Shown: in pieces, positions 1 to 64,000 of the stretch
How positions within the stretch are numbered: the first letter of the stretch is position 1
How the letters are laid out: every line of letters begins with the position of its first letter
DNA from: a virus
Lineage: Duplodnaviria; Caudoviricetes
Reading direction: 5' to 3' (one strand)
Virus record (IMG/VR): IMGVR_UViG_2939702853_000004
Span: 37,038 to 101,037 of that record
Length of the DNA stretch: 64,000 bases
Notes under the pieces: generated by a model
Told to the model about the DNA's origin: nothing
Database searches by the model: none
What the model saw: only the letters and a program-made list of their open reading frames with translations
Program-made: the position numbers and the translations under genes

Positions 1-1554
1 CATATTTAACGATCCTATTGCTTCAACCTGAGCAAAGACTGGAACCCTGTTATAGTATTCCAGATCAGTTTTAAACTTCATTAATTCTAAATTGCCGCAA
101 TAGACCTTAACAGTGTTTTTGGTTTTACCCAATGGTTTTTTATCTTCAACAAATATATCTACGATTTTAAAATTGCCTTGTTCAAAATCTTTGCCTGTGA
201 CTTTATAAAATTCTTGCACTTGTAAAATTAATCTCTCGTTTATTTCTGTTTTGTTGAACTCCAAATCATAGAAAAGCGAGTCGTCAAAGACATAATGTAT
301 TAATTTTTCATTAAGCTCCTCTTTCAGTAGGAGCATTTCATCCTTCCTTACGGATGTGCCTCCAGCTCCGTTGTGTCCTGCACCATATTTCGCGTATTCA
401 CATGCATTTAGTAGGTCCATCATCGAAAATTCGGCATCGTTCCATCTATAACTTCCTGCAAAATATTCACTGTCTTCCGAATCACCAAGTATGATTGTGG
501 GTCTATTATTATCCTGAGAAATATCTTGCGCTACAAGCCCGTTATACCCTTTTCCGATATTTGGATCATAAAGAACTATACATTTGTCTGATTTGTCTAT
601 CAGAGGCTTAAGCCTTTCAACTGCTTTTGCCTGAATCTCCTTGCGTCTGTCATTCTCATTAACTAACTGCTTAACCAATCTCTTAGTTTCATCTTCATCT
701 TCACAAAGCATAAAGTTCAATGCTAGTTTCATTTTGTCTGCTCTAGTGGCTGCGGTAATACATGGAGCCACACCATAGGAGAAATCTGTTCCATTAAGTT
801 TATTTAGATCTTTTCCTAGTTCCTTAAACAACAACTGTAGGCCGCGATGCTGAACGTTTTCCAATGCGTTTTTGTAATAAAACCTATTCTCCATTTCTTT
901 CATTGACATCATATCCGCAGCTACTGCAAATCCAGCAAGATCAATGTATTGATTAGAGTAGTCTGTAGCCATGTAATCGTCCAATACGGAACATACTTTC
1001 CAAACTAGCAATCCACCCGAAACATTCTTATTGGGATATCCACATCCCTCTTGCCGAGGATTCACTAAGATACAATATGGATTGTCTCCGTTTACTGTAT
1101 GATGGTCAATGACGAGACAATCAATTCCTTTATCGATCAATATTTTCAATGGCTCTAAATCATTACTACTACTGTCTACTGCTATGTATAAATCTGTATT
1201 GTCGTCAATTTGATCGACTATAAACTCCGATCCGTGACCAACAGAACGTTCCACATGTTTGATAGAAACATTGCCAGTGAAATTAACTAGCCATTTATAT
1301 AAAATGACTGCGGAAGAAATTCCGTCATAATCTACATCTGCATAAATTATAATTTTTTCGTGATTCTTTATCGCTTTAATGATTCTATTAGCCATTGCGT
1401 CTATGTTTTTCAATAGATAGGGACTATGTGTGTGACTTGGTGATGGATTCAGAAATTGATTGAAGTCTTCGATTCCGTTGATCTTTGCTAACTTCTCATG
1501 CAATGTGTCGTAAGTCTCAAATGGTATTTTAGGTTGTTTCTGTTTCCAATCTAT
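1..1554 (-). CDS. recJ: ssDNA exonuclease RecJ (DHH family, SPbeta YorK-like), 3' end outside window; probable ATA start
   Basis: Translated by hand (not in ORF track): IIIYADVDYDGISS and VIDHH motifs; same frame still open at position 1; GGAGTGA RBS 7 nt before ATA at 1554. Confidence 0.88.
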   Translation of the reverse strand, partial: MDWKQKQPKIPFETYDTLHEKLAKINGIEDFNQFLNPSPSHTHSPYLLKNIDAMANRIIKAIKNHEKIIIYADVDYDGISSAVILYKWLVNFTGNVSIKHVERSVGHGSEFIVDQIDDNTDLYIAVDSSSNDLEPLKILIDKGIDCLVIDHHTVNGDNPYCILVNPRQEGCGYPNKNVSGGLLVWKVCSVLDDYMATDYSNQYIDLAGFAVAADMMSMKEMENRFYYKNALENVQHRGLQLLFKELGKDLNKLNGTDFSYGVAPCITAATRADKMKLALNFMLCEDEDETKRLVKQLVNENDRRKEIQAKAVERLKPLIDKSDKCIVLYDPNIGKGYNGLVAQDISQDNNRPTIILGDSEDSEYFAGSYRWNDAEFSMMDLLNACEYAKYGAGHNGAGGTSVRKDEMLLLKEELNEKLIHYVFDDSLFYDLEFNKTEINERLILQVQEFYKVTGKDFEQGNFKIVDIFVEDKKPLGKTKNTVKVYCGNLELMKFKTDLEYYNRVPVFAQVEAIGSLNM

Positions 1555-1742
1555 AGCAAAATCACTCCCTTAAACAGATTATTGTATGCTTATTTTGAAT
1601 TTTTCAGGTAGTGTAATTTTAAGATCATTGTTTATTGCTTTCATAAAACTATAAGTGAGATACCTATTTTCTTTTCCTGTCTGTTTGTTGACGATCTTGA
1701 TATTCGCTTCTCGTTTCATATCTAATCACTCCTCAGTCCAGG

Positions 1743-2102
1743 TTAGTTTAATGCCATGCAATTCAACATCTCTACCTTTTCGGTGTCACTGAATCCCTTC
1801 CATGCAACTTGCATCTCCAGTAAAATCGAACCAAATTCACGCCAATTGCCCTCACTGTTTCTTGTGACAATCCCGTATCCATTAATCATTTCTTCTAAAA
1901 CATCCATCCTGATCGCCTCCTTAGTTTGGTGCTGCCATAACATGAGGAATTCCTCTTCGCTTATCCTTAATAAAGACTTCATTTGTGTCCAAGTTAACAA
2001 TTCGATAATTCCTGTGCATATCCACGTACTACCACAATACATAGGCAACGTGTTCCATTGAACTCCAAACTGTTGCTTCTTCAGCAGTGTTAACATCCTC
2101 AT
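1743..2102 (-). CDS. hypothetical phage protein (true start probably the internal Met of MDVLEE)
   Basis: ORF track; co-oriented; GGAGG upstream of internal ATG. Confidence 0.45.
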   Translation of the reverse strand: MRMLTLLKKQQFGVQWNTLPMYCGSTWICTGIIELLTWTQMKSLLRISEEEFLMLWQHQTKEAIRMDVLEEMINGYGIVTRNSEGNWREFGSILLEMQVAWKGFSDTEKVEMLNCMALN

Positions 2103-2187
2103 AAGGATGATCTAAACCCGAGTCCATATGCAAAAGATATTTTATTTTCCTGTGGCTGTAGCTTGAATAACAAATCTAGAAGCCTTA

Positions 2188-2451
2188 TTAGTCATTGTTG
2201 TTGCTCCCCAAAGCCTTTTCACACGCTTTCTTTACTTCACTGGCAGAGAAAAAGACATGCACTGCACTACCTTTATAGCCATATATCTCACCATCAAATT
2301 CGGCTGTAATTCTTCCTATTGGCCCACCCGGAATGAGACGCTTTGTATCCTTCTTACCCCATTTACCCGGCATAACAAGACCAACTTGAGCATCTTTGCC
2401 CAACATATTAATTTGGGTATTGCATCTATCTAGTAATTGTTGTACTTGCAT
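2188..2451 (-). CDS. hypothetical phage protein
   Basis: ORF with AAGGAG RBS, downstream of boundary site 2466. Confidence 0.7.
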   Translation of the reverse strand: MQVQQLLDRCNTQINMLGKDAQVGLVMPGKWGKKDTKRLIPGGPIGRITAEFDGEIYGYKGSAVHVFFSASEVKKACEKALGSNNND

Positions 2452-2490
2452 ACTTTTACTCCTTATAAAATAGTAGTTTTACTCATCATT

Positions 2491-2898
2491 TTATTGTTTT
2501 TCCATCCGTGCCTCTGCTTCATCAATAAGCGATTCGAATGAATCTTTAATTGTTTTTGCATATTTCAACCATCCTTCAATTTCCCAAGGTGACATTTCTG
2601 CATTACTATCTCGAAACTTAGTAGACAGACCCTGAATCTCTTGTTGAAGATATAAAAAGCGTTTATAAAATCCCATATCCGTTCTGATTGGATGTTTTCG
2701 TGTATCAGGTTCATGATAAACTGAATTTACGTCAGTCCAGAAAATCTCCCCATTCTCTACTTCCACATACAAACTATCTCCATCTACTTCTTTTACTAAT
2801 GCTTGCAAACCAATATTAAAATCATAATCACTTCTCTCGATTTCAACATATGTATCTTTTAAATAGCAATAATCCTTTGTTTTAATTTTCATTTTCAT
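2491..2898 (-). CDS. hypothetical phage protein
   Basis: ORF with RBS, flanked by boundary sites 2466 and 2919. Confidence 0.7.
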   Translation of the reverse strand: MKMKIKTKDYCYLKDTYVEIERSDYDFNIGLQALVKEVDGDSLYVEVENGEIFWTDVNSVYHEPDTRKHPIRTDMGFYKRFLYLQQEIQGLSTKFRDSNAEMSPWEIEGWLKYAKTIKDSFESLIDEAEARMEKQ

Positions 2899-2942
2899 TC
2901 CCCCTTGTTTTTTAATGACAAAATCTTGTTTTTACCGAACAT

Positions 2943-3500
2943 CTATTTGTTCAATTTCCAGTACCCTCTATTAATCCACTCTTTTACTGCATCAATAGGA
3001 TAATGACGAATAATGAAAGGGTATGAAACTGAATTGACAATATAGTCATTATTAGTTTTGACTGCAAAGAATTTCTCGCCTACTACATTTTCAAAATAAA
3101 ATGAATCTTCTAGTTTAATCTCATTCTTGTCATTATTCATTACTTCATCAAGTTCTTTGAGCAATGAGTGCATTTCTTCATTTTCTCTTGAAATCAAAAA
3201 ATTGATGTCGTTTTGGCTATATTTATTTTTAATCAAATCAATTCTTTCGTTAATTCGACGAATGCGTTTTTCTTTCACGATCTTTTTAAGTACTCGGTTT
3301 TCATGATTTCTCATATCAACTTTCGCTACAATCCATTTCGTAGCTACGCAATCAGACTCTTCCACTTTAACCACTCTTGCTGTCTCAAATCCTCTAGATG
3401 TATCGCAAACTACCCAATCATCTTTTTTAAGTTCAATATCTGTTTTGAATGCATATAGTGCTGGGTTTCCATTGTGTTTCACAAAAGCGATTTTGGTCAT
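2943..3500 (-). CDS. hypothetical phage protein
   Basis: ORF with AAGGAG RBS, flanked by sites 2919 and 3525. Confidence 0.75.
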   Translation of the reverse strand: MTKIAFVKHNGNPALYAFKTDIELKKDDWVVCDTSRGFETARVVKVEESDCVATKWIVAKVDMRNHENRVLKKIVKEKRIRRINERIDLIKNKYSQNDINFLISRENEEMHSLLKELDEVMNNDKNEIKLEDSFYFENVVGEKFFAVKTNNDYIVNSVSYPFIIRHYPIDAVKEWINRGYWKLNK

Positions 3501-3548
3501 ATGTATTATTCTCCTTTATCTATGTAAAAGTATATTTTTATAAAAAAA

Positions 3549-3752
3549 CTATAGTGTCGTACGAAGTTCGTTTAGGGATACCGCTCCACCAAATGTACAC
3601 TTGAGGTTAAACACACCCTTCATGTCGCTCTTCTTAATAATGTAAATATCTGACCCATCGTAGAAAGCTTTGTTGTGTAAATCTTCATCGGTTCTCCCAA
3701 GTTCTAATTGTTTTGAGATCCATTCGCTTATTAGCGCAGAGTTAGACTTCAT
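3549..3752 (-). CDS. hypothetical phage protein
   Basis: ORF with RBS, flanked by sites 3525 and 3773. Confidence 0.65.
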   Translation of the reverse strand: MKSNSALISEWISKQLELGRTDEDLHNKAFYDGSDIYIIKKSDMKGVFNLKCTFGGAVSLNELRTTL

Positions 3753-4027
3753 TTGCTATTCTCCTTTCTTTGTAAAACTCTTCTTTTATGATCTTAGTTA
3801 TATCTCCAAGCAACCAAAGGAATATCAGCATCTACTGACTTAAAATTTTTATTAACGAGTTTATCAATTCCTATACTGTGCTTAAAAGCCAACTCCCTAA
3901 CATATCTAAATGCACTACGTTAGAATATAATGTTGCGGGTCCTTCTGCATTTAGAAATTCAAGGATTGTCTTTGTGGTACTTCCGTTACCAACATTTTGC
4001 ATCTACAATCTCTCCTTTTGTTTATAA

Positions 4028-4417
4028 TTACTTGACTTGTTTAATTTTATATTCACTAATAAAATGCTCTAGGCTGCGCTTTTGATCTTCAGTCAACATC
4101 AGTGAGTAATTTACCAATGTCTTTTCTTTCGGTGAAGGTTTATTAATTTCTTTGTATGTAACGCTTGAAATCTCATCAATCCAATAAAGTCTATCTCCAA
4201 CATCTTGTTTGGCACTTGCTATATCTGCATGAATACTGACACTATAAAATTTGTCTGCTACTTTACAAATAAGTGACGCTTCATCCTCGTAATACCCTTG
4301 TCCACAATCTAAGTAATCTCTACCGATATCTTTAAAGTGCTCTACGATATCATTTTCTTTGGTTAAATATACTTCGTCTTCAATTACACCATATTCATCA
4401 ATTAGATATTGCTCCAT
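4028..4417 (-). CDS. hypothetical phage protein
   Basis: ORF with GAGGAG RBS. Confidence 0.7.
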   Translation of the reverse strand: MEQYLIDEYGVIEDEVYLTKENDIVEHFKDIGRDYLDCGQGYYEDEASLICKVADKFYSVSIHADIASAKQDVGDRLYWIDEISSVTYKEINKPSPKEKTLVNYSLMLTEDQKRSLEHFISEYKIKQVK

Positions 4418-4541
4418 GTTAGTGATCTCCTCTTTGTATATTTATTTTGGTAAAATTCAAATTTTATAGGCTCACATGTGCAAGTTTGAGAGGTTGTTGG
4501 CTATGAACGACCTATGATCAACCTCTACTATGTATTATTAT

Positions 4542-4784
4542 TTATTTTTGTATATAAAACTTTGCCTTACAATAATACATGAACCCTGTTGAATCTTTTC
4601 CTTCATCGTCAACTATATATGCTTCTGCTACACCGCATGAACTCGCGTTTGCCTCCCATCTGTGTAATTTGTAATACTTACCGACTGTGGTTTTAATATT
4701 GAATTTCTTATCTACTATAAAAACATGAGTTGCTTCATCTATATTCTCAGTGGGAATTAGATTTGCAGGTTGCTCTTCGTGCAT
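4542..4784 (-). CDS. hypothetical phage protein
   Basis: ORF with GAGGTG RBS, downstream of sigmaA promoter. Confidence 0.65.
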   Translation of the reverse strand: MHEEQPANLIPTENIDEATHVFIVDKKFNIKTTVGKYYKLHRWEANASSCGVAEAYIVDDEGKDSTGFMYYCKAKFYIQK

Positions 4785-4813
4785 GGAACCACACCTCTCT
4801 GTTTCGTATTTTA

Positions 4814-4842
4814 ATTATATTTGTATATCGGATTACTGTCAA
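4814..4842 (-). promoter_or_regulatory. sigmaA promoter TTGACA-17-TATAAT with overlapping ACAAATATAATTAAA motif
   Basis: Perfect -35/-10 consensus with 17-bp spacer on minus strand. Confidence 0.75.
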
Positions 4843-4877
4843 CTGATATTTTAATCTGTGTAAAAACTATATTTTAC

Positions 4878-5915
4878 TCAAACTGGTATCTTGTATTTTT
4901 CTTCATTCATTAATGTCATAAAAAATTCTATCCCTTTATCAATTGGCGCATCCTTTTCTCCCAGTACATTTCTATTCCTATGTGCCAATATACAATAAAC
5001 ATTATCTCTAATAATAAATTTACTTGCTTCCTCTTTTAGATCGCTGGCGCTTATGTTATTATCGAAGGCCAATATCACATCTACCCCTAAACGCTCAAGC
5101 TTCAACACCTGTGTTTTGCTTAATTCATGCCCACCAACACTCACAGTATGCTTAATACCATAACTCCACGCCTTCTGGACGCTCTTCTCGGCTTCCCATA
5201 CAATCACTCTGCCAGCCTTTTTTATATGATCATATGTCTTATCTAAACCGTATAGGATTTGGCTCTTTGGGGTAGGTATAGGGAACCAATATTTAGATGT
5301 TTTTAATTTTTTATAATCAAGTGTAGTTCTTCCTTTGACTCCAACTAGCGCTCCTAGTTCGTCTCTAATCGGTATTGTTATACAGCTATCCCTAAGAGAA
5401 TATCCAACTTCAAATAATCTCTGCGCATCACAACCTATTCCTTCATCAAGAAATAGTTTATTAGGGAAAGATATGTACGAATTCAGAATAGACTCATCCA
5501 CTTTTCTTAGTGGTACTTCATCGTAGACTTCGGTCTTTGGTTCAATCAAATCTAAAAAATGAAGACACGGATCGATTTCTTCTTTTGTATATTTATAGTC
5601 AGCGTAGTAGCTATAACCGCAAACCTCACAAATATAATACATAGCTTTTGAAAATGAGATATCTTTATAATGTTGAACAAGTGTTATGATATCTGGATGT
5701 CCACTACCCAGCTTTGGAAGCGGATTTGTGTAGCAGTTTACAAGTAAAGTATCAGTGAAAACCTGAAGGCTAGAAGGGTTATCTCCTCCCGGCCTTGTTG
5801 ATCTTATTTCCCCATAGCTAGACATCCTATCATTGATATGACAACCGAGAGATGTTAAAATATCCGCAACTTTATTGTCTCTTATTATGTATTCTTTTAA
5901 AGTTTGAGCATCAAT
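4878..5915 (-). CDS. DNA primase (TOPRIM; SPbeta YorJ-like); extended to ATT start at 5915
   Basis: TIPIRDELGALVGVKGR, LYGL, EAEKS and LAFDN motifs; in-frame N-terminal extension DAQTLKEYI...LGCH behind GAGGTG RBS. Confidence 0.88.
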   Translation of the reverse strand: MDAQTLKEYIIRDNKVADILTSLGCHINDRMSSYGEIRSTRPGGDNPSSLQVFTDTLLVNCYTNPLPKLGSGHPDIITLVQHYKDISFSKAMYYICEVCGYSYYADYKYTKEEIDPCLHFLDLIEPKTEVYDEVPLRKVDESILNSYISFPNKLFLDEGIGCDAQRLFEVGYSLRDSCITIPIRDELGALVGVKGRTTLDYKKLKTSKYWFPIPTPKSQILYGLDKTYDHIKKAGRVIVWEAEKSVQKAWSYGIKHTVSVGGHELSKTQVLKLERLGVDVILAFDNNISASDLKEEASKFIIRDNVYCILAHRNRNVLGEKDAPIDKGIEFFMTLMNEEKYKIPV

Positions 5916-5933
5916 TTTATATCACCTCTCAAG

Positions 5934-7466
5934 TCATTCTTCTTTGTTAAGTGCCTTTTTCAAATCCTTAACTTGTTTTTCTGTTTTAAGCTTCTTGCTT
6001 TCTTTTTTGAGTTGCTTTAATTCCTTCTCGTTTTCAGAAGGTACAAGATATCCTCTCTCAATCCATATATTTTTACCTTTATCAACCTCAAAACATAAAA
6101 TATCCTTATCTTTACCACCACGGTTTTTATCAATAACAACCATATAATAGTTTGTATGTATATCTAATTTAGTTGTAGATTCTCCAACAAACGGGTCATT
6201 AGGATTGAATATAACAAACTTATCGTATTGATCTTTAGATATTGGTTTAGCCATCATTAGTGCATCGGCTACGTGCTTAATATGTTTACCGTTAGCAATG
6301 GCTTGGCTTGTCAGCATATCATTAAACAAACTATCATCCGTCAATTGGAATGTAGACCATACTGGGATATCCTCAGTGCTTGCCACTTCCTTCAACATAT
6401 CGGCAGTCCTAACAAATGTCATCCAATCATGATCAGGCGCTTTCATTGTGTCATATATAATTAACTGACAATTTCTTAATTTGTGTCTTTTAATTTGTCG
6501 CTTAAGAGTGTTTTCGTCATACTTATTGAGTTCTAAGAAATAAATCTTACTGTTCTCTTTTATGTATCGAGCCGCTTCCTTAACGATCTCTTCTTCGTCT
6601 TCAGTCAAAGTTCCAGTTACAATTTTCGTTTCATCGATTCCGTCTATACCTTTTCTTTTCATTTGAATATCGAATCCAAATTCGGGATTGTTTAGGACGC
6701 TACTGATCTGCATACCCAACCATTCATTTTCATCCTGTTCATTCACAAGTACCAGCACAGGGATTTTCAGCTTAATTCCAAGATAACATGCTATTTTACT
6801 TGTAGTACGACTTTTACCACATCCACTATGCATCCCAAAAAGGTTGAATTTCTTACCCCTAAGTCCACGCAATAGAGAATTGATTATCTCAAATGGAATT
6901 GGTATTCCTACGTCTGGAGTTAACTTCCATTCTTCAATCTTTTCAGGCATGTTATGTCCTAAAATAACACTGTCTTCTACTCCACCAATCACTGTACCAA
7001 TAGTATTGATCTGGTACTCCATCCCTTTTATGATGTCTTCGGTTCCAATCTTATCGAAATCATTTCTATCCATTAACTTTTGAACCGGGAAACCTTTTCG
7101 TTCAAATTCTCTAAGCAGAGAAAACTTTTTAAGCTTCTCATAATAGCCGGGGAAATCATCTAAATCAACTATTCTTGTAATTCTATCTATGTATGAGTAG
7201 CCCTTCAGATAATCATACTTCTTTTTTCGTTCATCATTCGAATTCATATAGATGTTTATTTTCACTTCATTTATTTCTGTTCCTGCATGTTGACTATATA
7301 AATCAAGTAATGAATCGTACATAAACCTAGCCGATGGCTGATTAAAATCATATTTAGATTTAATCACTTCGCTATAATCCAAAAGTAGATCGGGGTTTAA
7401 ATAAAAACTTCCCACCACTAACATTTCAGTTGAAATGTCTTCGATTGTAGATGTTACGTCAGAAAT
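5934..7466 (-). CDS. replicative DnaB-like helicase (SPbeta YorI-like); probable ATT start at 7466
   Basis: Walker A GMHSGCGKS, IIYD Walker B, KNRGG motif; GAGGAGG RBS 8 nt before ATT. Confidence 0.88.
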   Translation of the reverse strand: MSDVTSTIEDISTEMLVVGSFYLNPDLLLDYSEVIKSKYDFNQPSARFMYDSLLDLYSQHAGTEINEVKINIYMNSNDERKKKYDYLKGYSYIDRITRIVDLDDFPGYYEKLKKFSLLREFERKGFPVQKLMDRNDFDKIGTEDIIKGMEYQINTIGTVIGGVEDSVILGHNMPEKIEEWKLTPDVGIPIPFEIINSLLRGLRGKKFNLFGMHSGCGKSRTTSKIACYLGIKLKIPVLVLVNEQDENEWLGMQISSVLNNPEFGFDIQMKRKGIDGIDETKIVTGTLTEDEEEIVKEAARYIKENSKIYFLELNKYDENTLKRQIKRHKLRNCQLIIYDTMKAPDHDWMTFVRTADMLKEVASTEDIPVWSTFQLTDDSLFNDMLTSQAIANGKHIKHVADALMMAKPISKDQYDKFVIFNPNDPFVGESTTKLDIHTNYYMVVIDKNRGGKDKDILCFEVDKGKNIWIERGYLVPSENEKELKQLKKESKKLKTEKQVKDLKKALNKEE

Positions 7467-7479
7467 GTTATCGCCCTCC

Positions 7480-8085
7480 TCAGTCAAACAGTGTTGTAAC
7501 ATCAATCTGGTCAGGCTCATCTTTTGATGCTACTTTGTTAATTTGAATCTGGTTAATCCTCTCGCGGACATTGCTCATTGATTCTACATGCTTACTCAAA
7601 GCTTCAGATTCAACTTGATTTCGCTTAGTTTGTCTATTCGCTCTAATGGAGTTTTCAATGTTGCTTTTTACTATTGCAAAACAATATTTTAGCTCAGCCA
7701 TTATGGTTTTGAATTCTTTATTGCCTCTGGCCCATTCTATTTTTTCAAAGCAATAATTATATGTATCTTCAATAACTTTATACGATACTCCTTGCTTGTA
7801 CCTTTTATTTATCTTCCCAAATAAAACCGAATCATTTCTAACGTCTTGTATAAATGGGAAGAAAGAATGAGGAATAGATGCTCTACCTTGCAATCTGTGT
7901 ATTTTTACTATTTTATCTGTTAGAGAATCTTTTTCTTCTTGTTCTGATTGCTTAAAAGCTCTTTCTCTCTTCCATCTTTCATGACAGTATTCTTTGTGAT
8001 AATGCCGTTTATCTGTTTCTCTAACCATATCTGCTTTATGACCGTATTGTCCACACACTGGACATTTCAATAATCGTTCTGCCAA
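7480..8085 (-). CDS. SPbeta YorH-like replication protein with CxxC motif
   Basis: CPVC...HKEYC motif; position directly upstream of helicase. Confidence 0.6.
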   Translation of the reverse strand: MAERLLKCPVCGQYGHKADMVRETDKRHYHKEYCHERWKRERAFKQSEQEEKDSLTDKIVKIHRLQGRASIPHSFFPFIQDVRNDSVLFGKINKRYKQGVSYKVIEDTYNYCFEKIEWARGNKEFKTIMAELKYCFAIVKSNIENSIRANRQTKRNQVESEALSKHVESMSNVRERINQIQINKVASKDEPDQIDVTTLFD

Positions 8086-8098
8086 CTTATCACCTCCT

Positions 8099-8935
8099 TT
8101 AAATTACAAATTTATCGAACACAGGTAGTCTCAACATGTTGTTTTTGGTATAACCTCTATGTTTAACAACGCATTTTATAAGAGGCTGAAGATATACCAT
8201 ATCGTTCGTCTCTTTAGTTTTGAGTTGCTGAAATATCTTGAATCCTGCTTGTCTCTCTGGTTTGCCCACTCCTAACTCCATTACGCCTAATATACGCTCT
8301 CCATCTGACAGCAGCCATCCGAAATCTTCTTTTCTGTATCCAGCAATAAAGAATTCGTCAACTTCATAAGCAATTACTTTTCTCCATGCGGAAGACCTTT
8401 TGCCTATTTCATACTTAGAACCAATCAATTTTTGAACGGTTCCTTCTAGCCCTTGCTGTTTCACTAAATTAAAGTACTCAATGCCTTTGCCAACAAGAAA
8501 CTTGGATTTTGTATAGTGAGTATTTACAATGAATGATTCCTCAAGTAACTCCTTACGTTCAAGCAGGGGCAGCATAGTTACATCTTTATATTTATATTTA
8601 ATGATGTCAAACGCACATGCAGTAACTTTATGTTTACTCTTATTTGATTTAAATCTCTCCATTACAGCCGAAAAGTTTGGCTTGCCATCAGTATCAGAGA
8701 CGATCAGTTCACAATCAATTACGCTGCCATCAGGAATAGGTAAAAAATCAATCAACTCAGGAAAGTTTGCTGTAATTTCATTATTATGTCGTGTATACAA
8801 TCTTGGACGGTCGATATTACTGACAATCAACCTTATTCCATCTAATTTTAACTCTGTTATATAATTATCATCGTTAAACGGTTTATTGTCCTTTGCGTAC
8901 TCTAGAAGCATTGGAGACACAAACATTTTCATCAC
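8099..8935 (-). CDS. ATP-dependent DNA ligase (LigB/YoqV-like)
   Basis: PML, ELKLDGIR (KxDGxR), AFDI, EGTVQK, YEIGKRS motifs. Confidence 0.92.
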   Translation of the reverse strand: MMKMFVSPMLLEYAKDNKPFNDDNYITELKLDGIRLIVSNIDRPRLYTRHNNEITANFPELIDFLPIPDGSVIDCELIVSDTDGKPNFSAVMERFKSNKSKHKVTACAFDIIKYKYKDVTMLPLLERKELLEESFIVNTHYTKSKFLVGKGIEYFNLVKQQGLEGTVQKLIGSKYEIGKRSSAWRKVIAYEVDEFFIAGYRKEDFGWLLSDGERILGVMELGVGKPERQAGFKIFQQLKTKETNDMVYLQPLIKCVVKHRGYTKNNMLRLPVFDKFVI

Positions 8936-9288
8936 CCATTTAACAGTATATCAAATGGGTATATACTATTTTAGCGGTAAGATATGTATATCGTTTAAAA
9001 TGAAGACTTTATACGAACTCATGATACAGTTGGATAACATTAACATTGTCGATCAATTGGTCATGCTCGTTTAAAACCATAATACATGATTCGTTTATTG
9101 GTACATATACGCCAGTTTCGTTGAGATGTTTTACAATGATTTGTTTAACCTCATCCAAACTTAAAGTATATCCCACTGTCACAGAATACCCTCCTCCTTT
9201 CTTTGGTATTAAGTCGCAGTTCTAAAATCTTTACTTCTGCCTTCCTACCTAGTACCATAAACATATTACTTTTAAGGAGCGACCTTGA

Positions 9289-9672
9289 ATGACATTGAAT
9301 GAGCAAATTGCCTTCCTTTATTATGATAAACTGTACAGCACTAGACAGGTGGCTAAGGAGCTTAATATATCTACATCGGCTGTGTCTAAAGTCTTAAAAG
9401 AACATTATACTGGCTGTCGAAATAGAAGTGCGGCATGTAACTTACGGACAACCAGCAATTATTGCACCAAGTTATCCGTTTCTCAACAAGGCGATAACAA
9501 CAATCAAAGAAAGCTTAGCTCTGAAGAAGTTATTGAAATCAGAGAGTTATATGAAGAAATGATTAAATCAAATACTAAACTCCAGTCTCAATATATGCTT
9601 GCTCAAAAGTTTGGTGTAAGAAGACCGACAATATCAGATATTGTTTTACGAAGAACATGGAAGCATATATAA
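9289..9672 (+). CDS. double HTH DNA-binding protein (HNH-endonuclease-type C-terminal HTH, no nuclease domain)
   Basis: N-terminal HTH STRQVAKELNISTSAV; C-terminal KLSSEEVIEIR...LAQKFGVRRPTISDIVLRRTWKHI; AAGGAG RBS. Confidence 0.7.
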   Translation: MTLNEQIAFLYYDKLYSTRQVAKELNISTSAVSKVLKEHYTGCRNRSAACNLRTTSNYCTKLSVSQQGDNNNQRKLSSEEVIEIRELYEEMIKSNTKLQSQYMLAQKFGVRRPTISDIVLRRTWKHI

Positions 9673-9704
9673 TTGATCAAATTGAACTTTTACTCAAAAG
9701 GATC

Positions 9705-10868
9705 TTAGTTATCTATCCATGCTTCATATTCTTCTTCTGGTACTTCACGTACTACAAAGCACTTCTTAGCAAAAATCTTATAATCTTCTTTGTGGCTAAA
9801 GTCTTCGTATGGAATAATGGCTTCAATTAAAACACCTTGATACGCATAATTAGACTCTTCTATCTCTGAACGCTCATTAAAATACAAATATTCATTATTT
9901 GGAGTTGCCATTTGAGCAATTTTATATTCATAATTCTTGTCCCAGTGACTAAAATAACGACCATCACGTTTACACACAAACTTATAAAACTTACGAGATT
10001 CTATGTATTGTTTACCGTCAAATTCTTCTACTTCTTCATAGTCTCTATTGAACTTTTTGAGTGCTCCTTTTGCAGAAAGCTTGTATGTATAACCGTTAAT
10101 TCTTGTAATTTTAGGCGTTTCCTCTTCAATTAGGTCTATAATATCATCTACGCTATTAAAGATTATTTCTTCAGGTTTTTTGAAATATTCTTCACTTTGC
10201 GACAAGTCCGCAATTTTATCAATCACATTAGAAAGGCTAAACTCTTCTCCTTCATCCAAACTAATCAGCTTATCGTAATTAATCCCGTACATTCCACCTA
10301 AATGCTCTTTTAATTTCTCGATACTGTCAATTTCTAAGTCCATGCAGCGCAGGGCTATTCGTAAGAATTCAGGTTTCGAAATGTAATATCCCTTATCTTT
10401 ATATTTTTGAACTCTCAACAACGATACAATTGGAAATGCTGTATCTTTATTAAATCTAAGCTGTCTCTGTGCATTATGCTTTAGGAAATCATTATGTAGG
10501 ATAAATTCTTCTGTTTTAAAATCAAATGCTCCCATGCAGATCGTAAAGTCAAAGCTATCAAATATCTGTTCAGCATTCTCGAAGTACTTAAAATGAATCA
10601 ATTGAACTTCTTTATCGTCCACTTTTACAAGTAACGCCTTTTTAGTTAATGCATGTACCCAATCACCACCGTCTTCATAAATCTTCTCCACTAATTCAAC
10701 TAACGAGGCTTCACTACGGAAGTACAAATCAATATCGTTGATTGGATTTCCACTAAATAAACTTGTAATAGTTCCTCCGGCAATAAATACCTCATGTTCC
10801 TTCAGTGTTTTTACAAGATGGGTTCCTAAGATATCGTACAACTTATTCTTTTCAAAAATATGGCTCAT
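9705..10868 (-). CDS. nucleotidyltransferase-superfamily protein (CCA/poly(A)-polymerase-like head)
   Basis: FIAGG...INDIDLYF (GG-x-DxD) and FDFTIC motifs. Confidence 0.65.
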   Translation of the reverse strand: MSHIFEKNKLYDILGTHLVKTLKEHEVFIAGGTITSLFSGNPINDIDLYFRSEASLVELVEKIYEDGGDWVHALTKKALLVKVDDKEVQLIHFKYFENAEQIFDSFDFTICMGAFDFKTEEFILHNDFLKHNAQRQLRFNKDTAFPIVSLLRVQKYKDKGYYISKPEFLRIALRCMDLEIDSIEKLKEHLGGMYGINYDKLISLDEGEEFSLSNVIDKIADLSQSEEYFKKPEEIIFNSVDDIIDLIEEETPKITRINGYTYKLSAKGALKKFNRDYEEVEEFDGKQYIESRKFYKFVCKRDGRYFSHWDKNYEYKIAQMATPNNEYLYFNERSEIEESNYAYQGVLIEAIIPYEDFSHKEDYKIFAKKCFVVREVPEEEYEAWIDN

Positions 10869-11245
10869 TCAATATCTCCTCTATGTATTGATTTGTCTTA
10901 CAAATATATAATAACACATTTCATTATTTTTGTATATTAAATTTAGTTTATTTTCACTTCTATATTCAAAGCAACAACTAGTTTCATCAGAAAGATCCAG
11001 TTGTTTAGTATATATCACCTCCTCATATTGATAAAATCAACCTTTGATCAAAAGTTATTCTTTTAGATGAATAACTAGATTTCCATCTTGAATATAGCAC
11101 TGAACCAATCTTTCTTCTGCATTATCAATATCCTCTGTGTTCTTCGCAACCAAATTAATAATGTCAATCAGATCTGCCTTAATCTCAATTCTTCCGTCTT
11201 CTAGTCTTTGGGTATTAGTGTACATATAGACCTTCCCCTTCTTAA

Positions 11246-11503
11246 TTAATGTAAGTCTTCCTCTTTATTGCTCACTTTCTCTTTTTGGCTCGATTTAAAT
11301 TTTATCCAATCGAGAAAATGTCGGGACTGCTTTAAGGTGTAGTTTTCTAAAAATTCATTCACACTAATTTTTAGAGTTTCATCCAGATATTCTTGTAACT
11401 CTTCTCGTGTCGTGTAAAAATAAAACTTGCTGTATTGGTTATCAGCGATTAATTGTATACTATATGTTTGTTCATTCACGTTGCAATCTCCTCTTGTTGT
11501 CAT
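11246..11503 (-). CDS. hypothetical phage protein
   Basis: ORF track, co-oriented. Confidence 0.55.
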   Translation of the reverse strand: MTTRGDCNVNEQTYSIQLIADNQYSKFYFYTTREELQEYLDETLKISVNEFLENYTLKQSRHFLDWIKFKSSQKEKVSNKEEDLH

Positions 11504-11562
11504 ATAATATAATATTATGATATCTCATAGTCCATCCAAATCAAAGTAAACTTTTATTCAAA

Positions 11563-11823
11563 TTAGCCCATTATCTTTACTTCTTCATAGATTTCTCGAA
11601 GCTCTTTGATGGCAGATTTTATCTTTCTTTTATCTACTTTTTCAGGATAGTATTCAATGTCATCTATCAATTGCTCTTTGAGTTGCTCGTCAGTCATTTC
11701 AAACAGCTCTAATCCACTCCATTCATCCGACCAAATTGACCCAATACACTGACGGGTCGAAGAGGTGTCATCATCAATTTCACAGTAAAGTTCCCAATAG
11801 TTGTACTTTTTATTGATTTTCAT
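11563..11823 (-). CDS. hypothetical phage protein
   Basis: ORF with GGAGG RBS, flanked by sites 11541 and 11843. Confidence 0.7.
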   Translation of the reverse strand: MKINKKYNYWELYCEIDDDTSSTRQCIGSIWSDEWSGLELFEMTDEQLKEQLIDDIEYYPEKVDKRKIKSAIKELREIYEEVKIMG

Positions 11824-11855
11824 TTTCCTGCCTCCATTATCGTAAAAGAAAGATT

Positions 11856-12359
11856 TTATCCTATATTGAATTGATCCATTAAATAATCTCTATAATTAAC
11901 CCGACCAAAGAATATCAACTGTTCGTGAGCTGCCAACTCATTTTGAATAAGATGTCGAACTAAATAATCTCTATATTTGATTCTTAAATCTGTACTATCA
12001 ATTCCAGAATACCGAGCAACCCTTTCTAATATCTCAAGAATCATTCTTTTATCATCATGAGCTAAATTCAAATATGCTATGCGCTTATTCTCTTTCCTTT
12101 TGTAATACGTTTTTACTAATGGCTCAAGTGCTTTGAAAAGTTCACTGCCTTGAGTTTGCTTTCTTAAAAAGTGGTATGTTCCCAGATTGGCAGTAAACGG
12201 AATTTCGATATTATATATTTCCTTTGCGATTCTACACAATGATCTTGATATTGGGGATAAATCCGACTCTATCTCTTTTACAGCCAGTGCAAGTTCCTCT
12301 CCAAATGCACCATTAGATAATAAAAACAGTACATAGGCTCCTCCTTGAACCTTCTTCAT
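11856..12359 (-). CDS. hypothetical phage protein
   Basis: ORF with RBS; stop codon lies inside site 11843. Confidence 0.7.
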   Translation of the reverse strand: MKKVQGGAYVLFLLSNGAFGEELALAVKEIESDLSPISRSLCRIAKEIYNIEIPFTANLGTYHFLRKQTQGSELFKALEPLVKTYYKRKENKRIAYLNLAHDDKRMILEILERVARYSGIDSTDLRIKYRDYLVRHLIQNELAAHEQLIFFGRVNYRDYLMDQFNIG

Positions 12360-12398
12360 TACAACCCTCCCTCTTGTTAAAAGGAAAATTTGATCGTA

Positions 12399-12671
12399 TT
12401 ATAAATTCCGGTCATATGCTCCTACTACAGTCAACCCAGTAATTTCTACTAAATTATACTGATAAAAATCCCTTTTTTCATCAACCATATCATTAATAGA
12501 GTTAGCTGCTTCTTGAAGTAAATCATCAATTGTGATTTTTTCTTCTGAAGTAATGATTAGGTCACGAGTAATGTCTTCTTCTTCATCGCTGTTTTCGACA
12601 TGAATATTTATTATTACCTCATAATAATACCGTGTTTGGATAAAACTCTTTGTTGCCTTTTTATATTTCAT
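12399..12671 (-). CDS. hypothetical phage protein
   Basis: ORF with RBS, flanked by sites. Confidence 0.7.
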   Translation of the reverse strand: MKYKKATKSFIQTRYYYEVIINIHVENSDEEEDITRDLIITSEEKITIDDLLQEAANSINDMVDEKRDFYQYNLVEITGLTVVGAYDRNL

Positions 12672-12707
12672 CTAGCCAACCTCTTCCTTTGCGATAAAAT
12701 GTACGCT

Positions 12708-12944
12708 TTATCGGATCTTAATGTCTGATACTTTACGAACTAAATCTCCGATAAAAATCATCAAATCTCTCTCAACAAGCTTGCCCTCATCAGATTGCAC
12801 CTTAAGAATATTTTGGATACATTCATTCATCAATTCTTCTCTATATGTACTCTGTGCAGCCCGTAAGTTATCCATTGCATCACCTAATTCATATTCTGCC
12901 TTAGACATTTGACTAAATGCACTCATTCTCTTCTCGTTTATCAT
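12708..12944 (-). CDS. hypothetical phage protein
   Basis: ORF with RBS; stop codon inside site 12695. Confidence 0.65.
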   Translation of the reverse strand: MINEKRMSAFSQMSKAEYELGDAMDNLRAAQSTYREELMNECIQNILKVQSDEGKLVERDLMIFIGDLVRKVSDIKIR

Positions 12945-12977
12945 AGTAATACATCTCCTATAAAATATTTGTTTTAC

Positions 12978-13178
12978 TTACAGTAATCTATCCGATGATT
13001 CATAGCGTCTCGTGAAGTAAAGCACCAATGCCCCGATAAGGAAGAATGTAGTTCCAGTTAAAAAACCTCTTAGACTGTTTATGTTAAAAGCCATCAATAT
13101 TGCTGGAACTCCCAATCCACAAGGAAAATACCCGAAAACACCTCTTATCAAAGCCATGATAAAAGATTTCCGATTCAT
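12978..13178 (-). CDS. small two-TM membrane protein
   Basis: Two hydrophobic segments; GGAGG RBS. Confidence 0.65.
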   Translation of the reverse strand: MNRKSFIMALIRGVFGYFPCGLGVPAILMAFNINSLRGFLTGTTFFLIGALVLYFTRRYESSDRLL

Positions 13179-13368
13179 AAATCCCCCTCCTCTCTAATAT
13201 GTAATTTATTATACAAACGAACAAATATGCAATTCGGTTTCATAATGTGTTTTTTCAATATTGGTGTATAGGAGCCTTAACGCAGTCTTTTTAGTCATTT
13301 GTTTTTGCTGTGAGAAGTTCCTTGTGTTTAGACACTAATTGTTCCATGTATATCGCCCATTATGTAGG

Positions 13369-13695
13369 TCATACTTTCACCCGATAATCTGTATGTCTTA
13401 CGAACCAATGTTCTCCACCTTCGATTGGGACTGCTTCGACACCGTATTCTCCGTCTTCTTCCCCATCAAACTCATCCCACTCAACAACAATACATTCTTG
13501 TCCAATTTCAAATTCATGTGAGTTTGTCTTTCCAGTTATAATGATGTGTTGCCCTAACTTTAAGTCCTGAAAATTGTTGTTGAGTTTACGAATTTCCTCA
13601 ATACATTCGAGCAACACCTGTTGAACCACTGACTTATCGACATCTTGACTATTTACAATATTATTTTCGATTTCGTCCAGTCTTTCTTTATCCAT
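13369..13695 (-). CDS. hypothetical phage protein
   Basis: ORF with AAGGAG RBS. Confidence 0.65.
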   Translation of the reverse strand: MDKERLDEIENNIVNSQDVDKSVVQQVLLECIEEIRKLNNNFQDLKLGQHIIITGKTNSHEFEIGQECIVVEWDEFDGEEDGEYGVEAVPIEGGEHWFVRHTDYRVKV

Positions 13696-13726
13696 TATTC
13701 AATCTCCTTTATGTAAAAGTCATATT

Positions 13727-14182
13727 TTATCGCCTTATTAAAGTACCATCTTTTAATTTTTCTCTTACAATTTCAATCGTGCGATTGCAACTGACATGTA
13801 CAGTAGTCAACCTATTTACACACTCTTTAAACAAATCAAGCCTATTGGTATGACAGGATTCGCAATCTGCAACTTCATATGTGCGATCAGGCCTCTTTTC
13901 TGTAGGATTAGGAACTTTAATAAGTTTCCCGTAATTACATTCATGATCATAATCAGTATGATGAATTTGAAATCCGTGTAGAGGATAGGACTTGTTACAC
14001 CAAGAACATCTATTGTCTTCTCTTAATCTTAAATATTCCTTTAGAAATGGATTCTTTGTTGTCTTGCTAACAAAAATCTTCCATGATAACTTTGACCCGT
14101 ATTTGGCTCTTACTTCCTCTATTCCAAGCAGAGGAACAATTTTGTAGTTCATCGCTTCTTGTTTCCTTCCTTGTGAGTCCAC
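13727..14182 (-). CDS. HNH-like Zn-binding protein
   Basis: CSWC...QIHHTDY...CESC...HVSCN. Confidence 0.55.
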   Translation of the reverse strand: MDSQGRKQEAMNYKIVPLLGIEEVRAKYGSKLSWKIFVSKTTKNPFLKEYLRLREDNRCSWCNKSYPLHGFQIHHTDYDHECNYGKLIKVPNPTEKRPDRTYEVADCESCHTNRLDLFKECVNRLTTVHVSCNRTIEIVREKLKDGTLIRR

Positions 14183-14225
14183 TGTTTTATCAACCTTTTA
14201 AAAGAATTGTTTCATCAAATCATTA

Positions 14226-14621
14226 TTAATTAAAAATTATTCCTACAAGTTCCATGTAAAGCGAAAATATTAATAACATACCTGAAAGACCAATACCCCA
14301 AACTAAAATAATTACAATAAGATATAAAAAAGATATTTTCAAATCAAAATTTTTCGGATTCGATGCAAAGATCATTCCACCAATAATGAGCAATGAAAAT
14401 ACCATTAAAAGTGTTGTTAGTAAAAACAGGACGGACAACTGAAAAAGATTTAGATCTAGTATCTTCCCTAGCGAAAGATTCGAATAAAAGTAAACTCCAG
14501 ATACACCGAGTATAGTAAAAAGACTACTTACGATCCCTAACTTTTCCGATGCACTTCCCTTAGAAAATTCTAGCCACAACTGTTCAAAAAATTTTTCTTT
14601 TAATTTAACTTCCTCATTCAT
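14226..14621 (-). CDS. three-TM membrane protein
   Basis: Hydrophobic segments; flanked by sites 14199 and 14641. Confidence 0.65.
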   Translation of the reverse strand: MNEEVKLKEKFFEQLWLEFSKGSASEKLGIVSSLFTILGVSGVYFYSNLSLGKILDLNLFQLSVLFLLTTLLMVFSLLIIGGMIFASNPKNFDLKISFLYLIVIILVWGIGLSGMLLIFSLYMELVGIIFN

Positions 14622-14653
14622 TCCTTGTACTCATTCCTCATAAAAGTGTTATT

Positions 14654-15373
14654 TTACATTTTGTAGGTTGTGTGAGTTATAATCTTGCGGATTGCACTAG
14701 GCGTAACATCAAATTTTTCAGCAATTGTTTTGGTGGGCACTCCTTGTTTGTCTAAATTTCTTATTTCTATTATTTCGTCATCATTAAATTTTTTCCCGAA
14801 TTTATATTGCCTTTCGTACCATTTATTTAAATGTGCAAAATCATCGGGTTTAAAATTAAATTCGGGGATGCAATACGAAATTAATTCATATATTTCTCCT
14901 GTTTCATTGTACTCACGGTATTTAGTTAAAGCTCCAATTAATCCGTTTTCCTCCATTACTTTTAAATTAAAATCGGCACAAATTTGTTCTTTGTTCCATT
15001 TCATTTTATCGAAAACAAGCCAGCGGATAGCCTGTTTAATATCTTCTTTTTTTGTCCAAGTGTTATTACCTGCCCGAGTTAGTTCCCAAGGTTTAATATC
15101 CCAGTCAGGATATACATATCTTAAAATATCATAGGGGCTGTCATTAAATAGTTTTTGAGTACCACCGCGTAATTTCCATTTAACAAAAAAATGTTTATTG
15201 AAATTCTGCAATACATCTTGTTTTGTCCAAACCAGTCTCTCTTCAAAAAGATAAAGCAGCAAAGATTTCAAATTTTCTTTCCCATATTCTACTGGATTCC
15301 AAGTGCCATCTGGGAATTTCTTTCTTTTCCCGTCAAGAATATCAACGTATATTGACAATAAAAACACACTCAC
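14654..15373 (-). CDS. DUF4046-like repeat protein with C-terminal HTH
   Basis: KFPDGTW, FNDSPY..L...YP, KPWEL motifs; C-terminal IAEKFDVTPSAI. Confidence 0.6.
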   Translation of the reverse strand: MSVFLLSIYVDILDGKRKKFPDGTWNPVEYGKENLKSLLLYLFEERLVWTKQDVLQNFNKHFFVKWKLRGGTQKLFNDSPYDILRYVYPDWDIKPWELTRAGNNTWTKKEDIKQAIRWLVFDKMKWNKEQICADFNLKVMEENGLIGALTKYREYNETGEIYELISYCIPEFNFKPDDFAHLNKWYERQYKFGKKFNDDEIIEIRNLDKQGVPTKTIAEKFDVTPSAIRKIITHTTYKM

Positions 15374-15757
15374 TTTTATGTTAGCCCTCCTCTTATATAA
15401 AATTATCTTTTTACTTATCGTCTATTATGCAGCAACTCAATTTTATCAATTTTTGATTTTAACTCAACCCAACATTCAGGAACCCAATTGCTAACTTCTA
15501 ATCCTCTGTAAGCGCTAATCTCTTTATTTCCTTTTTTCTTCATTACCACCGAACCCGAACCGATAAATGGACATGTCCAACCTTTGTAGTCACCAATATT
15601 TTTATAGATAAGATCAATCTCTTCTTGTCTCATCTGTGCTCCTCCTTGCTAACTTATGATAACAATATTATACAACATTTCCCTATGTATTTCTCTCTAA
15701 TATCTCACTCTTTATATAATACATTTTATTATTTTTGTATGTTAAAGTCAAGCTGAA

Positions 15758-16141
15758 TTATTCCAGCCTGACATATTTATCCAAATCAACATTCATGTAT
15801 TCAGCAATACGTATTTCAACGTCAAATCGTACCTTAGACCACAAAAAGTATATTTTGTGAGTGTATCCACGACATAAATACTCTGTAATCAAACTCTTAT
15901 CTGACTTTACTCCATCAAAAACTTTTATGCCTCTCTGTCTCATTTTTTGACGCACTATTTTTAAATCCATCAACACTCTACTTTGCAATCCCTCTAGATA
16001 CAAAACAAATAATTCCTTCATTTTCAAGTCAGATTTCTTGATCTTGCTAATGTTAAGTTCTAATACATCCAACACATAAGGTAATTGTATAAAATCAATT
16101 ACAAGTTGAGTGTCTTCATTAGATGTTATACGATTGCTCAT
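15758..16141 (-). CDS. YhjD-like protein, probably SOS-regulated
   Basis: LPYVLDVLE...MRQRGIKV...YLCRGY; LexA box directly upstream. Confidence 0.6.
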   Translation of the reverse strand: MSNRITSNEDTQLVIDFIQLPYVLDVLELNISKIKKSDLKMKELFVLYLEGLQSRVLMDLKIVRQKMRQRGIKVFDGVKSDKSLITEYLCRGYTHKIYFLWSKVRFDVEIRIAEYMNVDLDKYVRLE

Positions 16142-16155
16142 AGCTGCACACTCCT

Positions 16156-16169
16156 AGAACGTTTGTTCT
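16156..16169. promoter_or_regulatory. LexA (SOS/Cheo) box AGAACGTTTGTTCT
   Basis: Matches the Firmicute GAAC-N4-GTTC core; next to the RBS of the YhjD-like gene. Confidence 0.75.
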
Positions 16170-16193
16170 TATAGTGTACAAGAATTGAATTAA

Positions 16194-16478
16194 CTATTCA
16201 ACACTAGAGTACTTGAACATGCTCCCATCTGCATCGATTAATACTTTTAGTCCAACATATTCGTTATCTATGTATAATTCAAACTCAGTGCCTTTGTAAT
16301 CGGTTAGAAGCGCATATGAAGGAATATTACCATAGTTCCTCGTGTACGCTTCTCCTGTAGGCAATTCCAAACGTAGAACAATGTGATTCCCCATGTGGTT
16401 AGTCTTCATGTAAATACGAAATACATTGTCTGTTTTAGGCGGGAATTGATATTGTATATTGGTTTTCTGTTTTGCCAT
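16194..16478 (-). CDS. hypothetical phage protein
   Basis: ORF with GAGG RBS. Confidence 0.6.
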   Translation of the reverse strand: MAKQKTNIQYQFPPKTDNVFRIYMKTNHMGNHIVLRLELPTGEAYTRNYGNIPSYALLTDYKGTEFELYIDNEYVGLKVLIDADGSMFKYSSVE

Positions 16479-16688
16479 TATGTATTATCCTCTCTTGGTA
16501 AAACGATGCTTTTACTTTAACTTACTTAGGAACAATTATTTCATGATGCAATACAACACAGTCAGCATACTCATTAACTCCTATCATCTCATCTAAAGGA
16601 GTAAAACTATCAAGGCTTCCATTCACACAGTAACCTACACTAGAGTCAGGGTTGCACTTTTAAAGAACTTTGATTAGATCTCTTACTT

Positions 16689-17153
16689 TCATTTAATCAT
16701 TAACTCCTTTAGTGCCTTTCCATATTTTCTGTTGCGTTTCACATCTTCTTCGGTTGGATCTTCAATTCTGCTCAGGTCCATGTTATCTTTAATATCTGCA
16801 ATTTTTACCTTTCGAGCTAATTCATTTTGCTTACAACGACGAATGAATTCCATATATGATTCATCTTTCTTTCTGGTAATTGCCTTAAGTGCCCCAATTA
16901 CTTCGTCGCTAAACTCACTTTCTTCCGCATCGGCATCATGAATAGAAAAGTGAGTATCTTCCAAAACGTCATGCAGTACAGCTACAACCATAGAAGTATT
17001 ATCGTCCATTTTCAACATTACTCTAAGAGGATGGAGAATGTATGGATTCCCTCCCTTGTCAAGTTGTCCTGCGTGTAGATTAGCAGCAATACTAATTGCT
17101 TTGGACAGTTCATTACTTAGTGCTGCCTTATTCAAGTAATTATCTAGTTCCAT
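16689..17153 (-). CDS. HD-domain small alarmone hydrolase-like protein (RelA/SpoT hydrolase, Mesh1-like)
   Basis: HAGQLDKGGNPYILHP, AVLHDVLED, VKIADIKDN. Confidence 0.8.
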   Translation of the reverse strand: MELDNYLNKAALSNELSKAISIAANLHAGQLDKGGNPYILHPLRVMLKMDDNTSMVVAVLHDVLEDTHFSIHDADAEESEFSDEVIGALKAITRKKDESYMEFIRRCKQNELARKVKIADIKDNMDLSRIEDPTEEDVKRNRKYGKALKELMIK

Positions 17154-17304
17154 ATCATTACATCTCCTCTAATCCATTTATTTAGCAAGCTAATGTTCTC
17201 ACATGCTCAATTATTCTCATTGTAATTCATCGTAAAAGCCCAATTTTATCTTCCCTTAAACATATATAGTCTTACTTTCTTTACGTAATTAGAGGGGTCA
17301 ATCT

Positions 17305-18684
17305 CTATTCGATTAACCCCAATTTAATTGCAGCATATCTGGCTCTTATTGATAATTTTTCTGCCGAGTCTTTTTCAATTAATTCAACTTTTTGATCGTC
17401 TCTGTCTATGAAGTCCATGATTGCATGATCGACATGTGAGGTGCAGACTATTACAATATCCGATCTTCTCACTTTGCCTTCAACTATATGATAAGATTCT
17501 TCGAAAGGATTGTGCGTCTCTACATTGAAGCCATGAGAGCTTAGTCTATGAGAGTATTCAGAAATGTTCCTTGATCCAACAACTAAGATATTTAGACCTT
17601 TGCCAAATTTTAAATATTCTTTCTTGTTTGTTGAGCTGTCTTTTTTCTCGATAGTGATGGTTTCATTGTTTTTTTCAAAAGAATCATAATACACGTAAAA
17701 TACATAAGCAGTTCCATCTTCATATATTGCTGCACTTGCTGGTAAGTCGGGAATAAGTTTAGTCTTTGACGATGTTATTAGATATACCTTATTGTTTAAG
17801 TCATAAAAATACCATTGATCTTCCTCTTTTACTATAAATCCATAGTCCTTGTAGCTTGAGTCTGCAATCTTATTCTTATGAGCAATTTGTTGAATTCGTT
17901 TTTGTCTCTCTTCTTTTTCTTGTATTTCGGCTAAGTGTTTAATGCGAAGATATTTAGTATACATTTTATTTAATGGATAGAACGAAAATACGCTTTTATA
18001 AACAAGCCTCTCATCCAATAATGAAAATAGCTTAGCTAGGGAGATACTGTCGTATAGATTATCAACAATTTGCGAGTTCTTTTTTAGTTCTTTCTCCATC
18101 TGCCTGTTCTTAAATTTAAGTCGTCCAAATTCTCCCATTAGGAGATTGTACTTTTTTTCTTGAATCTTTCTGTTAGTCTCATTTCTAGCAATGACATCAT
18201 TAAGATGGCCCATCTTTTTTTGTTCAATTTCAAGTTGCGTTTCTAGGGTTTCTTTTTCGTGTAATAATTCCGATGAAGACAACCTTTTTAATTCTTTCGA
18301 CAGCTTTTGGTTATTAATTTTTTCTTTTTCAAATAATAAAGATTGATTTCTTAATTCTTCTAGCAAGATAGATTGATTATAAATCGTTAATTTTAATGAT
18401 TTTATAGTATTTTTTACTTTTATTCTTTCATTCTCTTCTATCGAATTCTCCTTACTAAATGCTTTGATATTTTCATTGCCCTTTTTTAGCTTTCTATTAT
18501 CTCTTTTCAGCTTGGTGAATTTATTTAACAATTCCTCATATTCTTTTTTATAATCAACAGGCTGCTTTGCTTCTTGTTTAACTGTCTGTGTCTCCCTAAC
18601 TTTTTTAAGAAGGAGATCATTTTTTCTTTTTTGTGCCACTTTATTTTTTTCATTCGCAACCTTTTTAAGTCTATTCTCAAACAT
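17305..18684 (-). CDS. coiled-coil protein with C-terminal DUF2325-like domain
   Basis: Long K/E-rich coiled coil; ILVVG...DIVIVCTSHVDH. Confidence 0.65.
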   Translation of the reverse strand: MFENRLKKVANEKNKVAQKRKNDLLLKKVRETQTVKQEAKQPVDYKKEYEELLNKFTKLKRDNRKLKKGNENIKAFSKENSIEENERIKVKNTIKSLKLTIYNQSILLEELRNQSLLFEKEKINNQKLSKELKRLSSSELLHEKETLETQLEIEQKKMGHLNDVIARNETNRKIQEKKYNLLMGEFGRLKFKNRQMEKELKKNSQIVDNLYDSISLAKLFSLLDERLVYKSVFSFYPLNKMYTKYLRIKHLAEIQEKEERQKRIQQIAHKNKIADSSYKDYGFIVKEEDQWYFYDLNNKVYLITSSKTKLIPDLPASAAIYEDGTAYVFYVYYDSFEKNNETITIEKKDSSTNKKEYLKFGKGLNILVVGSRNISEYSHRLSSHGFNVETHNPFEESYHIVEGKVRRSDIVIVCTSHVDHAIMDFIDRDDQKVELIEKDSAEKLSIRARYAAIKLGLIE

Positions 18685-18745
18685 TTTAACTCACACCCTT
18701 CTATGGTATTATACACGAAAGGCATGAAACAATTAAATAGGATGC

Positions 18746-19158
18746 TCATTGTGTCTCTAATTTAAAGTCGTATTGTGGCTTTAATGCTTTGCCCACCTTT
18801 CTTGCATCTCTACAACAGTTACCAGTACCACCCTTCGTCCCATCCCAAGCAGCAACAACAATTCGTGATTTATCTACCATGTATTCATTTCTTTTTTGCA
18901 TTTCGCTACATGATACTCGCCAATTGGTACTCCCTCTACACCATACAGTGGCAGCTCGTCTAGATAAACGACTTCATCTGCTGTATCTAGCATCTTCTTA
19001 TACCACAGATGAGTTTCCCTGTCTGTCCACTTTATTGGCTGATTTTTAAATGGTGCAGCAACAATATTGATTATGTGGGGAAGCACTTTTTCTTCATTCC
19101 TTGTACTGTCCAAAAGGCTATCTGGTCAAACCCGATTGCACCACCTGATATAAAATGT
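18746..19158 (-). pseudogene. YspA/DUF1273 SLOG-family (SPbeta yoqJ-like) remnant, 5'-truncated and frameshifted
   Basis: Three frames join as HFISGGAIGFDQIAFW / IVAAPFKNQPIKW...ADEVVY / MQKRNEYMVDKSRIVVAAWDGTKGGTGNC; N-terminus missing. Confidence 0.8.
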
Positions 19159-19698
19159 TCATTTTATCAACTTCATAATATCAACTGATGTGTCTATGTA
19201 TGTTTTGTTGTCATAAATTAAAAAGTCTCTCCATTTATTCGCAAAGCCTTTTGCCTCATTTAAGGTATCAAAACCCTTGATATGAGTAGAATACGTAACT
19301 CCCGATTTTTCATATTCAATGAAGTCTTGATGATATCTGTATTTCTTTCCTGCAAACCAAGGATCAATATAAGTACTTGTTCTATAGTCCCAAGGTTCCT
19401 TATATTGCTCCCACGTCTCAATTGGAAGTGGGACTTCACATTCTGCCCCTGCTACTATGACAGAATACTTTTTTCTGAAATAGTCTGATTTTGCATTTTG
19501 TCTTTTGCTTTCTGCGTGTTTTCTAATTGCTATTTGAAAATAAACAATAGGAGTTCGATACAGGAACTGTCTCCAGTAAGTAAAGTTCTTATAATGCTGC
19601 GGCTTGTCTTTGTTTAAAACCCAATCACTATCCATATGATATGTTAGATCTTTTTGAAGCCACCAAGATTTACTGTCTATAATTTCATTGATATCCAT
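19159..19698 (-). CDS. hypothetical phage protein
   Basis: ORF with GGAGG RBS, flanked by sites 19151 and 19717. Confidence 0.7.
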   Translation of the reverse strand: MDINEIIDSKSWWLQKDLTYHMDSDWVLNKDKPQHYKNFTYWRQFLYRTPIVYFQIAIRKHAESKRQNAKSDYFRKKYSVIVAGAECEVPLPIETWEQYKEPWDYRTSTYIDPWFAGKKYRYHQDFIEYEKSGVTYSTHIKGFDTLNEAKGFANKWRDFLIYDNKTYIDTSVDIMKLIK

Positions 19699-19743
19699 AG
19701 TACCTCCAGCTTTCTATAAAATATGTATTTTAAAGACTTTGCC

Positions 19744-19953
19744 TTATAGTTTTCTTCCGCATACGGGACAAAAATATATTTTAACTCCAAATAATGAACA
19801 CTTAATACTGCGATTTCCAACTTCACTATCCTCTAAATAATTGCAACTATTAATAAAAACCGTATAATCGCCTTTACCGTTGCTCATTAGTGGCTCCCTG
19901 TCTTCCGTCGGCCTTCCGGTACAGTGCTTACAAATATATTTTTCTTTAATCAT
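19744..19953 (-). CDS. small Zn-ribbon protein
   Basis: CKHC...FCPVCGRKL. Confidence 0.65.
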   Translation of the reverse strand: MIKEKYICKHCTGRPTEDREPLMSNGKGDYTVFINSCNYLEDSEVGNRSIKCSLFGVKIYFCPVCGRKL

Positions 19954-20261
19954 TATCTTTCACCGCGTAAGTATTCAAAATATTCTTGTATTATGTTTTC
20001 TATGCAAGGAAGTCCACCTTCTAAGTTGCCCAGATTAGAGCTGATCCCTCCAAGAAAATATTCCTGCAAGGCACATCTCGCTCTCATGTTTTTTAGTTCG
20101 TTTAATGCTCTACTAATCAACATATCATCATCTTCAGGAGTTGCAGGAATCTTAAGTGCGCTACTTCTATTAATCAGTCTACTTAACGCTGATTGCGCTT
20201 CTACCAGATTAACCGGGTCATTATACTGTTTGTCAAACTCTTCTTGCGTCATTCCTATCAC
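19953..20261 (-). CDS. hypothetical phage protein
   Basis: ORF; stop coupled to the start of the next gene. Confidence 0.6.
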   Translation of the reverse strand: MIGMTQEEFDKQYNDPVNLVEAQSALSRLINRSSALKIPATPEDDDMLISRALNELKNMRARCALQEYFLGGISSNLGNLEGGLPCIENIIQEYFEYLRGER

Positions 20262-20951
20262 TCCCCATATATATCATTCTTAATCAAACACGCATTTTAT
20301 AATGATTGTTTCTTCTGATTTATATATTCTTGATATATATCTTCAAAAGCTTCATCTTCTTGCTTCCACAAAGTTTCTGAGACATCTATTCCATATCCAG
20401 CGTTACATCCTTGTCGAAAAAAATAGTAACACAACTGCCTGAATTCATCGTTTTTTTTATGTAGGGCATGATTTATGGCTCCCACTTATATAATTCGTGG
20501 TTATCTTCTACCAACCTGTAAAAGTAAGAACTGTCATCGCCAGAATATTTTTGGTTAAGGAAATCGACAATTGCTTTTCCATAGTAATCGCTCACATTCT
20601 TACACACTAAAGTATCACTTGCGTTTTCTCTGTTGAAATTATCGCGACTTTAATTATCTTTATTTTTTTGCTCTTCTCCTCTTCCTTATAAAACAGACCT
20701 TTTATCTACATCCACCAGTATCGTCTCCACCAAAATAATCGGGGTAAGCAACTGTTATATCTACTTCTTCGGCAATTCGATAAACTTTAAAGTTTCCAAA
20801 TTTAGCATTCTTCACTTGTTGAACTCGCGTTACAACAGATTCAGCATCAACTATTTCACAAACCTTAGTTACGCCAATATCACCAACAATAATAAATTTC
20901 ATTTTTCATTGCTCTCCAATCTATGTAATCTTAATAAAAGAACTCATTTAG

Positions 20952-21317
20952 CTAATTTCTATGATCGATTGTCCAAACAACTTCCTTGTGGTTATTACTT
21001 TGAGATTGAAATTTCCATCCATTGTTCGTCATCTCTAGAGCATGATTAAGATATTCTTCATAATTCTCATATTCATAACTTTTAATTTCATACAAAAGTT
21101 TTGGCAAAATACCTTCCTCCTCTATACTTTCATATTTTAATTGTGCAACTTCACAATGATTAGCTTCTTTGTTGACCATCGACTCTGGAACTAAGTATCC
21201 CCTGCAAATCGGACATTTGTCATAATCAACTACCCATTTCTCTCCACAGCCTTCATAGTGAGATAGATGAAATAAATGTCTCTTGGGTACTCCAATACAT
21301 TGATACATTTTACTCAC
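20952..21317 (-). CDS. hypothetical Zn-binding phage protein
   Basis: CPIC motif; downstream of sigmaA promoter. Confidence 0.6.
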   Translation of the reverse strand: MSKMYQCIGVPKRHLFHLSHYEGCGEKWVVDYDKCPICRGYLVPESMVNKEANHCEVAQLKYESIEEEGILPKLLYEIKSYEYENYEEYLNHALEMTNNGWKFQSQSNNHKEVVWTIDHRN

Positions 21318-21354
21318 CTCTTTTCTGAATTGTTATGTATCTTTCCATAAATCA

Positions 21355-21402
21355 ATTATAGCATCCATCTTATTATATATCAATTAATTTAATTATTTTT
21401 GT
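21355..21402 (-). promoter_or_regulatory. sigmaA promoter (TTGATA-17-TATAAT) with upstream ACAAAAATAATTAAA motif
   Basis: Direct sequence match. Confidence 0.7.
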
Positions 21403-21412
21403 TTATTAAAAT

Positions 21413-21435
21413 AAAAAACCTCCATTATAGGAGGC
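21413..21435 (-). terminator. intrinsic terminator after Gp157-like gene
   Basis: CCTCC/GGAGG stem with U-tract on minus strand. Confidence 0.6.
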
Positions 21436-21440
21436 TTGCA

Positions 21441-21953
21441 CTAACTTATACGCAAATGCTTTTTATCTGTTACTAATTCAACACCGTCAATAACTTCACC
21501 CTGTTTTACAGCAGCCAATAATCCCTTGGTGTCAATCTTATCGGGTTGTGGGATTCTATATATATTTGGAATAGCTTTTTCATTCACAATATTAATGGAT
21601 GGAGGATTCTTTTGTAATCTAACCTTAAATAGACCTGCGTCTATCTTGTCAATCTTATTTACTTCTAATACAGCTTGAGTATAGCTCTTTAATCCTTCTA
21701 CTTTGTTCTGAAGGTATTTGCGTTTTTTAGCTAAACGATCCTCTTCTTCTTTTAAGGCTTTGATATCTCCCTCGATGTTTTTCATGAACTTAGCGATATT
21801 CTCTGCCTTATTACTAATCTCGTCTTCAATAGATTCTAGTGTCTCAATGTACAATTGCAAATCATCTTCCGTTAAATCGTCGTTATCCCAAGCGGAATCT
21901 ACAAAATTGTTAAATACTCTATATTGTTTCCCAAGCTCATATAACTTACTCAT
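21441..21953 (-). CDS. siphovirus Gp157 family protein
   Basis: MSKLYEL...KAENIAKFMKNIEGD...LQKNPPS...IDGVEL...HLRI. Confidence 0.85.
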   Translation of the reverse strand: MSKLYELGKQYRVFNNFVDSAWDNDDLTEDDLQLYIETLESIEDEISNKAENIAKFMKNIEGDIKALKEEEDRLAKKRKYLQNKVEGLKSYTQAVLEVNKIDKIDAGLFKVRLQKNPPSINIVNEKAIPNIYRIPQPDKIDTKGLLAAVKQGEVIDGVELVTDKKHLRIS

Positions 21954-21995
21954 TCTATCTCATCCTTCTATATGTATTATGGTAAAATCTATGTT

Positions 21996-22340
21996 TTACT
22001 CAGACCATTCAATCTTATTATTTTTATACTTCTGCATCTCGTCATTTAATTCCCATGCCACATCTTTTACGATGCCTTTAATGTTGTATACATTTGTCAT
22101 TCTTTCAATCCTCAGCATTTGATAGTGACACATACTAATCAATTTCTCTAAATGTGCTACTTTATCTTCAAATTTAAAACCATGAGAGAAAAATCGTTTA
22201 TCTTTAGCAATAGTCCATTCACCATCATCTTCATCAAAATAAATTAAGATTTCCGTGTTAGGATGGTATTCATTTTGAAGGATATCCTTCACGATATTGC
22301 TTACCTCTTCCTTGTCACTGGTGCATGTTTGATAGCTCAT
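21996..22340 (-). CDS. hypothetical phage protein
   Basis: ORF with RBS; stop codon inside site 21983. Confidence 0.65.
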   Translation of the reverse strand: MSYQTCTSDKEEVSNIVKDILQNEYHPNTEILIYFDEDDGEWTIAKDKRFFSHGFKFEDKVAHLEKLISMCHYQMLRIERMTNVYNIKGIVKDVAWELNDEMQKYKNNKIEWSE

Positions 22341-22549
22341 TTATTTTCTCCTCTAAGTAAAGTTTACATTTTATCTCGTCTTAATGCTATCCAGAATAGA
22401 ATTAATCCAATCAAAGCAAGCACATATCCTATGGGAAAGAACAAAATCGTAACAATTTTCTCTCCTCTGCTGAGACCATCAAAGATTGATTTAAACAATA
22501 ACACATTTTTGCAACTATCAAACATGTCCTGTTCAGTAAATATCAAACA

Positions 22550-22969
22550 CTATTCCTCCCATTCTAGAGCAATACATCCATATTGACTGCTTTCTTTAAG
22601 TACACAACCTTCAGGTGTGCAGGTCATTAGTTTATTGATGTGATCTTGTTTGTCGTGTAGTCTGATTGATTTGTCTTTGACACTAAAATGTACCGTTCTC
22701 TTTGATGGCTTACTGTCTTCGACTCCTAGAAATCCGATCCTCTCGCAACTAAGGGAATAATAGCTTCTGTCACCATATTTCTTGATACCATCGAATAGAC
22801 TTCCTTTATACGTTCCTAAGTCCTTCGAACTGCGACCCTCACAATCCCCTTCAGTTGAGAACTTCCAAATGCCATGAACATCAAAATGTTCTTGTTCCAT
22901 AGAACTGAGGAGCGCTGTCTTTTCTTCGATTTCTTTACGCAGTCTATCCATTTCACTAAATACACTCAT
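22550..22969 (-). CDS. hypothetical phage protein
   Basis: ORF with RBS. Confidence 0.65.
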   Translation of the reverse strand: MSVFSEMDRLRKEIEEKTALLSSMEQEHFDVHGIWKFSTEGDCEGRSSKDLGTYKGSLFDGIKKYGDRSYYSLSCERIGFLGVEDSKPSKRTVHFSVKDKSIRLHDKQDHINKLMTCTPEGCVLKESSQYGCIALEWEE

Positions 22970-23006
22970 TAACTCGCCTCACTTTAATCTTTGTAAAAGT
23001 CCTCTT

Positions 23007-23480
23007 TTACTTACTTCTATATGTAATCTCAACTGTCTTTTTGTATTCATCCACTCTTTGCCACTTAAAGTCTTCAACAAACTCTCTTACATTCACATAT
23101 TTATTTTGCTTCAGCATGTCAACAATCTTCTCTTGAACTTCTAGTGTCTTTTCAAACTTATAAAATGCCATCTTAGTCTTACTTCTCTTGAGAAAATAGG
23201 GAGCTGTCCCAGTTAAATAACAGTCCCTCCAGAAATGATCGTCATTTGCATATGTACAAACCAAAAACTCTACGTCACTTTTTTTATTTTGAATCAAATA
23301 CCTTGCAATATCTTCCGCAATCCATCTAACCATTTGCTCTCTGGTCATCTTACTTTTTCTTCTCTCAAACCTTTTGTTGACTTTCTCCTTTGTAAAAAAG
23401 TAGGCCAAAGGAGTCATTAGCCAATACCAAAAACTCTCCAATTTTCTTTCAAAAAATACTTTGATCTGATAAATCTTCAC
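23007..23480 (-). CDS. hypothetical phage protein
   Basis: ORF with RBS; stop codon inside site 22994. Confidence 0.65.
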   Translation of the reverse strand: MKIYQIKVFFERKLESFWYWLMTPLAYFFTKEKVNKRFERRKSKMTREQMVRWIAEDIARYLIQNKKSDVEFLVCTYANDDHFWRDCYLTGTAPYFLKRSKTKMAFYKFEKTLEVQEKIVDMLKQNKYVNVREFVEDFKWQRVDEYKKTVEITYRSK

Positions 23481-24372
23481 CTGTTCTATTTTCTCCTTTG
23501 ATCAATGATTTCAAATGTATCTCATCCACCGAAATGAGCACTTTCTAAGTAAAGTTGCGATTTGATCAGAATTTAATCTTCTCGTATGTGTTCAATCTCT
23601 ACATCATTTACTTCTTTTAATTCCCACTCTATAATTCCATCGGCATTAAATAACTCATGGTCAATCTGACCAATGATATCATCACCATGATTCAATTCTT
23701 CTTCGTCGAAAACTATGTATCCTTTAATCTCTACTTTTCTCATATTTTCTCCCTCCCTACTTCACAATCTTATCGTTTCTACATTCTTAATTGCAAAGAA
23801 TTCGGGTTGATTATTTGTCTCTTCTGTCCATCTCCAAAAAGTATCTGTTAACATTTTGCCAAGCAGCCTTTTATCTTCATCTTTAAGTTTATCAAACCAG
23901 CCATCAGCAACTTCCCCAACTTGATCATACGTTTGCTCTAATACTTCATCAAGAACGCTATGAGGTGATAAATTGATTTCTGGATTACTCAACTGCCCAA
24001 CATCAAATTCACATGCCGTATAATCTTATCAGTCAATATCCATGTTGTCTAAATATTCATCTGATGGGTTCTTAAAGAATTCTTTTCCAGCTTCGATAGC
24101 TTGCTTCTTGGTATCGTACTCTCCATCTTCGCAGTCCCAATGCTCTTTATCACCAGTGTTATACATCCACTTTCCTTTATTGCTCATAATCTTCTCCTTT
24201 TAATTGCTCAACTTTTGTTGCTATCATCCGGGTTCCGCTGGCTAATATGTAGAATATTTCTTCCAAATCTTCAAGCGAGTCACTAAAGCCTTCAGCTTCT
24301 AAGCTGACCCGATCATTTCCATCAATATTGAGAACAATTTTCTTCAATTGATCACTCCTTTGCTCCGTAAAA

Positions 24373-25062
24373 TCACGATTCTATAGCAACTGGACTGTTT
24401 GGGTAAATTCTATAATAATAATCTTCTAATATTTTTTTGCGTCCAGATATATCTTTAATTGATGCCACTAATCCAACATCTACTTGTTGTAATTTAACAA
24501 TCGCTTCCACTTGTTGATGACTCATAAAATCTCTGATTCCTTGATGTTTCTTTAGGCTATGTTTCTCTTTAAATTTTTTTGAAGTCATACCGAGCACAAT
24601 CTTATTTATCATATCTGCTTCGTTGCTGTAATGAAACGGATTCGGATCTTCGTGAGACATTTTAATCATCGATGTTAATGCTGGATATTCAATTCGTGCC
24701 AATTGTCGTTCTTGAATAAACTTTTTCATTTCGTTGAATTTCTCTATGTATTTTATTTTAAACTTTATTGCATTCTCACCTGTAAATCCCATTGCTAAAA
24801 GTGTAAATCCTTTTTCAGTCAACAAAAATTCAGGGTACTCCTTTCCTCGATCATTTTTATAGGATGATTTTATAAAATTAATGTCCCAATCTGACTCCCC
24901 AATTTTGGGGAGTGAACTTTGAATATTGGAAATGTCTCTAAGTACATGATCGTGTCGTTTTGCAAATATTTCACCAACCTTTCTACTACTTACTACTGGA
25001 ATACCATCAATTGCAGTGATTCCAAATTCGTCTCCCATAATGGTTTTTAATTTTTTACTCAA
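24373..25062 (-). CDS. Rha family phage regulatory protein
   Basis: VVSSRKVGEIFAKRHDHVLRDI...FTLLAMGFTG...FKIKYIEKFNEM. Confidence 0.9.
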   Translation of the reverse strand: MSKKLKTIMGDEFGITAIDGIPVVSSRKVGEIFAKRHDHVLRDISNIQSSLPKIGESDWDINFIKSSYKNDRGKEYPEFLLTEKGFTLLAMGFTGENAIKFKIKYIEKFNEMKKFIQERQLARIEYPALTSMIKMSHEDPNPFHYSNEADMINKIVLGMTSKKFKEKHSLKKHQGIRDFMSHQQVEAIVKLQQVDVGLVASIKDISGRKKILEDYYYRIYPNSPVAIES

Positions 25063-25094
25063 ATTCTATTTCCTTTCTATGTAAAATTCTTATT

Positions 25095-25589
25095 TTATAA
25101 AGTTATATGATTGGATCTCCACATTAAATCCATGTATCCGTCTTGACTATCAATTCCCCAATCTTCAAAAAACGACTCTACTGTTTCTTCCTTGGATATG
25201 ACTATGAATAAATCCCCAAGCTTACTTATGTATGTTTTTTGAGCTTCGTTTAAGTAGTCGCTTTTACCTTCCCACCGGACATAGATTTCATCCTTTGAAT
25301 CATCATCATACACAATATCAATAACGACAATATCGCCATTAGTAAGACGATCAAAAGTGTTTTGTTTATAGTTATTATCTTCTATAACAGATACTTGATA
25401 GTCTGTATTTGCATTTCTATTAACAACAATTGAAAAAGTGTCGCAGGTATCCATAAATCTAATGTCGCCATAATGTCGAATAATGCTTTTTTTAATATTG
25501 GTGACGCTAAAATTTCCTATGTGGTTAGCCTCAACCGATAAAGATTCACAATTTTCAAAACCAAATACGATCTCTTTTAATTTTTTCAA
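25095..25589 (-). CDS. hypothetical phage protein
   Basis: ORF with RBS; FENCE motif; stop codon inside site 25082. Confidence 0.7.
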   Translation of the reverse strand: MKKLKEIVFGFENCESLSVEANHIGNFSVTNIKKSIIRHYGDIRFMDTCDTFSIVVNRNANTDYQVSVIEDNNYKQNTFDRLTNGDIVVIDIVYDDDSKDEIYVRWEGKSDYLNEAQKTYISKLGDLFIVISKEETVESFFEDWGIDSQDGYMDLMWRSNHITL

Positions 25590-25593
25590 TTAA

Positions 25594-25872
25594 TCACTCC
25601 TTACTTTTATTGGCTCTTGCATTAGCCATCCTATTAGCAGCGGCCTGTCTCTGTTCGGGCGTCCAGTTACGTCCACTGCTTTTCTTTCGGAATGAAACCT
25701 GTTCATAATCTACTTTGTAGTATTTGTTGCCTTCTGCGTCAACCTTGTAAGCTTCAAATCCTGCTTTCTCCATTTTATTTTGAAGTTTACTTGAAGCAGA
25801 GAATATCTCCCACTCATTAGTTTCGTCATTACAAACACACACCGTTTCACGCTCAATCGCCGTATAACTCAA
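25594..25872 (-). CDS. hypothetical phage protein
   Basis: ORF with AAGGAG RBS. Confidence 0.65.
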   Translation of the reverse strand: MSYTAIERETVCVCNDETNEWEIFSASSKLQNKMEKAGFEAYKVDAEGNKYYKVDYEQVSFRKKSSGRNWTPEQRQAAANRMANARANKSKE

Positions 25873-26070
25873 TAAATATCAACTCCTTCGTTTTTATTTC
25901 AACTTCGTCTTACCCTGTTCTGCCAGTATGTAAATTTCATTGCCTACTGGATCGTATCCATATATGACTTTTATCTCTTCATTCTGTTCAACACGAATGA
26001 TCAAACTTTTACCATCTAAGTCGTCCCATTCAAAGATGGGGACATTTTTAAATAATTTCATTATTCACCT

Positions 26071-26607
26071 CTAGAAAAGGTTAATTTTATTAGTCTCATT
26101 TTGTTTTAAAATTGCTTTCTTAAGTGTATTAAAAGCTTTTCGTGCCTTCTTTGAAGTAGGGACTTCTTCGTGCAGTGCCGATACTACATGTTCAGTATTT
26201 ATCAGCTTAACTTTTTCACTTTCCGTTTTTCTACCTTCAAGAAATGCTCCTCTTAATTCAATTTCTTTCAATGCCTCATCTCTGCTCTTCTCATCATCAT
26301 ATTCAACATCTACCCAATATTCCATTATCCCATCGACTCTATGGACAACCTCTACTATTTCATGTTGATTTCCACTAATACTTATAGTTTCACCCTTGTC
26401 TAGTAACCTATGGAATTGGTCTGTTTCTTTAAGTGTAGCGAGTTCTGAGTCTTTGACTTTTTTATACCCCAAACGCCCATCATTATTCGATTTGTCATTG
26501 TATTTAAACTCTTCGTTATCTATGGAGCAACCCCACCAACTTAAAGGTTGATTTCTCTCCATATAATAAATTTTCTTAGTGATTCTAGCCTTTATAATAC
26601 TCTTCAT
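26071..26607 (-). CDS. hypothetical phage protein
   Basis: ORF with GGAGG RBS, flanked by sites. Confidence 0.7.
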   Translation of the reverse strand: MKSIIKARITKKIYYMERNQPLSWWGCSIDNEEFKYNDKSNNDGRLGYKKVKDSELATLKETDQFHRLLDKGETISISGNQHEIVEVVHRVDGIMEYWVDVEYDDEKSRDEALKEIELRGAFLEGRKTESEKVKLINTEHVVSALHEEVPTSKKARKAFNTLKKAILKQNETNKINLF

Positions 26608-26646
26608 TTAATATGTACCTCCTAGTAAAAGTTTCATTTTACTCAA

Positions 26647-27438
26647 TTAATCTTTTACATACATCTTCAATCTCTCATCAATAATTTCTATGTATTCTTC
26701 TGAAATCTCAAATCCTATGTATTTTCTATCGTTCAATAAAGCCATTTTAGCTACAGTACCGCTTCCCATGAAGGGGTCTAAGATAACATCTCCTTCATTG
26801 CTCCAACTAAGAATGTGATCTTCTGCCAACTTTTCAGGAAAAATTGCTGGATGCTTGAATGCCACTTTATCTAAAGTTGATTTTTGATGTCCATTTGCTA
26901 TTCTCCATATGTTATATCTGACTCCGTATTCCTTAAGCAAGTTTTGTTTATTATGTCTGACCTGTTCGCCATTGGCATTTCTATAATGTCCCTTAATATG
27001 CTTTTTCCCGTTGTACCACTTATTTTTTCTATCAGAAATTAAATTGGTCGTTTTAGGCTTTCCTTTTGAAAAGATAAGCATATACTCGAAAATCTGATAA
27101 TATCGATTCGTTTCAGGAAAACTAATACTATCCTTTTCGTAAATCATGGTGTCGTGTATATTGAACCCTATTTCTTTAAAGAACAAAGCCTGTTTAAAAC
27201 TTGTTCCTGTTTCACTGCCTTTATCGGTTTTATCACCAACCACCCACACCAAAACTCCACCATCTGCTGTCACTCTGTAAAGTTCACGAGCAATTTCTTC
27301 AAACTCAAACGAGTAACCCTTGTATTTTCTTAGATCATCATAAGGAGGAGAAGTGACGGTTAAAGGAATTGTTCCGTCTGGAATAAGCTTCATTCCTTGA
27401 AGACAATCCATTTTATATATTTTATTGCACTCTAGCAA
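26647..27438 (-). CDS. orphan beta-class N4/N6 DNA methyltransferase
   Basis: TSPPY motif IV before DPFMGSGT motif I; HPAIFP. Confidence 0.92.
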   Translation of the reverse strand: MLECNKIYKMDCLQGMKLIPDGTIPLTVTSPPYDDLRKYKGYSFEFEEIARELYRVTADGGVLVWVVGDKTDKGSETGTSFKQALFFKEIGFNIHDTMIYEKDSISFPETNRYYQIFEYMLIFSKGKPKTTNLISDRKNKWYNGKKHIKGHYRNANGEQVRHNKQNLLKEYGVRYNIWRIANGHQKSTLDKVAFKHPAIFPEKLAEDHILSWSNEGDVILDPFMGSGTVAKMALLNDRKYIGFEISEEYIEIIDERLKMYVKD

Positions 27439-27862
27439 TTAATCACTCCTTTGGTTGTTTAGGTAAAATGCTAACCTATTGTGATTCATATTCATGTTTT
27501 AATCTCAATCGATTATTGATATGACCACAATGTTTACATACTTTTTCGTGTGTAAACCAGCCTTTCCTCTCTATTTCAACCAAAACATATTCATGTTTAT
27601 GATTGCTTTTCTTGGTCGTCATAGCGTCCTCCTTACATCGTAAAATGCTGATTTCATCGGTATCTAACATCCATCAGTTTTTGCCTAAATGATCTGATGG
27701 GCTTCAATGCCTCCTCGATCTCCAAGACTCTTTGAATGTTTTCCTTCTTACCTTCTTGTTTTTGTAAATCTGCTAGAGCATCGATTCGTGCTCCTGTTTG
27801 AATTATTGCAGCATCCATTTCTTCTTTGGTGAAGTCTACTTTGTACATCCAAATTCTCCTTA

Positions 27863-28387
27863 TCAGATTGTTTTTCGTTCAATCAGCGTATCAAAGTCGT
27901 ACTCACTCAATATTTTCAATAATCTTTCAACTTTTGGTGCTCTCCAAGCTGTCATTGCATATGTATGTGCCTTACTTGTGTAATGGTAGTGGTTTGCTTC
28001 AATATGGCGTTTGGCTTCGTCTTTCGTCAGGAACATTGTGTTCTGTCTGATAAAGTGTTCTTGCCGCTCAGGATGGAGGCTGGCTCCTTCGTCATAGTGT
28101 TCAGCAATCCACTCGTGGGCCGTTTCCTCGCAACCGACCTCTTCTAGGGCTTCTAATGCGTCAGGCTCTAACTCATCCCTGTCCAGTATCTCTTTAAGGA
28201 AATAATTGATCTCGTAGGATTCACCGTCTTGCGGCAGGTAAACAGAGTGGCGTTCGGCATTATCATCTGAACATTCAACCCACTTGTAATCTCCTACTGT
28301 CCAGAATCGTGGAGATGCCTGACAATCATTTTCTTGAGTATTTAATTCTTGCTGTAGCTCTTTAAGAAATTTTACATCTTCGTTCAT
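27863..28387 (-). CDS. conserved hypothetical phage protein
   Basis: QASPRFW...MFLTKDEAKRHIEANHYHY...AWRAP. Confidence 0.7.
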   Translation of the reverse strand: MNEDVKFLKELQQELNTQENDCQASPRFWTVGDYKWVECSDDNAERHSVYLPQDGESYEINYFLKEILDRDELEPDALEALEEVGCEETAHEWIAEHYDEGASLHPERQEHFIRQNTMFLTKDEAKRHIEANHYHYTSKAHTYAMTAWRAPKVERLLKILSEYDFDTLIERKTI

Positions 28388-28407
28388 TCATACACTCCTT
28401 TTCTCAG

Positions 28408-28938
28408 TCAAAGATCGATTTTAAGATGCTTAGCTACTGGTGTTCGATAATCATTTTCTAATTGAATGTAAAAGTAACCAATACTCTTAACTCCTTGATC
28501 TAAATTTTGTCTGATCTCTTTTGGAAATTGTCTAGCATGAATATAAACTTTAGGGCAATATGCACAAGTAGCAAAACCAAATCCTCTAACCTTGTTCCAT
28601 TTTAAAATCTTCATTCTTAGGTATCCTTCTCTTGCATTATCCATAGCTTTAAGAATAATCGCAATGTCACTACTGAAATTTCTTAAACTATTCCTCCATA
28701 GCATTTGTTCGCATTTTTGGAAATAATTTAATTGATACGGTAATCCAAGAACAAAACCGTTAGTCAAATCAGTTATTTGTAGATCATACGCATCTTGATT
28801 ATTTTGATTCTCTTTAAAAAATTCAATTTCTCTCTTTCTTGAAGAATCAACAAAAACAAGTTCCTTGTTCTTTACCTGGGTGAAACCGTATCGTTTCCCT
28901 TCGTTTATGCACCAAATTTCAAAGTCTTCTTTATTCAT
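28408..28938 (-). CDS. protein with C-terminal cold-shock-like OB domain
   Basis: ILKWNKVRGFGF...VYIHA. Confidence 0.55.
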   Translation of the reverse strand: MNKEDFEIWCINEGKRYGFTQVKNKELVFVDSSRKREIEFFKENQNNQDAYDLQITDLTNGFVLGLPYQLNYFQKCEQMLWRNSLRNFSSDIAIILKAMDNAREGYLRMKILKWNKVRGFGFATCAYCPKVYIHARQFPKEIRQNLDQGVKSIGYFYIQLENDYRTPVAKHLKIDL

Positions 28939-29530
28939 CTAAATAGCCCTTTCTACGTAAAATATCAACTTTATCTTAATTTAACAGCGGATTTAGAACT
29001 CATACTCAGCACAATTCATAGTGATTAATATTGATTCATAATCTTGTTGTTTTTCTTTGTATATTTCGTACTTTTGTTGCAGCAGTTCAAGCCTATGTTT
29101 TGCCTCTCTACGCTCTATATCAATGTCAACTAAATATTTTTCATAATATTGTAACTGATCTTCAATAAACTTCTTTGCTGTCTCAATGCTCATTTAAAAC
29201 ACCCCAATCAACATAAATTCTTTATTTTATCTTCCTATATGTCCTTAGAATAAATATAACGCTTAATATCCCCCGTCCTTCTCCAACAGCCACTCTTTTA
29301 GTTCCACTTGGGCCTTTGCGAAAGCTAATTCAATGTCATTGCTTTGAACATGGATTATAGTCTGCCTATGCAACGGGTGGCCGATTCTGTACCCCACAGA
29401 AATACACCAATCTAAAACGTCTGAATGATATATTTCTAGCGTCCAACTTTTATGATACTTCTTTATTGAATCATAAAAGTTTATGAACTCTTCCATGATT
29501 TCCTCCTCGTTCCCCGATCAAATTCAATTT

Positions 29531-29887
29531 TCATTGGTATTTGCCGATCAATGTATTGATATCTTTAAGTACCACATTAATTTCATTTATTGCCCCCCAA
29601 ATTGAACCACCACTTGATTTAATCTCAATTTTAAACTGCTGCGGATCAGTTACTGGCTCAACTGGTGAACCATGATAAAACAATGTTCCTTTAGGAAAAG
29701 TCTCTTGATAATAAGAGTCGGTATATTCCTTTGTTAGTTCAGTCAGTCCTTTACAGCCTTTCACACGCTTTTCTTCTTTCTTACTGTGTATGTGATATCC
29801 AAGAGACTTATATTTATGAATTTCTACTAATAGTCCTTCTCTAATTCGCCAGATGTCTTTAATTTCATGAGATTGAATCTGTTCCAT
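29531..29887 (-). CDS. hypothetical phage protein
   Basis: ORF with GGAGG RBS, flanked by sites 29518 and 29900. Confidence 0.7.
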   Translation of the reverse strand: MEQIQSHEIKDIWRIREGLLVEIHKYKSLGYHIHSKKEEKRVKGCKGLTELTKEYTDSYYQETFPKGTLFYHGSPVEPVTDPQQFKIEIKSSGGSIWGAINEINVVLKDINTLIGKYQ

Positions 29888-30450
29888 TTATCCTCCTTGT
29901 AAAATACAGGTTTTACTAAATTTCTATTACTAACATCAGGTCAATATCTACGTCTATCTTTGGATCATAATTACTTAAAGTATCAAATTCTATACGATTG
30001 CCTTTTAGATATTCCAAAGCTTTATCATGTGATATCCACATGTCGTCATTATTTTTATCAATAAAAATAATATTCTTGGGCATACCTAAACCATATGCTA
30101 TCCACTTATACATTGCTCTCTACCTCACTTAAACATTCAATGAACTTTTGAACTTTTAACCCATATTCAGTTCGACTCTCCTTGGCTGCTTCAACAACCC
30201 GATTTATTTCTGTTCCCTTGCTCAATACCTGCTTAATCATCTCTTCAACGGAAGTCTCATTTATGTATTTGATCGTTTTGCTTCTACTACTCATTAATAC
30301 ACTTCCATTTTATCCTCAACAATTTGCTTTAAGTCATCAATCTTGTCTCGTAACTCTTGAAGTTCTCCATAATCAATGTCGTCAATTTCCAGATAACCAT
30401 ACAATTCTGATAATCGTTCGAAATTAAGCGGTAGCATTGGTTTACCCCCT

Positions 30451-30990
30451 TTACTCGTTTCGTTCAATTTTGATAATTTGATCTATCACATTTACAGCCT
30501 TATCGAGTTCATAGTTAATAACTTGATAATCAAATCGTTTTTTTCTAAATTTAATTCCATCTTCGTTGATTCGTTTGAGTCTTTTATCTACATCGTCACC
30601 TCGTTCAATCATTCGTTTATACCGAGTCTTCTTGTCTACTTTTAGATAAATAGTCACAAACTCAACATCAGAAACACGTTCTTTTAAGTCTTTAATCCCA
30701 TCGGGATCAACCACGTATATATCTGTGCTATAAATTTGGTCTTCAGTACTAAAGTAGTGGTTGTTATCAAAGTAGCTATAGGCTACGATTTGTTTATCAT
30801 GTTTTAATTGTTCGTACTCTTCTATGGTAGCAAAAATATGACCCCACTCACCACCATTTCTAGGCTGACGCGTTGTGTAGGACTGGAGGATATTATATCC
30901 TCGTCCTTCCAAAACTTTAGCAACTTCCGTCTTACCTGAACCCGAATATCCCATTAATAAAAACACTTTTTTCATCTGTTGTCTCCCCAT
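30451..30990 (-). CDS. guanylate-kinase-like nucleotide kinase
   Basis: GYSGSGKT P-loop, SYTTRQPR, VVDPDG. Confidence 0.85.
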   Translation of the reverse strand: MGRQQMKKVFLLMGYSGSGKTEVAKVLEGRGYNILQSYTTRQPRNGGEWGHIFATIEEYEQLKHDKQIVAYSYFDNNHYFSTEDQIYSTDIYVVDPDGIKDLKERVSDVEFVTIYLKVDKKTRYKRMIERGDDVDKRLKRINEDGIKFRKKRFDYQVINYELDKAVNVIDQIIKIERNE

Positions 30991-31454
30991 TTAATTACTC
31001 GTACTTTAATATGCTTCTTTCTACCAAACTCTCTCGCTTCATGTTCGGTTCTAACGTACACATCAATTTTCTTGCCTTTTATTAATCCACCTTTATCCTG
31101 TACAACTCTTATACCTACACCATCTATATAAACTACCGTCCCTTCAGGCAACACTCTCCAGTCAGCAGCTATTGTTTCTCCAGCCTTAGTCATCTTGCCC
31201 GAAGCGGTTCTTCCATAATCTTTACTGCTTACACTTCTGCCTTGATTGTTAGTGTAAGCTGTTAACTCAAATCGTTCCCATTTATATGTATCTTTCTTAT
31301 GCGTAACTTGTTCGATCTTATCCAACTTAGCAACCTTAATTTCTTGTTTAATGTTAGTCGTGTTTTTCATTTCTCGTACTTGATTGACGCTTTGTGCTTC
31401 AGTGTTGTTGTATACTGATAGCGCCAATAGCAGAGAGAGGATTAGCTCACCCAA
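30972..31454 (-). CDS. secreted 3D-domain cell-wall protein (YorM-like)
   Basis: Signal peptide; TAYT...TASG...IAAD...DKGGLIKGKKIDVY. Confidence 0.88.
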   Translation of the reverse strand: MGELILSLLLALSVYNNTEAQSVNQVREMKNTTNIKQEIKVAKLDKIEQVTHKKDTYKWERFELTAYTNNQGRSVSSKDYGRTASGKMTKAGETIAADWRVLPEGTVVYIDGVGIRVVQDKGGLIKGKKIDVYVRTEHEAREFGRKKHIKVRVIKWGDNR

Positions 31455-31541
31455 CGTATCACGCTCCCGTTTTATTTTGAAGCCCCACTATTACAGTGAG
31501 GCTCTATTCTGATAAACTCTGTCTTTGATTAACTCTATGTA

Positions 31542-32714
31542 TTAAGCTGGAATGTTAAATTCTGTGATAAACTTAACCGCTTGTGCTAAAGCTTCTGTGT
31601 CTGTAACTTTCGTATAGTTTGCAATCCCCAAAATATTCTTGAACTCTGGGACAATATACTCGCTCAGTTGGTTATCAGTAAACCGTTTCTTTTGTTCATT
31701 AATAGATTCAATCAAATTAGCAATACTCAATTCCTCTTTAGCTTTAGTTTCAACTTCTTTTGCTTGCTCGTCACGTTCCTGTTCTTGTTCAACCTTAAGC
31801 TCTTCGATGCTTTTGTTAGTTTTTTTAAGTTGTCCTTTTACCGCTGCTTCAAATACATCCAAAAAGTTCTTTGCGCTATATTCAACTGGTTCTTCGGGCA
31901 GATCAGTGTAACGACCACCAGCGATAGAAATGTATTCGGTCGGTCGGAAGACCATTACGGTGCGCGTTTCATGAAAATTACTTCCTTTTTCTCTACCCTT
32001 TTTATCCTTAATATTGTCAGCTAGTTCAGAACCATCTTTATTGATTACAACTACTTCGTTAAATAAGCAACAGATTAAACTTGCTTGAGATTCAAAAATC
32101 TTGCGTGCTGTTTGATGCATCATCAACTCAACAGAATTGTACTTCATGCCATTATAAAGCGTTGTCTCTTTTTCTTTTGTCCATCCCAAGCCCAGCAAAC
32201 CGTAACCAGCATTACGTAAAGCATCGAATGGCTTTTTCATTTCTTCATAAAGTGCTGTGTATCCATTCTCTTTGTTACTGGAAGCATCGCCTAAATCTTG
32301 CAACGAAATAATAGATTGTTTGCCATATCTCTTGGCTCGATCCTTCAACAACCACGACGTAGCTGCATCTACACAACGATCAGCAGTGTCGATACCAATG
32401 AGTTTAACAATGCGACCTTCGCTTGCCTCTTTGACTAATCCCGGTACCACTTCTTTTTTAAAGAACTCCCACTGCTTCCAAGCATCTTCATCCGATCCCT
32501 CTTTGTGAATCGGAATAATGTTGTCCAGTTCCCAAGTTTCATATCCCGGTTCAAATGCCAAAAGCAATGCTTCTTCTGGTGAACCGTAGTGCAGCTCTGT
32601 AACTTCTTTCCAAAGTCTTGTTTTACCAGTTTTATAAGTTCCCACAATAAGGCTCATAATTGAATGAAGTTCAACTTTAGGTGTATTCTTTTGTACTTTA
32701 TTTCTCCAACTCAT
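31542..32714 (-). CDS. AAA_24-type ATPase (SPbeta YorG-like recombination protein)
   Basis: GTYKTGKT Walker A, LLAFEPG, IDTAD. Confidence 0.75.
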   Translation of the reverse strand: MSWRNKVQKNTPKVELHSIMSLIVGTYKTGKTRLWKEVTELHYGSPEEALLLAFEPGYETWELDNIIPIHKEGSDEDAWKQWEFFKKEVVPGLVKEASEGRIVKLIGIDTADRCVDAATSWLLKDRAKRYGKQSIISLQDLGDASSNKENGYTALYEEMKKPFDALRNAGYGLLGLGWTKEKETTLYNGMKYNSVELMMHQTARKIFESQASLICCLFNEVVVINKDGSELADNIKDKKGREKGSNFHETRTVMVFRPTEYISIAGGRYTDLPEEPVEYSAKNFLDVFEAAVKGQLKKTNKSIEELKVEQEQERDEQAKEVETKAKEELSIANLIESINEQKKRFTDNQLSEYIVPEFKNILGIANYTKVTDTEALAQAVKFITEFNIPA

Positions 32715-32803
32715 TAAATAAATCTCTCCCTGTTATATGTATTTATGTTTGGTCTGCGCTTTTACACACAGACCATTTTCTAATTAATTGAAACTATCTA
32801 CTC

Positions 32804-33988
32804 TCACGCAAAAGGATCGTCGTTATTTGTTGCAAATGGGTCAACAGGCGAACCCGATGTTTGACTAAACGGATCATCATTTACGCTGTTACCAAAAGGG
32901 CTGTCATTAGTCAAAGTAGTTGTCTTCTTAAATTCTTCTTCTGTAAGCAACTCACGCATAATACTTCCCTGCACATAACTGATTACTTCTAACCCTTTTT
33001 TATCTCCATTAACTACTCGTTCTTGTCTTGTTTCCTTTTGAGAATCATCTACATCATTAAAAGGGTCATCGGCAGGCAGTTCTTCTACAATGTCTACGTA
33101 CGCGTATGTTGCGCGTTGGTTATCTTGCCCCGTTACTTCAATGAAATCGTATGTATTAAGAGATGCGAAAGCATTAGCCATTGACACTTTACCTTCTGCC
33201 GCCTCTGCTTGATAAACGATAAGCTCAACATCCATAGGTTCTGAACGTTCCTTACCATTCTTCAGAAAAACTCCATTAATCTTAGTATCTCCAGTAGTTT
33301 CATCTTGATAGGTACTCTTAATTCCTAGCTGCATACTGAAACTGTTAACTTCAATAAATTCTGAAGACTTCAAATCTTGTACATAATTAATTACTTTTTT
33401 ATCCACCTTGATAGGAGTAGGATTGCCATCTTCGTCGATAATCTGCCCATCAACAATTGGAGAAATAGATGTAATGGTTCTCTTTTTGAACTCCACATTA
33501 CCATTATCCCCCGAAATCGCTTCAAACTCATATACTCCTTTAACCTCTACCCATGCATCATCTTGAATGTATTCGGATAGTTCTTTCGCCTTATCCCAAG
33601 GAGCATCGATTAAGTGATACGTTTCATCAATTTCTTTGGTTTTCCCGTTTAAATCTTTCCACTTCTCTTTATCGAATCGAACGTTCCAATCAAGTTTCGT
33701 TGTTTGATTGTGTTTTTTGCTATAAGCATATACAAACTGTTGTTCCATACCAGCAATTTCAACCTTAAGATTGTTACTTAATGCAGTTTCGATATTAAAT
33801 TGCAAAACACGTCTTGGTTTCGGCTTTTCTGAGCGTGTCAACTTTTCTTCAAAGTAAGGTAGTTTGTCCCAACTATCAGTTTCTTGATTCTTTTTGCTTA
33901 CTTGGCTTACTTTACCGATAAATCTAAAGTGATTTTTAAACTCTTTGCCGCCGTGTTTTTTGTTTACTTTAATCTTGTAATCTGCCAT
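32804..33988 (-). CDS. putative ssDNA-binding protein (SPbeta YorF-like)
   Basis: Acidic C-terminal DDPF repeats typical of SSB tails; adjacent to YorG-like gene. Confidence 0.6.
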   Translation of the reverse strand: MADYKIKVNKKHGGKEFKNHFRFIGKVSQVSKKNQETDSWDKLPYFEEKLTRSEKPKPRRVLQFNIETALSNNLKVEIAGMEQQFVYAYSKKHNQTTKLDWNVRFDKEKWKDLNGKTKEIDETYHLIDAPWDKAKELSEYIQDDAWVEVKGVYEFEAISGDNGNVEFKKRTITSISPIVDGQIIDEDGNPTPIKVDKKVINYVQDLKSSEFIEVNSFSMQLGIKSTYQDETTGDTKINGVFLKNGKERSEPMDVELIVYQAEAAEGKVSMANAFASLNTYDFIEVTGQDNQRATYAYVDIVEELPADDPFNDVDDSQKETRQERVVNGDKKGLEVISYVQGSIMRELLTEEEFKKTTTLTNDSPFGNSVNDDPFSQTSGSPVDPFATNNDDPFA

Positions 33989-34293
33989 ATGTATTTTATA
34001 TCTCCCTTTTATGTATAATTATTTTTATTTGATTAATCTAAACCTGATCAATCATAAAAGGGAGGGCTTCTCAACTTGTTTTTGATTCATATCACCACCT
34101 TTTGCAAAGTGAAATGAGTTGCATCTATATAATCGTGCTAGGCACGTTGATATTGTATGTACTTCTTTGACAATTGTTGTTGGCTTCTTCATTGAGACTA
34201 AGTAAATCCCATATCATAAGATATGTTCATGTTCAGCATCCCCTTTCAATTATAATTCATCTATATAATCACACTTTATAGTGTGTTATTTTT

Positions 34294-34370
34294 TGGTGGG
34301 TCTCACCCGACTTGAACGGGTATCAGCCAATTTATGAGATTGGTGTCTTAACCATTTAGACGAAAGACCC
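34294..34370 (-). tRNA. tRNA with CAU anticodon (tRNA-Ile2 more likely than tRNA-Met), encoded CCA
   Basis: Folds as a 77-nt cloverleaf: acceptor GGGTCTT/GAGACCC, anticodon arm CCAAT-CTCATAA-ATTGG, T-loop TTCAAGT, 3' ACCA. Confidence 0.9.
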
Positions 34371-34542
34371 TTATGTATTACCTTTTGGTAATTGACTATC
34401 TTGATAAAAGTATTCTTTTACTACATACATTCTTTCAATGTTTACTTGGTTCTATTTAAATATATCATTCATAATTATTTTTGTCAATTATTTATTTATT
34501 TTTGCTTGTTTATTTTTTGCCGAACTTTCGCTCGGCTACCTT

Positions 34543-34929
34543 TTACGCAAATAAAACTAACTCCATAAATCTAACATGTTCTCCTCTGCTACTATGTATC
34601 GCATATATATGTTTCGGATCATTAGATTTGAGCTTAGACATTTTAATGTCATCGATCCGTTCTTGGCAAAGTCTCTCAAGTGCAGAAGCATTGTCAATAT
34701 TGTAAAAGTAAATAAACTCATTAACATCGGCATACTTATTTGTATTCAACTTAGTCCTTCTCTTCTTTATCAAATAATTATTTATATCTTGCATACTCCC
34801 ATACAGACATTCAGCTCTAAATTCATTTAAATCCTCTTCACTAGTTATCAAAAAATAGATAGCATTCAATACATTTATAGCTCTTCTGTCGATGTTAAGT
34901 TCCTCTATAAATTTTTCGACCATTTGCAA
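34543..34929 (-). CDS. hypothetical protein downstream of agr-like module
   Basis: ORF with AAGGGAG RBS and TTG start. Confidence 0.6.
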   Translation of the reverse strand: MQMVEKFIEELNIDRRAINVLNAIYFLITSEEDLNEFRAECLYGSMQDINNYLIKKRRTKLNTNKYADVNEFIYFYNIDNASALERLCQERIDDIKMSKLKSNDPKHIYAIHSSRGEHVRFMELVLFA

Positions 34930-35069
34930 AATCTCCCTTTTTGAATTTCTTGATGTTGGAAAACCCTATAATTAAATTATACTTTACTTCTATAATTAGG
35001 CAACTTCGGTTCAGTATAACCGAATTTTTATTGACATTATATAAATACTGGTTAAATATGAATATTATG

Positions 35070-35086
35070 AGTCGAATTATGTCGAA
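35070..35086 (+). promoter_or_regulatory. tandem Spo0A-box-like pair AGTCGAA-tta-TGTCGAA
   Basis: TGNCGAA consensus; 10-bp periodicity as in the abrB promoter. Confidence 0.45.
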
Positions 35087-35189
35087 TGAACTTTTCAATC
35101 AATCAGAACCTTTGTTCATATTATATTAACTTATGGAAATAATGATTATCATATTTAATTATATTAGTTTTATTTAAGTTATTCAGTCT

Positions 35190-35558
35190 TCACTTTTTTC
35201 CTAACAATCTATTCATTACTTCTTTAACCTTTTCTAATCTGGGCTTAGAAATTGTAATAACATGTTCATCACAAAAGATTATACTTTTGTTATTTTCAAT
35301 GTATTCATAACTCATGTTTAAATTCCCCAATGTTCCTCTGTCAGTTACAACGAAACCTTCTTCGCCTGATAATAATTCATGTATTTGATCTGTTGCATTA
35401 CATTGCAAATATTCGCCTTCAGAAGTTATGTATACAGTTCTGTGAACATAATTAATCCTTTCATTTTTTGATGATATAATTTTGTCTATCTCTAGCCATT
35501 CCGCTACCTCGTTAATCTTCTTCCCGTCTCTTTTAACTACTGGTATTGATCGCACCAT
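35190..35558 (-). CDS. stand-alone LytTR DNA-binding domain protein (no receiver domain)
   Basis: YITSEGEY...GFVVTDRGTLGNL...ISKPR resembles the LytTR F-x3-R-x2-LVN...VS pattern; 122 aa; agrBD context. Confidence 0.7.
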   Translation of the reverse strand: MVRSIPVVKRDGKKINEVAEWLEIDKIISSKNERINYVHRTVYITSEGEYLQCNATDQIHELLSGEEGFVVTDRGTLGNLNMSYEYIENNKSIIFCDEHVITISKPRLEKVKEVMNRLLGKK

Positions 35559-35590
35559 AAATGAATGTCACTCCCAACTATATAAACTTA

Positions 35591-35612
35591 TACCCCACAG
35601 CGCTATGGGGTA
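35591..35612 (-). terminator. stem-loop between agrD and the LytTR gene (attenuator or mRNA stabiliser)
   Basis: TACCCCA...TGGGGTA inverted repeat. Confidence 0.5.
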
Positions 35613-35628
35613 CTTATGACAACAGCAA

Positions 35629-35751
35629 CTATTTACGTTTTGGAGCAGGTGGACAGTTAAACAATGCCCATGAAGCAGGCTGCACATTAACCACAGACAG
35701 CAATGTAAAAATAGAACCAACAAAACTCATAATAGCAAACTTTTTACTCAT
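35629..35751 (-). CDS. agrD: AgrD-like cyclic lactone autoinducer precursor MSKKFAIMSFVGSIFTLLSVVNVQPASWALFNCPPAPKRK
   Basis: 40-aa ORF not in the track; AAGGAGGTG RBS; overlaps agrB stop; hydrophobic leader, S-W-A-L-F ring candidate, P-x-x-P tail. Confidence 0.85.
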   Translation of the reverse strand: MSKKFAIMSFVGSIFTLLSVVNVQPASWALFNCPPAPKRK

Positions 35752-36301
35752 CACACTCACCTCCTTTCAAGTTAAAGTTAATTAATGTTAGAGATTGTAT
35801 AAGGGCGCTGATAACGAATGCGCTATTATCTATAAAAAATGAAGCAACAACAAAGAACATAGATAAATACTTAAAATATATATGATTTTTCTTTTCGACA
35901 ACTGTGTTATTTTCAATATTGTAAGGAGCATAAATCATTACTACTATAAAGGTAATTGCTTTGACAGTAGTTAAAATCGCTGTTGAGAGTTCAGGAACAA
36001 AACTCAAGACAATCAGTAAAATTACTGAGACAAAAAAACATTTATCTGCATTTTTTATATGGCGACCTCCAGAGACTGTCCTTAGTAAAGAGAATCCTAA
36101 AAGCGCATAGCATGTGTTTAATGTATTATTAAACACACAACCGATAACAATTATAAATATAATAGGTATAATATTACTAATAATAAATCTTGAAACATGT
36201 AAGACATCATCTTCATCAGGAAAATAATTACTGTATTCTGAATTTATAATTTTCTCTTTGATTTTAAACGCAATAATATCCGTAACTGTTTTATTTTTCA
36301 A
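35744..36301 (-). CDS. agrB: AgrB accessory gene regulator B peptidase
   Basis: LRTVSGGRH...C catalytic motif, YAP motif, multiple TM segments. Confidence 0.9.
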   Translation of the reverse strand: MKNKTVTDIIAFKIKEKIINSEYSNYFPDEDDVLHVSRFIISNIIPIIFIIVIGCVFNNTLNTCYALLGFSLLRTVSGGRHIKNADKCFFVSVILLIVLSFVPELSTAILTTVKAITFIVVMIYAPYNIENNTVVEKKNHIYFKYLSMFFVVASFFIDNSAFVISALIQSLTLINFNLKGGECDE

Positions 36302-36956
36302 TGGTTCGTCTCTCCATTTTTATTCCTATAAAGAGAAGATTAAAGAAACATATTGTCCAAACTATAGATCCCAGCAATAAATTATTTATATCATATGTGA
36401 AACCAACTAATATCATTATACATGATGGAATTACGGTAATAAGAATGTTGTTTTTAGTTAGTGAGAATTTAATGGTAAAATTGTAGCTTATAAAACTAAA
36501 CCATAATCTTTTTTGTACAAGTATATTAGCAAGAAGAAAAATTATTATATCACTGCCTATCTGATATGTATATCTTAAAAAATTGTTTGACTTTATATTT
36601 TCAAGAGTTAAACCAGTGAATGGGTACATTACCCACACAGAAAGACTTTGTACAACGAGAAATACAATTAAAGTCAATACTGCGGCAAAAAAAGCATGTC
36701 TGGAAGAGACCCTAAAAAATGCTATCAAACACAGAGTTAAAGTTAGCATGTTAAGAAGCGGGGCAAGATTACTCATCATAGGATCAAGGCTGTAAAAATA
36801 TGTTGCAACTGATATTAAAATATTAGTTATAATTATTTCAAATAAATACTCTTTAATATTTATTCTAAATACAGAAAAAGCAAAATAAAAAACTACAACC
36901 CCCTCGAATAAAGACATTAAAATATAGATGAAAGCACTCATGAGTATTCTCTCCAT
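36291..36956 (-). CDS. multi-TM AgrC-like sensor domain without a histidine kinase domain
   Basis: About 6-7 TM segments, 221 aa, ends right after the last TM; overlaps agrB start. Confidence 0.7.
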   Translation of the reverse strand: MERILMSAFIYILMSLFEGVVVFYFAFSVFRINIKEYLFEIIITNILISVATYFYSLDPMMSNLAPLLNMLTLTLCLIAFFRVSSRHAFFAAVLTLIVFLVVQSLSVWVMYPFTGLTLENIKSNNFLRYTYQIGSDIIIFLLANILVQKRLWFSFISYNFTIKFSLTKNNILITVIPSCIMILVGFTYDINNLLLGSIVWTICFFNLLFIGIKMERRTIEK

Positions 36957-36992
36957 TTCTCTTATAAACTAATATAACAACTCCATACATTC

Positions 36993-37034
36993 ATAATACC
37001 ATCCAAACACTTTCGCGTCAATAAACAAAAATAA
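36993..37034 (-). promoter_or_regulatory. sigmaA promoter of agr-like operon (TTGACG-17-TATTAT, extended TG) with adjacent ATAAACAAAAATAA motif
   Basis: Direct sequence match. Confidence 0.65.
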
Positions 37035-37054
37035 AAAAAAGAATAAGTTTTACC

Positions 37055-38053
37055 TTATTCTAAATTTGGGTACTTATTTAATAGTGTCTCCAAATTCAAA
37101 AACTCCCTAGTATAAATAGTACTCATAATATTGACACCATCTTTTGCTAGACCAACATTAAAATGTCTGCATATTGCCTCTATTTCATCACGTTGCAGTT
37201 TCTTGCTTGTCTTATATATATCTTTAGCCATTTTTAACATACCGGAATTTCTGATGTTTATCGGATTTAAATAATTATATCCTTCCATTAAACCAATAAC
37301 CTTGATTCTTTGTCTAATTGTGTGCGCACTGGTTTGCCCATCATCTTTATATGCTTTTCCAGCTCCTTTTATCACATATGACGAGGGAACAAGTTTTTTA
37401 TCTCTGCCTCCTGCACTTAAAATACTTTTATAAACAGTTTCTTCATTTGCCTCCTGTATGATTCTTACTAACTGTTCTGTTATCGTTACTTTTCTTAATT
37501 CCTCAGTCCCATACTTGTTAATATTTTTTAACAATATTGTTTTATTTATTGCATCAAGGTCTGAAATTTTTAAATTTAATAGTTCACTATTATCTCTGCC
37601 CATTATACCTTCAAATATAGCTTGAACTATAACAGCATCTTGTCTACTTGGTAATCCATATACAATTTTATTTATTTCATCCTCACTAAAGATTAATTTA
37701 TTTGTTTTATCTACAAAAGATTTATAATATTCAGTGTCACTTACAGGTGAAAGAGGATTTAGCTTGTTATCTCTAAGGTCTTGAGATATTGCCCATCTTA
37801 TGTAGCCCTCAATTGTCGCTCCATTTGTGATCGATGCTTGAACAGTTTTTGGCGATAAATAGTTAAGCAGCTCTTCAATTTCAGCTAAATTAAAGTTATA
37901 TAAGTCTTTGCTGTAATTTTTCTCCATACGACCTGCCCTTTTTAAAACCCTTGAAAATACTCCATATGTGTTTTGAGTAAAGTCTTGTAAGAACCTCAAC
38001 TTCTGCTCTTCGTTGTAAAATTCATCGTTGTATATTTCATTAGCCATTATCAT
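37055..38053 (-). CDS. YopR/MrpR(SroF)-like master repressor with degenerate tyrosine-recombinase fold
   Basis: YNEEQKLRFL N-terminus, FEGIMGRDNSELLNLK, IRNSGM without HxxR or catalytic Tyr; directly downstream of YopQ-like gene. Confidence 0.78.
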   Translation of the reverse strand: MIMANEIYNDEFYNEEQKLRFLQDFTQNTYGVFSRVLKRAGRMEKNYSKDLYNFNLAEIEELLNYLSPKTVQASITNGATIEGYIRWAISQDLRDNKLNPLSPVSDTEYYKSFVDKTNKLIFSEDEINKIVYGLPSRQDAVIVQAIFEGIMGRDNSELLNLKISDLDAINKTILLKNINKYGTEELRKVTITEQLVRIIQEANEETVYKSILSAGGRDKKLVPSSYVIKGAGKAYKDDGQTSAHTIRQRIKVIGLMEGYNYLNPINIRNSGMLKMAKDIYKTSKKLQRDEIEAICRHFNVGLAKDGVNIMSTIYTREFLNLETLLNKYPNLE

Positions 38054-39380
38054 TCACCCCAAAGTTCATTTTAAAATATTCTAATACTTTATTTTTAGAT
38101 CTACTTGAAGCATAATAAGCTCTTTTATCATTTAACAATTCAATTAAACAAGGATCGTGGAAATTTATTTGATCTACTGCTTCTTTTATGTCAGATGGAT
38201 TACGTCCAATATCATGAAATTGTTTTGCAATTTGCGTATACCCCAAGAACATCAGAGGATGATTTATTAAATTATCTCTGTAGGCATTGGGATTGCCGAG
38301 AAATTCATCATAATAGTAACTTGTTAAATATCCATAAAACTCAATCAAATATTTAGCAGTATCTTTATACTCCTTAAAATTAGATGGTGCGAATGTATTT
38401 TCAACTGCATATGATAAAATTGAAAAAGTTGTCAATTGTCCCGCTATCTCACTAATTCGTGGTGAGGATGCAATCTTATTGCCTTTGAGTTCTGATTTTG
38501 GGTCTTTTTGCAGATCTTTAACGACTTGATCAGAAAACCTTTCAGCTTTCAATTCTTCTATTCTCTCTTTTTTTACCACATTGACTGTATTTATTTGACC
38601 GAAATATCTTTTTGCAGTATCAGTGTCGTATACCCTTATAGACAAAATCATTTCAAGTTCGATTTCAGAATTAACAGTGAAAGCCTTAACAAAGCCCTGT
38701 AAGCGATGAAAACCATCTAATATAGAAACAATGGAACTTTTATTAAGAGTCAATTTTCTGTTCACAGAATCATATATAACAGGTGATTCTTCAAAAGAGT
38801 ATACATTCAATGTCATCATATCGGGTAAATAAGATTGATTAAGAACATTTTTAGCTATATCATCAACACTTTTTTTGTTGACATCTGGTATTGGTACTAC
38901 TCCATTTCTTCCTTCTTTGTATTTTGCGCTTCTTTGTGTTTCAAAATCATAATCAATAATATTTGCATGATACATATCCACAAGCACTTTACTTTTTATT
39001 TTTGTAACATATGTTTGTTCATCCAATTGGATTACATTTTCCATAACAAGAGGTAGTTCAATTACTACTTTTTTGTAGGTTTCTTGTACAATTCGCTCAG
39101 ACTCTTTCAATTCTTTTATACTGAAAAACTTTTCAGGGTTTAAATCTTCATCCTTCAAAACGTAATATATTCCATCTGTCAAAACTGCTAAAAAAGACAC
39201 ATCCATCGAACTTAAAGAAATACTTTCTCTTGAAACTTCATTAAATATTCCAAACGGCAAACCTTTACTAACTAGTTGCTCAACAATTTCGTTGACAATT
39301 TTGGCTTTACTTTTTATGGTTTTTATTTTTTTTATTAATAAATCTTCGAGTTCGTAACGATCTTTTTTCATATAGTACAC
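38040..39380 (-). CDS. YopQ(SroE)-like DndB/ParB-like (DGQHR-type) protein
   Basis: ILDGFHRL motif, F-x-QIN; SPbeta synteny with YopR. Confidence 0.75.
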   Translation of the reverse strand: MYYMKKDRYELEDLLIKKIKTIKSKAKIVNEIVEQLVSKGLPFGIFNEVSRESISLSSMDVSFLAVLTDGIYYVLKDEDLNPEKFFSIKELKESERIVQETYKKVVIELPLVMENVIQLDEQTYVTKIKSKVLVDMYHANIIDYDFETQRSAKYKEGRNGVVPIPDVNKKSVDDIAKNVLNQSYLPDMMTLNVYSFEESPVIYDSVNRKLTLNKSSIVSILDGFHRLQGFVKAFTVNSEIELEMILSIRVYDTDTAKRYFGQINTVNVVKKERIEELKAERFSDQVVKDLQKDPKSELKGNKIASSPRISEIAGQLTTFSILSYAVENTFAPSNFKEYKDTAKYLIEFYGYLTSYYYDEFLGNPNAYRDNLINHPLMFLGYTQIAKQFHDIGRNPSDIKEAVDQINFHDPCLIELLNDKRAYYASSRSKNKVLEYFKMNFGVNDNG

Positions 39381-39452
39381 CCTTTCTCCAACTTACTAAA
39401 AACATTATAACACACATAACAAACAAATATACTCTTCTTCAGCAAGACGTGC

Positions 39453-40244
39453 CTAGCGGTTTCGATATAATTGCAATATTTGTTTATGATTATTGCCGAA
39501 CCATATTAGCTTTTTTGTTATTTCTTTAAGATCATTTATTTTATTGATACTTTCAATTTGGTTGATCAGTCCTGCTCTTATCTTCTTAAAACATGAATCG
39601 CACAATATATCATTTTCATTTGAAGGCATAAACTGATTATAACAATTTTCCATGATACAAATTTTATCGTTTGTTTTAACTCCTTCTATCTTAAAGCCAG
39701 CTTTTCGCATAGTTTGATCCCATGTGTATCCTTTAGTCTTCATAGATTTTTCAGAAGGTTTTATTTTATTTTTTGTATACTCTGATTTATTTGGAATGTA
39801 CCCCAGTTTCTTAATAGAAGCCTTTAAACTCTTAAATAAATCTTCTTCAGTTATATATAAACCAGTCAGATTTACTTGAGCTTCAAAAGCAATCTTTTCG
39901 ATTCCGAACTGTTCTGAAATATACTCCCAACTGGGTTTTAATTCATTTAATATATATTGGCTTTTATCAACGCTTCCGTTTCTTAAGTTGATTATCTTAA
40001 AATTACTAATTGCTTTTATTCTATTCTGTTTGAGTACATATTCATCTTTACTTGGTATTCCTGCAATTTTTAAAAATTCCTTAAAATTAATCTTATTTTT
40101 TCGATTAAATGTATCCCATGTTACAGTTTTGGTCTTGTCTCTGAACTGATCAAATAGATCGACAGTAAGATATCCTCCTGCTTTTTCCGATGCAAGCCTT
40201 GCTTCATGAACAAACTGCTTATCAATATTCATTTTATCTAACAC
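39453..40244 (-). CDS. homing-endonuclease-associated-repeat protein with Zn ribbon
   Basis: KKLGYIPNKSEY...PS...TW...AGF repeat; C-x4-C...CDSC. Confidence 0.55.
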   Translation of the reverse strand: MLDKMNIDKQFVHEARLASEKAGGYLTVDLFDQFRDKTKTVTWDTFNRKNKINFKEFLKIAGIPSKDEYVLKQNRIKAISNFKIINLRNGSVDKSQYILNELKPSWEYISEQFGIEKIAFEAQVNLTGLYITEEDLFKSLKASIKKLGYIPNKSEYTKNKIKPSEKSMKTKGYTWDQTMRKAGFKIEGVKTNDKICIMENCYNQFMPSNENDILCDSCFKKIRAGLINQIESINKINDLKEITKKLIWFGNNHKQILQLYRNR

Positions 40245-40717
40245 CTCTCAACAAAATATCTATTGGTCATATGCCAAGCCTTGCCCTTCACTGTATCAAC
40301 CATCCCCTTCTTTCTATCCAGAAACACAATTTCCCTGCATTCTTTACAGCCCCATTTGCTCCTTTTGTATGCTGACTCTTCTATATAGGAAGCTCCACAC
40401 TTACATTCTACCTGAATCAGTGTCTTATGCTGGCTATATGCATCTGCTAACTGTTCATTGGCCTTACTTGCTGCTGTAGGCTGTATTGCTGCTACATGTT
40501 CCCTCTGCTCACTAAATTCATTATGTACCTTGAAGTCTGCCACAAGCTCAGGATTCAATCCAAAATGTTCTTTACCTACTGTAGTTACATATTTACTTCC
40601 TACACGATAAGACTCTATCCAGTCCTGTATTTGCTTAGTGGATAGATTGACAGTTCCCTTGATACCACTGTTTAATGTGTAGGTCATAGTGTGATGCTGA
40701 ATATTAATTGCTAACAC
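40238..40717 (-). CDS. Zn-ribbon protein (shares a domain with 56668..57099)
   Basis: CKCGASYI...WGCKEC...MTNRYFVER. Confidence 0.65.
   Translation of the reverse strand: MLAINIQHHTMTYTLNSGIKGTVNLSTKQIQDWIESYRVGSKYVTTVGKEHFGLNPELVADFKVHNEFSEQREHVAAIQPTAASKANEQLADAYSQHKTLIQVECKCGASYIEESAYKRSKWGCKECREIVFLDRKKGMVDTVKGKAWHMTNRYFVERC
40248..40414 (-). repeat. about 167-bp diverged duplicate of 56900..57066 (Zn-ribbon domain)
   Basis: Shared CTATATAGGAAGCTCCACA and TCAACAAAATAT blocks; colinear protein motifs. Confidence 0.75.
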
Positions 40718-40780
40718 CTCCTATGATTAATATACTACAAGCGATAATTATTATCAAAGCAATAAATTCTAAAAAAAATC

Positions 40781-40806
40781 AAAAAGCGGACAAACAATTG
40801 TCCGCT
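40781..40806 (-). terminator. intrinsic terminator after AbrB-like gene
   Basis: AGCGGACAA/TTGTCCGCT stem with U-tract on minus strand. Confidence 0.65.
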
Positions 40807-40884
40807 AACACTGCATTTTATATTTTCAAATAGATGATTTTATCTGATTATGATTTTGTTAAAAATATTTAAACTCTTCGACAA

Positions 40885-41319
40885 CTATATCTGTTTCTTG
40901 AGCTGTGAAATTCGACATTGAGAGACTCCTAATATATCGGCATATTTTTGTTGAGAAAATGCAGGGTGTTGCTTCATCAAATCTTTTAATTTGCCCAACA
41001 ATATTTCAGATCTGTAATTTTTCTGTGTAGGGGCTAATCTATCCGGGGAGTACTTCTGGCAGTTTGTACCATTCTTCATATCATGAATACATTCCCCACA
41101 AACAAAACTGCCTCTAAAATAAGTCAATTGCTCTGCTGAACCGCACATTTTACAAGACATACCAGTGTATATTTTGAAAGTTAGTGTATTGGTTTCTGAA
41201 TCTATAAATATTTCTAAAGGATCGCCCACATTGATACCCATTGAAATTCGCATCTCTTTGGGAATGACGATACGGCCTAACGAATCCAAGGGACGTGTCA
41301 TACCTGTACTTTTTACCAT
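40885..41319 (-). CDS. AbrB-family transition-state regulator with Zn ribbon and C-terminal HTH
   Basis: KSTGMTRPLDSLGRIVIPKEMR; CKMC/CGEC; QQKYADILGVSQCRIS. Confidence 0.88.
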   Translation of the reverse strand: MVKSTGMTRPLDSLGRIVIPKEMRISMGINVGDPLEIFIDSETNTLTFKIYTGMSCKMCGSAEQLTYFRGSFVCGECIHDMKNGTNCQKYSPDRLAPTQKNYRSEILLGKLKDLMKQHPAFSQQKYADILGVSQCRISQLKKQI

Positions 41320-41335
41320 TAATCCACCCCCTCAG

Positions 41336-41554
41336 CTAATGATTTTTCAACCAACAGTCTAAATTGAGATTTGTTTTTACAACTCTAGATACTTTAGAAT
41401 CCCATATACGGAATCCGTTGCACATAAAGTTATCTAATTCATGAATTTTTTCAGCTTCTATTTTTACAAATCTCCAAGTTTCAAGCCTGTGTTCTCTATC
41501 ATAGTCCACTAATTTCATAAGACAATATCTTTTACTCATAGCTGCAAACCTCAT
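41336..41554 (-). CDS. hypothetical protein
   Basis: ORF upstream of AbrB-like gene. Confidence 0.55.
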   Translation of the reverse strand: MRFAAMSKRYCLMKLVDYDREHRLETWRFVKIEAEKIHELDNFMCNGFRIWDSKVSRVVKTNLNLDCWLKNH

Positions 41555-41655
41555 GTTGTGTATTTTTTACTGTCTATTTTTTGGTTATGGTGTTAGAATA
41601 AAATACAGATCACTCCCTATTTGAAAAGTAGGGAGATTTTTCTATGCCATCAAAA

Positions 41656-41674
41656 TGGAACGAAATTCGTTCCA
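41656..41674. promoter_or_regulatory. perfect palindrome TGGAACGAA-A-TTCGTTCCA, candidate operator of the divergent XRE regulator
   Basis: 9-bp inverted repeat in a divergent intergenic region. Confidence 0.55.
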
Positions 41675-41725
41675 CAGTTATATTATAAAAGGGGATTATT
41701 TACATGTCAAGAGGTATGGTGAAAT

Positions 41726-41947
41726 ATGTGGTATTTTGAGATTACGCTTGATCACATACTTGTTAGGAGAAATATAAGCAGGAGAGAATTAGCTCGTAAA
41801 ACTGGCATAAGACACGCTACAATCAACGATCTTTGCAATAATACTGCTAAGCAGCTACTATTCGATAATTTGGCTGCTATTTGTGAAGAATTAAATGTAG
41901 ATGTAAGTGACGTAATTGTTCTACATAAGTTTGAAAAGCGGGATTGA
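41726..41947 (+). CDS. XRE/Cro-like HTH regulator
   Basis: ISRRELARKTGIRHATINDLCNN...LAAICEEL. Confidence 0.88.
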   Translation: MWYFEITLDHILVRRNISRRELARKTGIRHATINDLCNNTAKQLLFDNLAAICEELNVDVSDVIVLHKFEKRD

Positions 41948-41957
41948 TTTCCCGCTT
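41934..41957. terminator. bidirectional terminator between XRE and MazF genes
   Basis: AAGCGGGA/TCCCGCTT stem between convergent genes. Confidence 0.6.
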
Positions 41958-41965
41958 CTACTCTT

Positions 41966-42334
41966 TTATCTCATTGCCAAAGAAACAGATAGTGCATTCA
42001 CAATTTTGTCACTGTACTCGTCTGGCAGCGTAGTTATTTTAAAATCTAGTTGGTCTTTGGATATGGTCATAATCTGTTCTAACAAAATAATACTATCATG
42101 ATATAGTCCTGTGTCAGCAACACTAACTTTTACGTGGGTTGGCATATCTTTCTTAACGCGAGATGTTACAGGGGCGACAATAACTACTGGGGAGTATTTG
42201 TTTCCGATATTATTGCCAATCACCACACAGGGTCTTTCACCACTTTGCACACTCCCTTTGCTGCTTCCCAGTTGTACATTCCACATATCTAGTCTTTTAA
42301 TTTCTTTTGTCATTTTTTCGATTGCTACTGCCAT
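41966..42334 (-). CDS. mazF: MazF/PemK (EndoA-like) endoribonuclease, no adjacent antitoxin
   Basis: GSVQSGERPCVVIGNNIGNKYSPVVIVAPVTS...PTHV...LLEQIMTISK; GAGGAG RBS supports start at 42334. Confidence 0.88.
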   Translation of the reverse strand: MAVAIEKMTKEIKRLDMWNVQLGSSKGSVQSGERPCVVIGNNIGNKYSPVVIVAPVTSRVKKDMPTHVKVSVADTGLYHDSIILLEQIMTISKDQLDFKITTLPDEYSDKIVNALSVSLAMR

Positions 42335-42489
42335 TATGTAATCACTCCTCGTTAAATATTTCTTCTTATTATTATAATTTTTCATTATTTTTGTTTTTTC
42401 TACGTGTTGTTTCTATATGTACTTATCTCTCACATTCTTATTCTCTTTCTACTTGTAATTATACTAACAAAAATAATTAAAAACAAGAT

Positions 42490-42503
42490 GGAACATTTGT
42501 TCT
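42490..42503. promoter_or_regulatory. LexA (SOS) box GGAACATTTGTTCT upstream of mazF
   Basis: GAAC-N4-GTTC core next to the -35 region of the mazF promoter. Confidence 0.6.
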
Positions 42504-42609
42504 GTCAAGTTTTTTTCGTATCATGCGAATATTTTCATAGTTAGGTGCATAATCCTATTGACAAATGGATATACATATCATTAAGGAATAATTTCAGGGA
42601 GGAATATAG

Positions 42610-43128
42610 ATGCGACAAGACGCTTGGTCTCAATCTGATGATGATCTACTAACGAAAACAGTGTTAACCTATATACGTAGTAACAAAACGCAATTAACTG
42701 CATTTCAGGAGGTTGGGAAAGAACTCAATCGTACAGCGGCAGCTTGTGGATTTAGGTGGAATAGTGCTTTAAGACATAAGTATTACAATGAAATAAAAGC
42801 AGCGAAAGAAGAAAGCATGAATAATAAGAGAAGTTCAAAAAACAGTGCTGGCACTCCACCAGTTCAAAAGACTGAATTAAATTTTATGAACGAAATAGAT
42901 AATGCTATTCAAACATTAAATAATTTACGAGTTGAGTATCTTAACATGCAAGAGACTATACGCACACAGAATAATAAAATAACTGAACTGACTATAGATA
43001 TTCAAGAAAGCAATAAAGAAGATCGACGACCTATTGCCAGTGATGATTTAGACACTCTACTAAAAATATTGCATAAAGCGGATCAAATACAAAAAAACAT
43101 GTCTCAATACAAAGAACCTGCCATATAA
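42610..43128 (+). CDS. RsfA-family transcriptional regulator
   Basis: RQDAWS..DD.LL...VL.YIR...TQL.AF.EVG..LNRTAAACGFRWNS. Confidence 0.9.
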   Translation: MRQDAWSQSDDDLLTKTVLTYIRSNKTQLTAFQEVGKELNRTAAACGFRWNSALRHKYYNEIKAAKEESMNNKRSSKNSAGTPPVQKTELNFMNEIDNAIQTLNNLRVEYLNMQETIRTQNNKITELTIDIQESNKEDRRPIASDDLDTLLKILHKADQIQKNMSQYKEPAI

Positions 43129-43140
43129 GTAGGCAGGTTT
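43115..43140. terminator. terminator hairpin after rsfA-like gene
   Basis: AACCTGCC/GGCAGGTT stem. Confidence 0.6.
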
Positions 43141-43385
43141 CTTAATAAAAATTATATTTTACGTAATAATACGCGAATAATAGCCGACGATCCTCTCAAA
43201 GATACCGGCTATTATTCGTAGTGCCCTTAGTTGAAACTGTAGGTCGCGCTGTGTCTTGTGGCTTGCATAGACACATTATACAACACATAAGTTCATCAAT
43301 CAACAGAAGTATGTGTATGGCCTCTCTAAGCGCCTCTTTTACCTTCTCATCCATTGTTAGTTGCTTCTCCTTACTGTTATGTATT

Positions 43386-43466
43386 TTATCCGTTACACTC
43401 GTGGAGGATATGTTTTACATGCTCCAACACATCCTCCAGTTTCTTTCCGCACTTTTCGCAATGCAT
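43386..43466 (-). CDS. 26-aa Zn-finger-like microprotein MHCEKCGKKLEDVLEHVKHILHECNG
   Basis: GGGTG RBS; C-x2-C-x12-H-x4-C spacing; directly after site 43489. Confidence 0.45.
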   Translation of the reverse strand: MHCEKCGKKLEDVLEHVKHILHECNG

Positions 43467-43538
43467 TTATATTTCACCCTTCTATTCGTTAAATCTACAT
43501 TTTAAATATGCCAGCCATCAAAAATTCAGATTAATTTT

Positions 43539-43847
43539 CTAAGCTTTTTGTCTTTTTATTTTTTCTATGCGTTCTTTGTTTCTCTTCTTCTTTTCTTCAT
43601 CCCAAGGCTCATACTCAATAATATTTTCAGATAAATACAATCTTACTACTAATTTTCCATTCACCATTCTTTCTACCTCGTATTTGTCTTTAATGTCACA
43701 ATAACCCTTTATCCATCCAATACTAGCACCTCTTACCCATATACGTTGGTTATAGCTCCATTTATTTTGTTTAGATTTTAAGTTATCTATTAATCTATTT
43801 GAAACCAACCCACTTTTCTCCCTTCCGTTTAAAGATATAAAAATCAA
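43539..43847 (-). CDS. hypothetical phage protein
   Basis: ORF track. Confidence 0.5.
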   Translation of the reverse strand: MIFISLNGREKSGLVSNRLIDNLKSKQNKWSYNQRIWVRGASIGWIKGYCDIKDKYEVERMVNGKLVVRLYLSENIIEYEPWDEEKKKRNKERIEKIKRQKA

Positions 43848-43921
43848 GAGAGGTTCACCAATTGCGTGTTATTATGTCTAAGTTGTTCTTTGCATTATGT
43901 TAGACTGATCAAACTTGCATA

Positions 43922-44287
43922 TTACAAAGTATCCACGATACCATGTTTCAATAAAAAAGCATTAATTTCTTCGGTAGTTGGATTGTCTATTCGCTCATCT
44001 GCATCCCACCTTGACCAGCCAGCAACACAATAGTAAGCAAGATCTATCAAGTCTTTTGGTGCAGATCCAATGTTCTTTTTATATTCATCTCGCAGCTCAT
44101 CCATACCGAATTCTATATCTTCACCACAATACTCCGTAAATTTGATTGTCTTTTTGGTTAATAATTGTGTTCCATCAGTAAACTTATCCAATAATACAAC
44201 TTCGGCATTTTCTGTCCACACTGTATAGTCGTCGTTAATTAAACGACAATAGCCAACTGTGTCACTGTTCTCGTATTTTCTCCACAT
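43922..44287 (-). CDS. hypothetical phage protein
   Basis: ORF with GGAGG RBS, flanked by sites. Confidence 0.7.
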   Translation of the reverse strand: MWRKYENSDTVGYCRLINDDYTVWTENAEVVLLDKFTDGTQLLTKKTIKFTEYCGEDIEFGMDELRDEYKKNIGSAPKDLIDLAYYCVAGWSRWDADERIDNPTTEEINAFLLKHGIVDTL

Positions 44288-44324
44288 AACATATACCTCC
44301 TGAAATTTTTATAAAGCATGCCTT

Positions 44325-44522
44325 TTATCTCCAATTATACTCACTCTCTTGTGTTTCCGAATTTCCCAAGCCAACTAAAATCCAATTCCTTTCTGCCTCC
44401 TCACCACAATTCGGACAGCTCATTTTAGAAATTCTATCAATTAATTTTAAATCAATGTTTTCTGCAAATAAGCTGTGTTCACATTTTCTGCATTCAAAAA
44501 TCACTTCATTTTTATTATCCAT
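44325..44522 (-). CDS. small Zn-ribbon protein
   Basis: CRKC...CPNC; flanked by CATGCCTTTTA direct repeats. Confidence 0.7.
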   Translation of the reverse strand: MDNKNEVIFECRKCEHSLFAENIDLKLIDRISKMSCPNCGEEAERNWILVGLGNSETQESEYNWR

Positions 44523-44556
44523 AGTGAATCTCCCCTCTATTTGACATGCCTTTTAC

Positions 44557-44919
44557 TTACTCACCAGAGTACCTATTCTCTGTTATAGGATAGTGATATA
44601 TCTCAATATCCTCATCAATAAATCCTCTTCGCTGAGCAGCCAACAGCGTCTCATACATGTTCTTTCGCCCCACAGGGTTGTCAGTGTGTAAATAGATCTT
44701 ATCAGCCCTAAATCCATTCTCACAGAAGTATTTCACCAAATCATATCCATTAGGCAGCTCTTTACCATCTACGTCCTCTCCCAGATCATGGTCTAACGTA
44801 AGAATGCGGACACTTCCAGTTTCAAGGATATGTATTGCTTCATAGTATGTACGAGCGACCACAAAGCCATCTGGACAGTCTCTGAGGTCGTCAACATACA
44901 AATCAATCTTATCAGTCAC
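44557..44919 (-). CDS. cyclic-phosphate-processing receiver-like domain protein
   Basis: LYVDDLR...LDHDLG...GYD...HTDNPVG; GTG start behind AAGGAG. Confidence 0.75.
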   Translation of the reverse strand: MTDKIDLYVDDLRDCPDGFVVARTYYEAIHILETGSVRILTLDHDLGEDVDGKELPNGYDLVKYFCENGFRADKIYLHTDNPVGRKNMYETLLAAQRRGFIDEDIEIYHYPITENRYSGE

Positions 44920-44950
44920 AGCTATACTCCTTCCCTGTAAAACACATCTT

Positions 44951-45196
44951 TTACTTAAACGACAAAGCAAACCCCAATTCTAAAAATGGAACTACCAAAA
45001 TAAACGGAAGTATAAATTGCGGAAAAGCCACAAACAATCCTACTACTGTCGCAATTAAAAATACAGGAAGAATGCAGTATAACACAAGCTCTTTAAAATG
45101 CTGAATTCTGTTTCTTTTGTTTGTTATAACAGACTTCGACAAAGAGTAAACATATTTTAAATAAAATATTTCCTTTTCTTTTGGGAAAATGAACAT
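44951..45196 (-). CDS. small membrane protein
   Basis: Two TM segments; flanked by sites 44938 and 45211. Confidence 0.6.
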   Translation of the reverse strand: MFIFPKEKEIFYLKYVYSLSKSVITNKRNRIQHFKELVLYCILPVFLIATVVGLFVAFPQFILPFILVVPFLELGFALSFK

Positions 45197-45223
45197 TTCC
45201 TTAACTCCTTTAAAATAGCCATT

Positions 45224-45607
45224 TCAATTAGATATGTTATTAACCTTTTTAAAAAGCTCCGCTGCTTCATTGGTATTCACATTATCCATTTCAACATCGA
45301 AAACAAAAGAATTGAATGTGTTATACTGCTCTTGACTGAAGTCACTGTACTTAACGCCTTGGTATTCCAATTTATTTTTGATCAAGCTCAATATAGCATT
45401 AAACCTAATAACACCGTTGATAATTTGACCATCTCTAACAATCATACTTTTAAATTCTTTGTCTTGGTCATTTTGCATGATTCTATCGATGATTTCTTCA
45501 TAGTTACCTGAAATTTTGAACATTGAAGATTCGTGTTCAGGAAAAGTTAAAGACAAGTTTGTGAGGTCTTTAATTTTAAGCTTGAATACTGGCATATTCA
45601 GACACAT
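45224..45607 (-). CDS. hypothetical protein (weak DUF262/ParB-like motif)
   Basis: IINGVIRFNAI resembles a degenerate DGQQR motif. Confidence 0.5.
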   Translation of the reverse strand: MCLNMPVFKLKIKDLTNLSLTFPEHESSMFKISGNYEEIIDRIMQNDQDKEFKSMIVRDGQIINGVIRFNAILSLIKNKLEYQGVKYSDFSQEQYNTFNSFVFDVEMDNVNTNEAAELFKKVNNISN

Positions 45608-45631
45608 CCTTATATTTTTTTAGTAACTATT

Positions 45632-46291
45632 TCATTCATTCATTTCTTCATTCATTGCAAGACGGAATGCAAGCGCTGCTTCACTATTTCTTGAGTTGTG
45701 TGTATGACCTATTCCAAGTCGAATCAACTCTTGAGCGAATCTAACATCGCTATCCCTAAAATCTTGTCCAGTTGAAAATAAATACCAATGACACAATTCA
45801 TGCATAAGCATTTCTATTACTTCTTGATAGGTTAACTGTCGATTGATTTCAGACCAGAACTCAATTAATGAATTGGCTGAATTAAAACATGCCCCTTTCA
45901 TATCTTCACATTCACTGAAGTCCAGAGCTACCAATGGTTCTTTATCAATTCTCCAATGTTGTTTAACAAGCTTCTTAGCTTCAGTTTGAAGAAAATTCTC
46001 AGTGAAAATAAAGAGATTTTTATAATCTTTGTGCTTACTTTTCGCTGTAATAAATTCATTAATTTCTTTTTCTGTTGCAGATCTAACATTATCGAATTCA
46101 AAGAAGTCTGATCCCCATTCTTTTAATGAAAAAAAGTTGAAAGATGGGTAATACATCAAAGTTTCAAAGTCTACCTCTTTTTCACGAATAAAGAGCGCAG
46201 TAACCATAAATATAGCATATGAGTTCTGATTAGTTAAATGTAAAACAAAGTAATCTCCAGATCTAGGAATAGGCATCGTTACGAACCTCAC
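45632..46291 (-). CDS. SprT-like Zn metalloprotease domain protein
   Basis: LMHELCHW (HExxH), D..F..EL.RLG. Confidence 0.7.
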   Translation of the reverse strand: MRFVTMPIPRSGDYFVLHLTNQNSYAIFMVTALFIREKEVDFETLMYYPSFNFFSLKEWGSDFFEFDNVRSATEKEINEFITAKSKHKDYKNLFIFTENFLQTEAKKLVKQHWRIDKEPLVALDFSECEDMKGACFNSANSLIEFWSEINRQLTYQEVIEMLMHELCHWYLFSTGQDFRDSDVRFAQELIRLGIGHTHNSRNSEAALAFRLAMNEEMNE

Positions 46292-46525
46292 TTATAATCT
46301 AAGTAAAACAGTCATTTGATTAACTTTTAAATACCCATAAGCCCGATGTTTAAAATAAAAAATCCGACACCGCAGAGCAATAAGTCTTTTGTCATATAGC
46401 TATAATATTTCCCAAAAAAACTAATAAAAAAATGAAATTAGATTAAAAATAAATATAGTCAATCCCACTAAACAAAGTATTAGAAACATCACTTATCTCC
46501 TTTGCTTTATAAAATAGTTATTTGA

Positions 46526-47047
46526 TCAAAATAGTTCCAATTCTCCCGAGAGTAATTCCCCTGTTTCATTAACAATGATGAAGTCCCGTGTCCATTCATT
46601 CTCATATTCATATCGTCCTTGAGAATAATGCCCATTATAGCGATAGTTATCAAGAACATCTTCGTTCTTGTATTTCCCATTGGTTAATAGCAATAGTGCT
46701 CTATAAGATTCTTCTTTTGAAGAGTGCCATTCTTTAATCTCTTCGGTCACTTTGTTGAATTGAGATACCTTAGTGCCATTAAGTTTAAAGTATTCCAATC
46801 CTACCTTTGGTTCCATCTTCCACTCAAAGCCCGATTCTTTAAACTTTGAAGAGAATTTTTTTATGAGTTCATCAACCGATAATGAATAACATTCTTCCCC
46901 AAAGTTTTGTGCAAAATTATGGCGAATCCACATCAAATATCCTTTTACATGTATGACGGTTTCGGGTGGAACCAGATACCTTCCCTTGGTTCTTTTTTGA
47001 TTCTTCTTTATGTCATTCCAGAATTTAAGATCATCGGCTATAGACAC
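46526..47047 (-). CDS. hypothetical phage protein
   Basis: ORF flanked by sites 46510 and 47076. Confidence 0.65.
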   Translation of the reverse strand: MSIADDLKFWNDIKKNQKRTKGRYLVPPETVIHVKGYLMWIRHNFAQNFGEECYSLSVDELIKKFSSKFKESGFEWKMEPKVGLEYFKLNGTKVSQFNKVTEEIKEWHSSKEESYRALLLLTNGKYKNEDVLDNYRYNGHYSQGRYEYENEWTRDFIIVNETGELLSGELELF

Positions 47048-47964
47048 AATCCAACACCCCCATTAAAATTATGCATAAAATAAACCTTTTACTTGTTCTT
47101 ATTTTTTTCTTCCTCTTTAATCGCTTTTAACATTGGGCGATTAGATAATATACTAAAATCTGGTTTAACGATAAAATCCTTTTCTTCAACTTTTTTAATA
47201 TCTTTCCCAATCACCAATTCGTTTTTATTTTCATTCACCATTTTTATATGCCTCCTATGAATTAGCTTTGCTTCGCTATAACTCTACAATACTATGTTAC
47301 TCGCTCTGATACAACGTTGGCCTTTTCAATAAATAAATCATAGCACACCTTTAATTAAATATCAATATATTTAATTATTTTTGTTTATTGAAAAAGCGAC
47401 TACTATAAAGTAATCGCCATTAGATATTATGTATGTTTAATATGTCTGTGTTGTTCATACTCCTTCGCTGCTTCACACAATTCAATCCACTCACCATTAT
47501 AATTCCTAACGTACAACTTCTTATCTTTCAATGCTCCTGCTTTATACATACTGATATTCGCTGCCTGTCAAAGAGCTATAGATGTTAACATTATTAGATA
47601 ATCTATTCCAATGATAAAAACGGTCAATCAACACAAAACTCATCGCCTCTTTTGAACGTCCAGCAGTTTCGATCTCTTCAGTAACTTTATCATCTACTAC
47701 GACCATATATGTATCCATATATAACTCCCCTTTTAATTATATTTATTTTATTAGTTAGATAAAGGTACTACTTGCTCTGTTACTTCCGTAATCTCTTCAG
47801 CGTCATGCCAACTGTCAAACTTAACAGCTAAATCAATATCGTGAGTATATAGCTGTCCGCGTTGTTCATCCCAGTCAGATCTAAGGTATTGCTTTGTTTG
47901 TGTATTAATCACCGTATACATGTTCTTTCCCCCATTGTTATCTGAATTATTGTTATTAAAAGAC

Positions 47965-48381
47965 TTATTTTATCTGGACTAATATTGCGTCGTCTACAAT
48001 CTTCTTCAAGTCATAAACAAATGATTCCATTTTTCTTTTATTGAATTGATATAGTTTGTTGCTTTTTAGTAATGGTCTATCTATTTTCAGTATATCTTTT
48101 CTAAGGTAAAGGTAACCATTATTGTCATGCTCCCTGTCATAATATTCATAATAATCAGCCCCCAAACTATTGGCTTCTTTTGGAGTAAAGTTGTCCCAAG
48201 ATTCATTTGAAATGATTTCAACATATTTGTATAATTCAATAAAATCCTTAATCTCAAAGTTATATGTAACACTGCACTTATTGTTCATTTGGTTGTGATT
48301 CATTTCAAATATTACTGCTGATTTTCTGCTTTTAACGATTAGTTCTAAACCATCAATACCTGTAAAGATTTTAATTTTCAT
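47965..48381 (-). CDS. hypothetical phage protein
   Basis: ORF with RBS. Confidence 0.65.
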   Translation of the reverse strand: MKIKIFTGIDGLELIVKSRKSAVIFEMNHNQMNNKCSVTYNFEIKDFIELYKYVEIISNESWDNFTPKEANSLGADYYEYYDREHDNNGYLYLRKDILKIDRPLLKSNKLYQFNKRKMESFVYDLKKIVDDAILVQIK

Positions 48382-48770
48382 AACTAAATAAATTCTCCCC
48401 TCTACAATTGTGATTTTGAATAAAGCACTTCTTCCGCTTAGTTTGTATCACTCATTAATACCTACAACACCCCATCATTGACATTAAATTTATAGATCGC
48501 TGCTTCCCCAAAACTTTCGCTAACCAAACTAGGTAAATTACATTTTTGTTTGTTTCCTTCGACTATTTCTTTCGCCTTAAGTGTTAAGAATGACATTCCC
48601 AACTGAATATATTTTTGATCAAATGTGAAATTAGAATGCATTGCCAATTTTTTAATTTCTTTTATTGCTATCTCTAATGCCTCATCACCATAAAGTAGTT
48701 TTAATGGATTGTTATTTGACATATTGTATTCCTCCGTTTTTGTTCTAATTTAAAATACTTCTTTTACCAC

Positions 48771-49268
48771 TTATAGTACTTCTTTTAACTCTTTTTTGTG
48801 TCTCATAATTTGTGCAGCAATTTGATATTTCAAAGCTTGTTCCAAGTTCTCATCTAACAAATTAATTAACTTATCGCGTTCAGCAATATATTCAACCTGC
48901 GAAACATCACCGTCTTTTGCAATGTACATTGCATCTACATCATCACAATCATTCTCATCAACATATCCTCCAAATGACTTGATTATCTCATTCATTATTT
49001 CTATTGAACTGCCCCAATGACGAAGAATTAAAGTTACATGTTTAACACTATCAAACTCCGTGTTTTGAAGTTGGTCTGATGTTACACAATAAAAGAGTTG
49101 TCGTGACTCTAGTCCAAAATTAAAATCAATAAAGCCGGTTTCTCTTTTAGAGTAGTCATCGATCCTAATGTGGGAAGTAGCATTACTATCAAACTTAGTG
49201 CAAATTACATCTAAAATCTGATCTGCTGTAATATCTTTATTTAGATATCCTTTAGTATCCACGCCCAT
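48771..49268 (-). CDS. hypothetical phage protein
   Basis: ORF with RBS; FGGYVDENDC motif. Confidence 0.7.
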   Translation of the reverse strand: MGVDTKGYLNKDITADQILDVICTKFDSNATSHIRIDDYSKRETGFIDFNFGLESRQLFYCVTSDQLQNTEFDSVKHVTLILRHWGSSIEIMNEIIKSFGGYVDENDCDDVDAMYIAKDGDVSQVEYIAERDKLINLLDENLEQALKYQIAAQIMRHKKELKEVL

Positions 49269-51453
49269 TACTATCCACTCCTAATAAGTTATAGAAAATG
49301 ATTCACCTTATAAAAGAATCCTTTTACCTAGTCTTTCTTGCTAAGATAATCACACATTCTTCCTCATTAAATCCCTCCAACAATGATTGAATATGGAATC
49401 CTCTATCATCTTCACGTTTCGAATTAACATTGATGAAGATATTCTTTTCAGAGCTAACTCCATAAATTGCTGGACTGTCATCGAAAGTTCTATCTACTGA
49501 ATACTCAACTCCGTCAACCATTACTTTTCTAGTTTCATCTTTCACACTTAACCTCTCCTTATGAAATATCTTTTTATCAATATTACAATGTTTCTTTAAT
49601 CAATTTCTGGTTCAATACCACTCTCTTTGCAATATTCGATGTATGTTCCCTCAAGATCCCTTACATATTTGTTTCCATGTAAGTACACCAGTTGAGTAGG
49701 AGAATAACCATAGTTTCCTTCAATCCATCTTGTAAAAGTCATTTTAATAATCGCTCCATTCTATGTTTTGATGAAATATTCATTTGATCTACTCAGAAAG
49801 CTCTTCAATAGAAATCTCTGCTCAATTATTTCTAATAAGCTCTTTAACTGCATGTTCAGCGATTTTCTTTGTTTTGAAGTGAGTTGCCTCTTCTGCTGTC
49901 TCAACTCTTTTGTTCCAACGATCAAATTTTACATACCAATCTTCTGATTTTATAACAAACATATTTATCCCCCGTTCCTATTTAATTATACGTACCATTC
50001 CAAACTCATCTCTATCAAACACTGGAGTAAAGTTCTCCATTCCACCTGATATTGAACCCCCACCAATATGAAACCATCTTCCGTCCCATTTTTCTATAAA
50101 TCCCCAATGTCTATAATATTCAGATTCTTCGTTGACGATCCTAACTTTCTTTCCGATCATATTTTCAGGCTTCACTTTAAACCAACTCCAACAACATGAG
50201 TCATACATTTATAATCAAATGTCCATTTCTTATCTGTCCACTCTCCACTAGACCCATAGGACGCGTATTCATTGAAGTGATATACATTGCCTGTTATTGA
50301 TTTTTCACAGTGATTGCAGTTATACCCCTTATCATTTGAAATAGCCATCAAAACTAAAGAGTGCTGGTTGAATTTTCTATCCATATAACCAAGATTACAC
50401 ATCAAGTATTTTTCATATTTCTTCATCTTATAGCCACCTCATGAAAGGATCATTTTATTTCCTACTATACATTTCTCTAGATTTTCTAAAAATCTTCCCT
50501 AGTGCTGCTTGACCGAGATTTAATCGTTCACTCATCGCAACAACTTCATCATTAGCTCTTTCAAACTCTTCTCCTCTACGATTGGAGAGATATCTAGCCA
50601 CATCGTAATATAGGTCTGTCTTTTTAATTTCTTTGTTGATATACTGCTTCTCAAGTTCTTTAAGCTTTTCCATATTCTCAACTCCCCATAAAAATATAGT
50701 TTTACATAATTTGTTTTGAACCAATACTCATGACAACCATTACGCCATCAGCTTCGCATAAAGCGGCAAACTTAGTCATTTCTATTTTATCATTGAACGA
50801 AAAGATATTCGCCTCTAATTTACCTAATACCTTCTCAAACACTCTTACCTTATACATGTAATCACCTCATATGTATTGTTTTTTCTATATATTTATTATA
50901 TATCATTTAATTATTTTTGTATATAGGTTTTGCTTAATTTCTACTACTATTTTTATTGGGGAGCAAACAAAAAGACCGCCTAAGCGATCTTGTCAAATTA
51001 ATCTTTTATTGGCTTTTTATTTCAGATTCTTGCTTTTTCATAAACTCAATATAACACTTAAAACATCTACCTCTCAGCCGCGCCTTATTCTTACAGAATT
51101 TCATCTTACATTGATTTGGGTTATTTCTCATCTGTTCCGTCGATTTATATGGCATAAATCCAACTGGTATATGAAACAAGGGAAGAATTTTTAACATATC
51201 CATATAGCATTTAAGACAATATTCAGCCTCTTCGTAATCAGATACAATGTTTCCTGAACAATATTCATTCTTACACTTATGTATAGCCATGCTGTTCACC
51301 TCTAAGTTGTTTATCTATGTAGAATGCACATAATTTGTCACCTGCAACACAAATCATTCCTCGCGACAAATCACTTTATCTTATTAGCTCATAGGTTTCC
51401 CTAACTGTAAAGAGCAATTATTCATGTAACGAATCAACATTTTACTGGGTGTT

Positions 51454-52281
51454 CTATGTATGAATTACTTGGGCAGCACTCTTATTATATTCTTTTTTAA
51501 TCTTCTCTACTATGCGGATTTGTCCTTTTGGTGTAATCTTCATAGTTTTGACCAATTTGACCCCATATGGTGTATCTATACTCTTTTCTTCAACAACAAA
51601 TAATTTCTGATTCATTGCGTACTGAGTCGGCTCGTTCCTATTAGTTAATACAAGATTCCAGTCACGCAGTTTCTGATATAATTTCTTTTCACCAATATTA
51701 ATTCCTTCATCCTGTATGAGTTTACTCATTTCTCGCACCAGAATATTATCCTTTGATTTAAGAACGGTTTCGGCAAATGTAACTAGTGGTTTATTCTCTT
51801 CAATCTGCAACTGCAACTTCTTCTGCTCTTTCTTAGCTGTAAAATAGGCAATCGCGCGGTCTTCCTCTGACAAGGATAAATATTGCTGCGCTGAATTATG
51901 TATGAATGCTTCAGCTAAAACATTCTTAGCTTTTAGTTGATACTGAATTAACTTGCTTGCTACTTCTGGTTGATTCTTTTGCATGTTTGGGGTAATTGTG
52001 ATTTTGGCAAGCCATAATGGTAGAAAATCAATATCTAGTACTAATATTTCTTGTATACCACCATTTGTAGGGAGGGCTAAATTTAGCCCCCCTTTACTGA
52101 GTACAATATCATTATTGATTTTTCTGCGTTCATTTTTTGTTTGATCTGGTGATAGTCCAACTCCTTCACAAACCCATCGGACACCCACATAAATCTTACC
52201 ATCATTCGCTTTGATGCCCAACAACTCAGATCCATTAAACTCTACTAGCTTTTGCTCTACTACCTGAATATTATTTTCCAA
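51454..52281 (-). CDS. phage antirepressor (P22 Ant N-terminal plus KilAC domain)
   Basis: VEFNGSEL...LPLWLAKI; KPLVTFAE...NEPTQYAM...ITPKGQ. Confidence 0.9.
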   Translation of the reverse strand: MENNIQVVEQKLVEFNGSELLGIKANDGKIYVGVRWVCEGVGLSPDQTKNERRKINNDIVLSKGGLNLALPTNGGIQEILVLDIDFLPLWLAKITITPNMQKNQPEVASKLIQYQLKAKNVLAEAFIHNSAQQYLSLSEEDRAIAYFTAKKEQKKLQLQIEENKPLVTFAETVLKSKDNILVREMSKLIQDEGINIGEKKLYQKLRDWNLVLTNRNEPTQYAMNQKLFVVEEKSIDTPYGVKLVKTMKITPKGQIRIVEKIKKEYNKSAAQVIHT

Positions 52282-52574
52282 TTATATATAACTCCTCTTA
52301 GGTTTAAGTCAGGCAATCTCACCCTGCTAACTCCCTCCCTGTAATACTTATTTTGTTTACACATCTTTGCGTTTAGACTTAACATGCTCTCTCATCATCT
52401 TACGCATCCTATTCATTCCGACACTTTTTGTTATTTCTGTGCTAGTTGCATATTGATTGAACTCATCGTACTTGTCAGGCTCTAGATACGCTACTGTAGG
52501 CCTAATTGCCTTCACTTTAGTTTTACTCAATTTACTCCTCCGTTCTATGTATCACTGATAAAAGTCCGTTTTTA

Positions 52575-54803
52575 TTATGAGATTTTTTCTATTGTATCTA
52601 CCTTTCCAGTTCTCCACTTAATGCCAATTGATTCAAGAAGATTTATATAATCTTCAGACAATTTACTTTTTTTATAAAAACACCTTTGCCTACTCAACCA
52701 CATTCCCAAATTTACACCACTGTCAGTCACATAATTAACCGGTATGTTACAATGTCCATGCTGATTCGCATATTTGCGAACCAAGTCAAAATTAGTTTCC
52801 CATAATTCTTTTGTCGGGTCCCATACAAAACCAATATTATTAAGTTGATCAATTCGTTCTTGAAGTAATTGCCCTCTTTTATATGCTTGCCTTTGATTAT
52901 TAATCCATATTTTTATCTTACCAGCAGGTATGTTACAGTGTCCGTGTTTCTCCTTGAATTCTCGAAGTAAATTGTAGTTATAGTTCCATATATCAACATA
53001 TGGTTCCCATTCAAAACCTATCAGTTCCAATTCCATTATTTTTTCTTTTGAGAGCAATCCTTTTATATAACTTTTTCTTTGTGTAGTAACCCATACACCA
53101 AGTTTTACTCCGTTAATTTCGTAATTACGCGGAACATTGCAGTGTCTGTATTTTTCTTTAAATTGAACTATGCACTCCATGCCTCGTCTCCAAGACTCTA
53201 CAAATGGTTTCCAGCATAGTTCAATTGAATTAAGTCTCTCTATACGTTTTTGGGAGAGTTCTTTATTTGAATATGATTTTCTTTGATCGGCTACCCATTG
53301 TCCTAGTTTTTTTCCTTCAAACATTTCATATCTTGTGACATTTGAATGACCATAAGTTTCAATGTACCTCATAAGAAGACTGAAATTTTCAAACCATATT
53401 TTCTCCTTAACATTCCAAACAAAGCCTACGTTGTTTAATTTTGTTACCCTTTCTCTACGCAAAAGATTTTTGTTGTATAAATATTTTTGATAAGACAACC
53501 AATTTTTTATGCTATCGCTCATTTCTCCGTCGCAGTACCGTTCAAACATCTCATCCCAATTATCTTTTAAACGATCCTCGATTTTACTGAAAAGATTATG
53601 AACGTCTTGCATTTCATCATAAATCACGAAATCACTTATATCCATTTCGTATTTTCCTCCACTACTACGAAAAGAAACCTCCTTTTCGATTGCGTCTTTT
53701 AACTCAGCGGCAAAGTTATTCGCCTTTAGGTTATTGAAGTTGTTCACAAAATCAAAAACATAAGGCTCTTTACCTCCAGATTTGACGGCGCGTCCGAGTT
53801 GTTGATAGTATATTGTTGGTGAAATGGTACTTCTTAGAAAAACAACTCCATCAACATCGTCGATGTGTAATCCTTCATTGAGCATATCAATGGTAAATAA
53901 TAATTGAATTGAATCATTGCTCTCAGTAAAGGTAAACTGTTTAATCGCATCCTTATTATCTGTTTTTGTGCTATATACAATGTGAGTATTAACTTTAGAA
54001 TTGATTCTTCCTTTAATGAACCATTTAGTAACCGTATCTTTCATTTCGTATAGATGCTCTTTATTGCGACAGAATACAATAAATTTGCCTGATGTTTTAC
54101 CAAGATGTTTCTTTAAGATAACAGGAATACCTTTGCTTTTGTTGAGTTCTTTTTTCATCAACTCAACTTCTTTGCGTACATCCTCTTTCTCATCATCTGA
54201 ATTATTCGACTTATCGATCTTATCATTGAGATTTAAGATTTCATCATCAAAAGTATAAAGAGCAGATATGTATTTTGGCATTGGCAGAATACCCTTAACG
54301 ATTGCTTGGGGTAGACTCAAGTTAGTTACAACATTTCTATCAAACAATTCATCTGACATGTCGCGCTCACCATCTAGAAATCGTATAGGGGTTGCCGATG
54401 TACCCAAAATTTTAGCATTAGGAAATAGTTCAGTAAACTTCCCCACCCCCCTTCCCCATTTATCAGCACCACAACGATGAAACTCATCAAATACAACCAT
54501 GCTTGCATCTAACTGTTTAATTTCTTCTTCGCTCATAAAAGACAATTTAGAATAAGTTAACAATATTGTATTAGGCAACTCATCTACCTTGCTCTCCAAT
54601 TGGTTTAGGATATGATTAGATGGAGCTAACACAACTTTATTTACATCTGGATATGTAAATAGGCACTTCAATATAAGAAACGTCTTACCCGTTCCTGTGG
54701 CTTGTACAGTTGCTACACGGTTGTGTGTTCTCCATGCTTCAATAATCTTGTCGTATGTCTCTTGGTTATGTGGGTACAATTCAATATCTTGATGTGTTGT
54801 CAT
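52575..54803 (-). CDS. SF2 DExH helicase with C-terminal helicase-associated (HA) repeats
   Basis: ATGTGKT, DEFH, SAT, QQLGR; repeated HGHCNVP...LG.WV..QR...L...GF.W. Confidence 0.9.
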   Translation of the reverse strand: MTTHQDIELYPHNQETYDKIIEAWRTHNRVATVQATGTGKTFLILKCLFTYPDVNKVVLAPSNHILNQLESKVDELPNTILLTYSKLSFMSEEEIKQLDASMVVFDEFHRCGADKWGRGVGKFTELFPNAKILGTSATPIRFLDGERDMSDELFDRNVVTNLSLPQAIVKGILPMPKYISALYTFDDEILNLNDKIDKSNNSDDEKEDVRKEVELMKKELNKSKGIPVILKKHLGKTSGKFIVFCRNKEHLYEMKDTVTKWFIKGRINSKVNTHIVYSTKTDNKDAIKQFTFTESNDSIQLLFTIDMLNEGLHIDDVDGVVFLRSTISPTIYYQQLGRAVKSGGKEPYVFDFVNNFNNLKANNFAAELKDAIEKEVSFRSSGGKYEMDISDFVIYDEMQDVHNLFSKIEDRLKDNWDEMFERYCDGEMSDSIKNWLSYQKYLYNKNLLRRERVTKLNNVGFVWNVKEKIWFENFSLLMRYIETYGHSNVTRYEMFEGKKLGQWVADQRKSYSNKELSQKRIERLNSIELCWKPFVESWRRGMECIVQFKEKYRHCNVPRNYEINGVKLGVWVTTQRKSYIKGLLSKEKIMELELIGFEWEPYVDIWNYNYNLLREFKEKHGHCNIPAGKIKIWINNQRQAYKRGQLLQERIDQLNNIGFVWDPTKELWETNFDLVRKYANQHGHCNIPVNYVTDSGVNLGMWLSRQRCFYKKSKLSEDYINLLESIGIKWRTGKVDTIEKIS

Positions 54804-54829
54804 ATGTATTTACCTCCTATTGATTATAT

Positions 54830-55120
54830 TTACTTTTCAAATTGTTTAAAGTATTCAGTTAAGTTTTTAGCGTTAATTCTAGATTGGTCAGTTGTTTTTA
54901 TGTTGAGTGAATCCAATAATCTCTGAGCATCAGAACCTGTTAATGTAGGCGTAGCAGCCAGTTGAGTTTTGGACGTTCTTATCCCTTCTGAATTAGCTTT
55001 TCTGTATTTTTTTAAGTCTTTCTTCACATCATCAATAGTAAAGTCGCCTTTATTCATAGCCTTTTGAGCAATCTCTTTCATTCGTTTCAAACCAGTAGAT
55101 TTATTTTCATTATATTTCAA
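54830..55120 (-). CDS. hypothetical phage protein
   Basis: ORF with GAGGTG RBS. Confidence 0.6.
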   Translation of the reverse strand: MKYNENKSTGLKRMKEIAQKAMNKGDFTIDDVKKDLKKYRKANSEGIRTSKTQLAATPTLTGSDAQRLLDSLNIKTTDQSRINAKNLTEYFKQFEK

Positions 55121-55650
55121 CGTTATGCTTCACCTCTTCTTTGGAGTAAAATTCAACATTTATTAAAATTATCATAGACCTGCTGACCATTATCGTCATA
55201 GTAAGTATCTCTGAACCTATAAATATCTTCTGTAGAAACTTCTACATAGTCTTCTGGATAATAGGCGTATAGAAATCGTTCAAAGTAAACTTCATCGTTA
55301 TTTTTGTACAGTTTTAAAACCTTAGTTAGCTTATTTGTTTTTGGATCAAAGTCATATAATCCAGAATTCCACTTTTTATCTACCATAATCATAATTATTC
55401 ACCTCGTAAAATAACTGTTTCATTCGAATGCATTTACTGTTTTGTTTATGCATTTTACGAACAGATTGTTTCCTTCTCTTTTATTAACAAAATAGCTTTC
55501 ATTTTTAAATACAAAACAATCACTTTCGTAAATTTGTATGTTACTCTTTACAGCAAATTCTTCGTCGTCGAGGATAAACACTTTATAGTTGGTCATAATT
55601 GTTCTCCTTTTAATTTTCTATGTAAATTCCTGCTTTTATTCCAATAATCA

Positions 55651-56067
55651 TTATTCATTAATTCTATATCCATCATAGTCATAATGATTCTTACCATAAA
55701 TTTTCCCATTGATAGAATAGCAAGTCTTATTCAGGTCATCCACCTCTTGCCTTGTCATAGGTCTAACATGTGCTTTAGGAAAATGCACGTCCATAAATCC
55801 AAATCCTTCGCAGAATGTTCCGATGTAATAGTCTTCGTCTTCCGCTATTACATTAATACGTTCGTCTTCATCCCTTCCTATATTCCCCATAAGATGAAGA
55901 GCATCGCTTCCACCAGATAAAACCATGATTCTGCTTCTGATCTTGTAAGCAGGAATATTCCGTACACCTTTCTGAATTTTTCTATTGTAGATACTTTCTG
56001 TCATTGCTATGCCTCCTTCGTACGTATAGATTTTATTTAATCCTGTTTGTTTCTTGAGAATTTCCAA
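55651..56067 (-). CDS. hypothetical phage protein (true start probably MTESIY)
   Basis: ORF; AAGGAGG before internal ATG. Confidence 0.6.
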   Translation of the reverse strand: MEILKKQTGLNKIYTYEGGIAMTESIYNRKIQKGVRNIPAYKIRSRIMVLSGGSDALHLMGNIGRDEDERINVIAEDEDYYIGTFCEGFGFMDVHFPKAHVRPMTRQEVDDLNKTCYSINGKIYGKNHYDYDGYRINE

Positions 56068-56573
56068 AGCAACCTGCTAACTTGATCTTCCTTACATAGA
56101 CCCGTTACAAGCAACTTGCCATCTGGCGTTATCTCGACAGTTTTGAGTTTTGTTATATACATTGTTTTTCCTTCGTAGTCAATCAAATCCCCATTTGATA
56201 CTTTTTCGTTTATGGTTATTTTAAAATTGACTGATTTATTATCGCTCATCTACTCTTCATCTCCCTATCAAATACTGTTTTTATTTGCTTATAATATTTA
56301 CTTTTGCGTTTCAACTACCATTCTCTACCTTTTTTTACTGCCTCTAAATTTTCTTCTGCATACTTAACGTATTCTTCTTTTCTAGGATCGTTTCCATAAG
56401 TGCTAATTACTTTTTCCAATTGAAGCTCATAATAACTGATCAACTTTTCTCTCGTTTTCATAATTTTATTCTCTCCTTTTTAGTAAATGGACTTTGTATA
56501 AAATCGTTGTTTGATCATCTATTTACAATACAATGTGCCTAGTTACAATATGTTGTTTCTCTTTGTTAAGTAA

Positions 56574-56619
56574 ATTATACCACATATCCTATTCAATATC
56601 AATATTTAATTATATTTAT
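56574..56619 (-). promoter_or_regulatory. sigmaA promoter (TTGATA-17-TATAAT) with upstream ATAAATATAATTAAA motif
   Basis: Direct sequence match. Confidence 0.7.
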
Positions 56620-56667
56620 ATATTAAAAAACAAGAAGAACTAACATAGTCCATCTTGTTTTTATTAC

Positions 56668-57099
56668 TTAGGTTTCAGATATTGATAATATCGAGTTCAT
56701 CAGTTTATTTAGTTTATCATTTTCTTTCTTTAAATCATCTAGCAATGGCTTATTATTTTCAATAATTTTGTCTCTTGCCGATATCATTGTGTTCTTGATT
56801 TTTAATTCAGATTCCATTTCCTTGATTTTTTCTTTAAACTCAATTATTTTTTTAGAGTCTGTATTTTTTAAATAATCATTCGAAGAAGACGCTTTTCTTT
56901 CAACAAAATATTTGTTAGTCATATATCGCGCTCTACCCTTTACTGTATTAACCATACCTCTTTCTTCATCAAAAAATACGACCATATTGCATTCTTTGCA
57001 AGCCCATTTACTTCTTTCGTGTACTGATTCATCTATATAGGAAGCTCCACATTTACAATCTACTTGAAAAATAAATTTATTTAATGTCATTGCAATCAC
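56668..57099 (-). CDS. Zn-ribbon plus coiled-coil protein (shares a domain with 40238..40717)
   Basis: CKCGASYI...WACKEC...MTNKYFVER. Confidence 0.65.
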   Translation of the reverse strand: MIAMTLNKFIFQVDCKCGASYIDESVHERSKWACKECNMVVFFDEERGMVNTVKGRARYMTNKYFVERKASSSNDYLKNTDSKKIIEFKEKIKEMESELKIKNTMISARDKIIENNKPLLDDLKKENDKLNKLMNSILSISET

Positions 57100-57105
57100 A
57101 CTCCT

Positions 57106-58122
57106 TTATTTTTTACTAACTATCCCTCTTTGATCTATTGTGTACTTCATATGCCCCTCTTCAACTTCTTTTTTTGTCGAAATTTTAGGGTTACTTTGCA
57201 AAATCTTATTTCTAATTAATTGTAACTTACTATTAGATTTGGATAACTCTGATTTTATTCCTTCAATTAACTCGCAATTTTTACTGATTTCAATATCTTT
57301 TTGAGCAATGATCATTTCTTTTGTAAGAAGTTTATGTTCGATGTCTTTCATTGCTAATTTTAAGCTGAAATATTCTTCTTTAATTTTATTTATGTTATCC
57401 ATTTTGAATAGAACCTGTTTTATACCATACTCTAATTTCTCAAAATTTCTACTATCATTATCTGATGCTCGAAATAAAATGTCGTTTTCCTCTTTTTCTT
57501 TTCTAATATAATTCTCAATCGAACCAAAGTTTTTAATAATAAGATGACATTTTTTATAAATGGCAAGAGGTTTTCTTTTGAGAACTTTGGCGGCTATACT
57601 CATCGCTTCCATCTTTCCTTTTCCTGCATCCGATGCTTTTTCTATAATTCCGTTGAGAACTTCAATTTCTTCTATTGTCCAGCGATTCAACGCCTCTTTC
57701 TTTTGTACGTCGTTCGATACCTCTTCAACTCTAAGCAAATAGTCTCTTACTTTTACTGCCACTTCACTATCCTTTAAAAGCATACCTATGCGCAGCACCG
57801 CTTTTTTAGTTAGCAACTTAACAATGAACTGCGAGCTAGGTAAGGCTTTCTTTAGCTTGAGGAAAGCCTCATCTTTACTAGTAATTGTGTGAACTCCATC
57901 GTTTTCTAATTCCTTTTTGTGACGTGCTAAAATACTAGCGATAGTTTTGTATTCAACTTCGTAATAATCAGCAACAACTTTTGTAGTCATGTGCTGGTTG
58001 TCTGGCAACAAAGATAGTGACTTAACTTTGTTCAATACTTCAACTTTATTTATGTATTGATCTCTAGCGCTTTTGTTTTCCATAAATTCATCGGCAGCTT
58101 GCAATTTCAATAAAGTTCCCAT
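57106..58122 (-). CDS. putative DNA-binding, antirepressor-like phage protein with coiled coil
   Basis: MTTKVVADYYEV...VLRIGMLLKDSEVA..VRDYLL. Confidence 0.6.
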   Translation of the reverse strand: MGTLLKLQAADEFMENKSARDQYINKVEVLNKVKSLSLLPDNQHMTTKVVADYYEVEYKTIASILARHKKELENDGVHTITSKDEAFLKLKKALPSSQFIVKLLTKKAVLRIGMLLKDSEVAVKVRDYLLRVEEVSNDVQKKEALNRWTIEEIEVLNGIIEKASDAGKGKMEAMSIAAKVLKRKPLAIYKKCHLIIKNFGSIENYIRKEKEENDILFRASDNDSRNFEKLEYGIKQVLFKMDNINKIKEEYFSLKLAMKDIEHKLLTKEMIIAQKDIEISKNCELIEGIKSELSKSNSKLQLIRNKILQSNPKISTKKEVEEGHMKYTIDQRGIVSKK

Positions 58123-58142
58123 GTTATTTTCTCCTTTTATGT

Positions 58143-58334
58143 TTAATTAATTATTTTAGTGTTATAAGATTCAATCAATTCTTCAAGTTTCATTATTTCT
58201 GGAGTTTGCAATGGCTGTTTACCATTGATAAACAATGAAAACAATGAATTACTTATAGACAACTTACTAGCGATAAAAGATTTCTCAATTCCCCTATCAC
58301 TGATTAACTGAATTGTTCTTTCTCTCAAAGTCAT
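58143..58334 (-). CDS. XRE-family HTH protein
   Basis: GIEKSFIASKLSISNSLFSLFING. Confidence 0.75.
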   Translation of the reverse strand: MTLRERTIQLISDRGIEKSFIASKLSISNSLFSLFINGKQPLQTPEIMKLEELIESYNTKIIN

Positions 58335-58859
58335 GTACTCACCTCTTTATTAAAATTTATTTTAATCACCTTCTGATATAATACTATCACACCATTATTT
58401 TATTGTCAACATTTAATTATATTTATATGTCAAAATTAATTAGCATGTTTCTACAACAAAAAAACTAGGTATATACGCCCTAGTTTAGTGTGATAAAAGT
58501 AACATTTTATAGAAAATATAGATAAATTCTTTATTGGTTGAGTGCGACTGTAAAAAATGAGAATAGTAAAATAGTAGTTATGTATTATGTATTAAATCTA
58601 TCTATTTGCAATAAAGTTGATTTATATAGTTAATGGTTGTGAAATTTGGGGTGAAATGTAATTAATAATATTTGAAGTTATTGTGTAATCTCTTTTAAGA
58701 GATTAGTTTTTTTGCTTAAAAGTCCTCTGAAGCAATCCATAAAATCTAATATTATGTGATAAAAAGGAATTATTTGTAGAAAGATGGATTGAAAATATTG
58801 ACAAATGGGAAAAAGCCCTATATTGTTGATGGTAATTAAATATAGGGAGGCTTTAGTCA

Positions 58860-59723
58860 ATGAATGTTATGGAAAATGATTTGCTTAGTGTAACTGATTT
58901 AGACACAATAGTTGTTTATATTAGGATGTGTTATAATAACGAGAATTGGGAGATGTTAGAAAAGCTTTCTGATCATCTTTCTAATTGTACTTACGACGAA
59001 ATTAAGTACAATAAAGACCAACAAGACATACATACTAAAAATAAAACTAAAAGCCCTTTAGTTTACTATTATGGGTATGGTCACCTAATGAAAGGTATCG
59101 CACTACAGAAGATGAAAAAATACAGTGAATCAGCGGTATGTATAAACAATTATTCTGAATTGGGCTGGTTTGATGGTTTGGACGAAGAGGGGAAAGCGAT
59201 AGTAAAAGACTTTAAATTTAACGCAAAAGCTAACAGGTACACTTTAGAGGTGCTGAAGGGCAATAAAGCTGTAATAAATGAGTACATTGATTATCTTGAA
59301 AATGATCCCGCGGAATACTTACCAGCCTATATAACAATTCTAGAAGCTGCTTTAGATTATAATTGGGATGTAGACCATTATCTTAATAAATTATCTACCC
59401 GTGCATCTTGGTTATCTGATTTTGAAGATTCCGCAAATATTAATTATTATGTCAACTATATGTACCATCTTGCATTGTACAATTTTTGCAAAGAAAGATT
59501 TTCTGATGCCTTACATAGCGTGATAAAAGCTTTGCAATCATCAGTTAAAATTAGAGAGGGAAAGTTTTTTCTAAAATGTGTGGCTCTTTTTGAGTTACAT
59601 CGTAATTTTGCAACATCAGAACAAATTAAGACTTACGTAGACTTTCTAACAATAATATTGGAAGGAGAGTTTAAAAATGAAAAAAACATTGCTCTTATTG
59701 ACAATCGCATTCGGCCTATTTAG
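58860..59723 (+). CDS. AloR-like (RRNPP) TPR peptide receptor lacking the N-terminal HTH
   Basis: PLVYYYGYGHLMKG...YSELGWFDGLDEEG...ANRYTLE.L.GN...ILEAA recalled as a Paenibacillus AloR C-terminal signature; followed by propeptide. Confidence 0.75.
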   Translation: MNVMENDLLSVTDLDTIVVYIRMCYNNENWEMLEKLSDHLSNCTYDEIKYNKDQQDIHTKNKTKSPLVYYYGYGHLMKGIALQKMKKYSESAVCINNYSELGWFDGLDEEGKAIVKDFKFNAKANRYTLEVLKGNKAVINEYIDYLENDPAEYLPAYITILEAALDYNWDVDHYLNKLSTRASWLSDFEDSANINYYVNYMYHLALYNFCKERFSDALHSVIKALQSSVKIREGKFFLKCVALFELHRNFATSEQIKTYVDFLTIILEGEFKNEKNIALIDNRIRPI

Positions 59724-59799
59724 TTTTATACCAGTAAACGGTAATTTTAATGGTGGAACTATTGTACCTAATAATCACGGGGTTAATATGTGCTTATAA
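59677..59799 (+). CDS. secreted signalling propeptide (AloP-like) MKKTLLLLTIAFGLFSFIPVNGNFNGGTIVPNNHGVNMCL
   Basis: 40-aa ORF not in the track; GAAGGAG RBS inside receptor 3' end; signal peptide and C-terminal HG motif. Confidence 0.8.
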   Translation: MKKTLLLLTIAFGLFSFIPVNGNFNGGTIVPNNHGVNMCL

Positions 59800-59809
59800 A
59801 ATGCAACTT

Positions 59810-59839
59810 AAGGACAACTCATTTGAGCTGTCCTTTTTT
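59810..59839 (+). terminator. intrinsic terminator after propeptide
   Basis: AAGGACA.CTC/GAG.TGTCCTT stem plus T-tract. Confidence 0.75.
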
Positions 59840-59935
59840 AATTGTTTTTGTAGTATCGGTACAGATCAAGCAATATAGGATAAATTATAATAAAAAAGAC
59901 TTCTTCATGAAGTCTTAAATTGAAAATATTTTATT

Positions 59936-60589
59936 TTAGCATCCACAATATTTTTCTTGAAACATCCTCCACTTATTTGATATGCTTCCGGGCAACTCAG
60001 TCCAGTGCGTTTTGCGTCCACATTCCCAACATTTGAATACTCCCTTGTCATACCCCTTAAACCTAAAATGGTGCTCAAAGTCTTTAACTGCCATTAAATT
60101 TCTAAAATCTTGCTCACTTGGTTTACGGGAATAATAATCTTTAATACTCTTCCAGTCATCTATATTGTTACTCCAAAAATGTTCCGAAACCCATCTGTCT
60201 TGCTTATCTTTTCCTATTTTCGTGTCTCCAGAAAGAGTTAAATTAACATAAGAAAAATCAACTTCTTCTTCATCTACAACTCTATCAATGTACCCAATTC
60301 TTTTTTTAAAATTTTCCAAATATGTAGTTGTCTCGATGTCTTCAAAAAATGACTTTATTTTAGCCCACTCTTCGGGGAACAGGTTTTGGTATAATTCTTT
60401 TGATGTTGTTACGTATCCACCATTCTTCAGCGCATCTTCTTTGTCTTTGGCCTGATATCCGAAAGTTAGCATAATCTCATGATCGGAACAGGGAAGTATC
60501 TTATTGACTGCTTTTAAATTAATATTGCCATAGCCAAATTTTTCGGGTTGGTAGTATTCAATCGTTTTGTTTATTAATTCTGTATTCAT
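59936..60589 (-). CDS. hypothetical phage protein with C-terminal Cys motif
   Basis: CWECG...YCGC; GAGGTG RBS. Confidence 0.7.
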   Translation of the reverse strand: MNTELINKTIEYYQPEKFGYGNINLKAVNKILPCSDHEIMLTFGYQAKDKEDALKNGGYVTTSKELYQNLFPEEWAKIKSFFEDIETTTYLENFKKRIGYIDRVVDEEEVDFSYVNLTLSGDTKIGKDKQDRWVSEHFWSNNIDDWKSIKDYYSRKPSEQDFRNLMAVKDFEHHFRFKGYDKGVFKCWECGRKTHWTELPGSISNKWRMFQEKYCGC

Positions 60590-60611
60590 TTTATCACCTC
60601 TTGAATATATT

Positions 60612-60986
60612 TTAGAATTCTAGATATTTATCATCAACATTAACTCCAAATGTTAAATCATATGGAACATCAACAAATAAATATCCATCCTTAATTTGAT
60701 AGTCATGCTCAAGCACGTATTTAACTGGTATTGCGCTTTCTGACTCCCACAGTTCCGCATCTTTTGCGAAAACAGCAGATAGAACAGAATTGGCTATACC
60801 CATTAAACTGTGACCATTGTCGCTTACATATACATAAAATGGCTGTAACTCACTAGGCAACTTTGGATAAGTTTTTGATTTATCTACCATATGTTTTATT
60901 GCTTGAATACTTTTTCTCACGTCATCACCCCAAATATTAAAGTAAAAGACTGGTTTTATACACTTTTGATAAGTACAGTTCTTCAA
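60612..60986 (-). CDS. hypothetical phage protein
   Basis: ORF coupled to upstream gene. Confidence 0.6.
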   Translation of the reverse strand: MKNCTYQKCIKPVFYFNIWGDDVRKSIQAIKHMVDKSKTYPKLPSELQPFYVYVSDNGHSLMGIANSVLSAVFAKDAELWESESAIPVKYVLEHDYQIKDGYLFVDVPYDLTFGVNVDDKYLEF

Positions 60987-61420
60987 AGAGATACTTTAAT
61001 TGTTGCTTCCTTTATCCCCTGAATTATCTTCTCAAGATGTTTAATAGCAATAACATCGACTCTCAATTCAATCCATTCTTTAATTGAAACAGGCGGCTTT
61101 GAATTAGTATGATACTCTTCCTCAAGCATATCTTTAACAATTGACACATAGTCAATAGTAATATTACCGTAAGAGCCTTTTGGGTTATTTCCAATGGTTA
61201 AATAGTATCCTGCTGACTCCAAATCTTCTATCATATCAAAACCATCTTTGACTAATTCAAATGAATGCTCGTCTTCTTTGTAATAAACTATAATCTCCTG
61301 ATCTTCATCTACAGAAACTCTGGGATGTTTAATAAACTGTGTATAAGTATCAGTGTCATCAAGTTGCTTTTCTTCAACTTGCTCCATTGTAATATACATC
61401 AATGTTTTCATTTTCTTCAC
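60983..61420 (-). CDS. hypothetical phage protein
   Basis: ORF with RBS. Confidence 0.65.
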   Translation of the reverse strand: MKKMKTLMYITMEQVEEKQLDDTDTYTQFIKHPRVSVDEDQEIIVYYKEDEHSFELVKDGFDMIEDLESAGYYLTIGNNPKGSYGNITIDYVSIVKDMLEEEYHTNSKPPVSIKEWIELRVDVIAIKHLEKIIQGIKEATIKVSL

Positions 61421-62449
61421 TCTCTCCGTTATGTGTTTGAAATCTCAATTTTAAGCGCTTAATTAATTTTACCCTAATGTTATCCATTCCATAATACCAT
61501 GTAGATTGATACTATGGGAATGCACCATCATCTCAAGACGTATCATGCTGTATTCATGTGCTAAGATCTGATTAAATTCATCAATGTGCGATTGAGTTAT
61601 CACCATGTTAGTCATGTATAATCCTCTTTCTTGTGATTGTCTATTCATTAAAATCTTCCATCATTGATTATCATGAGAAAATCGCTTTTAGGAATCTGTT
61701 TAATATAGTGTAAGTTTTGTGAGTTTGGTCTAGTATAAAGCACACTCGTATGACTTCCGACAGTCTTAGCACTGGAAATTATGTATTTCTTTCTGTCCTC
61801 TACTATTATGTCTCCAGCGACTAAAAATTGTGCCATTACCTTGCTTTTCATTGTGTAAGCACCTCCTACCTTTGTACCGCTTAATCTAATTTTATCATGA
61901 AAAGCACAGTAATCAAATAGGCATTTCATCTTATCTAGACAATAGCATAACGTTGTCTTTGCCATACACGTCTTTAAGGCGCGCATTCAATAATACTATT
62001 TGCTCATACTCTTTGTACTTACCTTCGTCAATAACTATCTTTTGAACATCATCGACAACTTTATATTTTACGAAAGGCTGACCAAATGCCTTATTATAGA
62101 CTAGTAATCTAATCACTTTCATCCTCCTATTTATAAAAATGCATTTTTATGAATTAAAATATCACTTAAATCGAGTATTATAATTTTGAATTTGTATATT
62201 CATACATTTTCATCTATGTAAAACAAGAATTTTATCGTGTTATTATTTCAATTTTAGAAATAAAAAACTCAACAGACATCCCAGTTCTTTTTGATTCTCC
62301 AAAACAATTAATTGCAATGTGATTAGCCTTGTTCCACTCATAACCTTTATCTGCAATCATTTTGGTTGCTTTTTCCATATTTTTTAATGTTAAATACTTC
62401 ATATCTATTCATCTCCTTATGAAATCACTCTTTTATGTACCTTTACAGG

Positions 62450-62767
62450 TTAGAATGTCAATTGCAATTTTTGTCTTTTAATAAACGCTTTTACTTCTGA
62501 AATGCCCCATACTTCTTTTTGATAATCTTTTATATTTTGACTTAAATTATTGTCTACGTAGTTAAATACAACTATAACTCCATCCATAATTAATCTGTCA
62601 AGATATGAGCCAACTTTACTAATTGCAATTGAAAACAAATCTCCTTGAGCATCTTCAATAAAGATAGCTTCACCTATGTTCAAACCTTTAACAAAACACA
62701 ACTTTAACTCTTTACTCTTAAGCTCGGATATAATGTTTTTAAAATCTACTGTAATAGTATTTTTCAT
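62450..62767 (-). CDS. hypothetical phage protein
   Basis: ORF with GGAGG RBS, flanked by sites 62420 and 62793. Confidence 0.7.
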   Translation of the reverse strand: MKNTITVDFKNIISELKSKELKLCFVKGLNIGEAIFIEDAQGDLFSIAISKVGSYLDRLIMDGVIVVFNYVDNNLSQNIKDYQKEVWGISEVKAFIKRQKLQLTF

Positions 62768-62920
62768 TGTTTTATTCCTCCAATTTTTTGAATAAAATGA
62801 GTATTTTAAGTTGTCTACAGTGCAGCGTTACTCGTTACAGTACATTGTTACAGTTGCAACCTAGCCAGATGATTCTGGCTAACGCTCAGAGCCTAATGCG
62901 ATTTATAGTCGCTCTGACGA

Positions 62921-63175
62921 CTAAATATTTTGATAGGGATATTCGATTATTTTGTTATTAACAATATCGGATATAAAAGTGAAAGCCATTTTAGCAGCAT
63001 TTGTTTTTTCTCCCAATGGAGAAGCTGGACAAGATGCAAGGCGTAATAATTTTTCAATACGTTTGTTGCATATTTTTAATTCTTTTACATCTGCAACCAT
63101 CATTTCAATAGCTTCAATAATTGAGCAGTCTCTCAAAAACTCATTCCATATTATTTCAACTTTCTCTTTATTCAT
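62921..63175 (-). CDS. hypothetical protein (DUF2786-like motif)
   Basis: RIEKLLRLA...GE..AA..A. Confidence 0.55.
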   Translation of the reverse strand: MNKEKVEIIWNEFLRDCSIIEAIEMMVADVKELKICNKRIEKLLRLASCPASPLGEKTNAAKMAFTFISDIVNNKIIEYPYQNI

Positions 63176-63211
63176 TTAAAGTCGCCTCCTATGTATTTAC
63201 CTTATGAATTT

Positions 63212-63258
63212 ATTATAGCACACGTTTATTATTATATCAAGTATTTAATTATATTTGT
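63212..63258 (-). promoter_or_regulatory. sigmaA promoter (TTGATA-17-TATAAT) with upstream ACAAATATAATTAAA motif
   Basis: Direct sequence match. Confidence 0.7.
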
Positions 63259-63295
63259 TTATTGATTTACTATCAATTAAAGTAAAATATCAGTT

Positions 63296-63526
63296 TTATA
63301 ACCCTTTTGACTGAACATATGAATAATACTCTTCAAACGATTTACATCCTCCACGCTGCTTATAGTCCATGTACTGCTCCAGTACAATTTGATTGAATTG
63401 CTTTGAAGTTAAATCGGCAGGATTTATACTTCCCTGTAAATAATTCCAATATAGCCGCGACACATTAGAAGGCTTTTTCTTCGGTTTGTTCTTTCTCATG
63501 TAATCACCAACTTCCCTTTCGTACAT
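63296..63526 (-). CDS. hypothetical phage protein
   Basis: ORF; stop codon inside site 63283. Confidence 0.6.
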   Translation of the reverse strand: MYEREVGDYMRKNKPKKKPSNVSRLYWNYLQGSINPADLTSKQFNQIVLEQYMDYKQRGGCKSFEEYYSYVQSKGL

Positions 63527-63535
63527 ACCTATTTG

Positions 63536-64000
63536 TTAATTTGCTCTTGCTGATTCCTCTTCAAGCTTATCAATAACAACCAACACTGTGTTGGCTCCGG
63601 TTCCCGACTCCTTAAACGAACCTTCTGGTAGCTTCTCATAATAACCCTTATCATTTAGCCAGCTACGAAAATGAATACTCTTAGAATCACTAGCAAATGT
63701 CCAATGTGGTGACATAATAGCGATGAGCCTTCCTCCATCCTTAAGACAGTCGTATGCTTTCAATACGTGATCAACATCTTTCCCTTTTTCAAAGGGTGGA
63801 TTCATTATTACTTTGTCATACTTAGTAAACGGCACAAATTCGATAAAATCATTAGCAACTAACTTGTACTGCTTTAACTCAAGAATTTGACATAGCGTAT
63901 AATTCCACTCTATACAATGCAAATCAGCATTTAGGTTATTGTCTTGTATATATTCATTTACACAGTCTAAGATATTACCGTTGCCAGCACTTGGTTCCAA
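63536..64000 (-). CDS. N6-adenine methyltransferase-type domain (gamma order), 5' part outside window
   Basis: EPSAGNG motif I, MNPPF motif IV, FKESGT. Confidence 0.85.
   Translation of the reverse strand: MEPSAGNGNILDCVNEYIQDNNLNADLHCIEWNYTLCQILELKQYKLVANDFIEFVPFTKYDKVIMNPPFEKGKDVDHVLKAYDCLKDGGRLIAIMSPHWTFASDSKSIHFRSWLNDKGYYEKLPEGSFKESGTGANTVLVVIDKLEEESARAN

Follow-up and report, generated by a model that had tools for sequence, protein, structure and literature searches.

Intergenic palindromes with position-specific centres in an SPbeta-like prophage as candidate joints for accessory-gene exchange

Results

A palindromic site lies between most small genes of the window

The window, the whole 64-kb stretch of phage DNA analysed here, carries nearly all of its genes on the minus strand. 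Most small genes are separated by a palindrome, and each interval between sites holds one or two accessory genes. In gene orientation, the stop codon is followed by the site and, 1-20 nt further on, by the SD; the upstream stop codon is itself the first TAA of the motif (or its TGA variant) at about 24 of 60 sites. Sites 43146 and 58494 have no downstream gene. The window contains site-free gaps at 4.9-9.6 kb, 29.9-34.4 kb and 35-43 kb. A sequence-only reading of this DNA had already placed the sites between the end of one ORF and the next ribosome-binding site, with one or two genes per interval, and had named site-free gaps; both descriptions are borne out.

The TAAAA-N6-TTTTA core occurs 35 times in the window, against 1.20 expected and a maximum of 4 in dinucleotide shuffles. 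The sequence-only reading had counted 34 perfect copies, and the remaining near-perfect copies it listed are real, with one or two arm mismatches. When the R/Y flanks are included, 31 sites match at 12/12 positions (0.2 expected) and 29 at 11/12 (5.4 expected), while the 10/12 class is at chance level (55 versus 57). About 55 matches in the window, one-mismatch copies included, are real junction sites. When all 5-mer palindromes with gaps of 0-12 were scanned without bias, TAAAA-N6-TTTTA ranked first (z=26.8). Genome-wide, 62 of the 86 perfect copies fall in the low-GC prophage (contigs C10 and C11), and Bacillus phage SPbeta has the same motif in 34 copies.

The general form of this double-stranded DNA element is R-T[A/G/c]AAA, a position-specific 6-bp centre and TTT[T/C/g]A-Y, giving a 16-base palindrome of 16-18 bp overall. 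The sites are listed below without strand, in window coordinates; partners are in the related genome G081.

2466-2481: junction site, perfect core (core scan)
3525-3540: junction site, perfect core (core scan)
3773-3788: junction site, perfect core (core scan)
4451-4466: junction site, perfect core (core scan)
4861-4876: junction site, perfect core (core scan)
9677-9692: junction site, general form; identical centre, collinear in G081
11032-11047: junction site, general form; arm mismatch(es)
11541-11556: junction site, general form; G081 partner
11843-11858: junction site, perfect, TAA = upstream stop; G081 partner, both flanks unrelated
12378-12393: junction site, general form; G081 partner
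12961-12976: junction site, perfect; same centre in G021, only downstream flank homologous
13714-13729: junction site, perfect, TAA = upstream stop; G081 partner
14199-14214: junction site, general form; arm mismatch(es)
14641-14656: junction site, perfect, TAA = upstream stop; G081 partner
15398-15413: junction site, perfect (core scan)
16499-16514: junction site, perfect; G081 partner
17233-17248: junction site, perfect; G081 partner
19151-19166: junction site, perfect; G081 partner
19717-19732: junction site, perfect; G081 partner
20284-20299: junction site, general form; G081 partner
20689-20704: junction site, perfect (core scan)
21983-21998: junction site, perfect; G081 partner
22994-23009: junction site, perfect; G081 partner
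23449-23464: general-form match, possibly chance; no partner found
25082-25097: junction site, perfect; G081 partner
26626-26641: junction site, perfect; G081 partner
27641-27656: junction site, TGAAA variant, TGA = upstream stop; G081 partner
28408-28423: junction site, general form; G081 partner
29518-29533: junction site, general form; G021 homology blocks end here
29900-29915: junction site, perfect; G081 partner
34405-34420: junction site, perfect; G081 partner
43146-43161: site at convergent junction, then terminator-like hairpin (core scan); G081 partner
44938-44953: junction site, perfect, centre GATGTG in gene orientation (core scan); shared upstream of cREC
45211-45226: junction site, general form; arm mismatch(es)
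46304-46319: junction site, general form; G081 partner
46510-46525: junction site, general form; arm mismatch(es)
47076-47091: junction site, perfect; G081 partner
47957-47972: junction site, perfect; G081 partner
48751-48766: junction site, perfect; G081 partner
49311-49326: junction site, perfect; G081 partner
49772-49787: junction site, general form; G081 partner
50442-50457: junction site, general form; G081 partner
50689-50704: junction site, perfect; G081 partner
50993-51008: junction site, general form; G081 partner
52559-52574: junction site, perfect; G081 partner
55407-55422: junction site, TGAAA variant, TGA = upstream stop; G081 partner
56183-56198: general-form match, possibly chance
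56268-56283: junction site, general form; G081 partner
56499-56514: junction site, general form; G081 partner
58494-58509: junction site, perfect (core scan)
60943-60958: junction site, perfect (core scan)
61236-61251: general-form match, possibly chance
61438-61453: junction site, general form; arm mismatch(es)
61913-61928: junction site, general form; arm mismatch(es)
62134-62149: junction site, perfect (core scan)
62219-62234: junction site, perfect; G081 partner
62420-62435: junction site, general form; arm mismatch(es)
62793-62808: junction site, perfect; G081 partner
63283-63298: junction site, perfect; G081 partner

The centres are unique, conserved and collinear

The spacing is strictly 6 bp across junction sites, as the sequence-only reading had stated. 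Its further claim that the spacer varies freely does not hold: the centres differ between positions and are strongly conserved at each. No centre is duplicated within a genome (0 in 9 genomes versus 6.9 expected, P=0.001), and palindromic centres are depleted (4 versus 11.9 expected). Identical centres are collinear in every pair compared, namely 37/37 between G000, the genome of the prophage studied here, and G081, 24/24 for G000-G002, 29/29 for G002-G070 and 26/26 for SPbeta-phi3T; chains of 6-10 were obtained with shuffled centres. In orthologous sites, arm position 2 differs in about 30% and the centres in at most about 4.5%; about 40 different centres are each better conserved than the arms.

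How well a centre is conserved does not depend on either of the genes beside it. Among 451 sites from 14 genomes, pairs with only one homologous flank share an identical centre in 59 of 68 cases, compared with 0.25% of unrelated pairs. Across 51 junction families, the centre is kept in all of the ~14 upstream-only and in ~22 of 25 downstream-only families.

Cargo differs between shared centres

Comparison of G000 with G081 demonstrated unrelated cargo of differing length in 14 of the 36 slots between shared centres, and 24 junctions have 45-nt flanks that are near-random on both sides (0.33-0.35 ungapped identity). A shared cREC gene takes the site on either side of it into at least seven unrelated contexts; across 7 genomes the 44938 site upstream of it is the same, while the upstream flanks are unrelated.

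The symmetry points to recognition of double-stranded DNA

Equivalent variants occur on both arms (TCAAA/TTTGA and TGAAA/TTTCA), and the arm preference is genome-specific, with A in G000, G081 and SPbeta and G in G002 and G007. Mixed forms outnumber matched ones in the relative G002, with 17 copies of TGAAA..TTTTA and 14 of TAAAA..TTTCA. The R/Y flanks show no covariation: of the 16 sites with A at -1, 10 would pair as A·C. The arm changes are thus non-compensatory, which excludes a hairpin and agrees with the earlier preference for DNA-level recognition; the RNA minimum free energy of the sites averages -1.15 kcal/mol, a negligible hairpin.

Candidate proteins

Three proteins encoded in the window were annotated.

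31542-32714, minus strand: Sak4/YorG-like AAA_24 protein, candidate annealing protein (Pfam AAA_24, 2e-12)
37055-38053, minus strand: MrpR/YopR-like repressor with a tyrosine-recombinase fold (Pfam MrpR_N_CB, 4.8e-24; MrpR_C_cat, 1e-11)
38040-39380, minus strand: YopQ-like protein (DndB family), upstream of the MrpR-like gene (Pfam DndB, 1.6e-6)

The annotation of SPbeta yorG names a Sak4-like ssDNA annealing protein. The MrpR/YopR-like protein matches PDB 8a0a and 9rd5 and lacks the catalytic Tyr. The expectation that the window holds no intact recombinase, and that YopP- and YomM-like enzymes are encoded elsewhere, proved correct. Outside the window, the same prophage encodes a YomM-like tyrosine recombinase and a YopP-like one (G000:C11:133552-134613) whose full R-K-HxxR-H-Y set makes it catalytically complete by sequence. 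The latter is present in 5/5 motif-bearing relatives, plus E3 and Thrax2; Sundance lacks both this recombinase and motif enrichment, yet has an MrpR-like gene. The YopP-like recombinase, which tracks the motif, appears to be the best enzyme candidate. A large serine recombinase at ~57 kb of C10 accounts for integration.

Discussion

Together, our results suggest that the sites may be position-addressed joints for accessory-gene exchange between related SPbeta-like phages, an explanation to which we give an even chance. Ordered, position-matched exchange joints fit because the centres are unique, conserved and collinear, with unrelated cargo in 14/36 slots. In relatives, unrelated genes lie between the same site pairs. 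However, several observations count against such joints. Site-bearing junctions show no significant excess of homology breakpoints over site-less ones: 48% versus 38% of junctions for the window against G081 (P=0.13), and ~40% versus ~28% for SPbeta against phi3T. In phi3Ts-SPbeta laboratory hybrids, the resolvable crossovers fall in 29-87 bp of shared sequence that contains no site, and the others within identical tracts of 1.4-18 kb. Ordinary homologous recombination thus suffices, and the hybrids show no site-specific event. Because arm position 2 and its own flank do not segregate together, a crossover point cannot be placed inside a site. The arms measure 5-6 bp, compared with 11-13 bp in known tyrosine-recombinase sites, and Arg-II is Lys in both YopP and YomM of SPbeta, although SPbeta has 34 sites. 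Finally, evolvability as a benefit is second-order selection.

The lack of a significant breakpoint preference and the dispensability of the sites in laboratory hybrids would suit a different role, in which a dimeric DNA-binding protein of phage or host docks at the sites for a mainly regulatory or architectural purpose (roadblock silencing of early operons in the lysogen, for example, or genome organisation). Exchange would then be a by-product, arising because no other sequence is conserved between divergent phages. This agrees with the dyad symmetry, in which the half-sites are independent, with the strictly intergenic placement adjoining the SD and with a genome-specific arm preference suggestive of a co-evolving reader, and SPbeta MrpR shows that short-arm palindromes serve this phage group as operators (PMC10516654). 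We regard it as possible, though rather unlikely: a reader of the arms leaves unexplained why ~40 centres are conserved above the arms, unique, palindrome-depleted and collinear despite replaced neighbours. MrpR itself is not likely to be the binder. The window does encode an MrpR homologue, and the operator SPBRE, ATACA-N7-TGTAT, likewise has short inverted arms and adjoins the SD at yopV, yopM and yonX. In SPbeta, however, SPBRE exists apart from the TAAAA-N6-TTTTA motif, and the 10 peaks of MrpR ChAP-seq fall at SPBRE and not at the 34 sites (PMC10516654). The motif is unchanged among phages whose MrpR proteins share only 29% identity, and Sundance has the gene without the enrichment. That the sites are the SPBRE equivalent of the window's master repressor is thus hardly credible.

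A signal in the polycistronic early mRNA, such as a processing site, translational operator or re-initiation element, would account for the constant position between stop and SD, the frequent sharing of bases between the stop codon and the first arm, and the A/U-rich composition. Single-stranded RNA, though, offers no reason for a two-fold symmetry in which both arms take equivalent variants, and the lack of compensatory change, the common A·C combinations, the negligible hairpin, the two sites without a downstream gene, the independence of the centres from both neighbours and the lack of an Rfam family match make it improbable. The integron-like scheme put forward in the sequence-only reading, under which single-gene cassettes are cut out, inserted and reshuffled by a recombinase acting on the sites of a single genome, draws on the inverted arms around a 6-bp centre, on intervals that each hold one or two genes without a promoter and on the intact tyrosine recombinases in the prophage. 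It fails on the centres: as these all differ within a genome, its sites are mutually incompatible under any overlap-matching mechanism, and their fixed order between phages means no shuffling. No direct repeats of a centre flank a gene, as insertion would leave, the 16-18 bp sites have no folded attC-like structure, and an attI/IntI platform is absent. We consider this scheme very improbable.

In the literature, we found no description of such position-matched joints for gene exchange between phages. The centre-matched pairing of our model resembles heterospecific lox/FRT sites in engineered cassette exchange. The proposed joints would lie at precisely those points of a long operon where an SD and its ORF can be replaced as one translation unit. 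The arms common to all sites would be read by a phage-encoded dimeric protein, probably the conserved YopP-like tyrosine recombinase, and conservation of the centres would reflect partner matching in recombination; in another version, the Sak4-like protein would act by short-homology annealing at 16-18 bp of identity. Only sites with an identical centre would be compatible, and exchange would therefore proceed in register, with no recombination among the sites of one genome. When an incoming phage meets a resident prophage, for example, slot n of one genome may thus be replaced by slot n of the other.

A gapped palindrome between the small genes of SPbeta-like phages

In the 64-kb window there are 35 copies of the core TAAAA-N6-TTTTA, where dinucleotide shuffles predict 1.2, and the core tops by a wide margin (z=26.8) an unbiased scan of all 5-mer palindromes with gaps of 0-12. 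When the 12 specified positions of RTAAAA-N6-TTTTAY are scored, 31 copies are perfect (0.2 expected) and 29 have one mismatch (5.4 expected). Copies with two mismatches are at chance level, and thus about 55 sites in the window are real. The spacing of the two arms is strictly 6 bp, which matches the 6-bp central region of Xer/dif and pdif sites, and conservation is confined to 5-6 bp per arm, with none beyond positions -1 and +16. Across the 5.1-Mb genome, 62 of the 86 perfect copies lie inside the low-GC prophage, which comprises the end of contig C10 and part of contig C11; the window itself spans C10 91449-155448.

Nearly all genes of the window are on the minus strand, as judged from GC skew and the ORF map. 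Read in gene orientation, a stop codon is followed by the site and then, 1-20 nt further on, by a Shine-Dalgarno (SD) sequence. At about 24 of 60 sites the upstream stop codon is the motif's own first TAA, or TGA in the TGAAA variants. SPbeta contains 34 copies of TAAAA-N6-TTTTA against 2.35 expected (z=20.7), placed likewise, with stop-codon overlap at yoqG, yoqS, yoqY, yorT, mtbP, yorZ, yosC, yosF and yosR. The sites are a real, family-wide trait of SPbeta-like phages. We found no description of the motif, or of site-bounded mosaicism, for SPbeta-like phages in the searchable literature, and a Megablast search of 12 kb of the window against a phage collection returned no match. The prophage region of one related genome, G007, carries a second over-represented palindrome, ATTAT-N6-ATAAT (10 copies, 0.72 expected), beside its TGAAA-N6-TTTCA sites.

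Arm variants, RNA signals and the MrpR operator

In related prophages of the same genus the motif takes the general form T[A/G/c]AAA-N6-TTT[T/C/g]A. Both arms show the same substitutions in mirror image, and at arm position 2 T does not exceed background. There is no co-variation between the flanking R and Y. In the related genome G002, matched forms are outnumbered by the mixed ones, TGAAA..TTTTA with 17 copies and TAAAA..TTTCA, whose pairing would leave an A·C mismatch, with 14. The predicted RNA hairpin of the sites is negligible (mean -1.15 kcal/mol), and Rfam 15 at gathering score identified no family at any site, its sole match in the window being a Pistol ribozyme at 62855-62922. We reject an RNA hairpin or processing signal on the non-compensatory arm variants and the negligible folding energy, and a promoter on the SD sequence within 1-20 nt of the site. 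Since the substitutions mirror each other without pairing, the arm variants are, by their pattern, the signature of a two-fold symmetric protein on double-stranded DNA. Genomes differ in the arm base that they prefer (A in G000, the genome holding the window, in its relative G081 and in SPbeta; G in G002 and in G007), an indication that the reader is encoded by the phage.

One protein to be considered is the master repressor. A homologue of MrpR/YopR lies at 37055-38053 (minus strand; Pfam MrpR_N_CB 4.8e-24) and adjoins a DndB-like YopQ homologue. Other genes of the window code for a replicative helicase, a ligase, a Sak4-like AAA_24 protein and an Ant-type anti-repressor, and this gene content makes the window the early arm of an SPbeta-like prophage. 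In SPbeta, MrpR binds its operator SPBRE at ten promoters defined by ChAP-seq peaks (PMC10516654). From these ten published target regions we derived SPBRE as ACAAATACAAAWAATATGTATA, that is, the inverted repeat ATACA-N7-TGTAT. Like our sites, SPBRE is a short A/T-rich intergenic inverted repeat with a 6-7 bp spacer, found in the same phage family and sometimes abutting the SD sequence. It differs in having about 10 copies, a conserved spacer and a location in promoter regions. SPbeta bears SPBRE and its 34 TAAAA-N6-TTTTA sites separately, and on these grounds we reject the sites as an MrpR operator. SPBRE has 0 copies in the window, and TAAAA-N6-TTTTA is common to phages whose MrpR proteins are only 29% identical.

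Several further features were observed alongside. At yopV, yopM and yonX of SPbeta (NC_001884), SPBRE lies directly against the SD sequence, 28-34 nt before the start codon, and may therefore act not only at promoters. The MrpR-like protein of the window is closer to PDB 9rd5/9rgl ('Core-binding domain-containing protein', E 9.5e-29) than to SPbeta MrpR (8a0a, 1.3e-22). Directly downstream of its gene is an agr-like module (35190-36956, minus strand), possibly a peptide-signalling system in the place held by the arbitrium system in SPbeta:

35190-35558, minus strand: LytTR, weak match
35744-36301, minus strand: AgrB (Pfam 4.8e-20)
36291-36956, minus strand: 221-aa membrane protein adjoining AgrB

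The lysogeny block contains genes for a MazF-like toxin (41966-42385; PHROG 2.3e-29) and an antitoxin/HTH protein (40885-41319), both on the minus strand. The SPbeta protein YopM acts on the host MazEF system.

Centres are conserved, collinear and unique

From 14 genomes we assembled 451 sites, and every pair of sites from different genomes was compared by its 120-nt flanks and its six-base centres.

Table. Identity of centres between genomes, by homology of the flanks, and collinearity of identical centres
Both 120-nt flanks homologous: identical centre in 10/13 pairs
One flank only homologous: identical centre in 59/68 pairs
Neither flank homologous: identical centre in 450/177,845 pairs (about 116 expected from composition)
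G000-G081: 37/37 identical centres collinear
G000-G002: 24/24 collinear
G000-G007: 17/17 collinear
G000-G070: 20/20 collinear
G002-G070: 29/29 collinear
SPbeta-phi3T: 26/26 collinear

If crossovers fell outside the centre, between sites of differing centres, at most about half of the pairs with one homologous flank would share it, well short of the proportion observed. Among 51 junction families, the centre is kept in all of about 14 that are homologous upstream only and in about 22 of 25 that are homologous downstream only. The order of identical centres is the same in every genome pair listed, and shuffled-centre controls gave chains only 6-10 long. SPbeta and the window phage have no centre in common apart from one chance-level pair, so that the sets of centres are lineage-specific.

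Within a genome, no centre is repeated in either orientation in any of nine genomes, where 6.9 repeats are predicted from the empirical cross-family rate (P=0.001). Palindromic centres are rare (4 against 11.9 expected). Orthologous sites are unlike at arm position 2 in about 30% of cases but at no more than about 4.5% of centre positions; the centre is therefore conserved better than any other part of the site.

Unrelated genes between the same centres

Between the window and G081, consecutive shared centres delimit 36 slots. In 14 of them the DNA is unrelated, with differing length and no protein similarity; 9 are partly homologous, 7 are homologous at the nucleotide level and 6 show similarity at the protein level only. 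Some of the unrelated slots adjoin each other. At 24 window junctions nothing but the 16-bp site is shared, and flank identity is 0.33-0.35, near random. The large slots without internal sites correspond to the replication, yorF/yorG-like and lysogeny blocks, as the sequence-only reading had described. SPbeta and phi3T show the same pattern with other centres: both flanks are homologous at 12 of the 26 shared sites, one flank at 9 and neither at 5. Non-homologous flanks occur, for example, at the SPbeta sites 86886, 87599, 116415 and 117535.

The most widely shared cassette is a gene for a cREC_REC (cyclic-phosphate processing receiver) domain protein (44557-44970, minus strand), present in about 20 genomes of the genus at 80-89% identity and accompanied by its two flanking sites. 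In 7 of 9 loci, homology begins exactly at the outer edge of its upstream site, the centre GATGTG is kept and everything further upstream is unrelated. Four genomes retain the downstream site, whose centre is GGCATG, and at least three unrelated genes come after it. The cREC_REC gene may be an anti-defence gene.

Two further cargoes were observed. An N6/N4 DNA methyltransferase (26647-27438, minus strand; Pfam 1.8e-48) forms a single cassette between two sites. The Pistol self-cleaving ribozyme, on the minus strand, is full length (65.3 bits against a gathering score of 34.5) and lies in the early operon, in the slot between sites 62793 and 63283.

Breakpoints and laboratory hybrids

Homology between the window and G081 ends at a site in 20 of 42 junctional block ends, compared with 38% of junctions bearing one, which is not a significant preference (P=0.13); SPbeta and phi3T likewise show no significant preference for site-bearing junctions. 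In both pairs, block ends are enriched at sites over all nucleotides, but not significantly over junctions without a site. Arm variants do not travel with their own flank, and thus the crossover point is not placeable within the site.

Three phi3Ts-SPbeta hybrids (Hyb1-3) arose in a laboratory evolution experiment (10.1101/2020.05.06.055103). Their resolvable crossovers fall within shared stretches of 29-87 bp that contain no site, and the remaining ones in tracts of identity (1.4, 4.9 and 18 kb) that abut sites at three of their ends; no crossover in Hyb1-3 is assignable to a site. General recombination clearly works without sites. In Hyb2 and Hyb3, the ends of the long tracts of identity between SPbeta and phi3Ts are at sites; thus the 1404-bp tract around mtbP has sites at both ends, and the 4.9-kb tract ends at TAAAAGAATACTTTTA.

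A candidate recombinase

Two tyrosine-recombinase homologues are encoded in another part of the prophage than the sites of the window, a YopP-like protein (C11 133552-134613; 27% identical to SPbeta YopP, E 1e-26) and a YomM-like protein (C11 109696-110742). Alignment with host Xer proteins shows the full R-K-HxxR-H-Y set in the YopP-like proteins of G000 and of the related genomes G081, G070 and G066. The YomM-like protein also has a full catalytic set, but with Trp at the His-III position, and the MrpR-like protein is without the catalytic Tyr. The products of SPbeta yopP (78691-79767) and yomM (40301-41302) have Lys at Arg-II (HxxK), where the homologues in the window prophage and its relatives have HxxR. 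A large serine recombinase lies at the prophage edge, placed as SprA is in SPbeta. A PDB sequence search with the YopP-like protein gave no match.

All five motif-bearing relatives possess a YopP-like gene (45-56% identity). In other phages, we counted the motif against a reversed-pattern control. E3 (51 vs 15) and Thrax2 (30 vs 15) are enriched and have a YopP-like gene. In Sundance, which has an MrpR-like gene, no YopP-like gene was found and the motif is not enriched (7 vs 7). A Staphylococcus SPbeta-like phage, whose YopP-like gene is broken by a stop, is not enriched either (23 vs 18). phi127 fits less cleanly, being enriched (41 vs 8) yet having a YopP-like match that contains a stop. 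For the YomM-like gene the match is poorer, as none was found in G007 and the unenriched Staphylococcus phage has an intact copy. With its full catalytic set and an occurrence that tracks the motif, a correlation drawn from few, related genomes, the YopP-like protein is a candidate recombinase for the sites. In SPbeta, yopP is reported to be conserved and transcribed in the lysogen (PMC10516654).

Comparison with known systems

The sites have the generic layout of tyrosine-recombinase cores, inverted arms around an overlap of 6-8 bp, with unusually short arms. Partners of such recombinases must also have the overlap sequence in common; that this would hold here has indirect support from centres that are conserved where one flank is homologous (59/68), unique within genomes (0 repeats, 6.9 expected) and asymmetric (4 palindromic, 11.9 expected). 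The nearest parallel is man-made: in recombinase-mediated cassette exchange with heterospecific lox or FRT sites (engineered Cre/FLP), two or three variants with 13-bp arms and an 8-bp spacer are used. There, common inverted arms serve one recombinase and a short asymmetric centre sets compatibility, so that differing centres on one molecule do not recombine and the segment between two of them is exchanged in register, as would be the case for our sites under the exchange model. Here, however, the setting is a natural genome, with about 60 different centres in conserved order, arms of 5-6 bp and an enzyme that is a candidate only. The engineered exchange is the subject of a general review (PMC3036822).

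The pdif sites of Acinetobacter plasmids are 28 bp long (11-6-11), with distinct XerC and XerD arms used by host Xer, and their dif modules move between plasmids (PMC6449649). They resemble our sites as numerous recombinase-type sites with a 6-bp centre that flank accessory genes, in modules found in varied contexts. The arms here are 5-6 bp and symmetric with random outer flanks, instead of the 28-bp Xer/dif layout with 11-bp XerC and XerD arms; each centre is unique and has its place in a fixed order, exchange seems to be allelic and not transpositional, and the phage itself encodes the candidate enzyme. The PeSL elements of T4-type phages consist of a promoter and a stem-loop terminator and recombine by homology with each other, forming mini-circles (PMC2839356). 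They too are repeated intergenic elements amid small non-essential genes, where recombination explains insertions, deletions and replacements between related phages. The present sites have neither a sigma-70-type early promoter nor a stable stem-loop terminator, there is no room for a leader before the SD sequence, and their unique centres should block recombination between copies.

Integron attC sites measure 57-141 bp and recombine as folded single strands, and integron cassettes enter at a single attI, in an order that varies. Both systems have promoterless genes with a recombination-type site on either side. Our sites are 16-18 bp long with non-compensatory arm variants, their centres are in fixed order, and the recombinases are encoded elsewhere, not beside an attI as intI is. 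The sequence-only reading had proposed an integron-like gene-cassette array. Its cassette element is borne out by the unrelated genes between the same centres; capture, excision and shuffling of the integron type are not, since the order is fixed and there is no attC fold. Among binding sites, a comparison is offered by the stoperators of cluster A mycobacteriophages (L5 repressor), which like our sites occur by the dozen in the short gaps between prophage genes and are often in contact with a stop or start codon. Stoperators, however, share a single asymmetric 13-bp consensus, follow the direction of transcription and are without a variable, position-specific centre.

Discussion

The sites are best explained as position-matched exchange joints, because they have symmetric common arms and a centre that is unique, asymmetric, ordered and their best-conserved part, and because unrelated genes lie between the same centres. 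Their anatomy suggests the action of a tyrosine recombinase; annealing at short homologies is the alternative. How exchange proceeds at such joints we infer, and the sole experimental record, that of Hyb1-3, is of ordinary homologous recombination.

We then propose, as a tentative model that we consider rather unlikely to hold in full, that SPbeta-like phages carry out natural recombinase-mediated cassette exchange, in which a YopP-like enzyme makes in-register swaps between identical centres only. A YopP-like tyrosine recombinase would bind the common arms, and strands would be exchanged across the 6-bp centre solely between sites whose centres are identical. Each phage would thus possess about 40-60 mutually orthogonal joints in fixed order, at which a resident prophage and an incoming relative could trade single accessory genes in register, and the genome would not be scrambled.

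Phage mosaicism with breakpoints at gene boundaries is a long-standing question, usually answered either by illegitimate recombination at random places with later selection or by conserved linkers that allow homologous recombination. Even if the exchange model is wrong, conserved position-specific centres call for an explanation, and no operator or RNA signal that is known offers one. SPbeta, the genetically tractable prophage of Bacillus subtilis 168, has the motif too, which makes the idea directly testable, and about 60 orthogonal minimal sites would be useful in genome engineering. If exchange is their function, the sites would be a natural counterpart of heterospecific lox/FRT cassette exchange and could give a role to the conserved YopP and YomM proteins of SPbeta-like phages.

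Follow-up and report, generated by a model that had tools for sequence, protein, structure and literature searches.

Introduction

Phage mosaicism includes deletion between short direct repeats as well as the relaxed homologous recombination that single-strand annealing proteins of phages carry out. In T4-type phages, promoter-early stem-loops (PeSLs) are mobile regulatory cassettes that drive modular shuffling (Arbiol et al. 2010, PMC2839356; Comeau et al. 2014, PMC4122927). [quoted passage not shown] 2023, PMC10516654). The YpsA/YoqJ family (PF06908, SLOG) comprises B. subtilis YpsA, SPbeta YoqJ and phi3T_113.

Described here is a decayed accessory gene of the YpsA/YoqJ family in a large SPbeta-like Paenibacillus prophage, which has lost its 5' part at one copy of a palindrome, TAAAA-N6-TTTTA, repeated in the window (the whole stretch of DNA that was analysed, 64,000 nt, which is part of this prophage). 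Like PeSLs, this palindrome is a short conserved motif repeated between accessory genes, indels and replacements between related phages end at its copies, and the exchange is ascribed to recombination between motif copies; a PeSL, however, consists of a sigma70-type promoter and a terminator stem-loop, whereas the window motif is a 16-bp AT palindrome without promoter hexamers, and its RNA stem is unstable. With SPBRE it has in common that both are repeated intergenic elements of SPbeta-type phages; identity of the motif with the SPBRE/MrpR operator was rejected, since length, copy number (about 10 for SPBRE, about 35 cistron junctions for the motif) and locations differ. Direct-repeat deletions resemble what probably occurred here, with 11-nt near-identical repeats about 450 bp apart, a single hybrid copy left and the interval lost. 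Unlike in a plain direct-repeat deletion, one repeat belongs to a family-wide, regulatory-looking palindrome and therefore has many potential repeat partners across the genome. A description of the motif was not found in one SPbeta review.

Setting and coordinates of the locus

Nearly all genes of the window lie on the minus strand. A primase, a DnaB-type helicase, a Sak4-like annealing protein, and YopQ-like and YopR/MrpR-like proteins are encoded. The source assembly is a draft genome of 64 contigs, 99.95% complete. On the 3' side of the remnant, the ORF459 module occupies the place of a small ORF (MKYKIW...) of the relatives; on the 5' side lies ORF179. Nothing was obtained for either ORF from PHROGs or PADLOC. 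Coordinates are listed in Table 1.

Table 1 Features of the window, in order of position. L008 to L015, related proviruses; A1, alignment of the remnant with intact alleles; RBS, ribosome-binding site.
Feature	Coordinates	Strand	Remarks
Motif copy GATAAAATTGGGCTTTTACGATG	17228..17250		Conserved over 22-27 nt in L009 (100%), L010 (96%) and L015 (100%); flanking genes differ
ORF459	17305..18684	-	Weak DUF2325 match; bounds the remnant on its 3' side
Decayed YpsA/YoqJ (PF06908, SLOG) gene	19163..18749	-	
Remnant piece 3, beginning MQKRNEYMVDKSRIVVAAWDGTKGGTGNCC	18746..18901	-	9-bp deletion; 3' end replaced
Frameshift 2	18901..18903	-	AAA, against AAAA in intact alleles; A1 column 301
Remnant piece 2, IINIVAAPFKNQPIKWTDRETHLWYKKMLDTADEVVYLDELPLYGVEGVPIGEYHVA	18904..19074	-	
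Frameshift 1	19075..19076	-	Loss of one base (CCCCA-CAT) relative to L008, L009 and L010; A1 column 128
Remnant piece 1, NEHFISGGAIGFDQIAFWTVQGMKKKCFP	19077..19163	-	About codons 77-106 of intact alleles; start codon and RBS absent from the frame
Palindrome TAAAA-tgaaca-TTTTA at the junction	19151..19166		The window has 35 perfect copies in all
Crossover interval TGAACATTTTA	19151..19161	-	10/11 identical to TGAACGTTTTA of the intact gene
ORF179	19159..19698	-	179 aa; no known family
Motif copy 5' of the ORF179 RBS	19717..19732		Homology to the L015 prophage starts exactly here
MrpR homologue	37055-38053		Tyrosine-recombinase fold

Decay of the SLOG gene

At its upstream end, the minus strand of the remnant reads AAG TTG ATA AAA TGA ACA TTT TAT ATC AGG TGG TGC AAT CGG GTT TGA CC, and the frame from 19163 encodes N-E-H-F-I-S-G-G-A-I-G-F-D-Q, with two stop codons immediately 5'. 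The remnant aligns with the YpsA/YoqJ family from codon 77 to about codon 216 and is 46-47% identical in protein sequence to YoqJ and phi3T_113. The Gly-rich nucleotide-binding loop (I-S/T-G-G-A-x-G-x-D) is kept as F-I-S-G-G-A-I-G-F-D-Q (19154-19122), as are the KMQKRNEYMVD and GGTGNC blocks of the family. Two remnant pieces matched PF06908 YpsA in Pfam at 16.2 and 15.5 bits (E 0.011 and 0.018), below the gathering cut-off of 27.7 because the remnant is fragmented; intact orthologues scored 80.3 and 91.6 bits. Descent from a member of PF06908 is clear.

Codons 1-78 are missing, the N-terminal T-G-H-R-P strand included, and the DNA found upstream is that of ORF179, in agreement with the initial annotation, which had an unrelated ORF in place of the N-terminus, the TGHR motif and the RBS. 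Instead of a single uninterrupted frame with a start codon, the remnant is spread over three frames (stop-to-stop pieces separated by two -1 shifts) and has neither start codon nor RBS. The two frameshifts, also reported in the initial annotation, could be placed by alignment A1 (Table 1). Frameshift 1 is not in a homopolymer; the run GAAGAAAAAG was ruled out as its site, since the alignment puts the loss at 19076/19075. The same alignment revealed a 9-bp in-frame deletion at 18785/18784 and a loss of homology after about 18756, where the last eight or so codons before the normal stop have been replaced. Identity of the remnant at the DNA level (blastn) is 86-87% to L008-L010 and 80% to L066/L068. 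Window-private substitutions number 4, 2 and 6 at the three codon positions, small numbers the spread of which would fit relaxed constraint. With two frameshifts, the 9-bp loss, the missing head and the replaced 3' end, the gene is dead several times over: an accessory gene of the YpsA/YoqJ family (SLOG) that persists as a true pseudogene and not as a functional member.

That the junction or the frameshifts were created by misassembly or sequencing error in the draft genome is extremely improbable. Frameshift 2 does fall in a short A-run, but frameshift 1 does not, and the junction lies in unique sequence, where an assembler cannot be led astray by a palindrome of 16 bp whose spacer is unique. 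The neighbouring ORFs of 459-742 aa are intact, the remnant carries, besides its frameshifts, the 9-bp deletion and about 13% divergence from the nearest alleles, and decayed SLOG copies are found independently in L015 and L066, all of which speaks against an artefact.

The junction with ORF179

In its extended form the junction site is ATAAAA-TGAACA-TTTTAT (19167-19150, minus-strand reading). The stop codon of ORF179 is the TGA at 19161-19159, and the last codons of this ORF, I-K-stop, supply the left arm together with the first bases of the spacer; the right arm is formed by the F-I codons of the SLOG gene. In blastn comparisons with five intact or near-intact alleles, homology starts at 19161-19164, inside the 16-bp site, and ends at 18756-18789. 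The stretch shared with the SLOG gene from T19161 onward, TGAAC-N-TTTTATATC, comprises the whole right arm and five of the six spacer bases; the SLOG gene contains no left arm.

Intact orthologues of 222-224 aa, with S/C-F-T-G-H-R-P at residues 38-44, are present in the IMG/VR proviruses L008, L009, L010, L068, L081-L084, L086 and L087. At the junction point, intact alleles read GTTGAACG(T/C)TTTATATC: L008 has GGA GTT GAA CGT TTT ATA TCC GGT GG, and L009 and L010 have CGC TTT ATA where L008 has CGT TTT ATA. The position of the left arm is taken by GGAGT, GGAAT or GGACT (1-2 of 5 arm bases), and the right-arm side consists only of TTTTA or CTTTA plus TGAACG. Beyond the genome of the window itself, a DNA search with the 1.4-kb region in 60 related genomes gave no match, and no relative was found when the remnant peptide was compared with genome contigs.

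These data bear out the initial annotation in that the DUF1273 remnant begins at TAAAA-tgaaca-TTTTA, with site, frame and homology in agreement, and in that the breakpoint lies at the site and not well away from it. Its description of the right half-site as SLOG coding sequence holds for the F-I codons and has to be extended, as the spacer TGAAC-A also aligns with T-GAA-CG (the end of Val, Glu and Arg). Its expectations that homology would stop within the spacer and that intact alleles would show a near-site find no support as they stand: the match takes in five of the six spacer bases and breaks off where the left arm begins, and the intact alleles have only the right-arm side.

On the upstream side, the homologues of ORF179 in L011-L012 and L015 all end in ...AAGTTGATAAA(A/G)TGAACA. 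Those of L011 and L012 (84% DNA identity) read ...AAGTTGATAAAATGAACA followed by ATTCAT, and the copy in L015, a Paenibacillus polymyxa prophage (65% identical), reads ...AAGTTGATAAAGTGAACATTT followed by GACAAGGAG; the right arm after the spacer is thus degenerate, ATTCA in L011 and TTTGA in L015. From these shared 3' ends it follows that left arm and spacer come from the ORF179 module itself. Homology of the upstream module runs through 19156-19153 and SLOG homology begins at 19161, so that the two overlap over TGAAC(A/G)TTT(TA), 9-11 nt at 19161-19151, and the crossover therefore lies inside this stretch. Relatives of ORF179 are few and patchily distributed, the closest named one being from P. 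polymyxa. None was found in the viral contigs searched, and its 3'-end patterns gave only chance matches, in unrelated organisms, among genome and metagenome contigs.

A motif copy upstream of the intact gene

Upstream of TGAACGTTTTA of the intact SLOG gene, the syntenic proviruses L068, L008 and L010 carry a motif instance, ATAAAATGAACATTTTA (one A shorter in L010). The complete instance of L008, ATGATAAAATGAACATTTTAATATAAAGGGTG, is present also in L066 and L068. Gene order in L008, L066, L068 and L010 is motif instance, 59-aa membrane ORF, SLOG gene, and the distance from TGAACATTTTA of the motif to TGAACGTTTTA of the gene is 447 bp in L068 and 451 bp in L008. Synteny extends further upstream, where a Zn-ribbon ORF of L068 matches window positions 19744-19953; a non-homologous ORF sits in the place of ORF179 in L068. 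The 17-mer motif instance occurs at 56 loci in viral contigs, mostly by chance, with L060, L066, L068 and possibly L030 as the relevant ones. In no relative was ORF179 found directly before the intact small ORF and SLOG gene.

Neither the missing 437 bp nor the N-terminal 78 aa turned up at any other place in the 99.95%-complete genome, which argues for loss and not for a reciprocal exchange within it; the 5' half, which the initial annotation proposed to look for at another site, is not there. A 10/11 match to the 11-mer is expected by chance about six times per window (both strands), and with a probability of about 4% in the 900 nt downstream. The match is an ordinary coincidence, of a kind that repeat-dependent deletion can exploit.

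A deletion of about 450 bp, or an equivalent exchange, between the 10/11-identical direct repeats is the probable cause of the beheading of the SLOG gene. The ancestral order would have been ORF179 or another gene, ATAAAA-TGAACA-TTTTA, an RBS with the 59-aa membrane ORF, and an intact SLOG gene of 224 aa. This order is a composite, its right side taken from L068/L008 and its left side from L015/L011; we infer that the ancestor carried the L068/L008-type arrangement behind ORF179, and the enzyme system below is likewise deduced. SLOG codons 77-81 (V-E-R-F-I), read as T-GAA-CGT-TTT-A, match the spacer and right arm, TGAACATTTTA, situated some 450 bp upstream, at 10 of 11 positions, and recombination between these direct near-repeats would have removed the small ORF together with 233 nt from the 5' end of the gene. 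Candidate routes are annealing of single strands once a break has occurred, slippage during replication, and a phage annealing protein acting on short homology. The expected product is a single hybrid palindrome with the F-I codons of the SLOG gene as its right arm, and deletion from an L068/L008-type arrangement would yield the window sequence exactly. With the A at 19156 of motif type and the T at 19150 of gene type, the crossover would, on the deletion model, be confined to TTTTA (19155-19151). Later decay would have brought the two 1-base deletions, the 9-bp deletion, and the ORF459 module in place of the 3' end and the next small gene. Short-homology recombination, for which no dedicated site-specific recombinase is needed, is the simplest account.

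Two side observations, the Sak4-like annealing protein in the window and the position of ORF179 beside the SLOG remnant in L015, were counted in favour of a deletion.

A direct illegitimate or microhomology fusion between genomes is an unlikely alternative, in which the 6-9 nt TGAACA(TTT) would have served to fuse an incoming ORF179 module to the SLOG gene. The module would derive from another phage or a chromosomal island (compare its context in L011, beside an OLD-family nuclease gene), and the junction palindrome would be a by-product, its left arm supplied by ORF179 and its right arm by the F-I codons. Consistent with such a fusion, the 3' end of ORF179 has ATAAAATGAACA in three unrelated contexts, with an imperfect right arm in two of them, the relatives of ORF179 are few and patchy, and the SLOG gene of L015 was beheaded at a motif-free junction, so that illegitimate events do strike this gene. 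ORF179, however, already adjoins the SLOG locus in L015, and an exact instance with a perfect right arm lies about 450 bp 5' of the SLOG gene in four related proviruses. Since the exact site is thus already beside the gene in relatives, a pre-existing full site is a simpler account than a fusion, and deletion between the motif copy and the coding sequence remains the preferred reading.

The motif family and exchange boundaries

The window holds 35 copies of TAAAA-N6-TTTTA, where 1.2 would be expected from shuffled sequence; with any other spacing between 0 and 15, the arms occur 0-3 times. In 33 of the 35 copies, R precedes the motif (-1) and Y follows it (+1); the 35 spacers have no consensus. 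Typically, a stop codon lies 5' of the motif and an RBS 3', starting 1-18 nt past it; the TAA of the motif is itself the stop of the upstream ORF in 14 cases, and otherwise the stop is a few bases away. No -35/-10 pair is present in the motif. As RNA, the 5-bp AU stem has a mean of +0.8 kcal/mol, and one-mismatch variants have no preference for wobble pairs; a role as RNA hairpin was judged unlikely on account of these two features. The motif is more likely a protein-bound site, in DNA or RNA, than a free hairpin. In SPbeta, sites lie at yoqC/D, yoqD/E, yoqG/H and yoqI/J, and three junctions of the phi3T locus have one; AATAAAAAGACTGTTTTAA is found 5' of yoqJ in SPbeta and 5' of phi3T_112 in phi3T.

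Ends of homology blocks often coincide with copies of the motif. When 19 kb of the window was compared with five related proviruses, counting perfect or one-mismatch motifs, 11 of 24 5' ends of homology blocks (1.2 expected) and 13 of 29 3' ends (2.0 expected) were at a motif, a 7-9-fold enrichment that must be read with the caveat that the motifs are located at the ends of genes, where joints would be expected to survive in any event. Islands of motif plus spacer, 19-27 nt long, are kept between unrelated flanks (one example is given in Table 1), likewise between SPbeta and phi3T, and the TGAACA instance has five different upstream flanks.

Within the SLOG gene, identity between L008 and L068 drops from 98% to 74% between gene nt 226 and 245. 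Maximum chi-square breakpoints among nine intact alleles fall at nt ~95, ~215-250, ~391-399 and ~593, each a conserved block, as expected where diverged alleles recombine at stretches that are still identical. The junction position as a unique intragenic hotspot was accordingly rejected; it is one of about four or five breakpoints in conserved blocks. The SLOG copy of L066 has a nonsense codon and a 1-bp deletion (GGAG-TGAACG) at the nucleotide where the homology of the window starts, which is the left-arm/spacer border of the intragenic sequence. In L015, a SLOG remnant just downstream of the ORF179 homologue was beheaded at a junction without any motif.

These boundaries bear on the possibility that a phage recombinase recognises RTAAAA-N6-TTTTAY and exchanges strands in the 6-bp spacer, in this case with a cryptic half-site within the gene, the near-identical spacers TGAACA and TGAACG permitting the exchange. 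Site-specific recombination of this kind is improbable. Its attraction lies in a layout of arm, spacer and arm like that of a recombinase core site, with strict 6-bp spacing, in the block-end enrichment and the islands between different flanks, in the L066 deletion precisely at the arm/spacer border, and in the allele-mosaic breakpoints at nt 226-245. The intragenic partner, however, lacks one of the two inverted arms, namely the left one, which is absent from intact alleles, and spacers vary from site to site, by which tyrosine-type exchange between different sites would be blocked. The MrpR homologue is the only protein with a tyrosine-recombinase fold seen in the window, and among the proteins of the window no catalytic candidate is linked to the motif; no reciprocal product is present in the genome assembly, which would not show circles. 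Nor do the breakpoints single out the site, since they cluster also at the three other positions, as homology-driven exchange predicts, the gene-end motifs sit where mosaic joints survive selection in any case, and the L015 remnant was beheaded at a motif-free junction.

More specific, and very improbable in our estimation, is the proposal that RTAAAA-N6-TTTTAY might be the core site of a dedicated gene-cassette exchange system in SPbeta-type phages, with a protein that would bind the arms and nick or exchange at the arm/spacer border, and with TGAACG-TTTTA as a pseudo-site hit repeatedly.

On this proposal, three independent lesions would mark one position, namely the beheading in the window, the 1-bp deletion in L066 and the mosaic switch at nt 226-245. 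The L066 deletion at the junction nucleotide is not explained by short homology and hints at a breakage hotspot.

Returning to the deletion between short repeats, the claim of the initial annotation that recombination took place at a cryptic site can be kept as far as the junction lies in the site; the cryptic site itself is a near-match, by coincidence, to spacer and right arm of one specific motif instance. Its further claim, that the motif is a recombination junction and not just an operator, stands in so far as a motif copy was the place of exchange; neither a site-specific system nor a case against an operator role follows from this locus.

Significance

The pseudogene as such is unremarkable. 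Its value lies in showing by example, at base resolution, how the palindromes between the genes of SPbeta-type phages take part when genes are gained and lost. Recombination of a motif copy with a chance look-alike in coding sequence is the type of event predicted by homology-driven cassette shuffling, and it has its parallel in the PeSLs of T4, which belong to another phage lineage and are built on another motif. How the TAAAA-N6-TTTTA family promotes the loss of cassettes is well illustrated here, without any implication that the motif is the target of a recombinase. The case makes the choice between short homology and a dedicated recombinase testable in SPbeta and phi3T of B. subtilis, where the motif flanks yoqJ.

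Mosaicism and decay of the SLOG gene

On sequence comparison, mosaicism is also present within the intact alleles of the SLOG gene (YpsA/YoqJ family) themselves. Between the related proviruses L008 and L068, allele identity is 98% upstream of nt 226–245 (L008 numbering) and 74% over ~150 nt downstream; close to these nucleotides the identity of the L009 allele to those of L008 and L010 changes from 73% to 91%.

In the related provirus L066 the nonsense codon lies at ~codon 10 and the 1-bp deletion in codon 78 (GGAG-TGAACG), at the same nucleotide position as the window junction; the chance that a random indel would fall there is ~0.4%. In prophage L015 the gene is reduced to its final ~100 bp, upstream of which lie an ORF179 homologue and an ORF of 105 aa; the TAAAA-N6-TTTTA site is absent from the 5' junction of this remnant.

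Features compared in the window and in related loci
Feature	Location	Remarks
Conserved 22–27-nt island GATAAAATTGGGCTTTTACGATG	window 17228-17250	kept in L009, L010, L015
ORF459 and upstream region	window 17305-18745	
MrpR/YopR homologue (PF22822 and PF22823) and YopQ homologue (phrog_5732)	window 37055-39380	
yoqJ region	L001:2653-2845; L002:2396-2420	SPbeta; phi3T
Closest ORF179 homologues	L011:4001-6532; also L012-L014	metagenome contigs
SLOG remnant	L015:4929-5029	P. polymyxa GCA_034321965 prophage; third decayed copy
SLOG pseudogene	L066:541-1215	IMGVR_UViG_2919361683_000002; nonsense codon, 1-bp deletion

SPbeta relatives and neighbouring genes

The annotated start of the 171-aa YoqJ of SPbeta looks too far downstream, because 53 further open codons lie in frame upstream of the annotated ATG and encode K-T-V-C-F-T-G-H-R-P. 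A 19-nt motif island, AATAAAAAGACTGTTTTAA, is common to both phages, before yoqJ in SPbeta and before the extra gene phi3T_112 in phi3T. As in SPbeta, the MrpR/YopR and YopQ homologues of the window adjoin each other.

ORF459 (C-terminus with a weak DUF2325 match) looks like a moron-type insertion. It takes the place of the small MKYKIW... ORF found in relatives, and the element in front of it is a sigmaA-like TG-extended -10 (TGTATAAT, about 18715-18708), not the palindrome. The island at window 17228-17250 is 100%, 96% and 100% identical in L009, L010 and L015, respectively, with flanking genes unlike on one or both sides.

The closest ORF179 homologues (212 aa, 87% amino acid identity) are followed, 90 bp downstream, by an OLD/AriA/GajA-like ATPase-TOPRIM gene, whereas in the prophages ORF179 is solitary. 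The gene pair of the metagenome contigs may constitute a two-gene defence module.

Follow-up and report, generated by a model that had tools for sequence, protein, structure and literature searches.

The DNA analysed here (the window, 64,000 nt) belongs to a large SPbeta-like Paenibacillus prophage and contains a four-gene cassette on its minus strand (35190-37034), which encodes a membrane protein with seven transmembrane helices (7-TM), AgrB, AgrD and, after a hairpin, a protein of the LytTR fold. The cassette is placed between the master repressor gene with its terminator and a putative SOS-controlled early promoter, and all four of its reading frames are intact and each has a ribosome-binding site. 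The features of the locus, in the direction of transcription, are as follows:

37055..38053, minus strand: MrpR/YopR-like master repressor gene, last of a yop-like operon (context; Pfam MrpR_N_CB 4.8e-24, MrpR_C_cat 1e-11)
37041..37060, minus strand: mrpR operon terminator, formed by the inverted repeat GAATAAG-N6-CTTATTC and a subsequent T-run (occurs once in the window)
36993..37021, minus strand: sigma-A promoter of the cassette, TTGACG-17-TGgTATTAT (promoter scan)
36291..36941, minus strand: 7-TM protein, 216 aa, stand-alone homologue of AgrC-type sensor domains without DHp or ATPase (AF2, profile, hhalign)
35744..36301, minus strand: AgrB peptidase/cyclase, 185 aa, TTG start, reading frame overlapping the sensor gene at its 3' end (Pfam AgrB 4.8e-20)
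35629..35751, minus strand: AgrD propeptide of 40 aa; the predicted Ser-lactone ring is SWALF, the tail NCPPAPKRK (conservation, family motif)
35590..35613, minus strand: stem-loop of 10 pairs between agrD and lytTR (structure scan)
35190..35558, minus strand: stand-alone DNA-binding protein of the LytTR fold, 122 aa, without receiver (profile, AF2/Foldseek)
35106..35117, no strand assigned: LexA (Cheo) box GAAC-N4-GTTC, directly past a -10-like TATAAT (box scan)
35071..35086, minus strand: direct repeat TTCGACA-N5-(T)CGAC with a 10-bp period, candidate LytTR operator (unique in the 64-kb window)
34976..35003, minus strand: second sigma-A promoter, TTGCCT-16-TATAAT, before the next gene (promoter scan; conserved)
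34543..34929, minus strand: next conserved gene, 128 aa, first of an early/replication cluster (context; homologues)

The elements of the cassette had been listed in an earlier reading of the sequence (hereafter, the original prediction), and each was recovered on the minus strand in its place. Domain searches and structural models also support its description as a complete agr-type cassette lacking both kinase and receiver. Upstream of it, the MrpR-like protein is about 31% identical to its best phage relatives, and the arms of the mrpR terminator are unchanged in seven of nine diverged phages aligned. Between this terminator and the -35 element of the cassette lies nothing but a T-run of about 20 nt. 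The sigma-A promoter proposed ahead of the cassette was found as well, and its -35 and extended -10 (TG) elements are kept across nine diverged loci in the alignment.

The open reading frame of the membrane protein spans 36956..36291, and its likely start is at 36941, as indicated by a GGAGAG ribosome-binding site and by all homologues. The proposed multi-TM protein without a kinase was thus recovered, with its length corrected from 221 to 216 aa. The AF2 model contains seven helices (pLDDT 93.8), the chain terminates 10 residues past TM7, and no kinase domain was detected by Pfam or in the model. The protein has no match in Pfam or NCBIfam and hits only unnamed clusters in the ESM Atlas. A profile of its family (the sensor family) matches 446-aa kinases encoded beside AgrB over their N-terminal 200 aa, and hhalign aligned the family with the sensor domain of these AgrB-linked kinases (97%, E 8e-11, 186 columns), which supports the earlier proposal that the protein is a homologue of the AgrC sensor. 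In these comparisons, the kinase homology was seen only with AgrB-adjacent kinases of other Bacillota. The sensor family comprises 330 representative clusters, the best 150 of which are all about 200-240 aa long save for a few shorter fragments; neither among these 150 nor in a search for longer forms was a kinase-fused or longer relative found. The original prediction had considered that a recent truncation of a full agrC would undermine its reading. Judged by its sequence relatives, the 7-TM protein is a member of an old family rather than a recent truncation, because this family is old and uniformly about 220 aa in length. Comparison of the model with the PDB gave no meaningful match (best Foldseek E 0.26; VIA-align Z 8.2, which is in the noise range for helical bundles), and a search of PDB sequences with the sensor profile returned nothing, so that the fold has no solved relative there. 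These null results are no evidence for a new fold.

The assignment of AgrB was borne out by its Pfam match and by a His...Cys dyad with a spacing of 7, which can be read directly from SGGRHIKNADKC and is also present in phage Abouo and the host copies; the enzyme appears catalytically intact from its sequence. The start of agrD is preceded by a strong AAAGGAGGTGA site, and the gene overlaps the end of agrB. AgrD has no HMM match. Its C-terminal half is identical between prophages that share only 50-82% identity in the adjacent genes, and its DNA shows many synonymous changes, a sign of purifying selection; for these reasons the previously unannotated 40-aa frame is regarded as a real gene. Between 9 and 15 related phage AgrDs share the motif A-S-W-x-h-h, then x-x-E-x-V-P-x-E-L-K, with a Pro six residues past the ring, as is likewise the case in S. 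aureus AgrD. The ring SWALF suggested by the original prediction fits this pattern and is taken as correct, its cyclisation being predicted, and the tail NCPPAPKRK of the window AgrD departs from the family sequence EEVPxELK. At the sequence level, AgrD has the leader, the five-residue Ser ring and the charged tail of an agr propeptide.

A strong stem-loop occupies the gap between agrD and lytTR in all ten diverged loci tested, in sequences that are unrelated, and the hairpin noticed earlier is therefore a conserved structure. It probably keeps the LytTR dose low, either as a leaky terminator or by stabilising the 3' end. The LytTR protein of the window falls under the Pfam cut-off (E 0.019), and its family profile matches ComE and AgrA, with a Pfam LytTR match in 11 of 17 relatives. 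The ten best Foldseek matches of its AF2 model (pLDDT 80.8) are all LytTR domains, AgrA 4g4k among them (E 2.5e-4, prob 1.0). No receiver domain was detected in the 122 aa, which leave no room for one, and the protein therefore has no phospho-acceptor. The call of a LytTR-only protein thus stands on both family profile and fold.

On the 3' side of lytTR, the LexA box is kept at the same place in related loci, and the window contains four such boxes against 0.58 expected; the element is, from its sequence, a likely SOS-controlled promoter directed at early genes. The direct repeat TTCGACA-N5-YGACA lies 15-27 nt past this box, downstream of lytTR. Its core, CGACA-N5-YGACA, occurs in each of the 24 loci that have both the cassette and the canonical gene order, and is missing from all four cassette-less loci with a LexA-box promoter after mrpR. 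The period of the repeat is 10 bp, which differs from the arrangement of 9 bp + 12 bp that is usual for AgrA, ComE and the regulators of LytTR regulatory systems (LRS), and it could bind a protein other than LytTR. Two other assignments were rejected: a multi-copy MrpR operator analogous to SPBRE, because the TTCGAC repeat occurs once in 64 kb, and a second pair of LexA box and TTCGACA at 13402-13441, which lies inside a coding region and was taken as chance. A homologue of the following 128-aa gene directly succeeds mrpR in the cassette-less loci L054 and L064.

The original prediction had proposed a survey of synteny, for which MrpR was used as the anchor, since sensor alignments were too divergent. 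The cassette was found in the slot after mrpR in 8 of 16 Paenibacillus genomes and 18 of 37 IMG/VR contigs, among them 16 of the 17 whose MrpR reaches at least 35% identity. Because it is absent from about half of the MrpR-type phages surveyed, the cassette is accessory among them and not part of the core switch. The membrane proteins from this slot form one clade (SH-aLRT 96), and the phage cassettes, as a clade of their own, diverged alongside MrpR. At least eight ring variants occur among related phages (S-W-x-x-x, S-x-L-W-L). Between L082/L084 and L083, MrpR is 95% and the next gene 92% identical, as against 59-60% for the sensor, 51% for AgrB and 70% for AgrD, and the rings differ (SILWL vs SALWL); pairs with the same ring at 94-96% MrpR identity have sensors 88-97% identical. 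The co-variation of AgrD and sensor that had been anticipated was thus seen in part: sensor, AgrB and AgrD appear to diversify together, on the basis of one independent contrast. Among GenBank phages, no match was found for the region by megablast or for the sensor by tblastn, and phage Abouo was the sole match of an AgrB search.

The architecture is also common on Paenibacillaceae chromosomes, with the sensor family present in 257 of 401 genomes, and is kept in phages and chromosomes among proteins down to about 25% identity. In the chromosomal loci examined, the sensor gene is followed by agrB in 30 of 30, and LytTR lies within a short flank in 21 of 30. The host itself has such a locus (G000:C20), around which no direct repeats were found. 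This host locus encodes a hydrophilic peptide, K-x-h-h-G, in which neither Cys nor Ser is conserved, in contrast to the hydrophobic leader and A-S-W ring of the phage peptide. Interference with host agr, which the original prediction had offered as one possibility, looks unlikely because the peptides are very different and the sensors only 23-25% identical.

With canonical agr (S. aureus; clostridial/Bacillota agrC-agrB loci), the cassette shares an AgrB with the His/Cys dyad, an AgrD with leader, five-residue ring and, in the tail, a Pro at +6, a polytopic sensor with homology to the AgrC-type domain, a LytTR output and a hypervariable sensor/AgrB/AgrD block. Its gene order, sensor-agrB-agrD, is that of the kinase-bearing agr loci L070-L075. 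Unlike canonical agr, its sensor has no DHp or ATPase and its LytTR protein no receiver, so there is no phosphorelay; the predicted ring nucleophile is Ser (lactone), not Cys, and the cassette is phage-borne beside the master repressor. A precedent for a membrane protein that directly inhibits a LytTR regulator is provided by the LRS HdrRM and BrsRM of Streptococcus mutans (PMC6193735). In both the cassette and LRS, a LytTR regulator lacking a receiver is encoded together with a membrane protein, and a kinase is missing. For LRS, no signal is known and AgrBD are absent; the regulator gene comes first and that of the membrane protein second, and the membrane proteins belong to other families such as DUF2154 (PMC6193735). 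A pair of 9-bp repeats, spaced by 12 bp (11-13) and located about 10 bp upstream of the own -35, is the hallmark of LRS; it is absent from the cassette, whose only linked repeat is the one of 10-bp period downstream of lytTR.

Among phages, Hargreaves et al. 2014 mentioned briefly that Abouo, Davies and Emery, phages of Brevibacillus, have agr cassettes; they already remarked on membrane proteins without an ATPase domain and gave no homology test, survey or mechanism (PMC3901668). The four genes gp44-gp47 of Abouo have the same order as the cassette and encode, in turn, a membrane protein of 222 aa with 25% identity to the 7-TM protein, AgrB, a peptide of 42 aa and a product of 122 aa which is annotated as a 'peptidase' and in which a LytTR domain (Pfam 9.7e-7) had gone unrecognised. 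These 45-kb phages differ in carrying the cassette beside the integrase and in not being SPbeta-like with MrpR. The Clostridioides difficile phage phiCDHM1 (PMC3901668) likewise arranges its agr genes as sensor, agrB, agrD; its AgrC is a complete kinase and a LytTR gene is lacking, whereas the cassette has LytTR and no kinase. Arbitrium (AimR/AimP/AimX of SPbeta and phi3T) is similar in being a peptide system near the yop/mrpR lysogeny operon with many peptide variants; its parts are unrelated to those of the cassette, the peptide being a linear hexamer taken up through Opp and the receptor a cytoplasmic TPR protein. By analogy, the cassette is possibly a functional analogue of arbitrium, and a Pfam AimR search of the whole genome (99.95% complete) found nothing, with a positive B. 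subtilis control. The Pp-AIP system of P. polymyxa was rejected as the same cassette: its peptide, ICFGLF, is a thiodepsipeptide, and an acetyltransferase gene, agrE, is adjacent (PMC12180512). Literature searches on AgrB with LRS, or on phage, lysogeny, LytTR and AgrB jointly, found no description of the system. New here are the homology of the stand-alone sensor, the ring variants, the hypervariable contrast, the cassette-linked repeat and the absence of AimR; the architecture itself was half-noticed in Brevibacillus phages in 2014.

Taken together, the chances appear about even that the cassette represents a variant of agr peptide signalling which resides in phages and works without phosphorylation; it should produce and sense a cyclic peptide signal without a kinase or phospho-receiver and may be a route by which phages sense their own density. 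In the proposed mechanism, AgrB would cut and cyclise AgrD into an exported Ser-lactone peptide with the ring SWALF, and the 7-TM protein would bind it from outside the cell. Since there is neither kinase nor receiver, the sensor is proposed to control LytTR directly, likely by hold-and-release at the membrane or the reverse, as in LRS. LytTR would then bind the TTCGACA-N5-YGACA repeat near the LexA box, so that the density of lysogens or infected cells would tune SOS induction or the early lytic programme, and the cassette would take the role that arbitrium has in SPbeta. Points against this mechanism are the 10-bp period of the repeat, the missing LRS-type repeats, the accessory distribution of the cassette, the divergent AgrD tail, the want of a solved relative for the sensor fold and a second candidate peptide system in the prophage. 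We infer peptide sensing, sensor-LytTR coupling and lysis-lysogeny control from the architecture. In its full form, the reading is that Paenibacillus SPbeta-like phages possess a second, mechanistically unrelated means of phage-phage communication, in which a cyclic-lactone signal peptide, a 7-TM receptor lacking a kinase and a LytTR-only protein gate an SOS-inducible early promoter by direct, phosphorylation-free signalling, and multiple pherotypes stop cross-listening between related phages. We tentatively put its probability at about 0.35.

The cassette might instead be an accessory 'moron' for lysogenic conversion, with peptide and LytTR directed at host genes or at the kinase-less agr-like locus of the host and not at the phage decision. 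Its optional presence in MrpR-type phages, its own constitutive-looking promoter and the widespread chromosomal counterparts would suit such a role, which is nonetheless rather unlikely: phage and host peptides differ in type and their sensors are far diverged, the phage cassettes are a separate clade that diverged with MrpR, and the linked repeat lies in the phage's own SOS promoter region and shows no enrichment across the host genome (6 matches vs 7 for a control). We consider it improbable that the 7-TM protein is no receptor at all and aids AgrB in peptide processing, export or tolerance, LytTR being otherwise regulated or constitutive. Membrane helpers of this kind have a precedent in the S. 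aureus protease MroQ, the gene directly precedes agrB with overlapping reading frames, and the extracellular loops are very short in the AF2 model. Nevertheless, histidine kinases linked to AgrB have a sensor domain to which the protein is homologous, protease-type motifs are missing from it, with two Gln as the sole near-invariant residues among 119 relatives, and its fast divergence together with the peptide is receptor-like.

Signalling through a separate host kinase in trans (a split AgrC) would mean that the system is not truly phosphorylation-free. Naturally split sensors do adjoin AgrB in other Bacillota (a 156-170-aa membrane part and a 290-304-aa SPOB_a/GHKL part), and the host encodes AgrC/ComD-type kinases. 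Such an arrangement is hardly probable here, given that no kinase gene lies within or beside any of about 60 loci inspected, that the LytTR partner has no receiver to accept a phosphate, and that hhalign found no match between the sensor family and the sensor half of the host AgrC/ComD-like kinase. Decay of a canonical agr locus into a functionless remnant would explain the missing kinase and receiver, and a third copy in the host (G000:C2) is clearly broken; against this, the cassette retains four intact frames with ribosome-binding sites, AgrD changes are synonymous only, the architecture persists to about 25% protein identity and the sensor family is uniform in length, which makes decay highly improbable.

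Arbitrium has so far been the main paradigm for density sensing by phages. If phage-phage communication through the cassette is true, it would add a second route, built from agr parts, and would show that AgrC-type receptors can signal without a kinase. It would also bear on hundreds of identical Paenibacillaceae chromosomal loci without known function. The system is tractable, since its genes are small and number four, its peptide is predicted and its candidate operator adjoins a LexA box, and its natural set of pherotypes would lend itself to studies of how specificity evolves. Elsewhere in the same prophage, a second receptor/propeptide-like pair was observed at 58860-59799, representing a second candidate peptide system.

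The cassette that directly follows the master repressor gene mrpR is a real, conserved, kinase-free cassette of the agr type and represents a variant of both agr and the LytTR regulatory systems (LRS). All of the elements named in the original prediction were found on the minus strand of the window, in the order predicted; with their flanking features they are as follows.

38053..37055, minus: MrpR/YopR-type master repressor gene (Pfam MrpR_N_CB 4.8e-24, MrpR_C_cat 1e-11)
37060-37041, minus: inverted repeat and T-run ending mrpR
37021-36993, minus: sigma-A promoter with extended -10
36956..36291, minus: ORF of the 7-TM protein (likely start 36941, giving 216 aa)
36301..35744, minus: AgrB (Pfam AgrB 4.8e-20; His...Cys pair with a spacing of 7 residues)
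35751..35629, minus: AgrD, a 40-aa ORF preceded by a strong ribosome-binding site; its start overlaps the agrB end
35613-35590, minus: hairpin with a 10-bp stem
35558..35190, minus: LytTR protein, 122 aa
35106-35117: LexA box GAAC-N4-GTTC, following a -10-like TATAAT
35071-35086: direct repeat TTCGACA-N5-YGACA, 15-27 nt past the LexA box
35003-34976: second promoter, preceding the first early gene

The membrane protein is multi-TM and without a kinase domain as predicted, and its length is 216 aa rather than 221 aa, because a GGAGAG site and every homologue point to a start at 36941. AgrB, AgrD and membrane proteins without an ATPase domain have been described in one paragraph for phages Abouo, Davies and Emery (Hargreaves et al. 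2014, PMC3901668). Abouo gp44-gp47 match the window's cassette, and gp47, annotated as 'peptidase', is a LytTR protein. Our literature searches brought up no publication that describes the chromosomal family or the SPbeta-like slot, nor one on the link to LytTR or on the homology of the sensor. The Pp-AIP system of P. polymyxa was rejected as the same system, being a different locus.

The 7-TM protein had no match in Pfam, NCBIfam or PDB sequences, and fold comparison gave no convincing match. Its AF2 model (pLDDT 93.8) has seven membrane helices, and the positive charges, which lie in the tail and in loops 1, 3 and 5, point to an N-out, C-in topology. Searching 1.8 billion representatives with the family profile yielded 330 clusters, the best 150 of which are ~200-240 aa long throughout, save a few shorter fragments; a search limited to longer proteins revealed none of this family. 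The sensor is therefore not a recent truncation of a full agrC. Across 400 Bacillota genomes, the family profile matched the first 200 residues of ~446-aa proteins (E 1e-13 to 1e-6) that have SPOB_a and HATPase_c/GHKL domains and whose genes lie immediately upstream of agrB, and profile-profile comparison with these kinases gave 97% probability (E 8e-11, 186 columns). By these matches, the 7-TM protein is a stand-alone homologue of an AgrC-type sensor domain. Kinase-bearing agr loci share the gene order sensor-agrB-agrD with the window's cassette. Naturally split AgrC-type receptors adjoin AgrB in other Bacillota (loci L069, L071 and L073), each comprising a membrane piece of 156-170 aa and, after it, a piece of 290-304 aa carrying SPOB_a and GHKL; these may represent stages between a full AgrC and the kinase-less type.

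The 122-aa protein matched Pfam LytTR with an E of only 0.019. Of its 17 relatives, 11 match the family, and their profile retrieves ComE and AgrA. The ten best Foldseek matches of its AF2 model (pLDDT 80.8) are all LytTR domains (AgrA 4g4k, E 2.5e-4, prob 1.0), and no receiver domain is present, in line with the predicted LytTR-only protein. By profile and model, the LytTR assignment is firm despite the weak Pfam score. For AgrD, we compared prophages of P. polymyxa and Paenibacillus sp. NRS-1775, whose flanking genes are 50-82% identical to the window's. The C-terminal half of AgrD is the same in these prophages bar one Q/H change, and its DNA has many third-position changes; judged by this comparison, the ORF is a real gene. 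A strong stem-loop lies directly 3' of agrD in all 10 diverged loci, with unrelated sequences and, in most of them, no clean U-run. The hairpin, evidently a real element, could be a leaky terminator or 3'-end stabiliser holding LytTR expression below that of the three genes before it.

Phage AgrDs follow the pattern A-S-W-x-h-h, then x-x-E-x-V-P-x-E-L-K, into which the candidate ring SWALF fits; SWALF is thus retained as the predicted ring, with Ser as the likely lactone nucleophile. Pro lies six residues past the ring, presumably as in S. aureus AgrD. Rings elsewhere are SWMLF, SWTLV, SWTIL, SWTVI, SWTLI, SILWL and SALWL. The four cassette genes diverge overall about in step with MrpR. Between phage loci L082/L084 and L083 (SILWL vs SALWL), MrpR and the next conserved early gene are 95% and 92% identical, and sensor, AgrB, AgrD and LytTR are 59-60%, 51%, 70% and 79% identical; same-ring pairs have 94-96% (MrpR), 87-94% (next gene), 88-97% (sensor), 86-96% (AgrB), 95-100% (AgrD) and 92-100% (LytTR). 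The hypervariable block of agr shows the same pattern, which speaks for a matched set of peptide, AgrB and sensor; the contrast is only one independent event.

Chromosomes commonly have this arrangement of four genes. The sensor family occurs in 257 of 401 Paenibacillaceae genomes, and in all 30 loci sampled the sensor gene is followed by agrB, with single or tandem LytTR within a short flank in 21. The host has a second copy with tandem LytTR on contig C20 (L002, G000:C20:33171-36629; genes at 816-1529, 1480-2028, 2007-2132 and 2185-2871). In the host and most Paenibacillaceae (L002, L011-L040) the order is sensor, AgrB, small peptide, single/tandem LytTR. These chromosomal peptides are hydrophilic, share K-x-h-h-G, then x-x-P-h-P-x-E-L-K-K, and have no conserved Cys/Ser where the ring would begin; they might be Lys lactams, linear peptides or of some other chemistry. 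A third host copy (L076, G000:C2:16500-25500, ~4070-5090) is decayed, with a stop splitting the sensor gene and AgrB truncated or fused. The window's sensor belongs to an 18-member clade (SH-aLRT 96), and all members looked up lie directly after mrpR. With MrpR as anchor, the cassette was found right after mrpR in 8 of 16 Paenibacillus species genomes and in 18 of 37 IMG/VR contigs (120-200 kb); among the 17 contigs with an MrpR at 35% identity or above, 16 carry it. Cassette-less relatives have the next conserved gene directly after mrpR, or other genes in the slot. Being present in many relatives and missing from others, the cassette has long resided in this phage lineage as an optional module. 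Other Paenibacillus phages (L058, L060, L061, L090, L093) have a second layout after mrpR, consisting of agrB, sensor, a different small peptide (ending e.g. LGLWHIPTKKAGN or VNIWFHEPKVRK) and a LytTR-like protein that is longer, at 170-202 aa.

The intergenic region downstream of lytTR is kept among diverged phages, in the order TATAAT, LexA box, direct repeat, second promoter, first early gene. Four perfect LexA boxes occur in the window (13402, 16157, 35106 and 42491) vs 0.58 expected; that at 13402 lies inside a coding region. The TTCGACA repeat occurs once in 64 kb, which rules out a multi-copy operator for MrpR. All 24 cassette-bearing loci with the canonical gene order have the repeat (many are close kin, with an estimated dozen or so distinct lineages), and 4/4 cassette-less loci in which a LexA-box promoter follows mrpR lack it. 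Direct repeats are what LytTR proteins bind, and two half-sites side by side would fit the tandem-LytTR versions on chromosomes. Because of this and the cassette linkage, we propose the repeat as a candidate LytTR operator, with an atypical 10-bp period. The mrpR terminator arms AGAATAAG / CTTATTCT (37041-37060, same place in L004-L055) are unchanged in 7 of 9 aligned phages, with MrpR down to 38% identical; being conserved beyond what a terminator needs, they may also form a protein-binding site.

In the mechanism that we favour, AgrB would turn AgrD into a cyclic lactone peptide sensed by the AgrC-like 7-TM protein. The sensor, without kinase and receiver, would act directly on the LytTR protein, as LRS membrane proteins act on LytTR regulators (PMC6193735), and LytTR would modulate the SOS-controlled early promoter. 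The LRS hallmark, repeats that precede the -35 of the operon itself, was not found at the window's cassette. As no AimR occurs in the genome, the cassette may take the place of arbitrium. Its proposed role in phage communication is well motivated; its optional presence among these phages counts against over-reading it, as do the lack of LRS-type repeats and a second receptor/propeptide-like pair in the window (58860-59799). A rather unlikely alternative is that the cassette serves host manipulation or lysogenic conversion. We consider it improbable that the 7-TM protein is a processing helper, and equally doubtful that the sensor signals via a host kinase acting in trans; that the cassette is a dead remnant is hardly credible and is contradicted by the conservation.

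At 58860-59799 (plus strand), the window encodes a 287-aa helical protein that has no Pfam family above cut-off and is not an AimR by Pfam. Its gene overlaps that of a secreted-looking peptide of 40 aa with the ending IVPNNHGVNMCL, and the two form a candidate second receptor/propeptide pair in the prophage. At 40885-42385, MazE-like (144 aa) and PemK/MazF-like (139 aa) genes head the yop-like operon, the MazF-like gene being preceded by the LexA box at 42491; the pair recalls the MazEF link in SPbeta lysis-lysogeny control.

What the first reader, a model, noticed from the sequence alone, without database searches (positions are those of the whole stretch)
58494..59839. Second peptide system: HTH-less AloR-like receptor with an HG-motif propeptide
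Seen: a plus-strand island in a minus-strand region, starting next to boundary site 58494. It contains a 287-aa helical-repeat protein, an overlapping 40-aa secreted peptide ending IVPNNHGVNMCL, and a terminator. Established: Paenibacillus Alo systems are RRNPP-like receptor-propeptide pairs whose receptors are longer and begin with an HTH. Inference: this receptor keeps only the peptide-binding half, so it may act Rap-like through protein contacts, poison host AloR dimers, or pair with the divergent 63-aa XRE protein (58143..58334) as a split receptor. With the agr module, the phage would carry two chemically different signals.
Basis: partly seen in the sequence, partly recalled or inferred. 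Interest (0 to 1): 0.72.

Follow-up and report, generated by a model that had tools for sequence, protein, structure and literature searches.

The report
HTH-less Alo signalling cassette on prophage
A large SPbeta-like prophage of a Paenibacillus carries an intact two-gene peptide-signalling cassette (a receptor without a DNA-binding domain, plus its secreted pro-peptide); it belongs to the catalogued 'short' branch of the Alo quorum-sensing family, so it is a new member of a known kind whose output step is still unknown.

Summary
At 58860-59723 (+) there is a 287-aa all-helical TPR-like protein. A 40-aa signal-peptide ORF (59677-59799) overlaps its 3' end and finishes ..NNHGVNMCL. The pair has its own promoter-like site, two Shine-Dalgarno sites and a terminator hairpin, and it is a plus-strand island in a minus-strand prophage.

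It is not a decayed full-length gene. An in-frame TAG lies two codons before the ATG, and a 190-position profile of the AloR N-terminal half finds nothing upstream. The protein also falls inside a well-supported clade (SH-aLRT 99) of 38 short (253-293 aa) relatives and one 370-aa relative.

The short form is not new. Table S1 of Voichek et al. 2020 already lists short AloR groups (Alo7, 15, 17, 18; 277-297 aa) whose AloP peptides carry the same HG core (NHG or YHG). The window protein is 50% identical to AloR17 of P. polymyxa CR1, which also sits in a prophage. The AloR family has been reported on (pro)phages, and this scan has already reported HTH-less Alo cassettes on other Paenibacillus elements.

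The idea of a split receptor with the 63-aa neighbour is not supported. How an HTH-less AloR passes on the signal remains open; a Rap-like protein contact is the leading inference.

Verdict: real, intact, a new member of a known kind; moderate interest.

The parts
58798..58826 (+). promoter-like site TTGACA-17-TATTGT, 34 nt upstream of the receptor ATG
   Evidence: 10 of 12 consensus positions; the number of such sites in the region is not above shuffles, so this is a candidate only
58845..58850 (+). Shine-Dalgarno GGGAGG of the receptor gene; the in-frame TAG at 58854-58856 closes the frame upstream
   Evidence: read from the sequence; stop-to-stop frame of 288 codons
58860..59723 (+). aloR-like receptor gene, 287 aa, TPR-like solenoid with no HTH; a member of the short Alo7/15/17/18-type clade
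59677..59799 (+). aloP-like propeptide gene, 40 aa. It has an N-terminal signal-like segment and a C-terminal ..NNHGVNMCL, overlaps the receptor gene by 47 nt, and has AAGGAG 9 nt upstream.
   Evidence: conserved counterparts; published AloP7/15/17
59810..59839 (+). intrinsic terminator: 10-bp stem with one mismatch, followed by a T-run
   Evidence: -12.7 kcal/mol, z -3.6
58494..58509 (.). copy of the prophage-wide palindrome TAAAA-N6-TTTTA in the 525-bp, 24.6% GC intergenic region. It is a neighbour feature, about 290 nt upstream of the cassette promoter.
58143..58334 (-). divergent 63-aa HTH-like gene, first gene of the leftward operon; not shown to belong to the cassette
   Evidence: (no family hit better than E 2e-4)
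57106..58122 (-). 338-aa antirepressor-like gene downstream of the 63-aa gene (context)
   Evidence: tblastn to annotated phage antirepressors, E down to 4e-26; weak ORF6N and regulator hits

Best explanation
The region is an intact, self-contained accessory cassette ('moron') of a prophage longer than 100 kb with 33% GC. The prophage is SPbeta-like (it has an MrpR-type repressor) and sits in a Paenibacillus of the polymyxa group. The cassette is an aloR-aloP pair of the short, HTH-less branch of the Alo (RRNPP-like) peptide quorum-sensing family.

Shown:
- It is homologous to catalogued short AloR proteins.
- It has a TPR-like fold.
- The overlapping propeptide gene is conserved, with a signal-like N-terminus and an NHG-core C-terminus.
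- There is no trace of an HTH-coding half.
- Its base composition matches the phage.

Inferred by analogy with AloP13, AloP15 and other RRNPP systems:
- The 40-aa propeptide is exported by Sec and cut outside the cell to a short C-terminal peptide containing NHG, about NHGVNMCL or a sub-fragment.
- This peptide is re-imported by an oligopeptide permease and binds the concave face of the 287-aa receptor.

Inferred with lower confidence (about 0.4):
- Having no DNA-binding domain, the receptor passes the signal on through a protein-protein contact, as Rap proteins do. The effect would be to tune a host or phage regulator according to the density of lysogens.
For: Homology and architecture:
- 225 homologues fall into two length classes, about 260-300 aa and about 440-480 aa. 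The best hits are short and align end to end.
- In the ML tree, 38 short proteins and one 370-aa protein form one clade (SH-aLRT 99), with the window protein inside it.
- The N-terminus is conserved at the common start (LD.LV.ML..AYS.E.W).
- A search of 151 genomes of the same family shows short forms in several genera, scoring above the long forms.

Link to the published family:
- Table S1 lists AloR7 at 285 aa, AloR15 at 291 aa, AloR17 at 293-297 aa and AloR18 at 277-294 aa. Their peptides end ..YHGANH..SNHGVFSYTA..NNHGANS and ..DSHGIF.
- P0154 (297 aa, record CP006941.2) is followed by exactly the AloP17 peptide published for strain CR1, and is 50% identical to the window protein over 289 residues, E 1e-102.
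- The nearest relative (62% identity) has a propeptide ending ..YNHGANM.

Not a remnant:
- The N-terminal-half HMM scores -1.0 bits on the + strand upstream, against 256 bits for a control paralogue.
- There is an in-frame stop two codons before the ATG.

Fold:
- The AF2 model has pLDDT 92 and consists of 14 helices plus a C-terminal hairpin.
- PlcR (Z 12.5), NprR (12.3) and phage Rap (11.2) are among the top structural matches.

Host and phage context:
- The host has about 22 full-length AloR paralogues with overlapping propeptides, several followed by spo0E.
- The window also holds an MrpR-type repressor and AgrB.
- The cassette has GC 32% and GC3 29%, like the phage genes; the host Alo7 orthologue has 43% and 47%.
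Against: - No expression, processing or binding data exist for this or any other short AloR. Only long AloR13 has functional data, and AloP15 has only MS detection.
- The structural matches to RRNPP receptors are tied with generic TPR proteins (LGN, KLC), and Foldseek gave nothing at E <= 0.001. The fold alone therefore does not show peptide sensing.
- The propeptide tail ends in MCL, extending beyond the usual end of the motif, and no AXA-type signal-peptidase site is evident.
- No partner protein is identified. Neighbourhoods of short-clade genes share no universal partner.
- No spo0E gene is found on the prophage contig.
Confidence: 0.8

Rival explanations
1. Interference module. The HTH-less receptor acts as a dominant-negative partner of full-length host AloR proteins (mixed oligomers with fewer HTHs), or as an intracellular sponge for host NHG-type peptides. 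Either way the prophage would rewire host Alo signalling rather than run a pathway of its own.
For: The host has about 22 full-length AloR paralogues and a chromosomal short Alo7 orthologue whose peptide ends ..YHGANH, close to the phage peptide core. The short form matches the whole C-terminal 280 aa of long AloR, which would include any C-terminal oligomerisation surface.
Against: Identity to host paralogues is only 20-36%, which is low for hetero-oligomerisation. The short clade is old, diverse and mostly chromosomal, with its own cognate peptides; this fits an autonomous sensor better than a parasite of long AloR. No multimer modelling tool was available to test interfaces.
Confidence: 0.22
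2. Split receptor. The divergent 63-aa HTH-like protein (58143..58334) supplies the DNA-binding half and the 287-aa protein supplies the peptide-sensing half.
For: The 63-aa protein can be threaded on positions 6-58 of the AloR HTH profile. In 4 of 27 short-clade loci a 115-126-aa XRE gene lies immediately upstream and divergent.
Against: The similarity is not significant: about 1-2 bits, E 0.14-0.33, in the six-frame test, and 7.2 bits when searched alone with hhalign probability 11%. There is no Pfam or NCBIfam HTH hit and no relation to the 115-aa XRE family. The loci that do have an XRE neighbour lack a propeptide gene, so they have a different architecture. The nearest relatives L044 and L046 have no such neighbour. 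No separate AloR N-terminal half is encoded on the prophage contig. The 63-aa gene is the leader of an antirepressor-like operon.
Confidence: 0.06
3. Non-functional remnant: a 5'-truncated aloR pseudogene with a fortuitous downstream ORF.
For: It is shorter than the studied AloR13. Scattered truncated or frameshifted Alo copies do exist in the host and its relatives.
Against: The frame is intact, with SD, promoter-like site and terminator. The start position and N-terminal motif are shared by 36 aligned relatives. The short clade is monophyletic. No HTH remnant is present. The propeptide is conserved with its receptor down to the 62%-identity relative. The AF2 model is confident over the whole length.
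Confidence: 0.03
4. Not a signalling pair: a TPR scaffold or chaperone protein followed by an unrelated small secreted or membrane peptide, for example a bacteriocin-like or lysis-related product.
For: No curated family model hits either protein. The structural matches are generic TPR proteins. The peptide contains a Cys near its end.
Against: It shows clear sequence homology to AloR proteins, including experimentally studied long members of the same superfamily. The operon layout is the same as in published Alo loci, and secreted AloP15 fragments were detected by MS.
Confidence: 0.04

Closest known systems
Alo17 (AloR17-AloP17) of Paenibacillus polymyxa, especially the CR1 variant X809_23745 (Voichek et al. 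2020, PMC7425212, Table S1)
   Same: The receptor is 297 aa and lacks an N-terminal HTH segment. It is 50% identical end to end. An overlapping propeptide has a signal sequence and an H-G core near its C-terminus. It is also located inside a prophage, just beyond the holin/lysin genes.
   Different: The peptide tail differs (..DSHGIF or repeated ..NNHGANS, against ..NNHGVNMCL). The carrier phage is of a different type (P2-like tail genes, against an SPbeta-like element with MrpR). GC is 38% against 32%.
Alo15 and Alo7 of P. polymyxa (short AloR of 291 and 285 aa)
   Same: Same short clade and same operon design. AloP15 ends ..PSNHGVFSYTA, close to the window's ..VPNNHGVNMCL, with a tail after the NHGV core. 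AloP15 fragments were found in culture medium by MS. The host of this prophage has an Alo7 orthologue on contig C2.
   Different: [quoted passage not shown] They are only about 36% identical to the window protein (the Alo7 orthologue).
AloR13-AloP13 of P. polymyxa ATCC 842, the only functionally studied Alo system
   Same: Homologous C-terminal TPR-like domain. The propeptide is processed to a C-terminal peptide with an H-G core (SHGRGG), as stated in PMC7425212.
   Different: AloR13 is 467 aa, with an N-terminal HTH plus about 120 further helical residues. It acts on transcription of a neighbouring spo0E-like gene. The window protein has neither the HTH nor a spo0E neighbour.
Rap-Phr cassettes of SPbeta-like Bacillus phages (phi3T, phi105; PDB 8rsv, 8rte)
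   Same: An HTH-less TPR receptor plus a secreted pro-peptide, carried as an accessory cassette by a large temperate phage. Structural similarity is Z 11.2. This is a plausible working analogy: output through protein binding.
   Different: There is no detectable sequence relationship; no Rap or TPR family model hits the protein. The window protein lacks the Rap N-terminal three-helix bundle alignment: RapH aligns only through its TPR part. No target is known.
Brevibacillus phage SecTim467 gp69 (Jenstvirus), a long AloR-like protein
   Same: The only hit in the 50,697-record phage collection: 31.5% identity over 82% of the query.
   Different: It is 474 aa with an N-terminal HTH and is preceded by a Spo0E gene. 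The annotated downstream 45-aa ORF has no signal-like N-terminus.

Membership tests
Alo (AloR-AloP) quorum-sensing family of Paenibacillaceae | Sequence homology of the receptor to catalogued AloR proteins | tested here: met
   50% identity, E 1e-102, to the 297-aa protein of CP006941.2. That protein's downstream ORF equals the published AloP17 of strain CR1. There are 29 paralogue hits in the host, E down to 1e-53.
Alo (AloR-AloP) quorum-sensing family of Paenibacillaceae | Short ORF (32-50 aa) immediately downstream of or overlapping aloR, with an N-terminal hydrophobic signal segment | tested here: met
   40-aa ORF overlapping by 47 nt, with an SD and a hydrophobic N-terminus. Counterparts are conserved in relatives.
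Alo (AloR-AloP) quorum-sensing family of Paenibacillaceae | C-terminal TPR or TPR-like peptide-binding domain | tested here: met
   AF2 model with pLDDT 92, an all-alpha repeat solenoid. Best structural matches are TPR proteins, including PlcR and NprR. No Pfam TPR model hits, as also reported for most AloR proteins in PMC7425212.
Alo (AloR-AloP) quorum-sensing family of Paenibacillaceae | N-terminal HTH DNA-binding domain (drawn in the family scheme, Fig 1A of PMC7425212) | tested here: not met
   No HTH in the protein or upstream DNA. The same is true of the catalogued members AloR7, 15, 17 and 18 (277-297 aa), so this feature does not define the family as published.
Alo (AloR-AloP) quorum-sensing family of Paenibacillaceae | Peptide secretion, processing and peptide-dependent response | not testable with these tools
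   Needs MS, binding and transcriptome experiments.
Short (HTH-less) Alo clade (Alo7/15/17/18 type) | Placement inside the short clade, with the common start and N-terminal motif | tested here: met
   The clade of 38 short and 1 mid-length proteins has SH-aLRT 99; an inner clade of 36 all-short proteins has 99. The start lies within about 10 residues of those of 36 aligned relatives.
Short (HTH-less) Alo clade (Alo7/15/17/18 type) | Propeptide C-terminus with an [N/Y/H/S]-H-G-x-[G/N] core | tested here: met
   The window has NNHGVN followed by MCL. About 20 relatives and the published AloP7/15/17 share the core.
Rap-Phr (RRNPP, HTH-less phosphatase/anti-activator) | Sequence or profile membership in the Rap family, and an N-terminal three-helix bundle | tested here: not met
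   No Pfam or NCBIfam hit of any kind. The structural alignment to RapH covers only its TPR part, residues 115-369. It may work like a Rap, but it is not a Rap.
AimR-AimP arbitrium | Homology to AimR, with an HTH and an aimX-type downstream target | tested here: inconclusive
   No AimR appears among the sequence or structure hits listed, and there is no HTH. Absence from capped lists does not exclude a remote relationship within the RRNPP superfamily.

The most novel reading that the evidence does not exclude
The whole short Alo clade is a Rap-like class of protein-binding peptide sensors in Paenibacillaceae. In this SPbeta-like prophage the cassette sits back to back with a small-regulator/antirepressor operon. 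It would use the density of lysogens (peptide level) to gate a protein partner, either the phage's own induction circuit or a host developmental regulator. That would give the phage a second signalling channel, chemically distinct from its agr-like module.
Probability: 0.3. Interest if true: 0.6.

Novelty: new member of a known kind. Interest (0 to 1): 0.42.

Why it matters
Temperate phages that carry peptide signalling (arbitrium, and Rap-Phr in SPbeta-like Bacillus phages) are a model for how viruses make social decisions. This case shows that a Paenibacillus SPbeta-like prophage has filled the same accessory niche with an Alo-type cassette whose receptor has no DNA-binding domain, alongside an agr-like module. 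It also brings out something the literature lists but does not discuss: a sizeable, old, monophyletic branch of Alo receptors lacks the HTH. The only mechanism shown for the family (transcriptional control by AloR13) therefore cannot apply to that branch. Finding the partner of any short AloR would explain a whole branch of quorum sensing in an agriculturally important genus. It would also show what phages gain by carrying such a cassette.

Tried and rejected
- Curated family libraries gave no usable hit for the receptor, the peptide or the 63-aa protein. Pfam, NCBIfam and PHROGs were searched; the best hit was YaaC at E 0.003, below its cut-off.
- Megablast of 57000-61000 against 50,697 phage records found no match.
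- tblastn of the receptor found only the long SecTim467 homologue.
- An IMG/VR scan with the single protein found no relative.
Organism-named loci therefore could not be collected that way; names came from cluster look-ups instead.
- Foldseek against the PDB gave nothing at E <= 0.001.
- VIA-align gave RRNPP receptors tied with generic TPR proteins, so structure cannot discriminate the family.
- Rfam found no match in 58000-60100.
- Repeats in the 525-bp intergenic region gave only short, chance-level pairs.
- A decayed HTH half upstream was rejected.
- A separately encoded AloR N-terminal half on the prophage was rejected; only one generic 74-aa HTH ORF elsewhere on C10 scored E 8e-4.
- A spo0E-like gene next to the cassette was rejected; 9 matches (8 above the curated cut-off) exist in the genome and none is on C10.
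- A universal conserved neighbour of short AloR genes was not found in 27 loci.
- tblastn of the 63-aa protein against phages found no match.
- dN/dS was not attempted, because the nearest relative is only 62% identical and synonymous sites would be saturated.
Full report
**1. What is in the sequence**

- The ORF list and the raw sequence show a 287-aa ORF at 58860..59723 on the + strand.
- GGGAGG lies 9 nt before its ATG. An in-frame TAG lies two codons upstream, so the frame cannot be extended.
- A 40-aa ORF at 59677..59799 overlaps the last 47 nt of the receptor gene in another frame. It has AAGGAG 9 nt before its ATG. It begins with a basic-then-hydrophobic signal-like segment and ends ..NNHGVNMCL.
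- A hairpin at 59810-59835 followed by a T-run folds at -12.7 kcal/mol, z -3.6.
- A TTGACA-17-TATTGT site lies at 58798-58826. It is only a candidate promoter, because such matches are not enriched over shuffles.
- Among 41 ORFs of 150 aa or more in the window, only this one and one other are on the + strand.
- The site at 58494-58509 is one of 35 perfect TAAAA-N6-TTTTA palindromes, against 1.2 expected.

**2. Where it lies**

- The window is G000:C10:91449-155448.
- Contig C10 switches from about 47% GC to about 33% GC near position 55,000 and stays there to its end at 155,605. This marks an element of more than 100 kb.
- The window encodes an MrpR-type master repressor at 37055..38053 (Pfam MrpR_N_CB 85 bits, MrpR_C_cat 45 bits).
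- Just downstream of it is an AgrB protein at 35744..36301 (72 bits). DnaB-like and other helicases are also present.
- MrpR is the master repressor of SPbeta (PMC10516654), so the element is an SPbeta-like prophage.
- The cassette has GC 32% and GC3 29%, like neighbouring phage genes. The closest host paralogue has 43% and 47%. It is therefore a long-term resident of the phage lineage, not a fresh capture from this host.

**3. What family it is**

- Curated libraries are silent.
- The host genome holds 29 paralogous stretches. About 22 are full-length genes of 457-487 aa with an N-terminal HTH. Most have an overlapping 36-50-aa signal-peptide ORF, and several are followed by a spo0E-like gene. 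This is the published architecture of Alo systems (PMC7425212).
- Several host propeptides are identical or nearly identical to P. terrae or P. polymyxa AloP entries in that paper's tables. The host is therefore a Paenibacillus of the polymyxa group.

**4. The short form is a clade, not an accident**

- An exhaustive HMMER search of 1.84 billion representatives gave 225 hits. The 150 best listed are bimodal in length, about 260-300 aa and about 440-480 aa.
- The best hits are short and align end to end. The long ones carry an extra N-terminal stretch of about 170 aa.
- In a maximum-likelihood tree of the shared domain (130 rows), 38 short proteins and one 370-aa protein form one clade with SH-aLRT 99. 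The window protein is inside it. Other short rows are scattered singly among long clades and look like truncations or fragments.
- Thirty-six short proteins share the start position and the N-terminal motif.
- A six-frame search of 151 genomes of the same family finds short forms (open frames of about 270-311 aa) as the top-scoring hits in several genera.
- A 190-position profile of the long forms' N-terminal half scores 256 bits on a control paralogue. On the + strand of 57001-59000 it scores only -1.0 bits.
- No free-standing copy of that N-terminal half exists on the prophage contig.

**5. It is already in the catalogue**

- Table S1 of Voichek et al. lists AloR7 (285 aa), AloR15 (291 aa), AloR17 (293-297 aa) and AloR18 (277-294 aa, no peptide).
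- AloP7 ends ..YHGANH, AloP15 ends ..PSNHGVFSYTA, and AloP17 ends ..NNHGANS (repeated) or ..DSHGIF.
- AloP15 fragments were detected by MS.
- The main text does not discuss the missing HTH: 'HTH' occurs once, in a figure legend. No other paper in the library mentions these loci.
- P0154 (297 aa, on record CP006941.2) is followed by exactly the AloP17 peptide published for strain CR1. It is 50% identical to the window protein over 289 residues.
- In two genomes P0154 lies inside a prophage, beyond the holin/lysin/tail-fibre genes.
- The nearest relative is 62% identical and comes from a JGI metagenome contig. Its gene call is too short. Its propeptide ends ..YNHGANM.
- Across about 20 short-clade loci the propeptide ends in [N/Y/H/S]-H-G-x-[G/N]-x. 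The 'HG motif' is therefore a clade signature.
- The host's own short paralogue on C2 is the Alo7 orthologue.
- The AloR family has been reported on phages and prophages (Bernard et al.).
- Earlier agents of this scan reported HTH-less Alo cassettes on other Paenibacillus phage-like elements.

**6. Structure**

- With the 36-sequence alignment, AlphaFold2 gives a confident model (pLDDT 92, pTM 0.87) of 14 helices plus a short C-terminal beta-hairpin.
- Foldseek finds no match at E <= 0.001.
- VIA-align ranks PlcR (Z 12.5, rmsd 4.6 over 206 residues), NprR (12.3), phage phi105 Rap (11.2), pLS20 Rap, ComR and RapH among the top rows. These are tied with generic TPR proteins such as LGN.
- PlcR aligns through its whole TPR domain (residues 71-286). 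The short AloR therefore has the size of a complete RRNPP peptide-binding domain.
- The fold agrees with the assignment but does not prove it.

**7. The 63-aa neighbour**

- It has no family hit better than a PHROG match at E 2e-4 and no tblastn hit in phages.
- Threading on the AloR HTH profile gives 7.2 bits when it is searched alone, with hhalign probability 11%, and about 1-2 bits (E 0.14-0.33) in the six-frame search. This is not significant.
- It is followed in the same operon by a 338-aa protein that matches annotated phage antirepressors (E 4e-26).
- Four of 27 short-clade loci do have a divergent 115-126-aa XRE gene immediately upstream. Those loci lack a propeptide. Their XRE proteins are unrelated to the 63-aa protein.
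- The nearest relatives of the window cassette have no such neighbour.
- The split-receptor idea is therefore unsupported, though not excluded.

**8. How it most likely works**

Shown:
- It is an intact receptor-propeptide operon of the short Alo clade.

Inferred from AloP13 (active C-terminal 6-mer SHGRGG) and from the AloP15 MS fragment that ends just before NHGVFS..:
- The propeptide is exported and cut to a C-terminal NHG-containing peptide, which is re-imported and binds the TPR groove.

Inferred with less confidence:
- Without an HTH, output must be through protein contacts, as with Rap.
- Candidate partners are unknown.
- The autonomous promoter and terminator, and the orientation opposite to the bulk of phage genes, fit a cassette that could be expressed from the prophage. 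This is inference only.

**9. Verdict**

It is a new member of a known kind, a prophage-borne short Alo system. The open question is how any HTH-less AloR signals, and that question applies to the whole clade rather than to this locus alone.

Noticed in passing
window 2466-63298 (35 sites; e.g. 58494-58509): The palindrome TAAAA-N6-TTTTA occurs 35 times, against 1.2 expected. By position and number it recalls, but need not equal, the SPBRE operator of the SPbeta master repressor MrpR (PMC10516654). An MrpR homologue is encoded at 37055..38053.
   Followed up: partly
window 35744-38053 (-): An MrpR-type repressor gene (332 aa) is followed directly by a 221-aa protein with no family hit and an AgrB homologue (185 aa). 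An agr-like module sits where SPbeta-type phages often carry lysis-lysogeny regulators.
   Followed up: partly
window 57106-58334 (-): A leftward operon consists of a 63-aa HTH-like protein and a 338-aa antirepressor-like protein (tblastn E 4e-26 to annotated Ant proteins). It lies back to back with the Alo cassette across a 525-bp intergenic region of 24.6% GC.
   Followed up: partly
window 58686-58713 (+): A weak AT-rich hairpin (AATCTCTT..AAGAGATT) followed by a T-run lies about 90 nt upstream of the cassette promoter. It could end a short upstream transcript or insulate the cassette. It was read by eye, was not folded, and was not found by the terminator scan.
   Followed up: no
L011 4496-4852, L064 6964-7311, L066 5085-5831, L061 5413-5673: A subset of short AloR genes has no propeptide gene. 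Instead they have a divergent 115-126-aa XRE-family gene (HTH plus a conserved C-terminal helical tail) immediately upstream. This may be the peptide-less Alo18 type and a second architecture of the short clade.
   Followed up: partly
L045/L046 6707-10062 (CP006941.2 and a second Paenibacillus genome): AloR17-AloP17 of P. polymyxa CR1 lies within a prophage end, beyond the holin / GH25 lysin / tail-fibre genes. The flanks differ between the two genomes. Short Alo cassettes therefore recur as phage cargo.
   Followed up: partly
L012 3396-7555: In Paenibacillus sp. DS2015 a short AloR (293 aa) with a propeptide ending ..FNHGMNH sits between spoIVB (Peptidase_S55) and spo0A. This hints at a link to sporulation control.
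   Followed up: no
G000 contigs C2:218221-219702, C21:38495-39700, C5:88384, C1:360391: The host carries several fragmented or frameshifted Alo receptor copies (N-terminal-only and C-terminal-only pieces) beside about 22 intact ones. This indicates rapid turnover of the family.
   Followed up: partly
L001 3076-4899 (Brevibacillus phage SecTim467): The phage's long AloR-like gp69 (474 aa, with HTH) is preceded by a Spo0E gene. The annotated 45-aa ORF overlapping its end has no signal-like N-terminus, so its cognate peptide, if any, is not that ORF.
   Followed up: no
P0157, P0011, P0162, P0166, P0169 (public annotations): Several short, HTH-less AloR proteins are named 'DNA-binding protein' in NCBI records. 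The name appears to be carried over from long relatives and is probably misleading.
   Followed up: no
L044 578-1456: The gene call of the closest relative (245 aa) starts too late. The frame is open about 47 codons further upstream and encodes the conserved N-terminal motif.
   Followed up: yes
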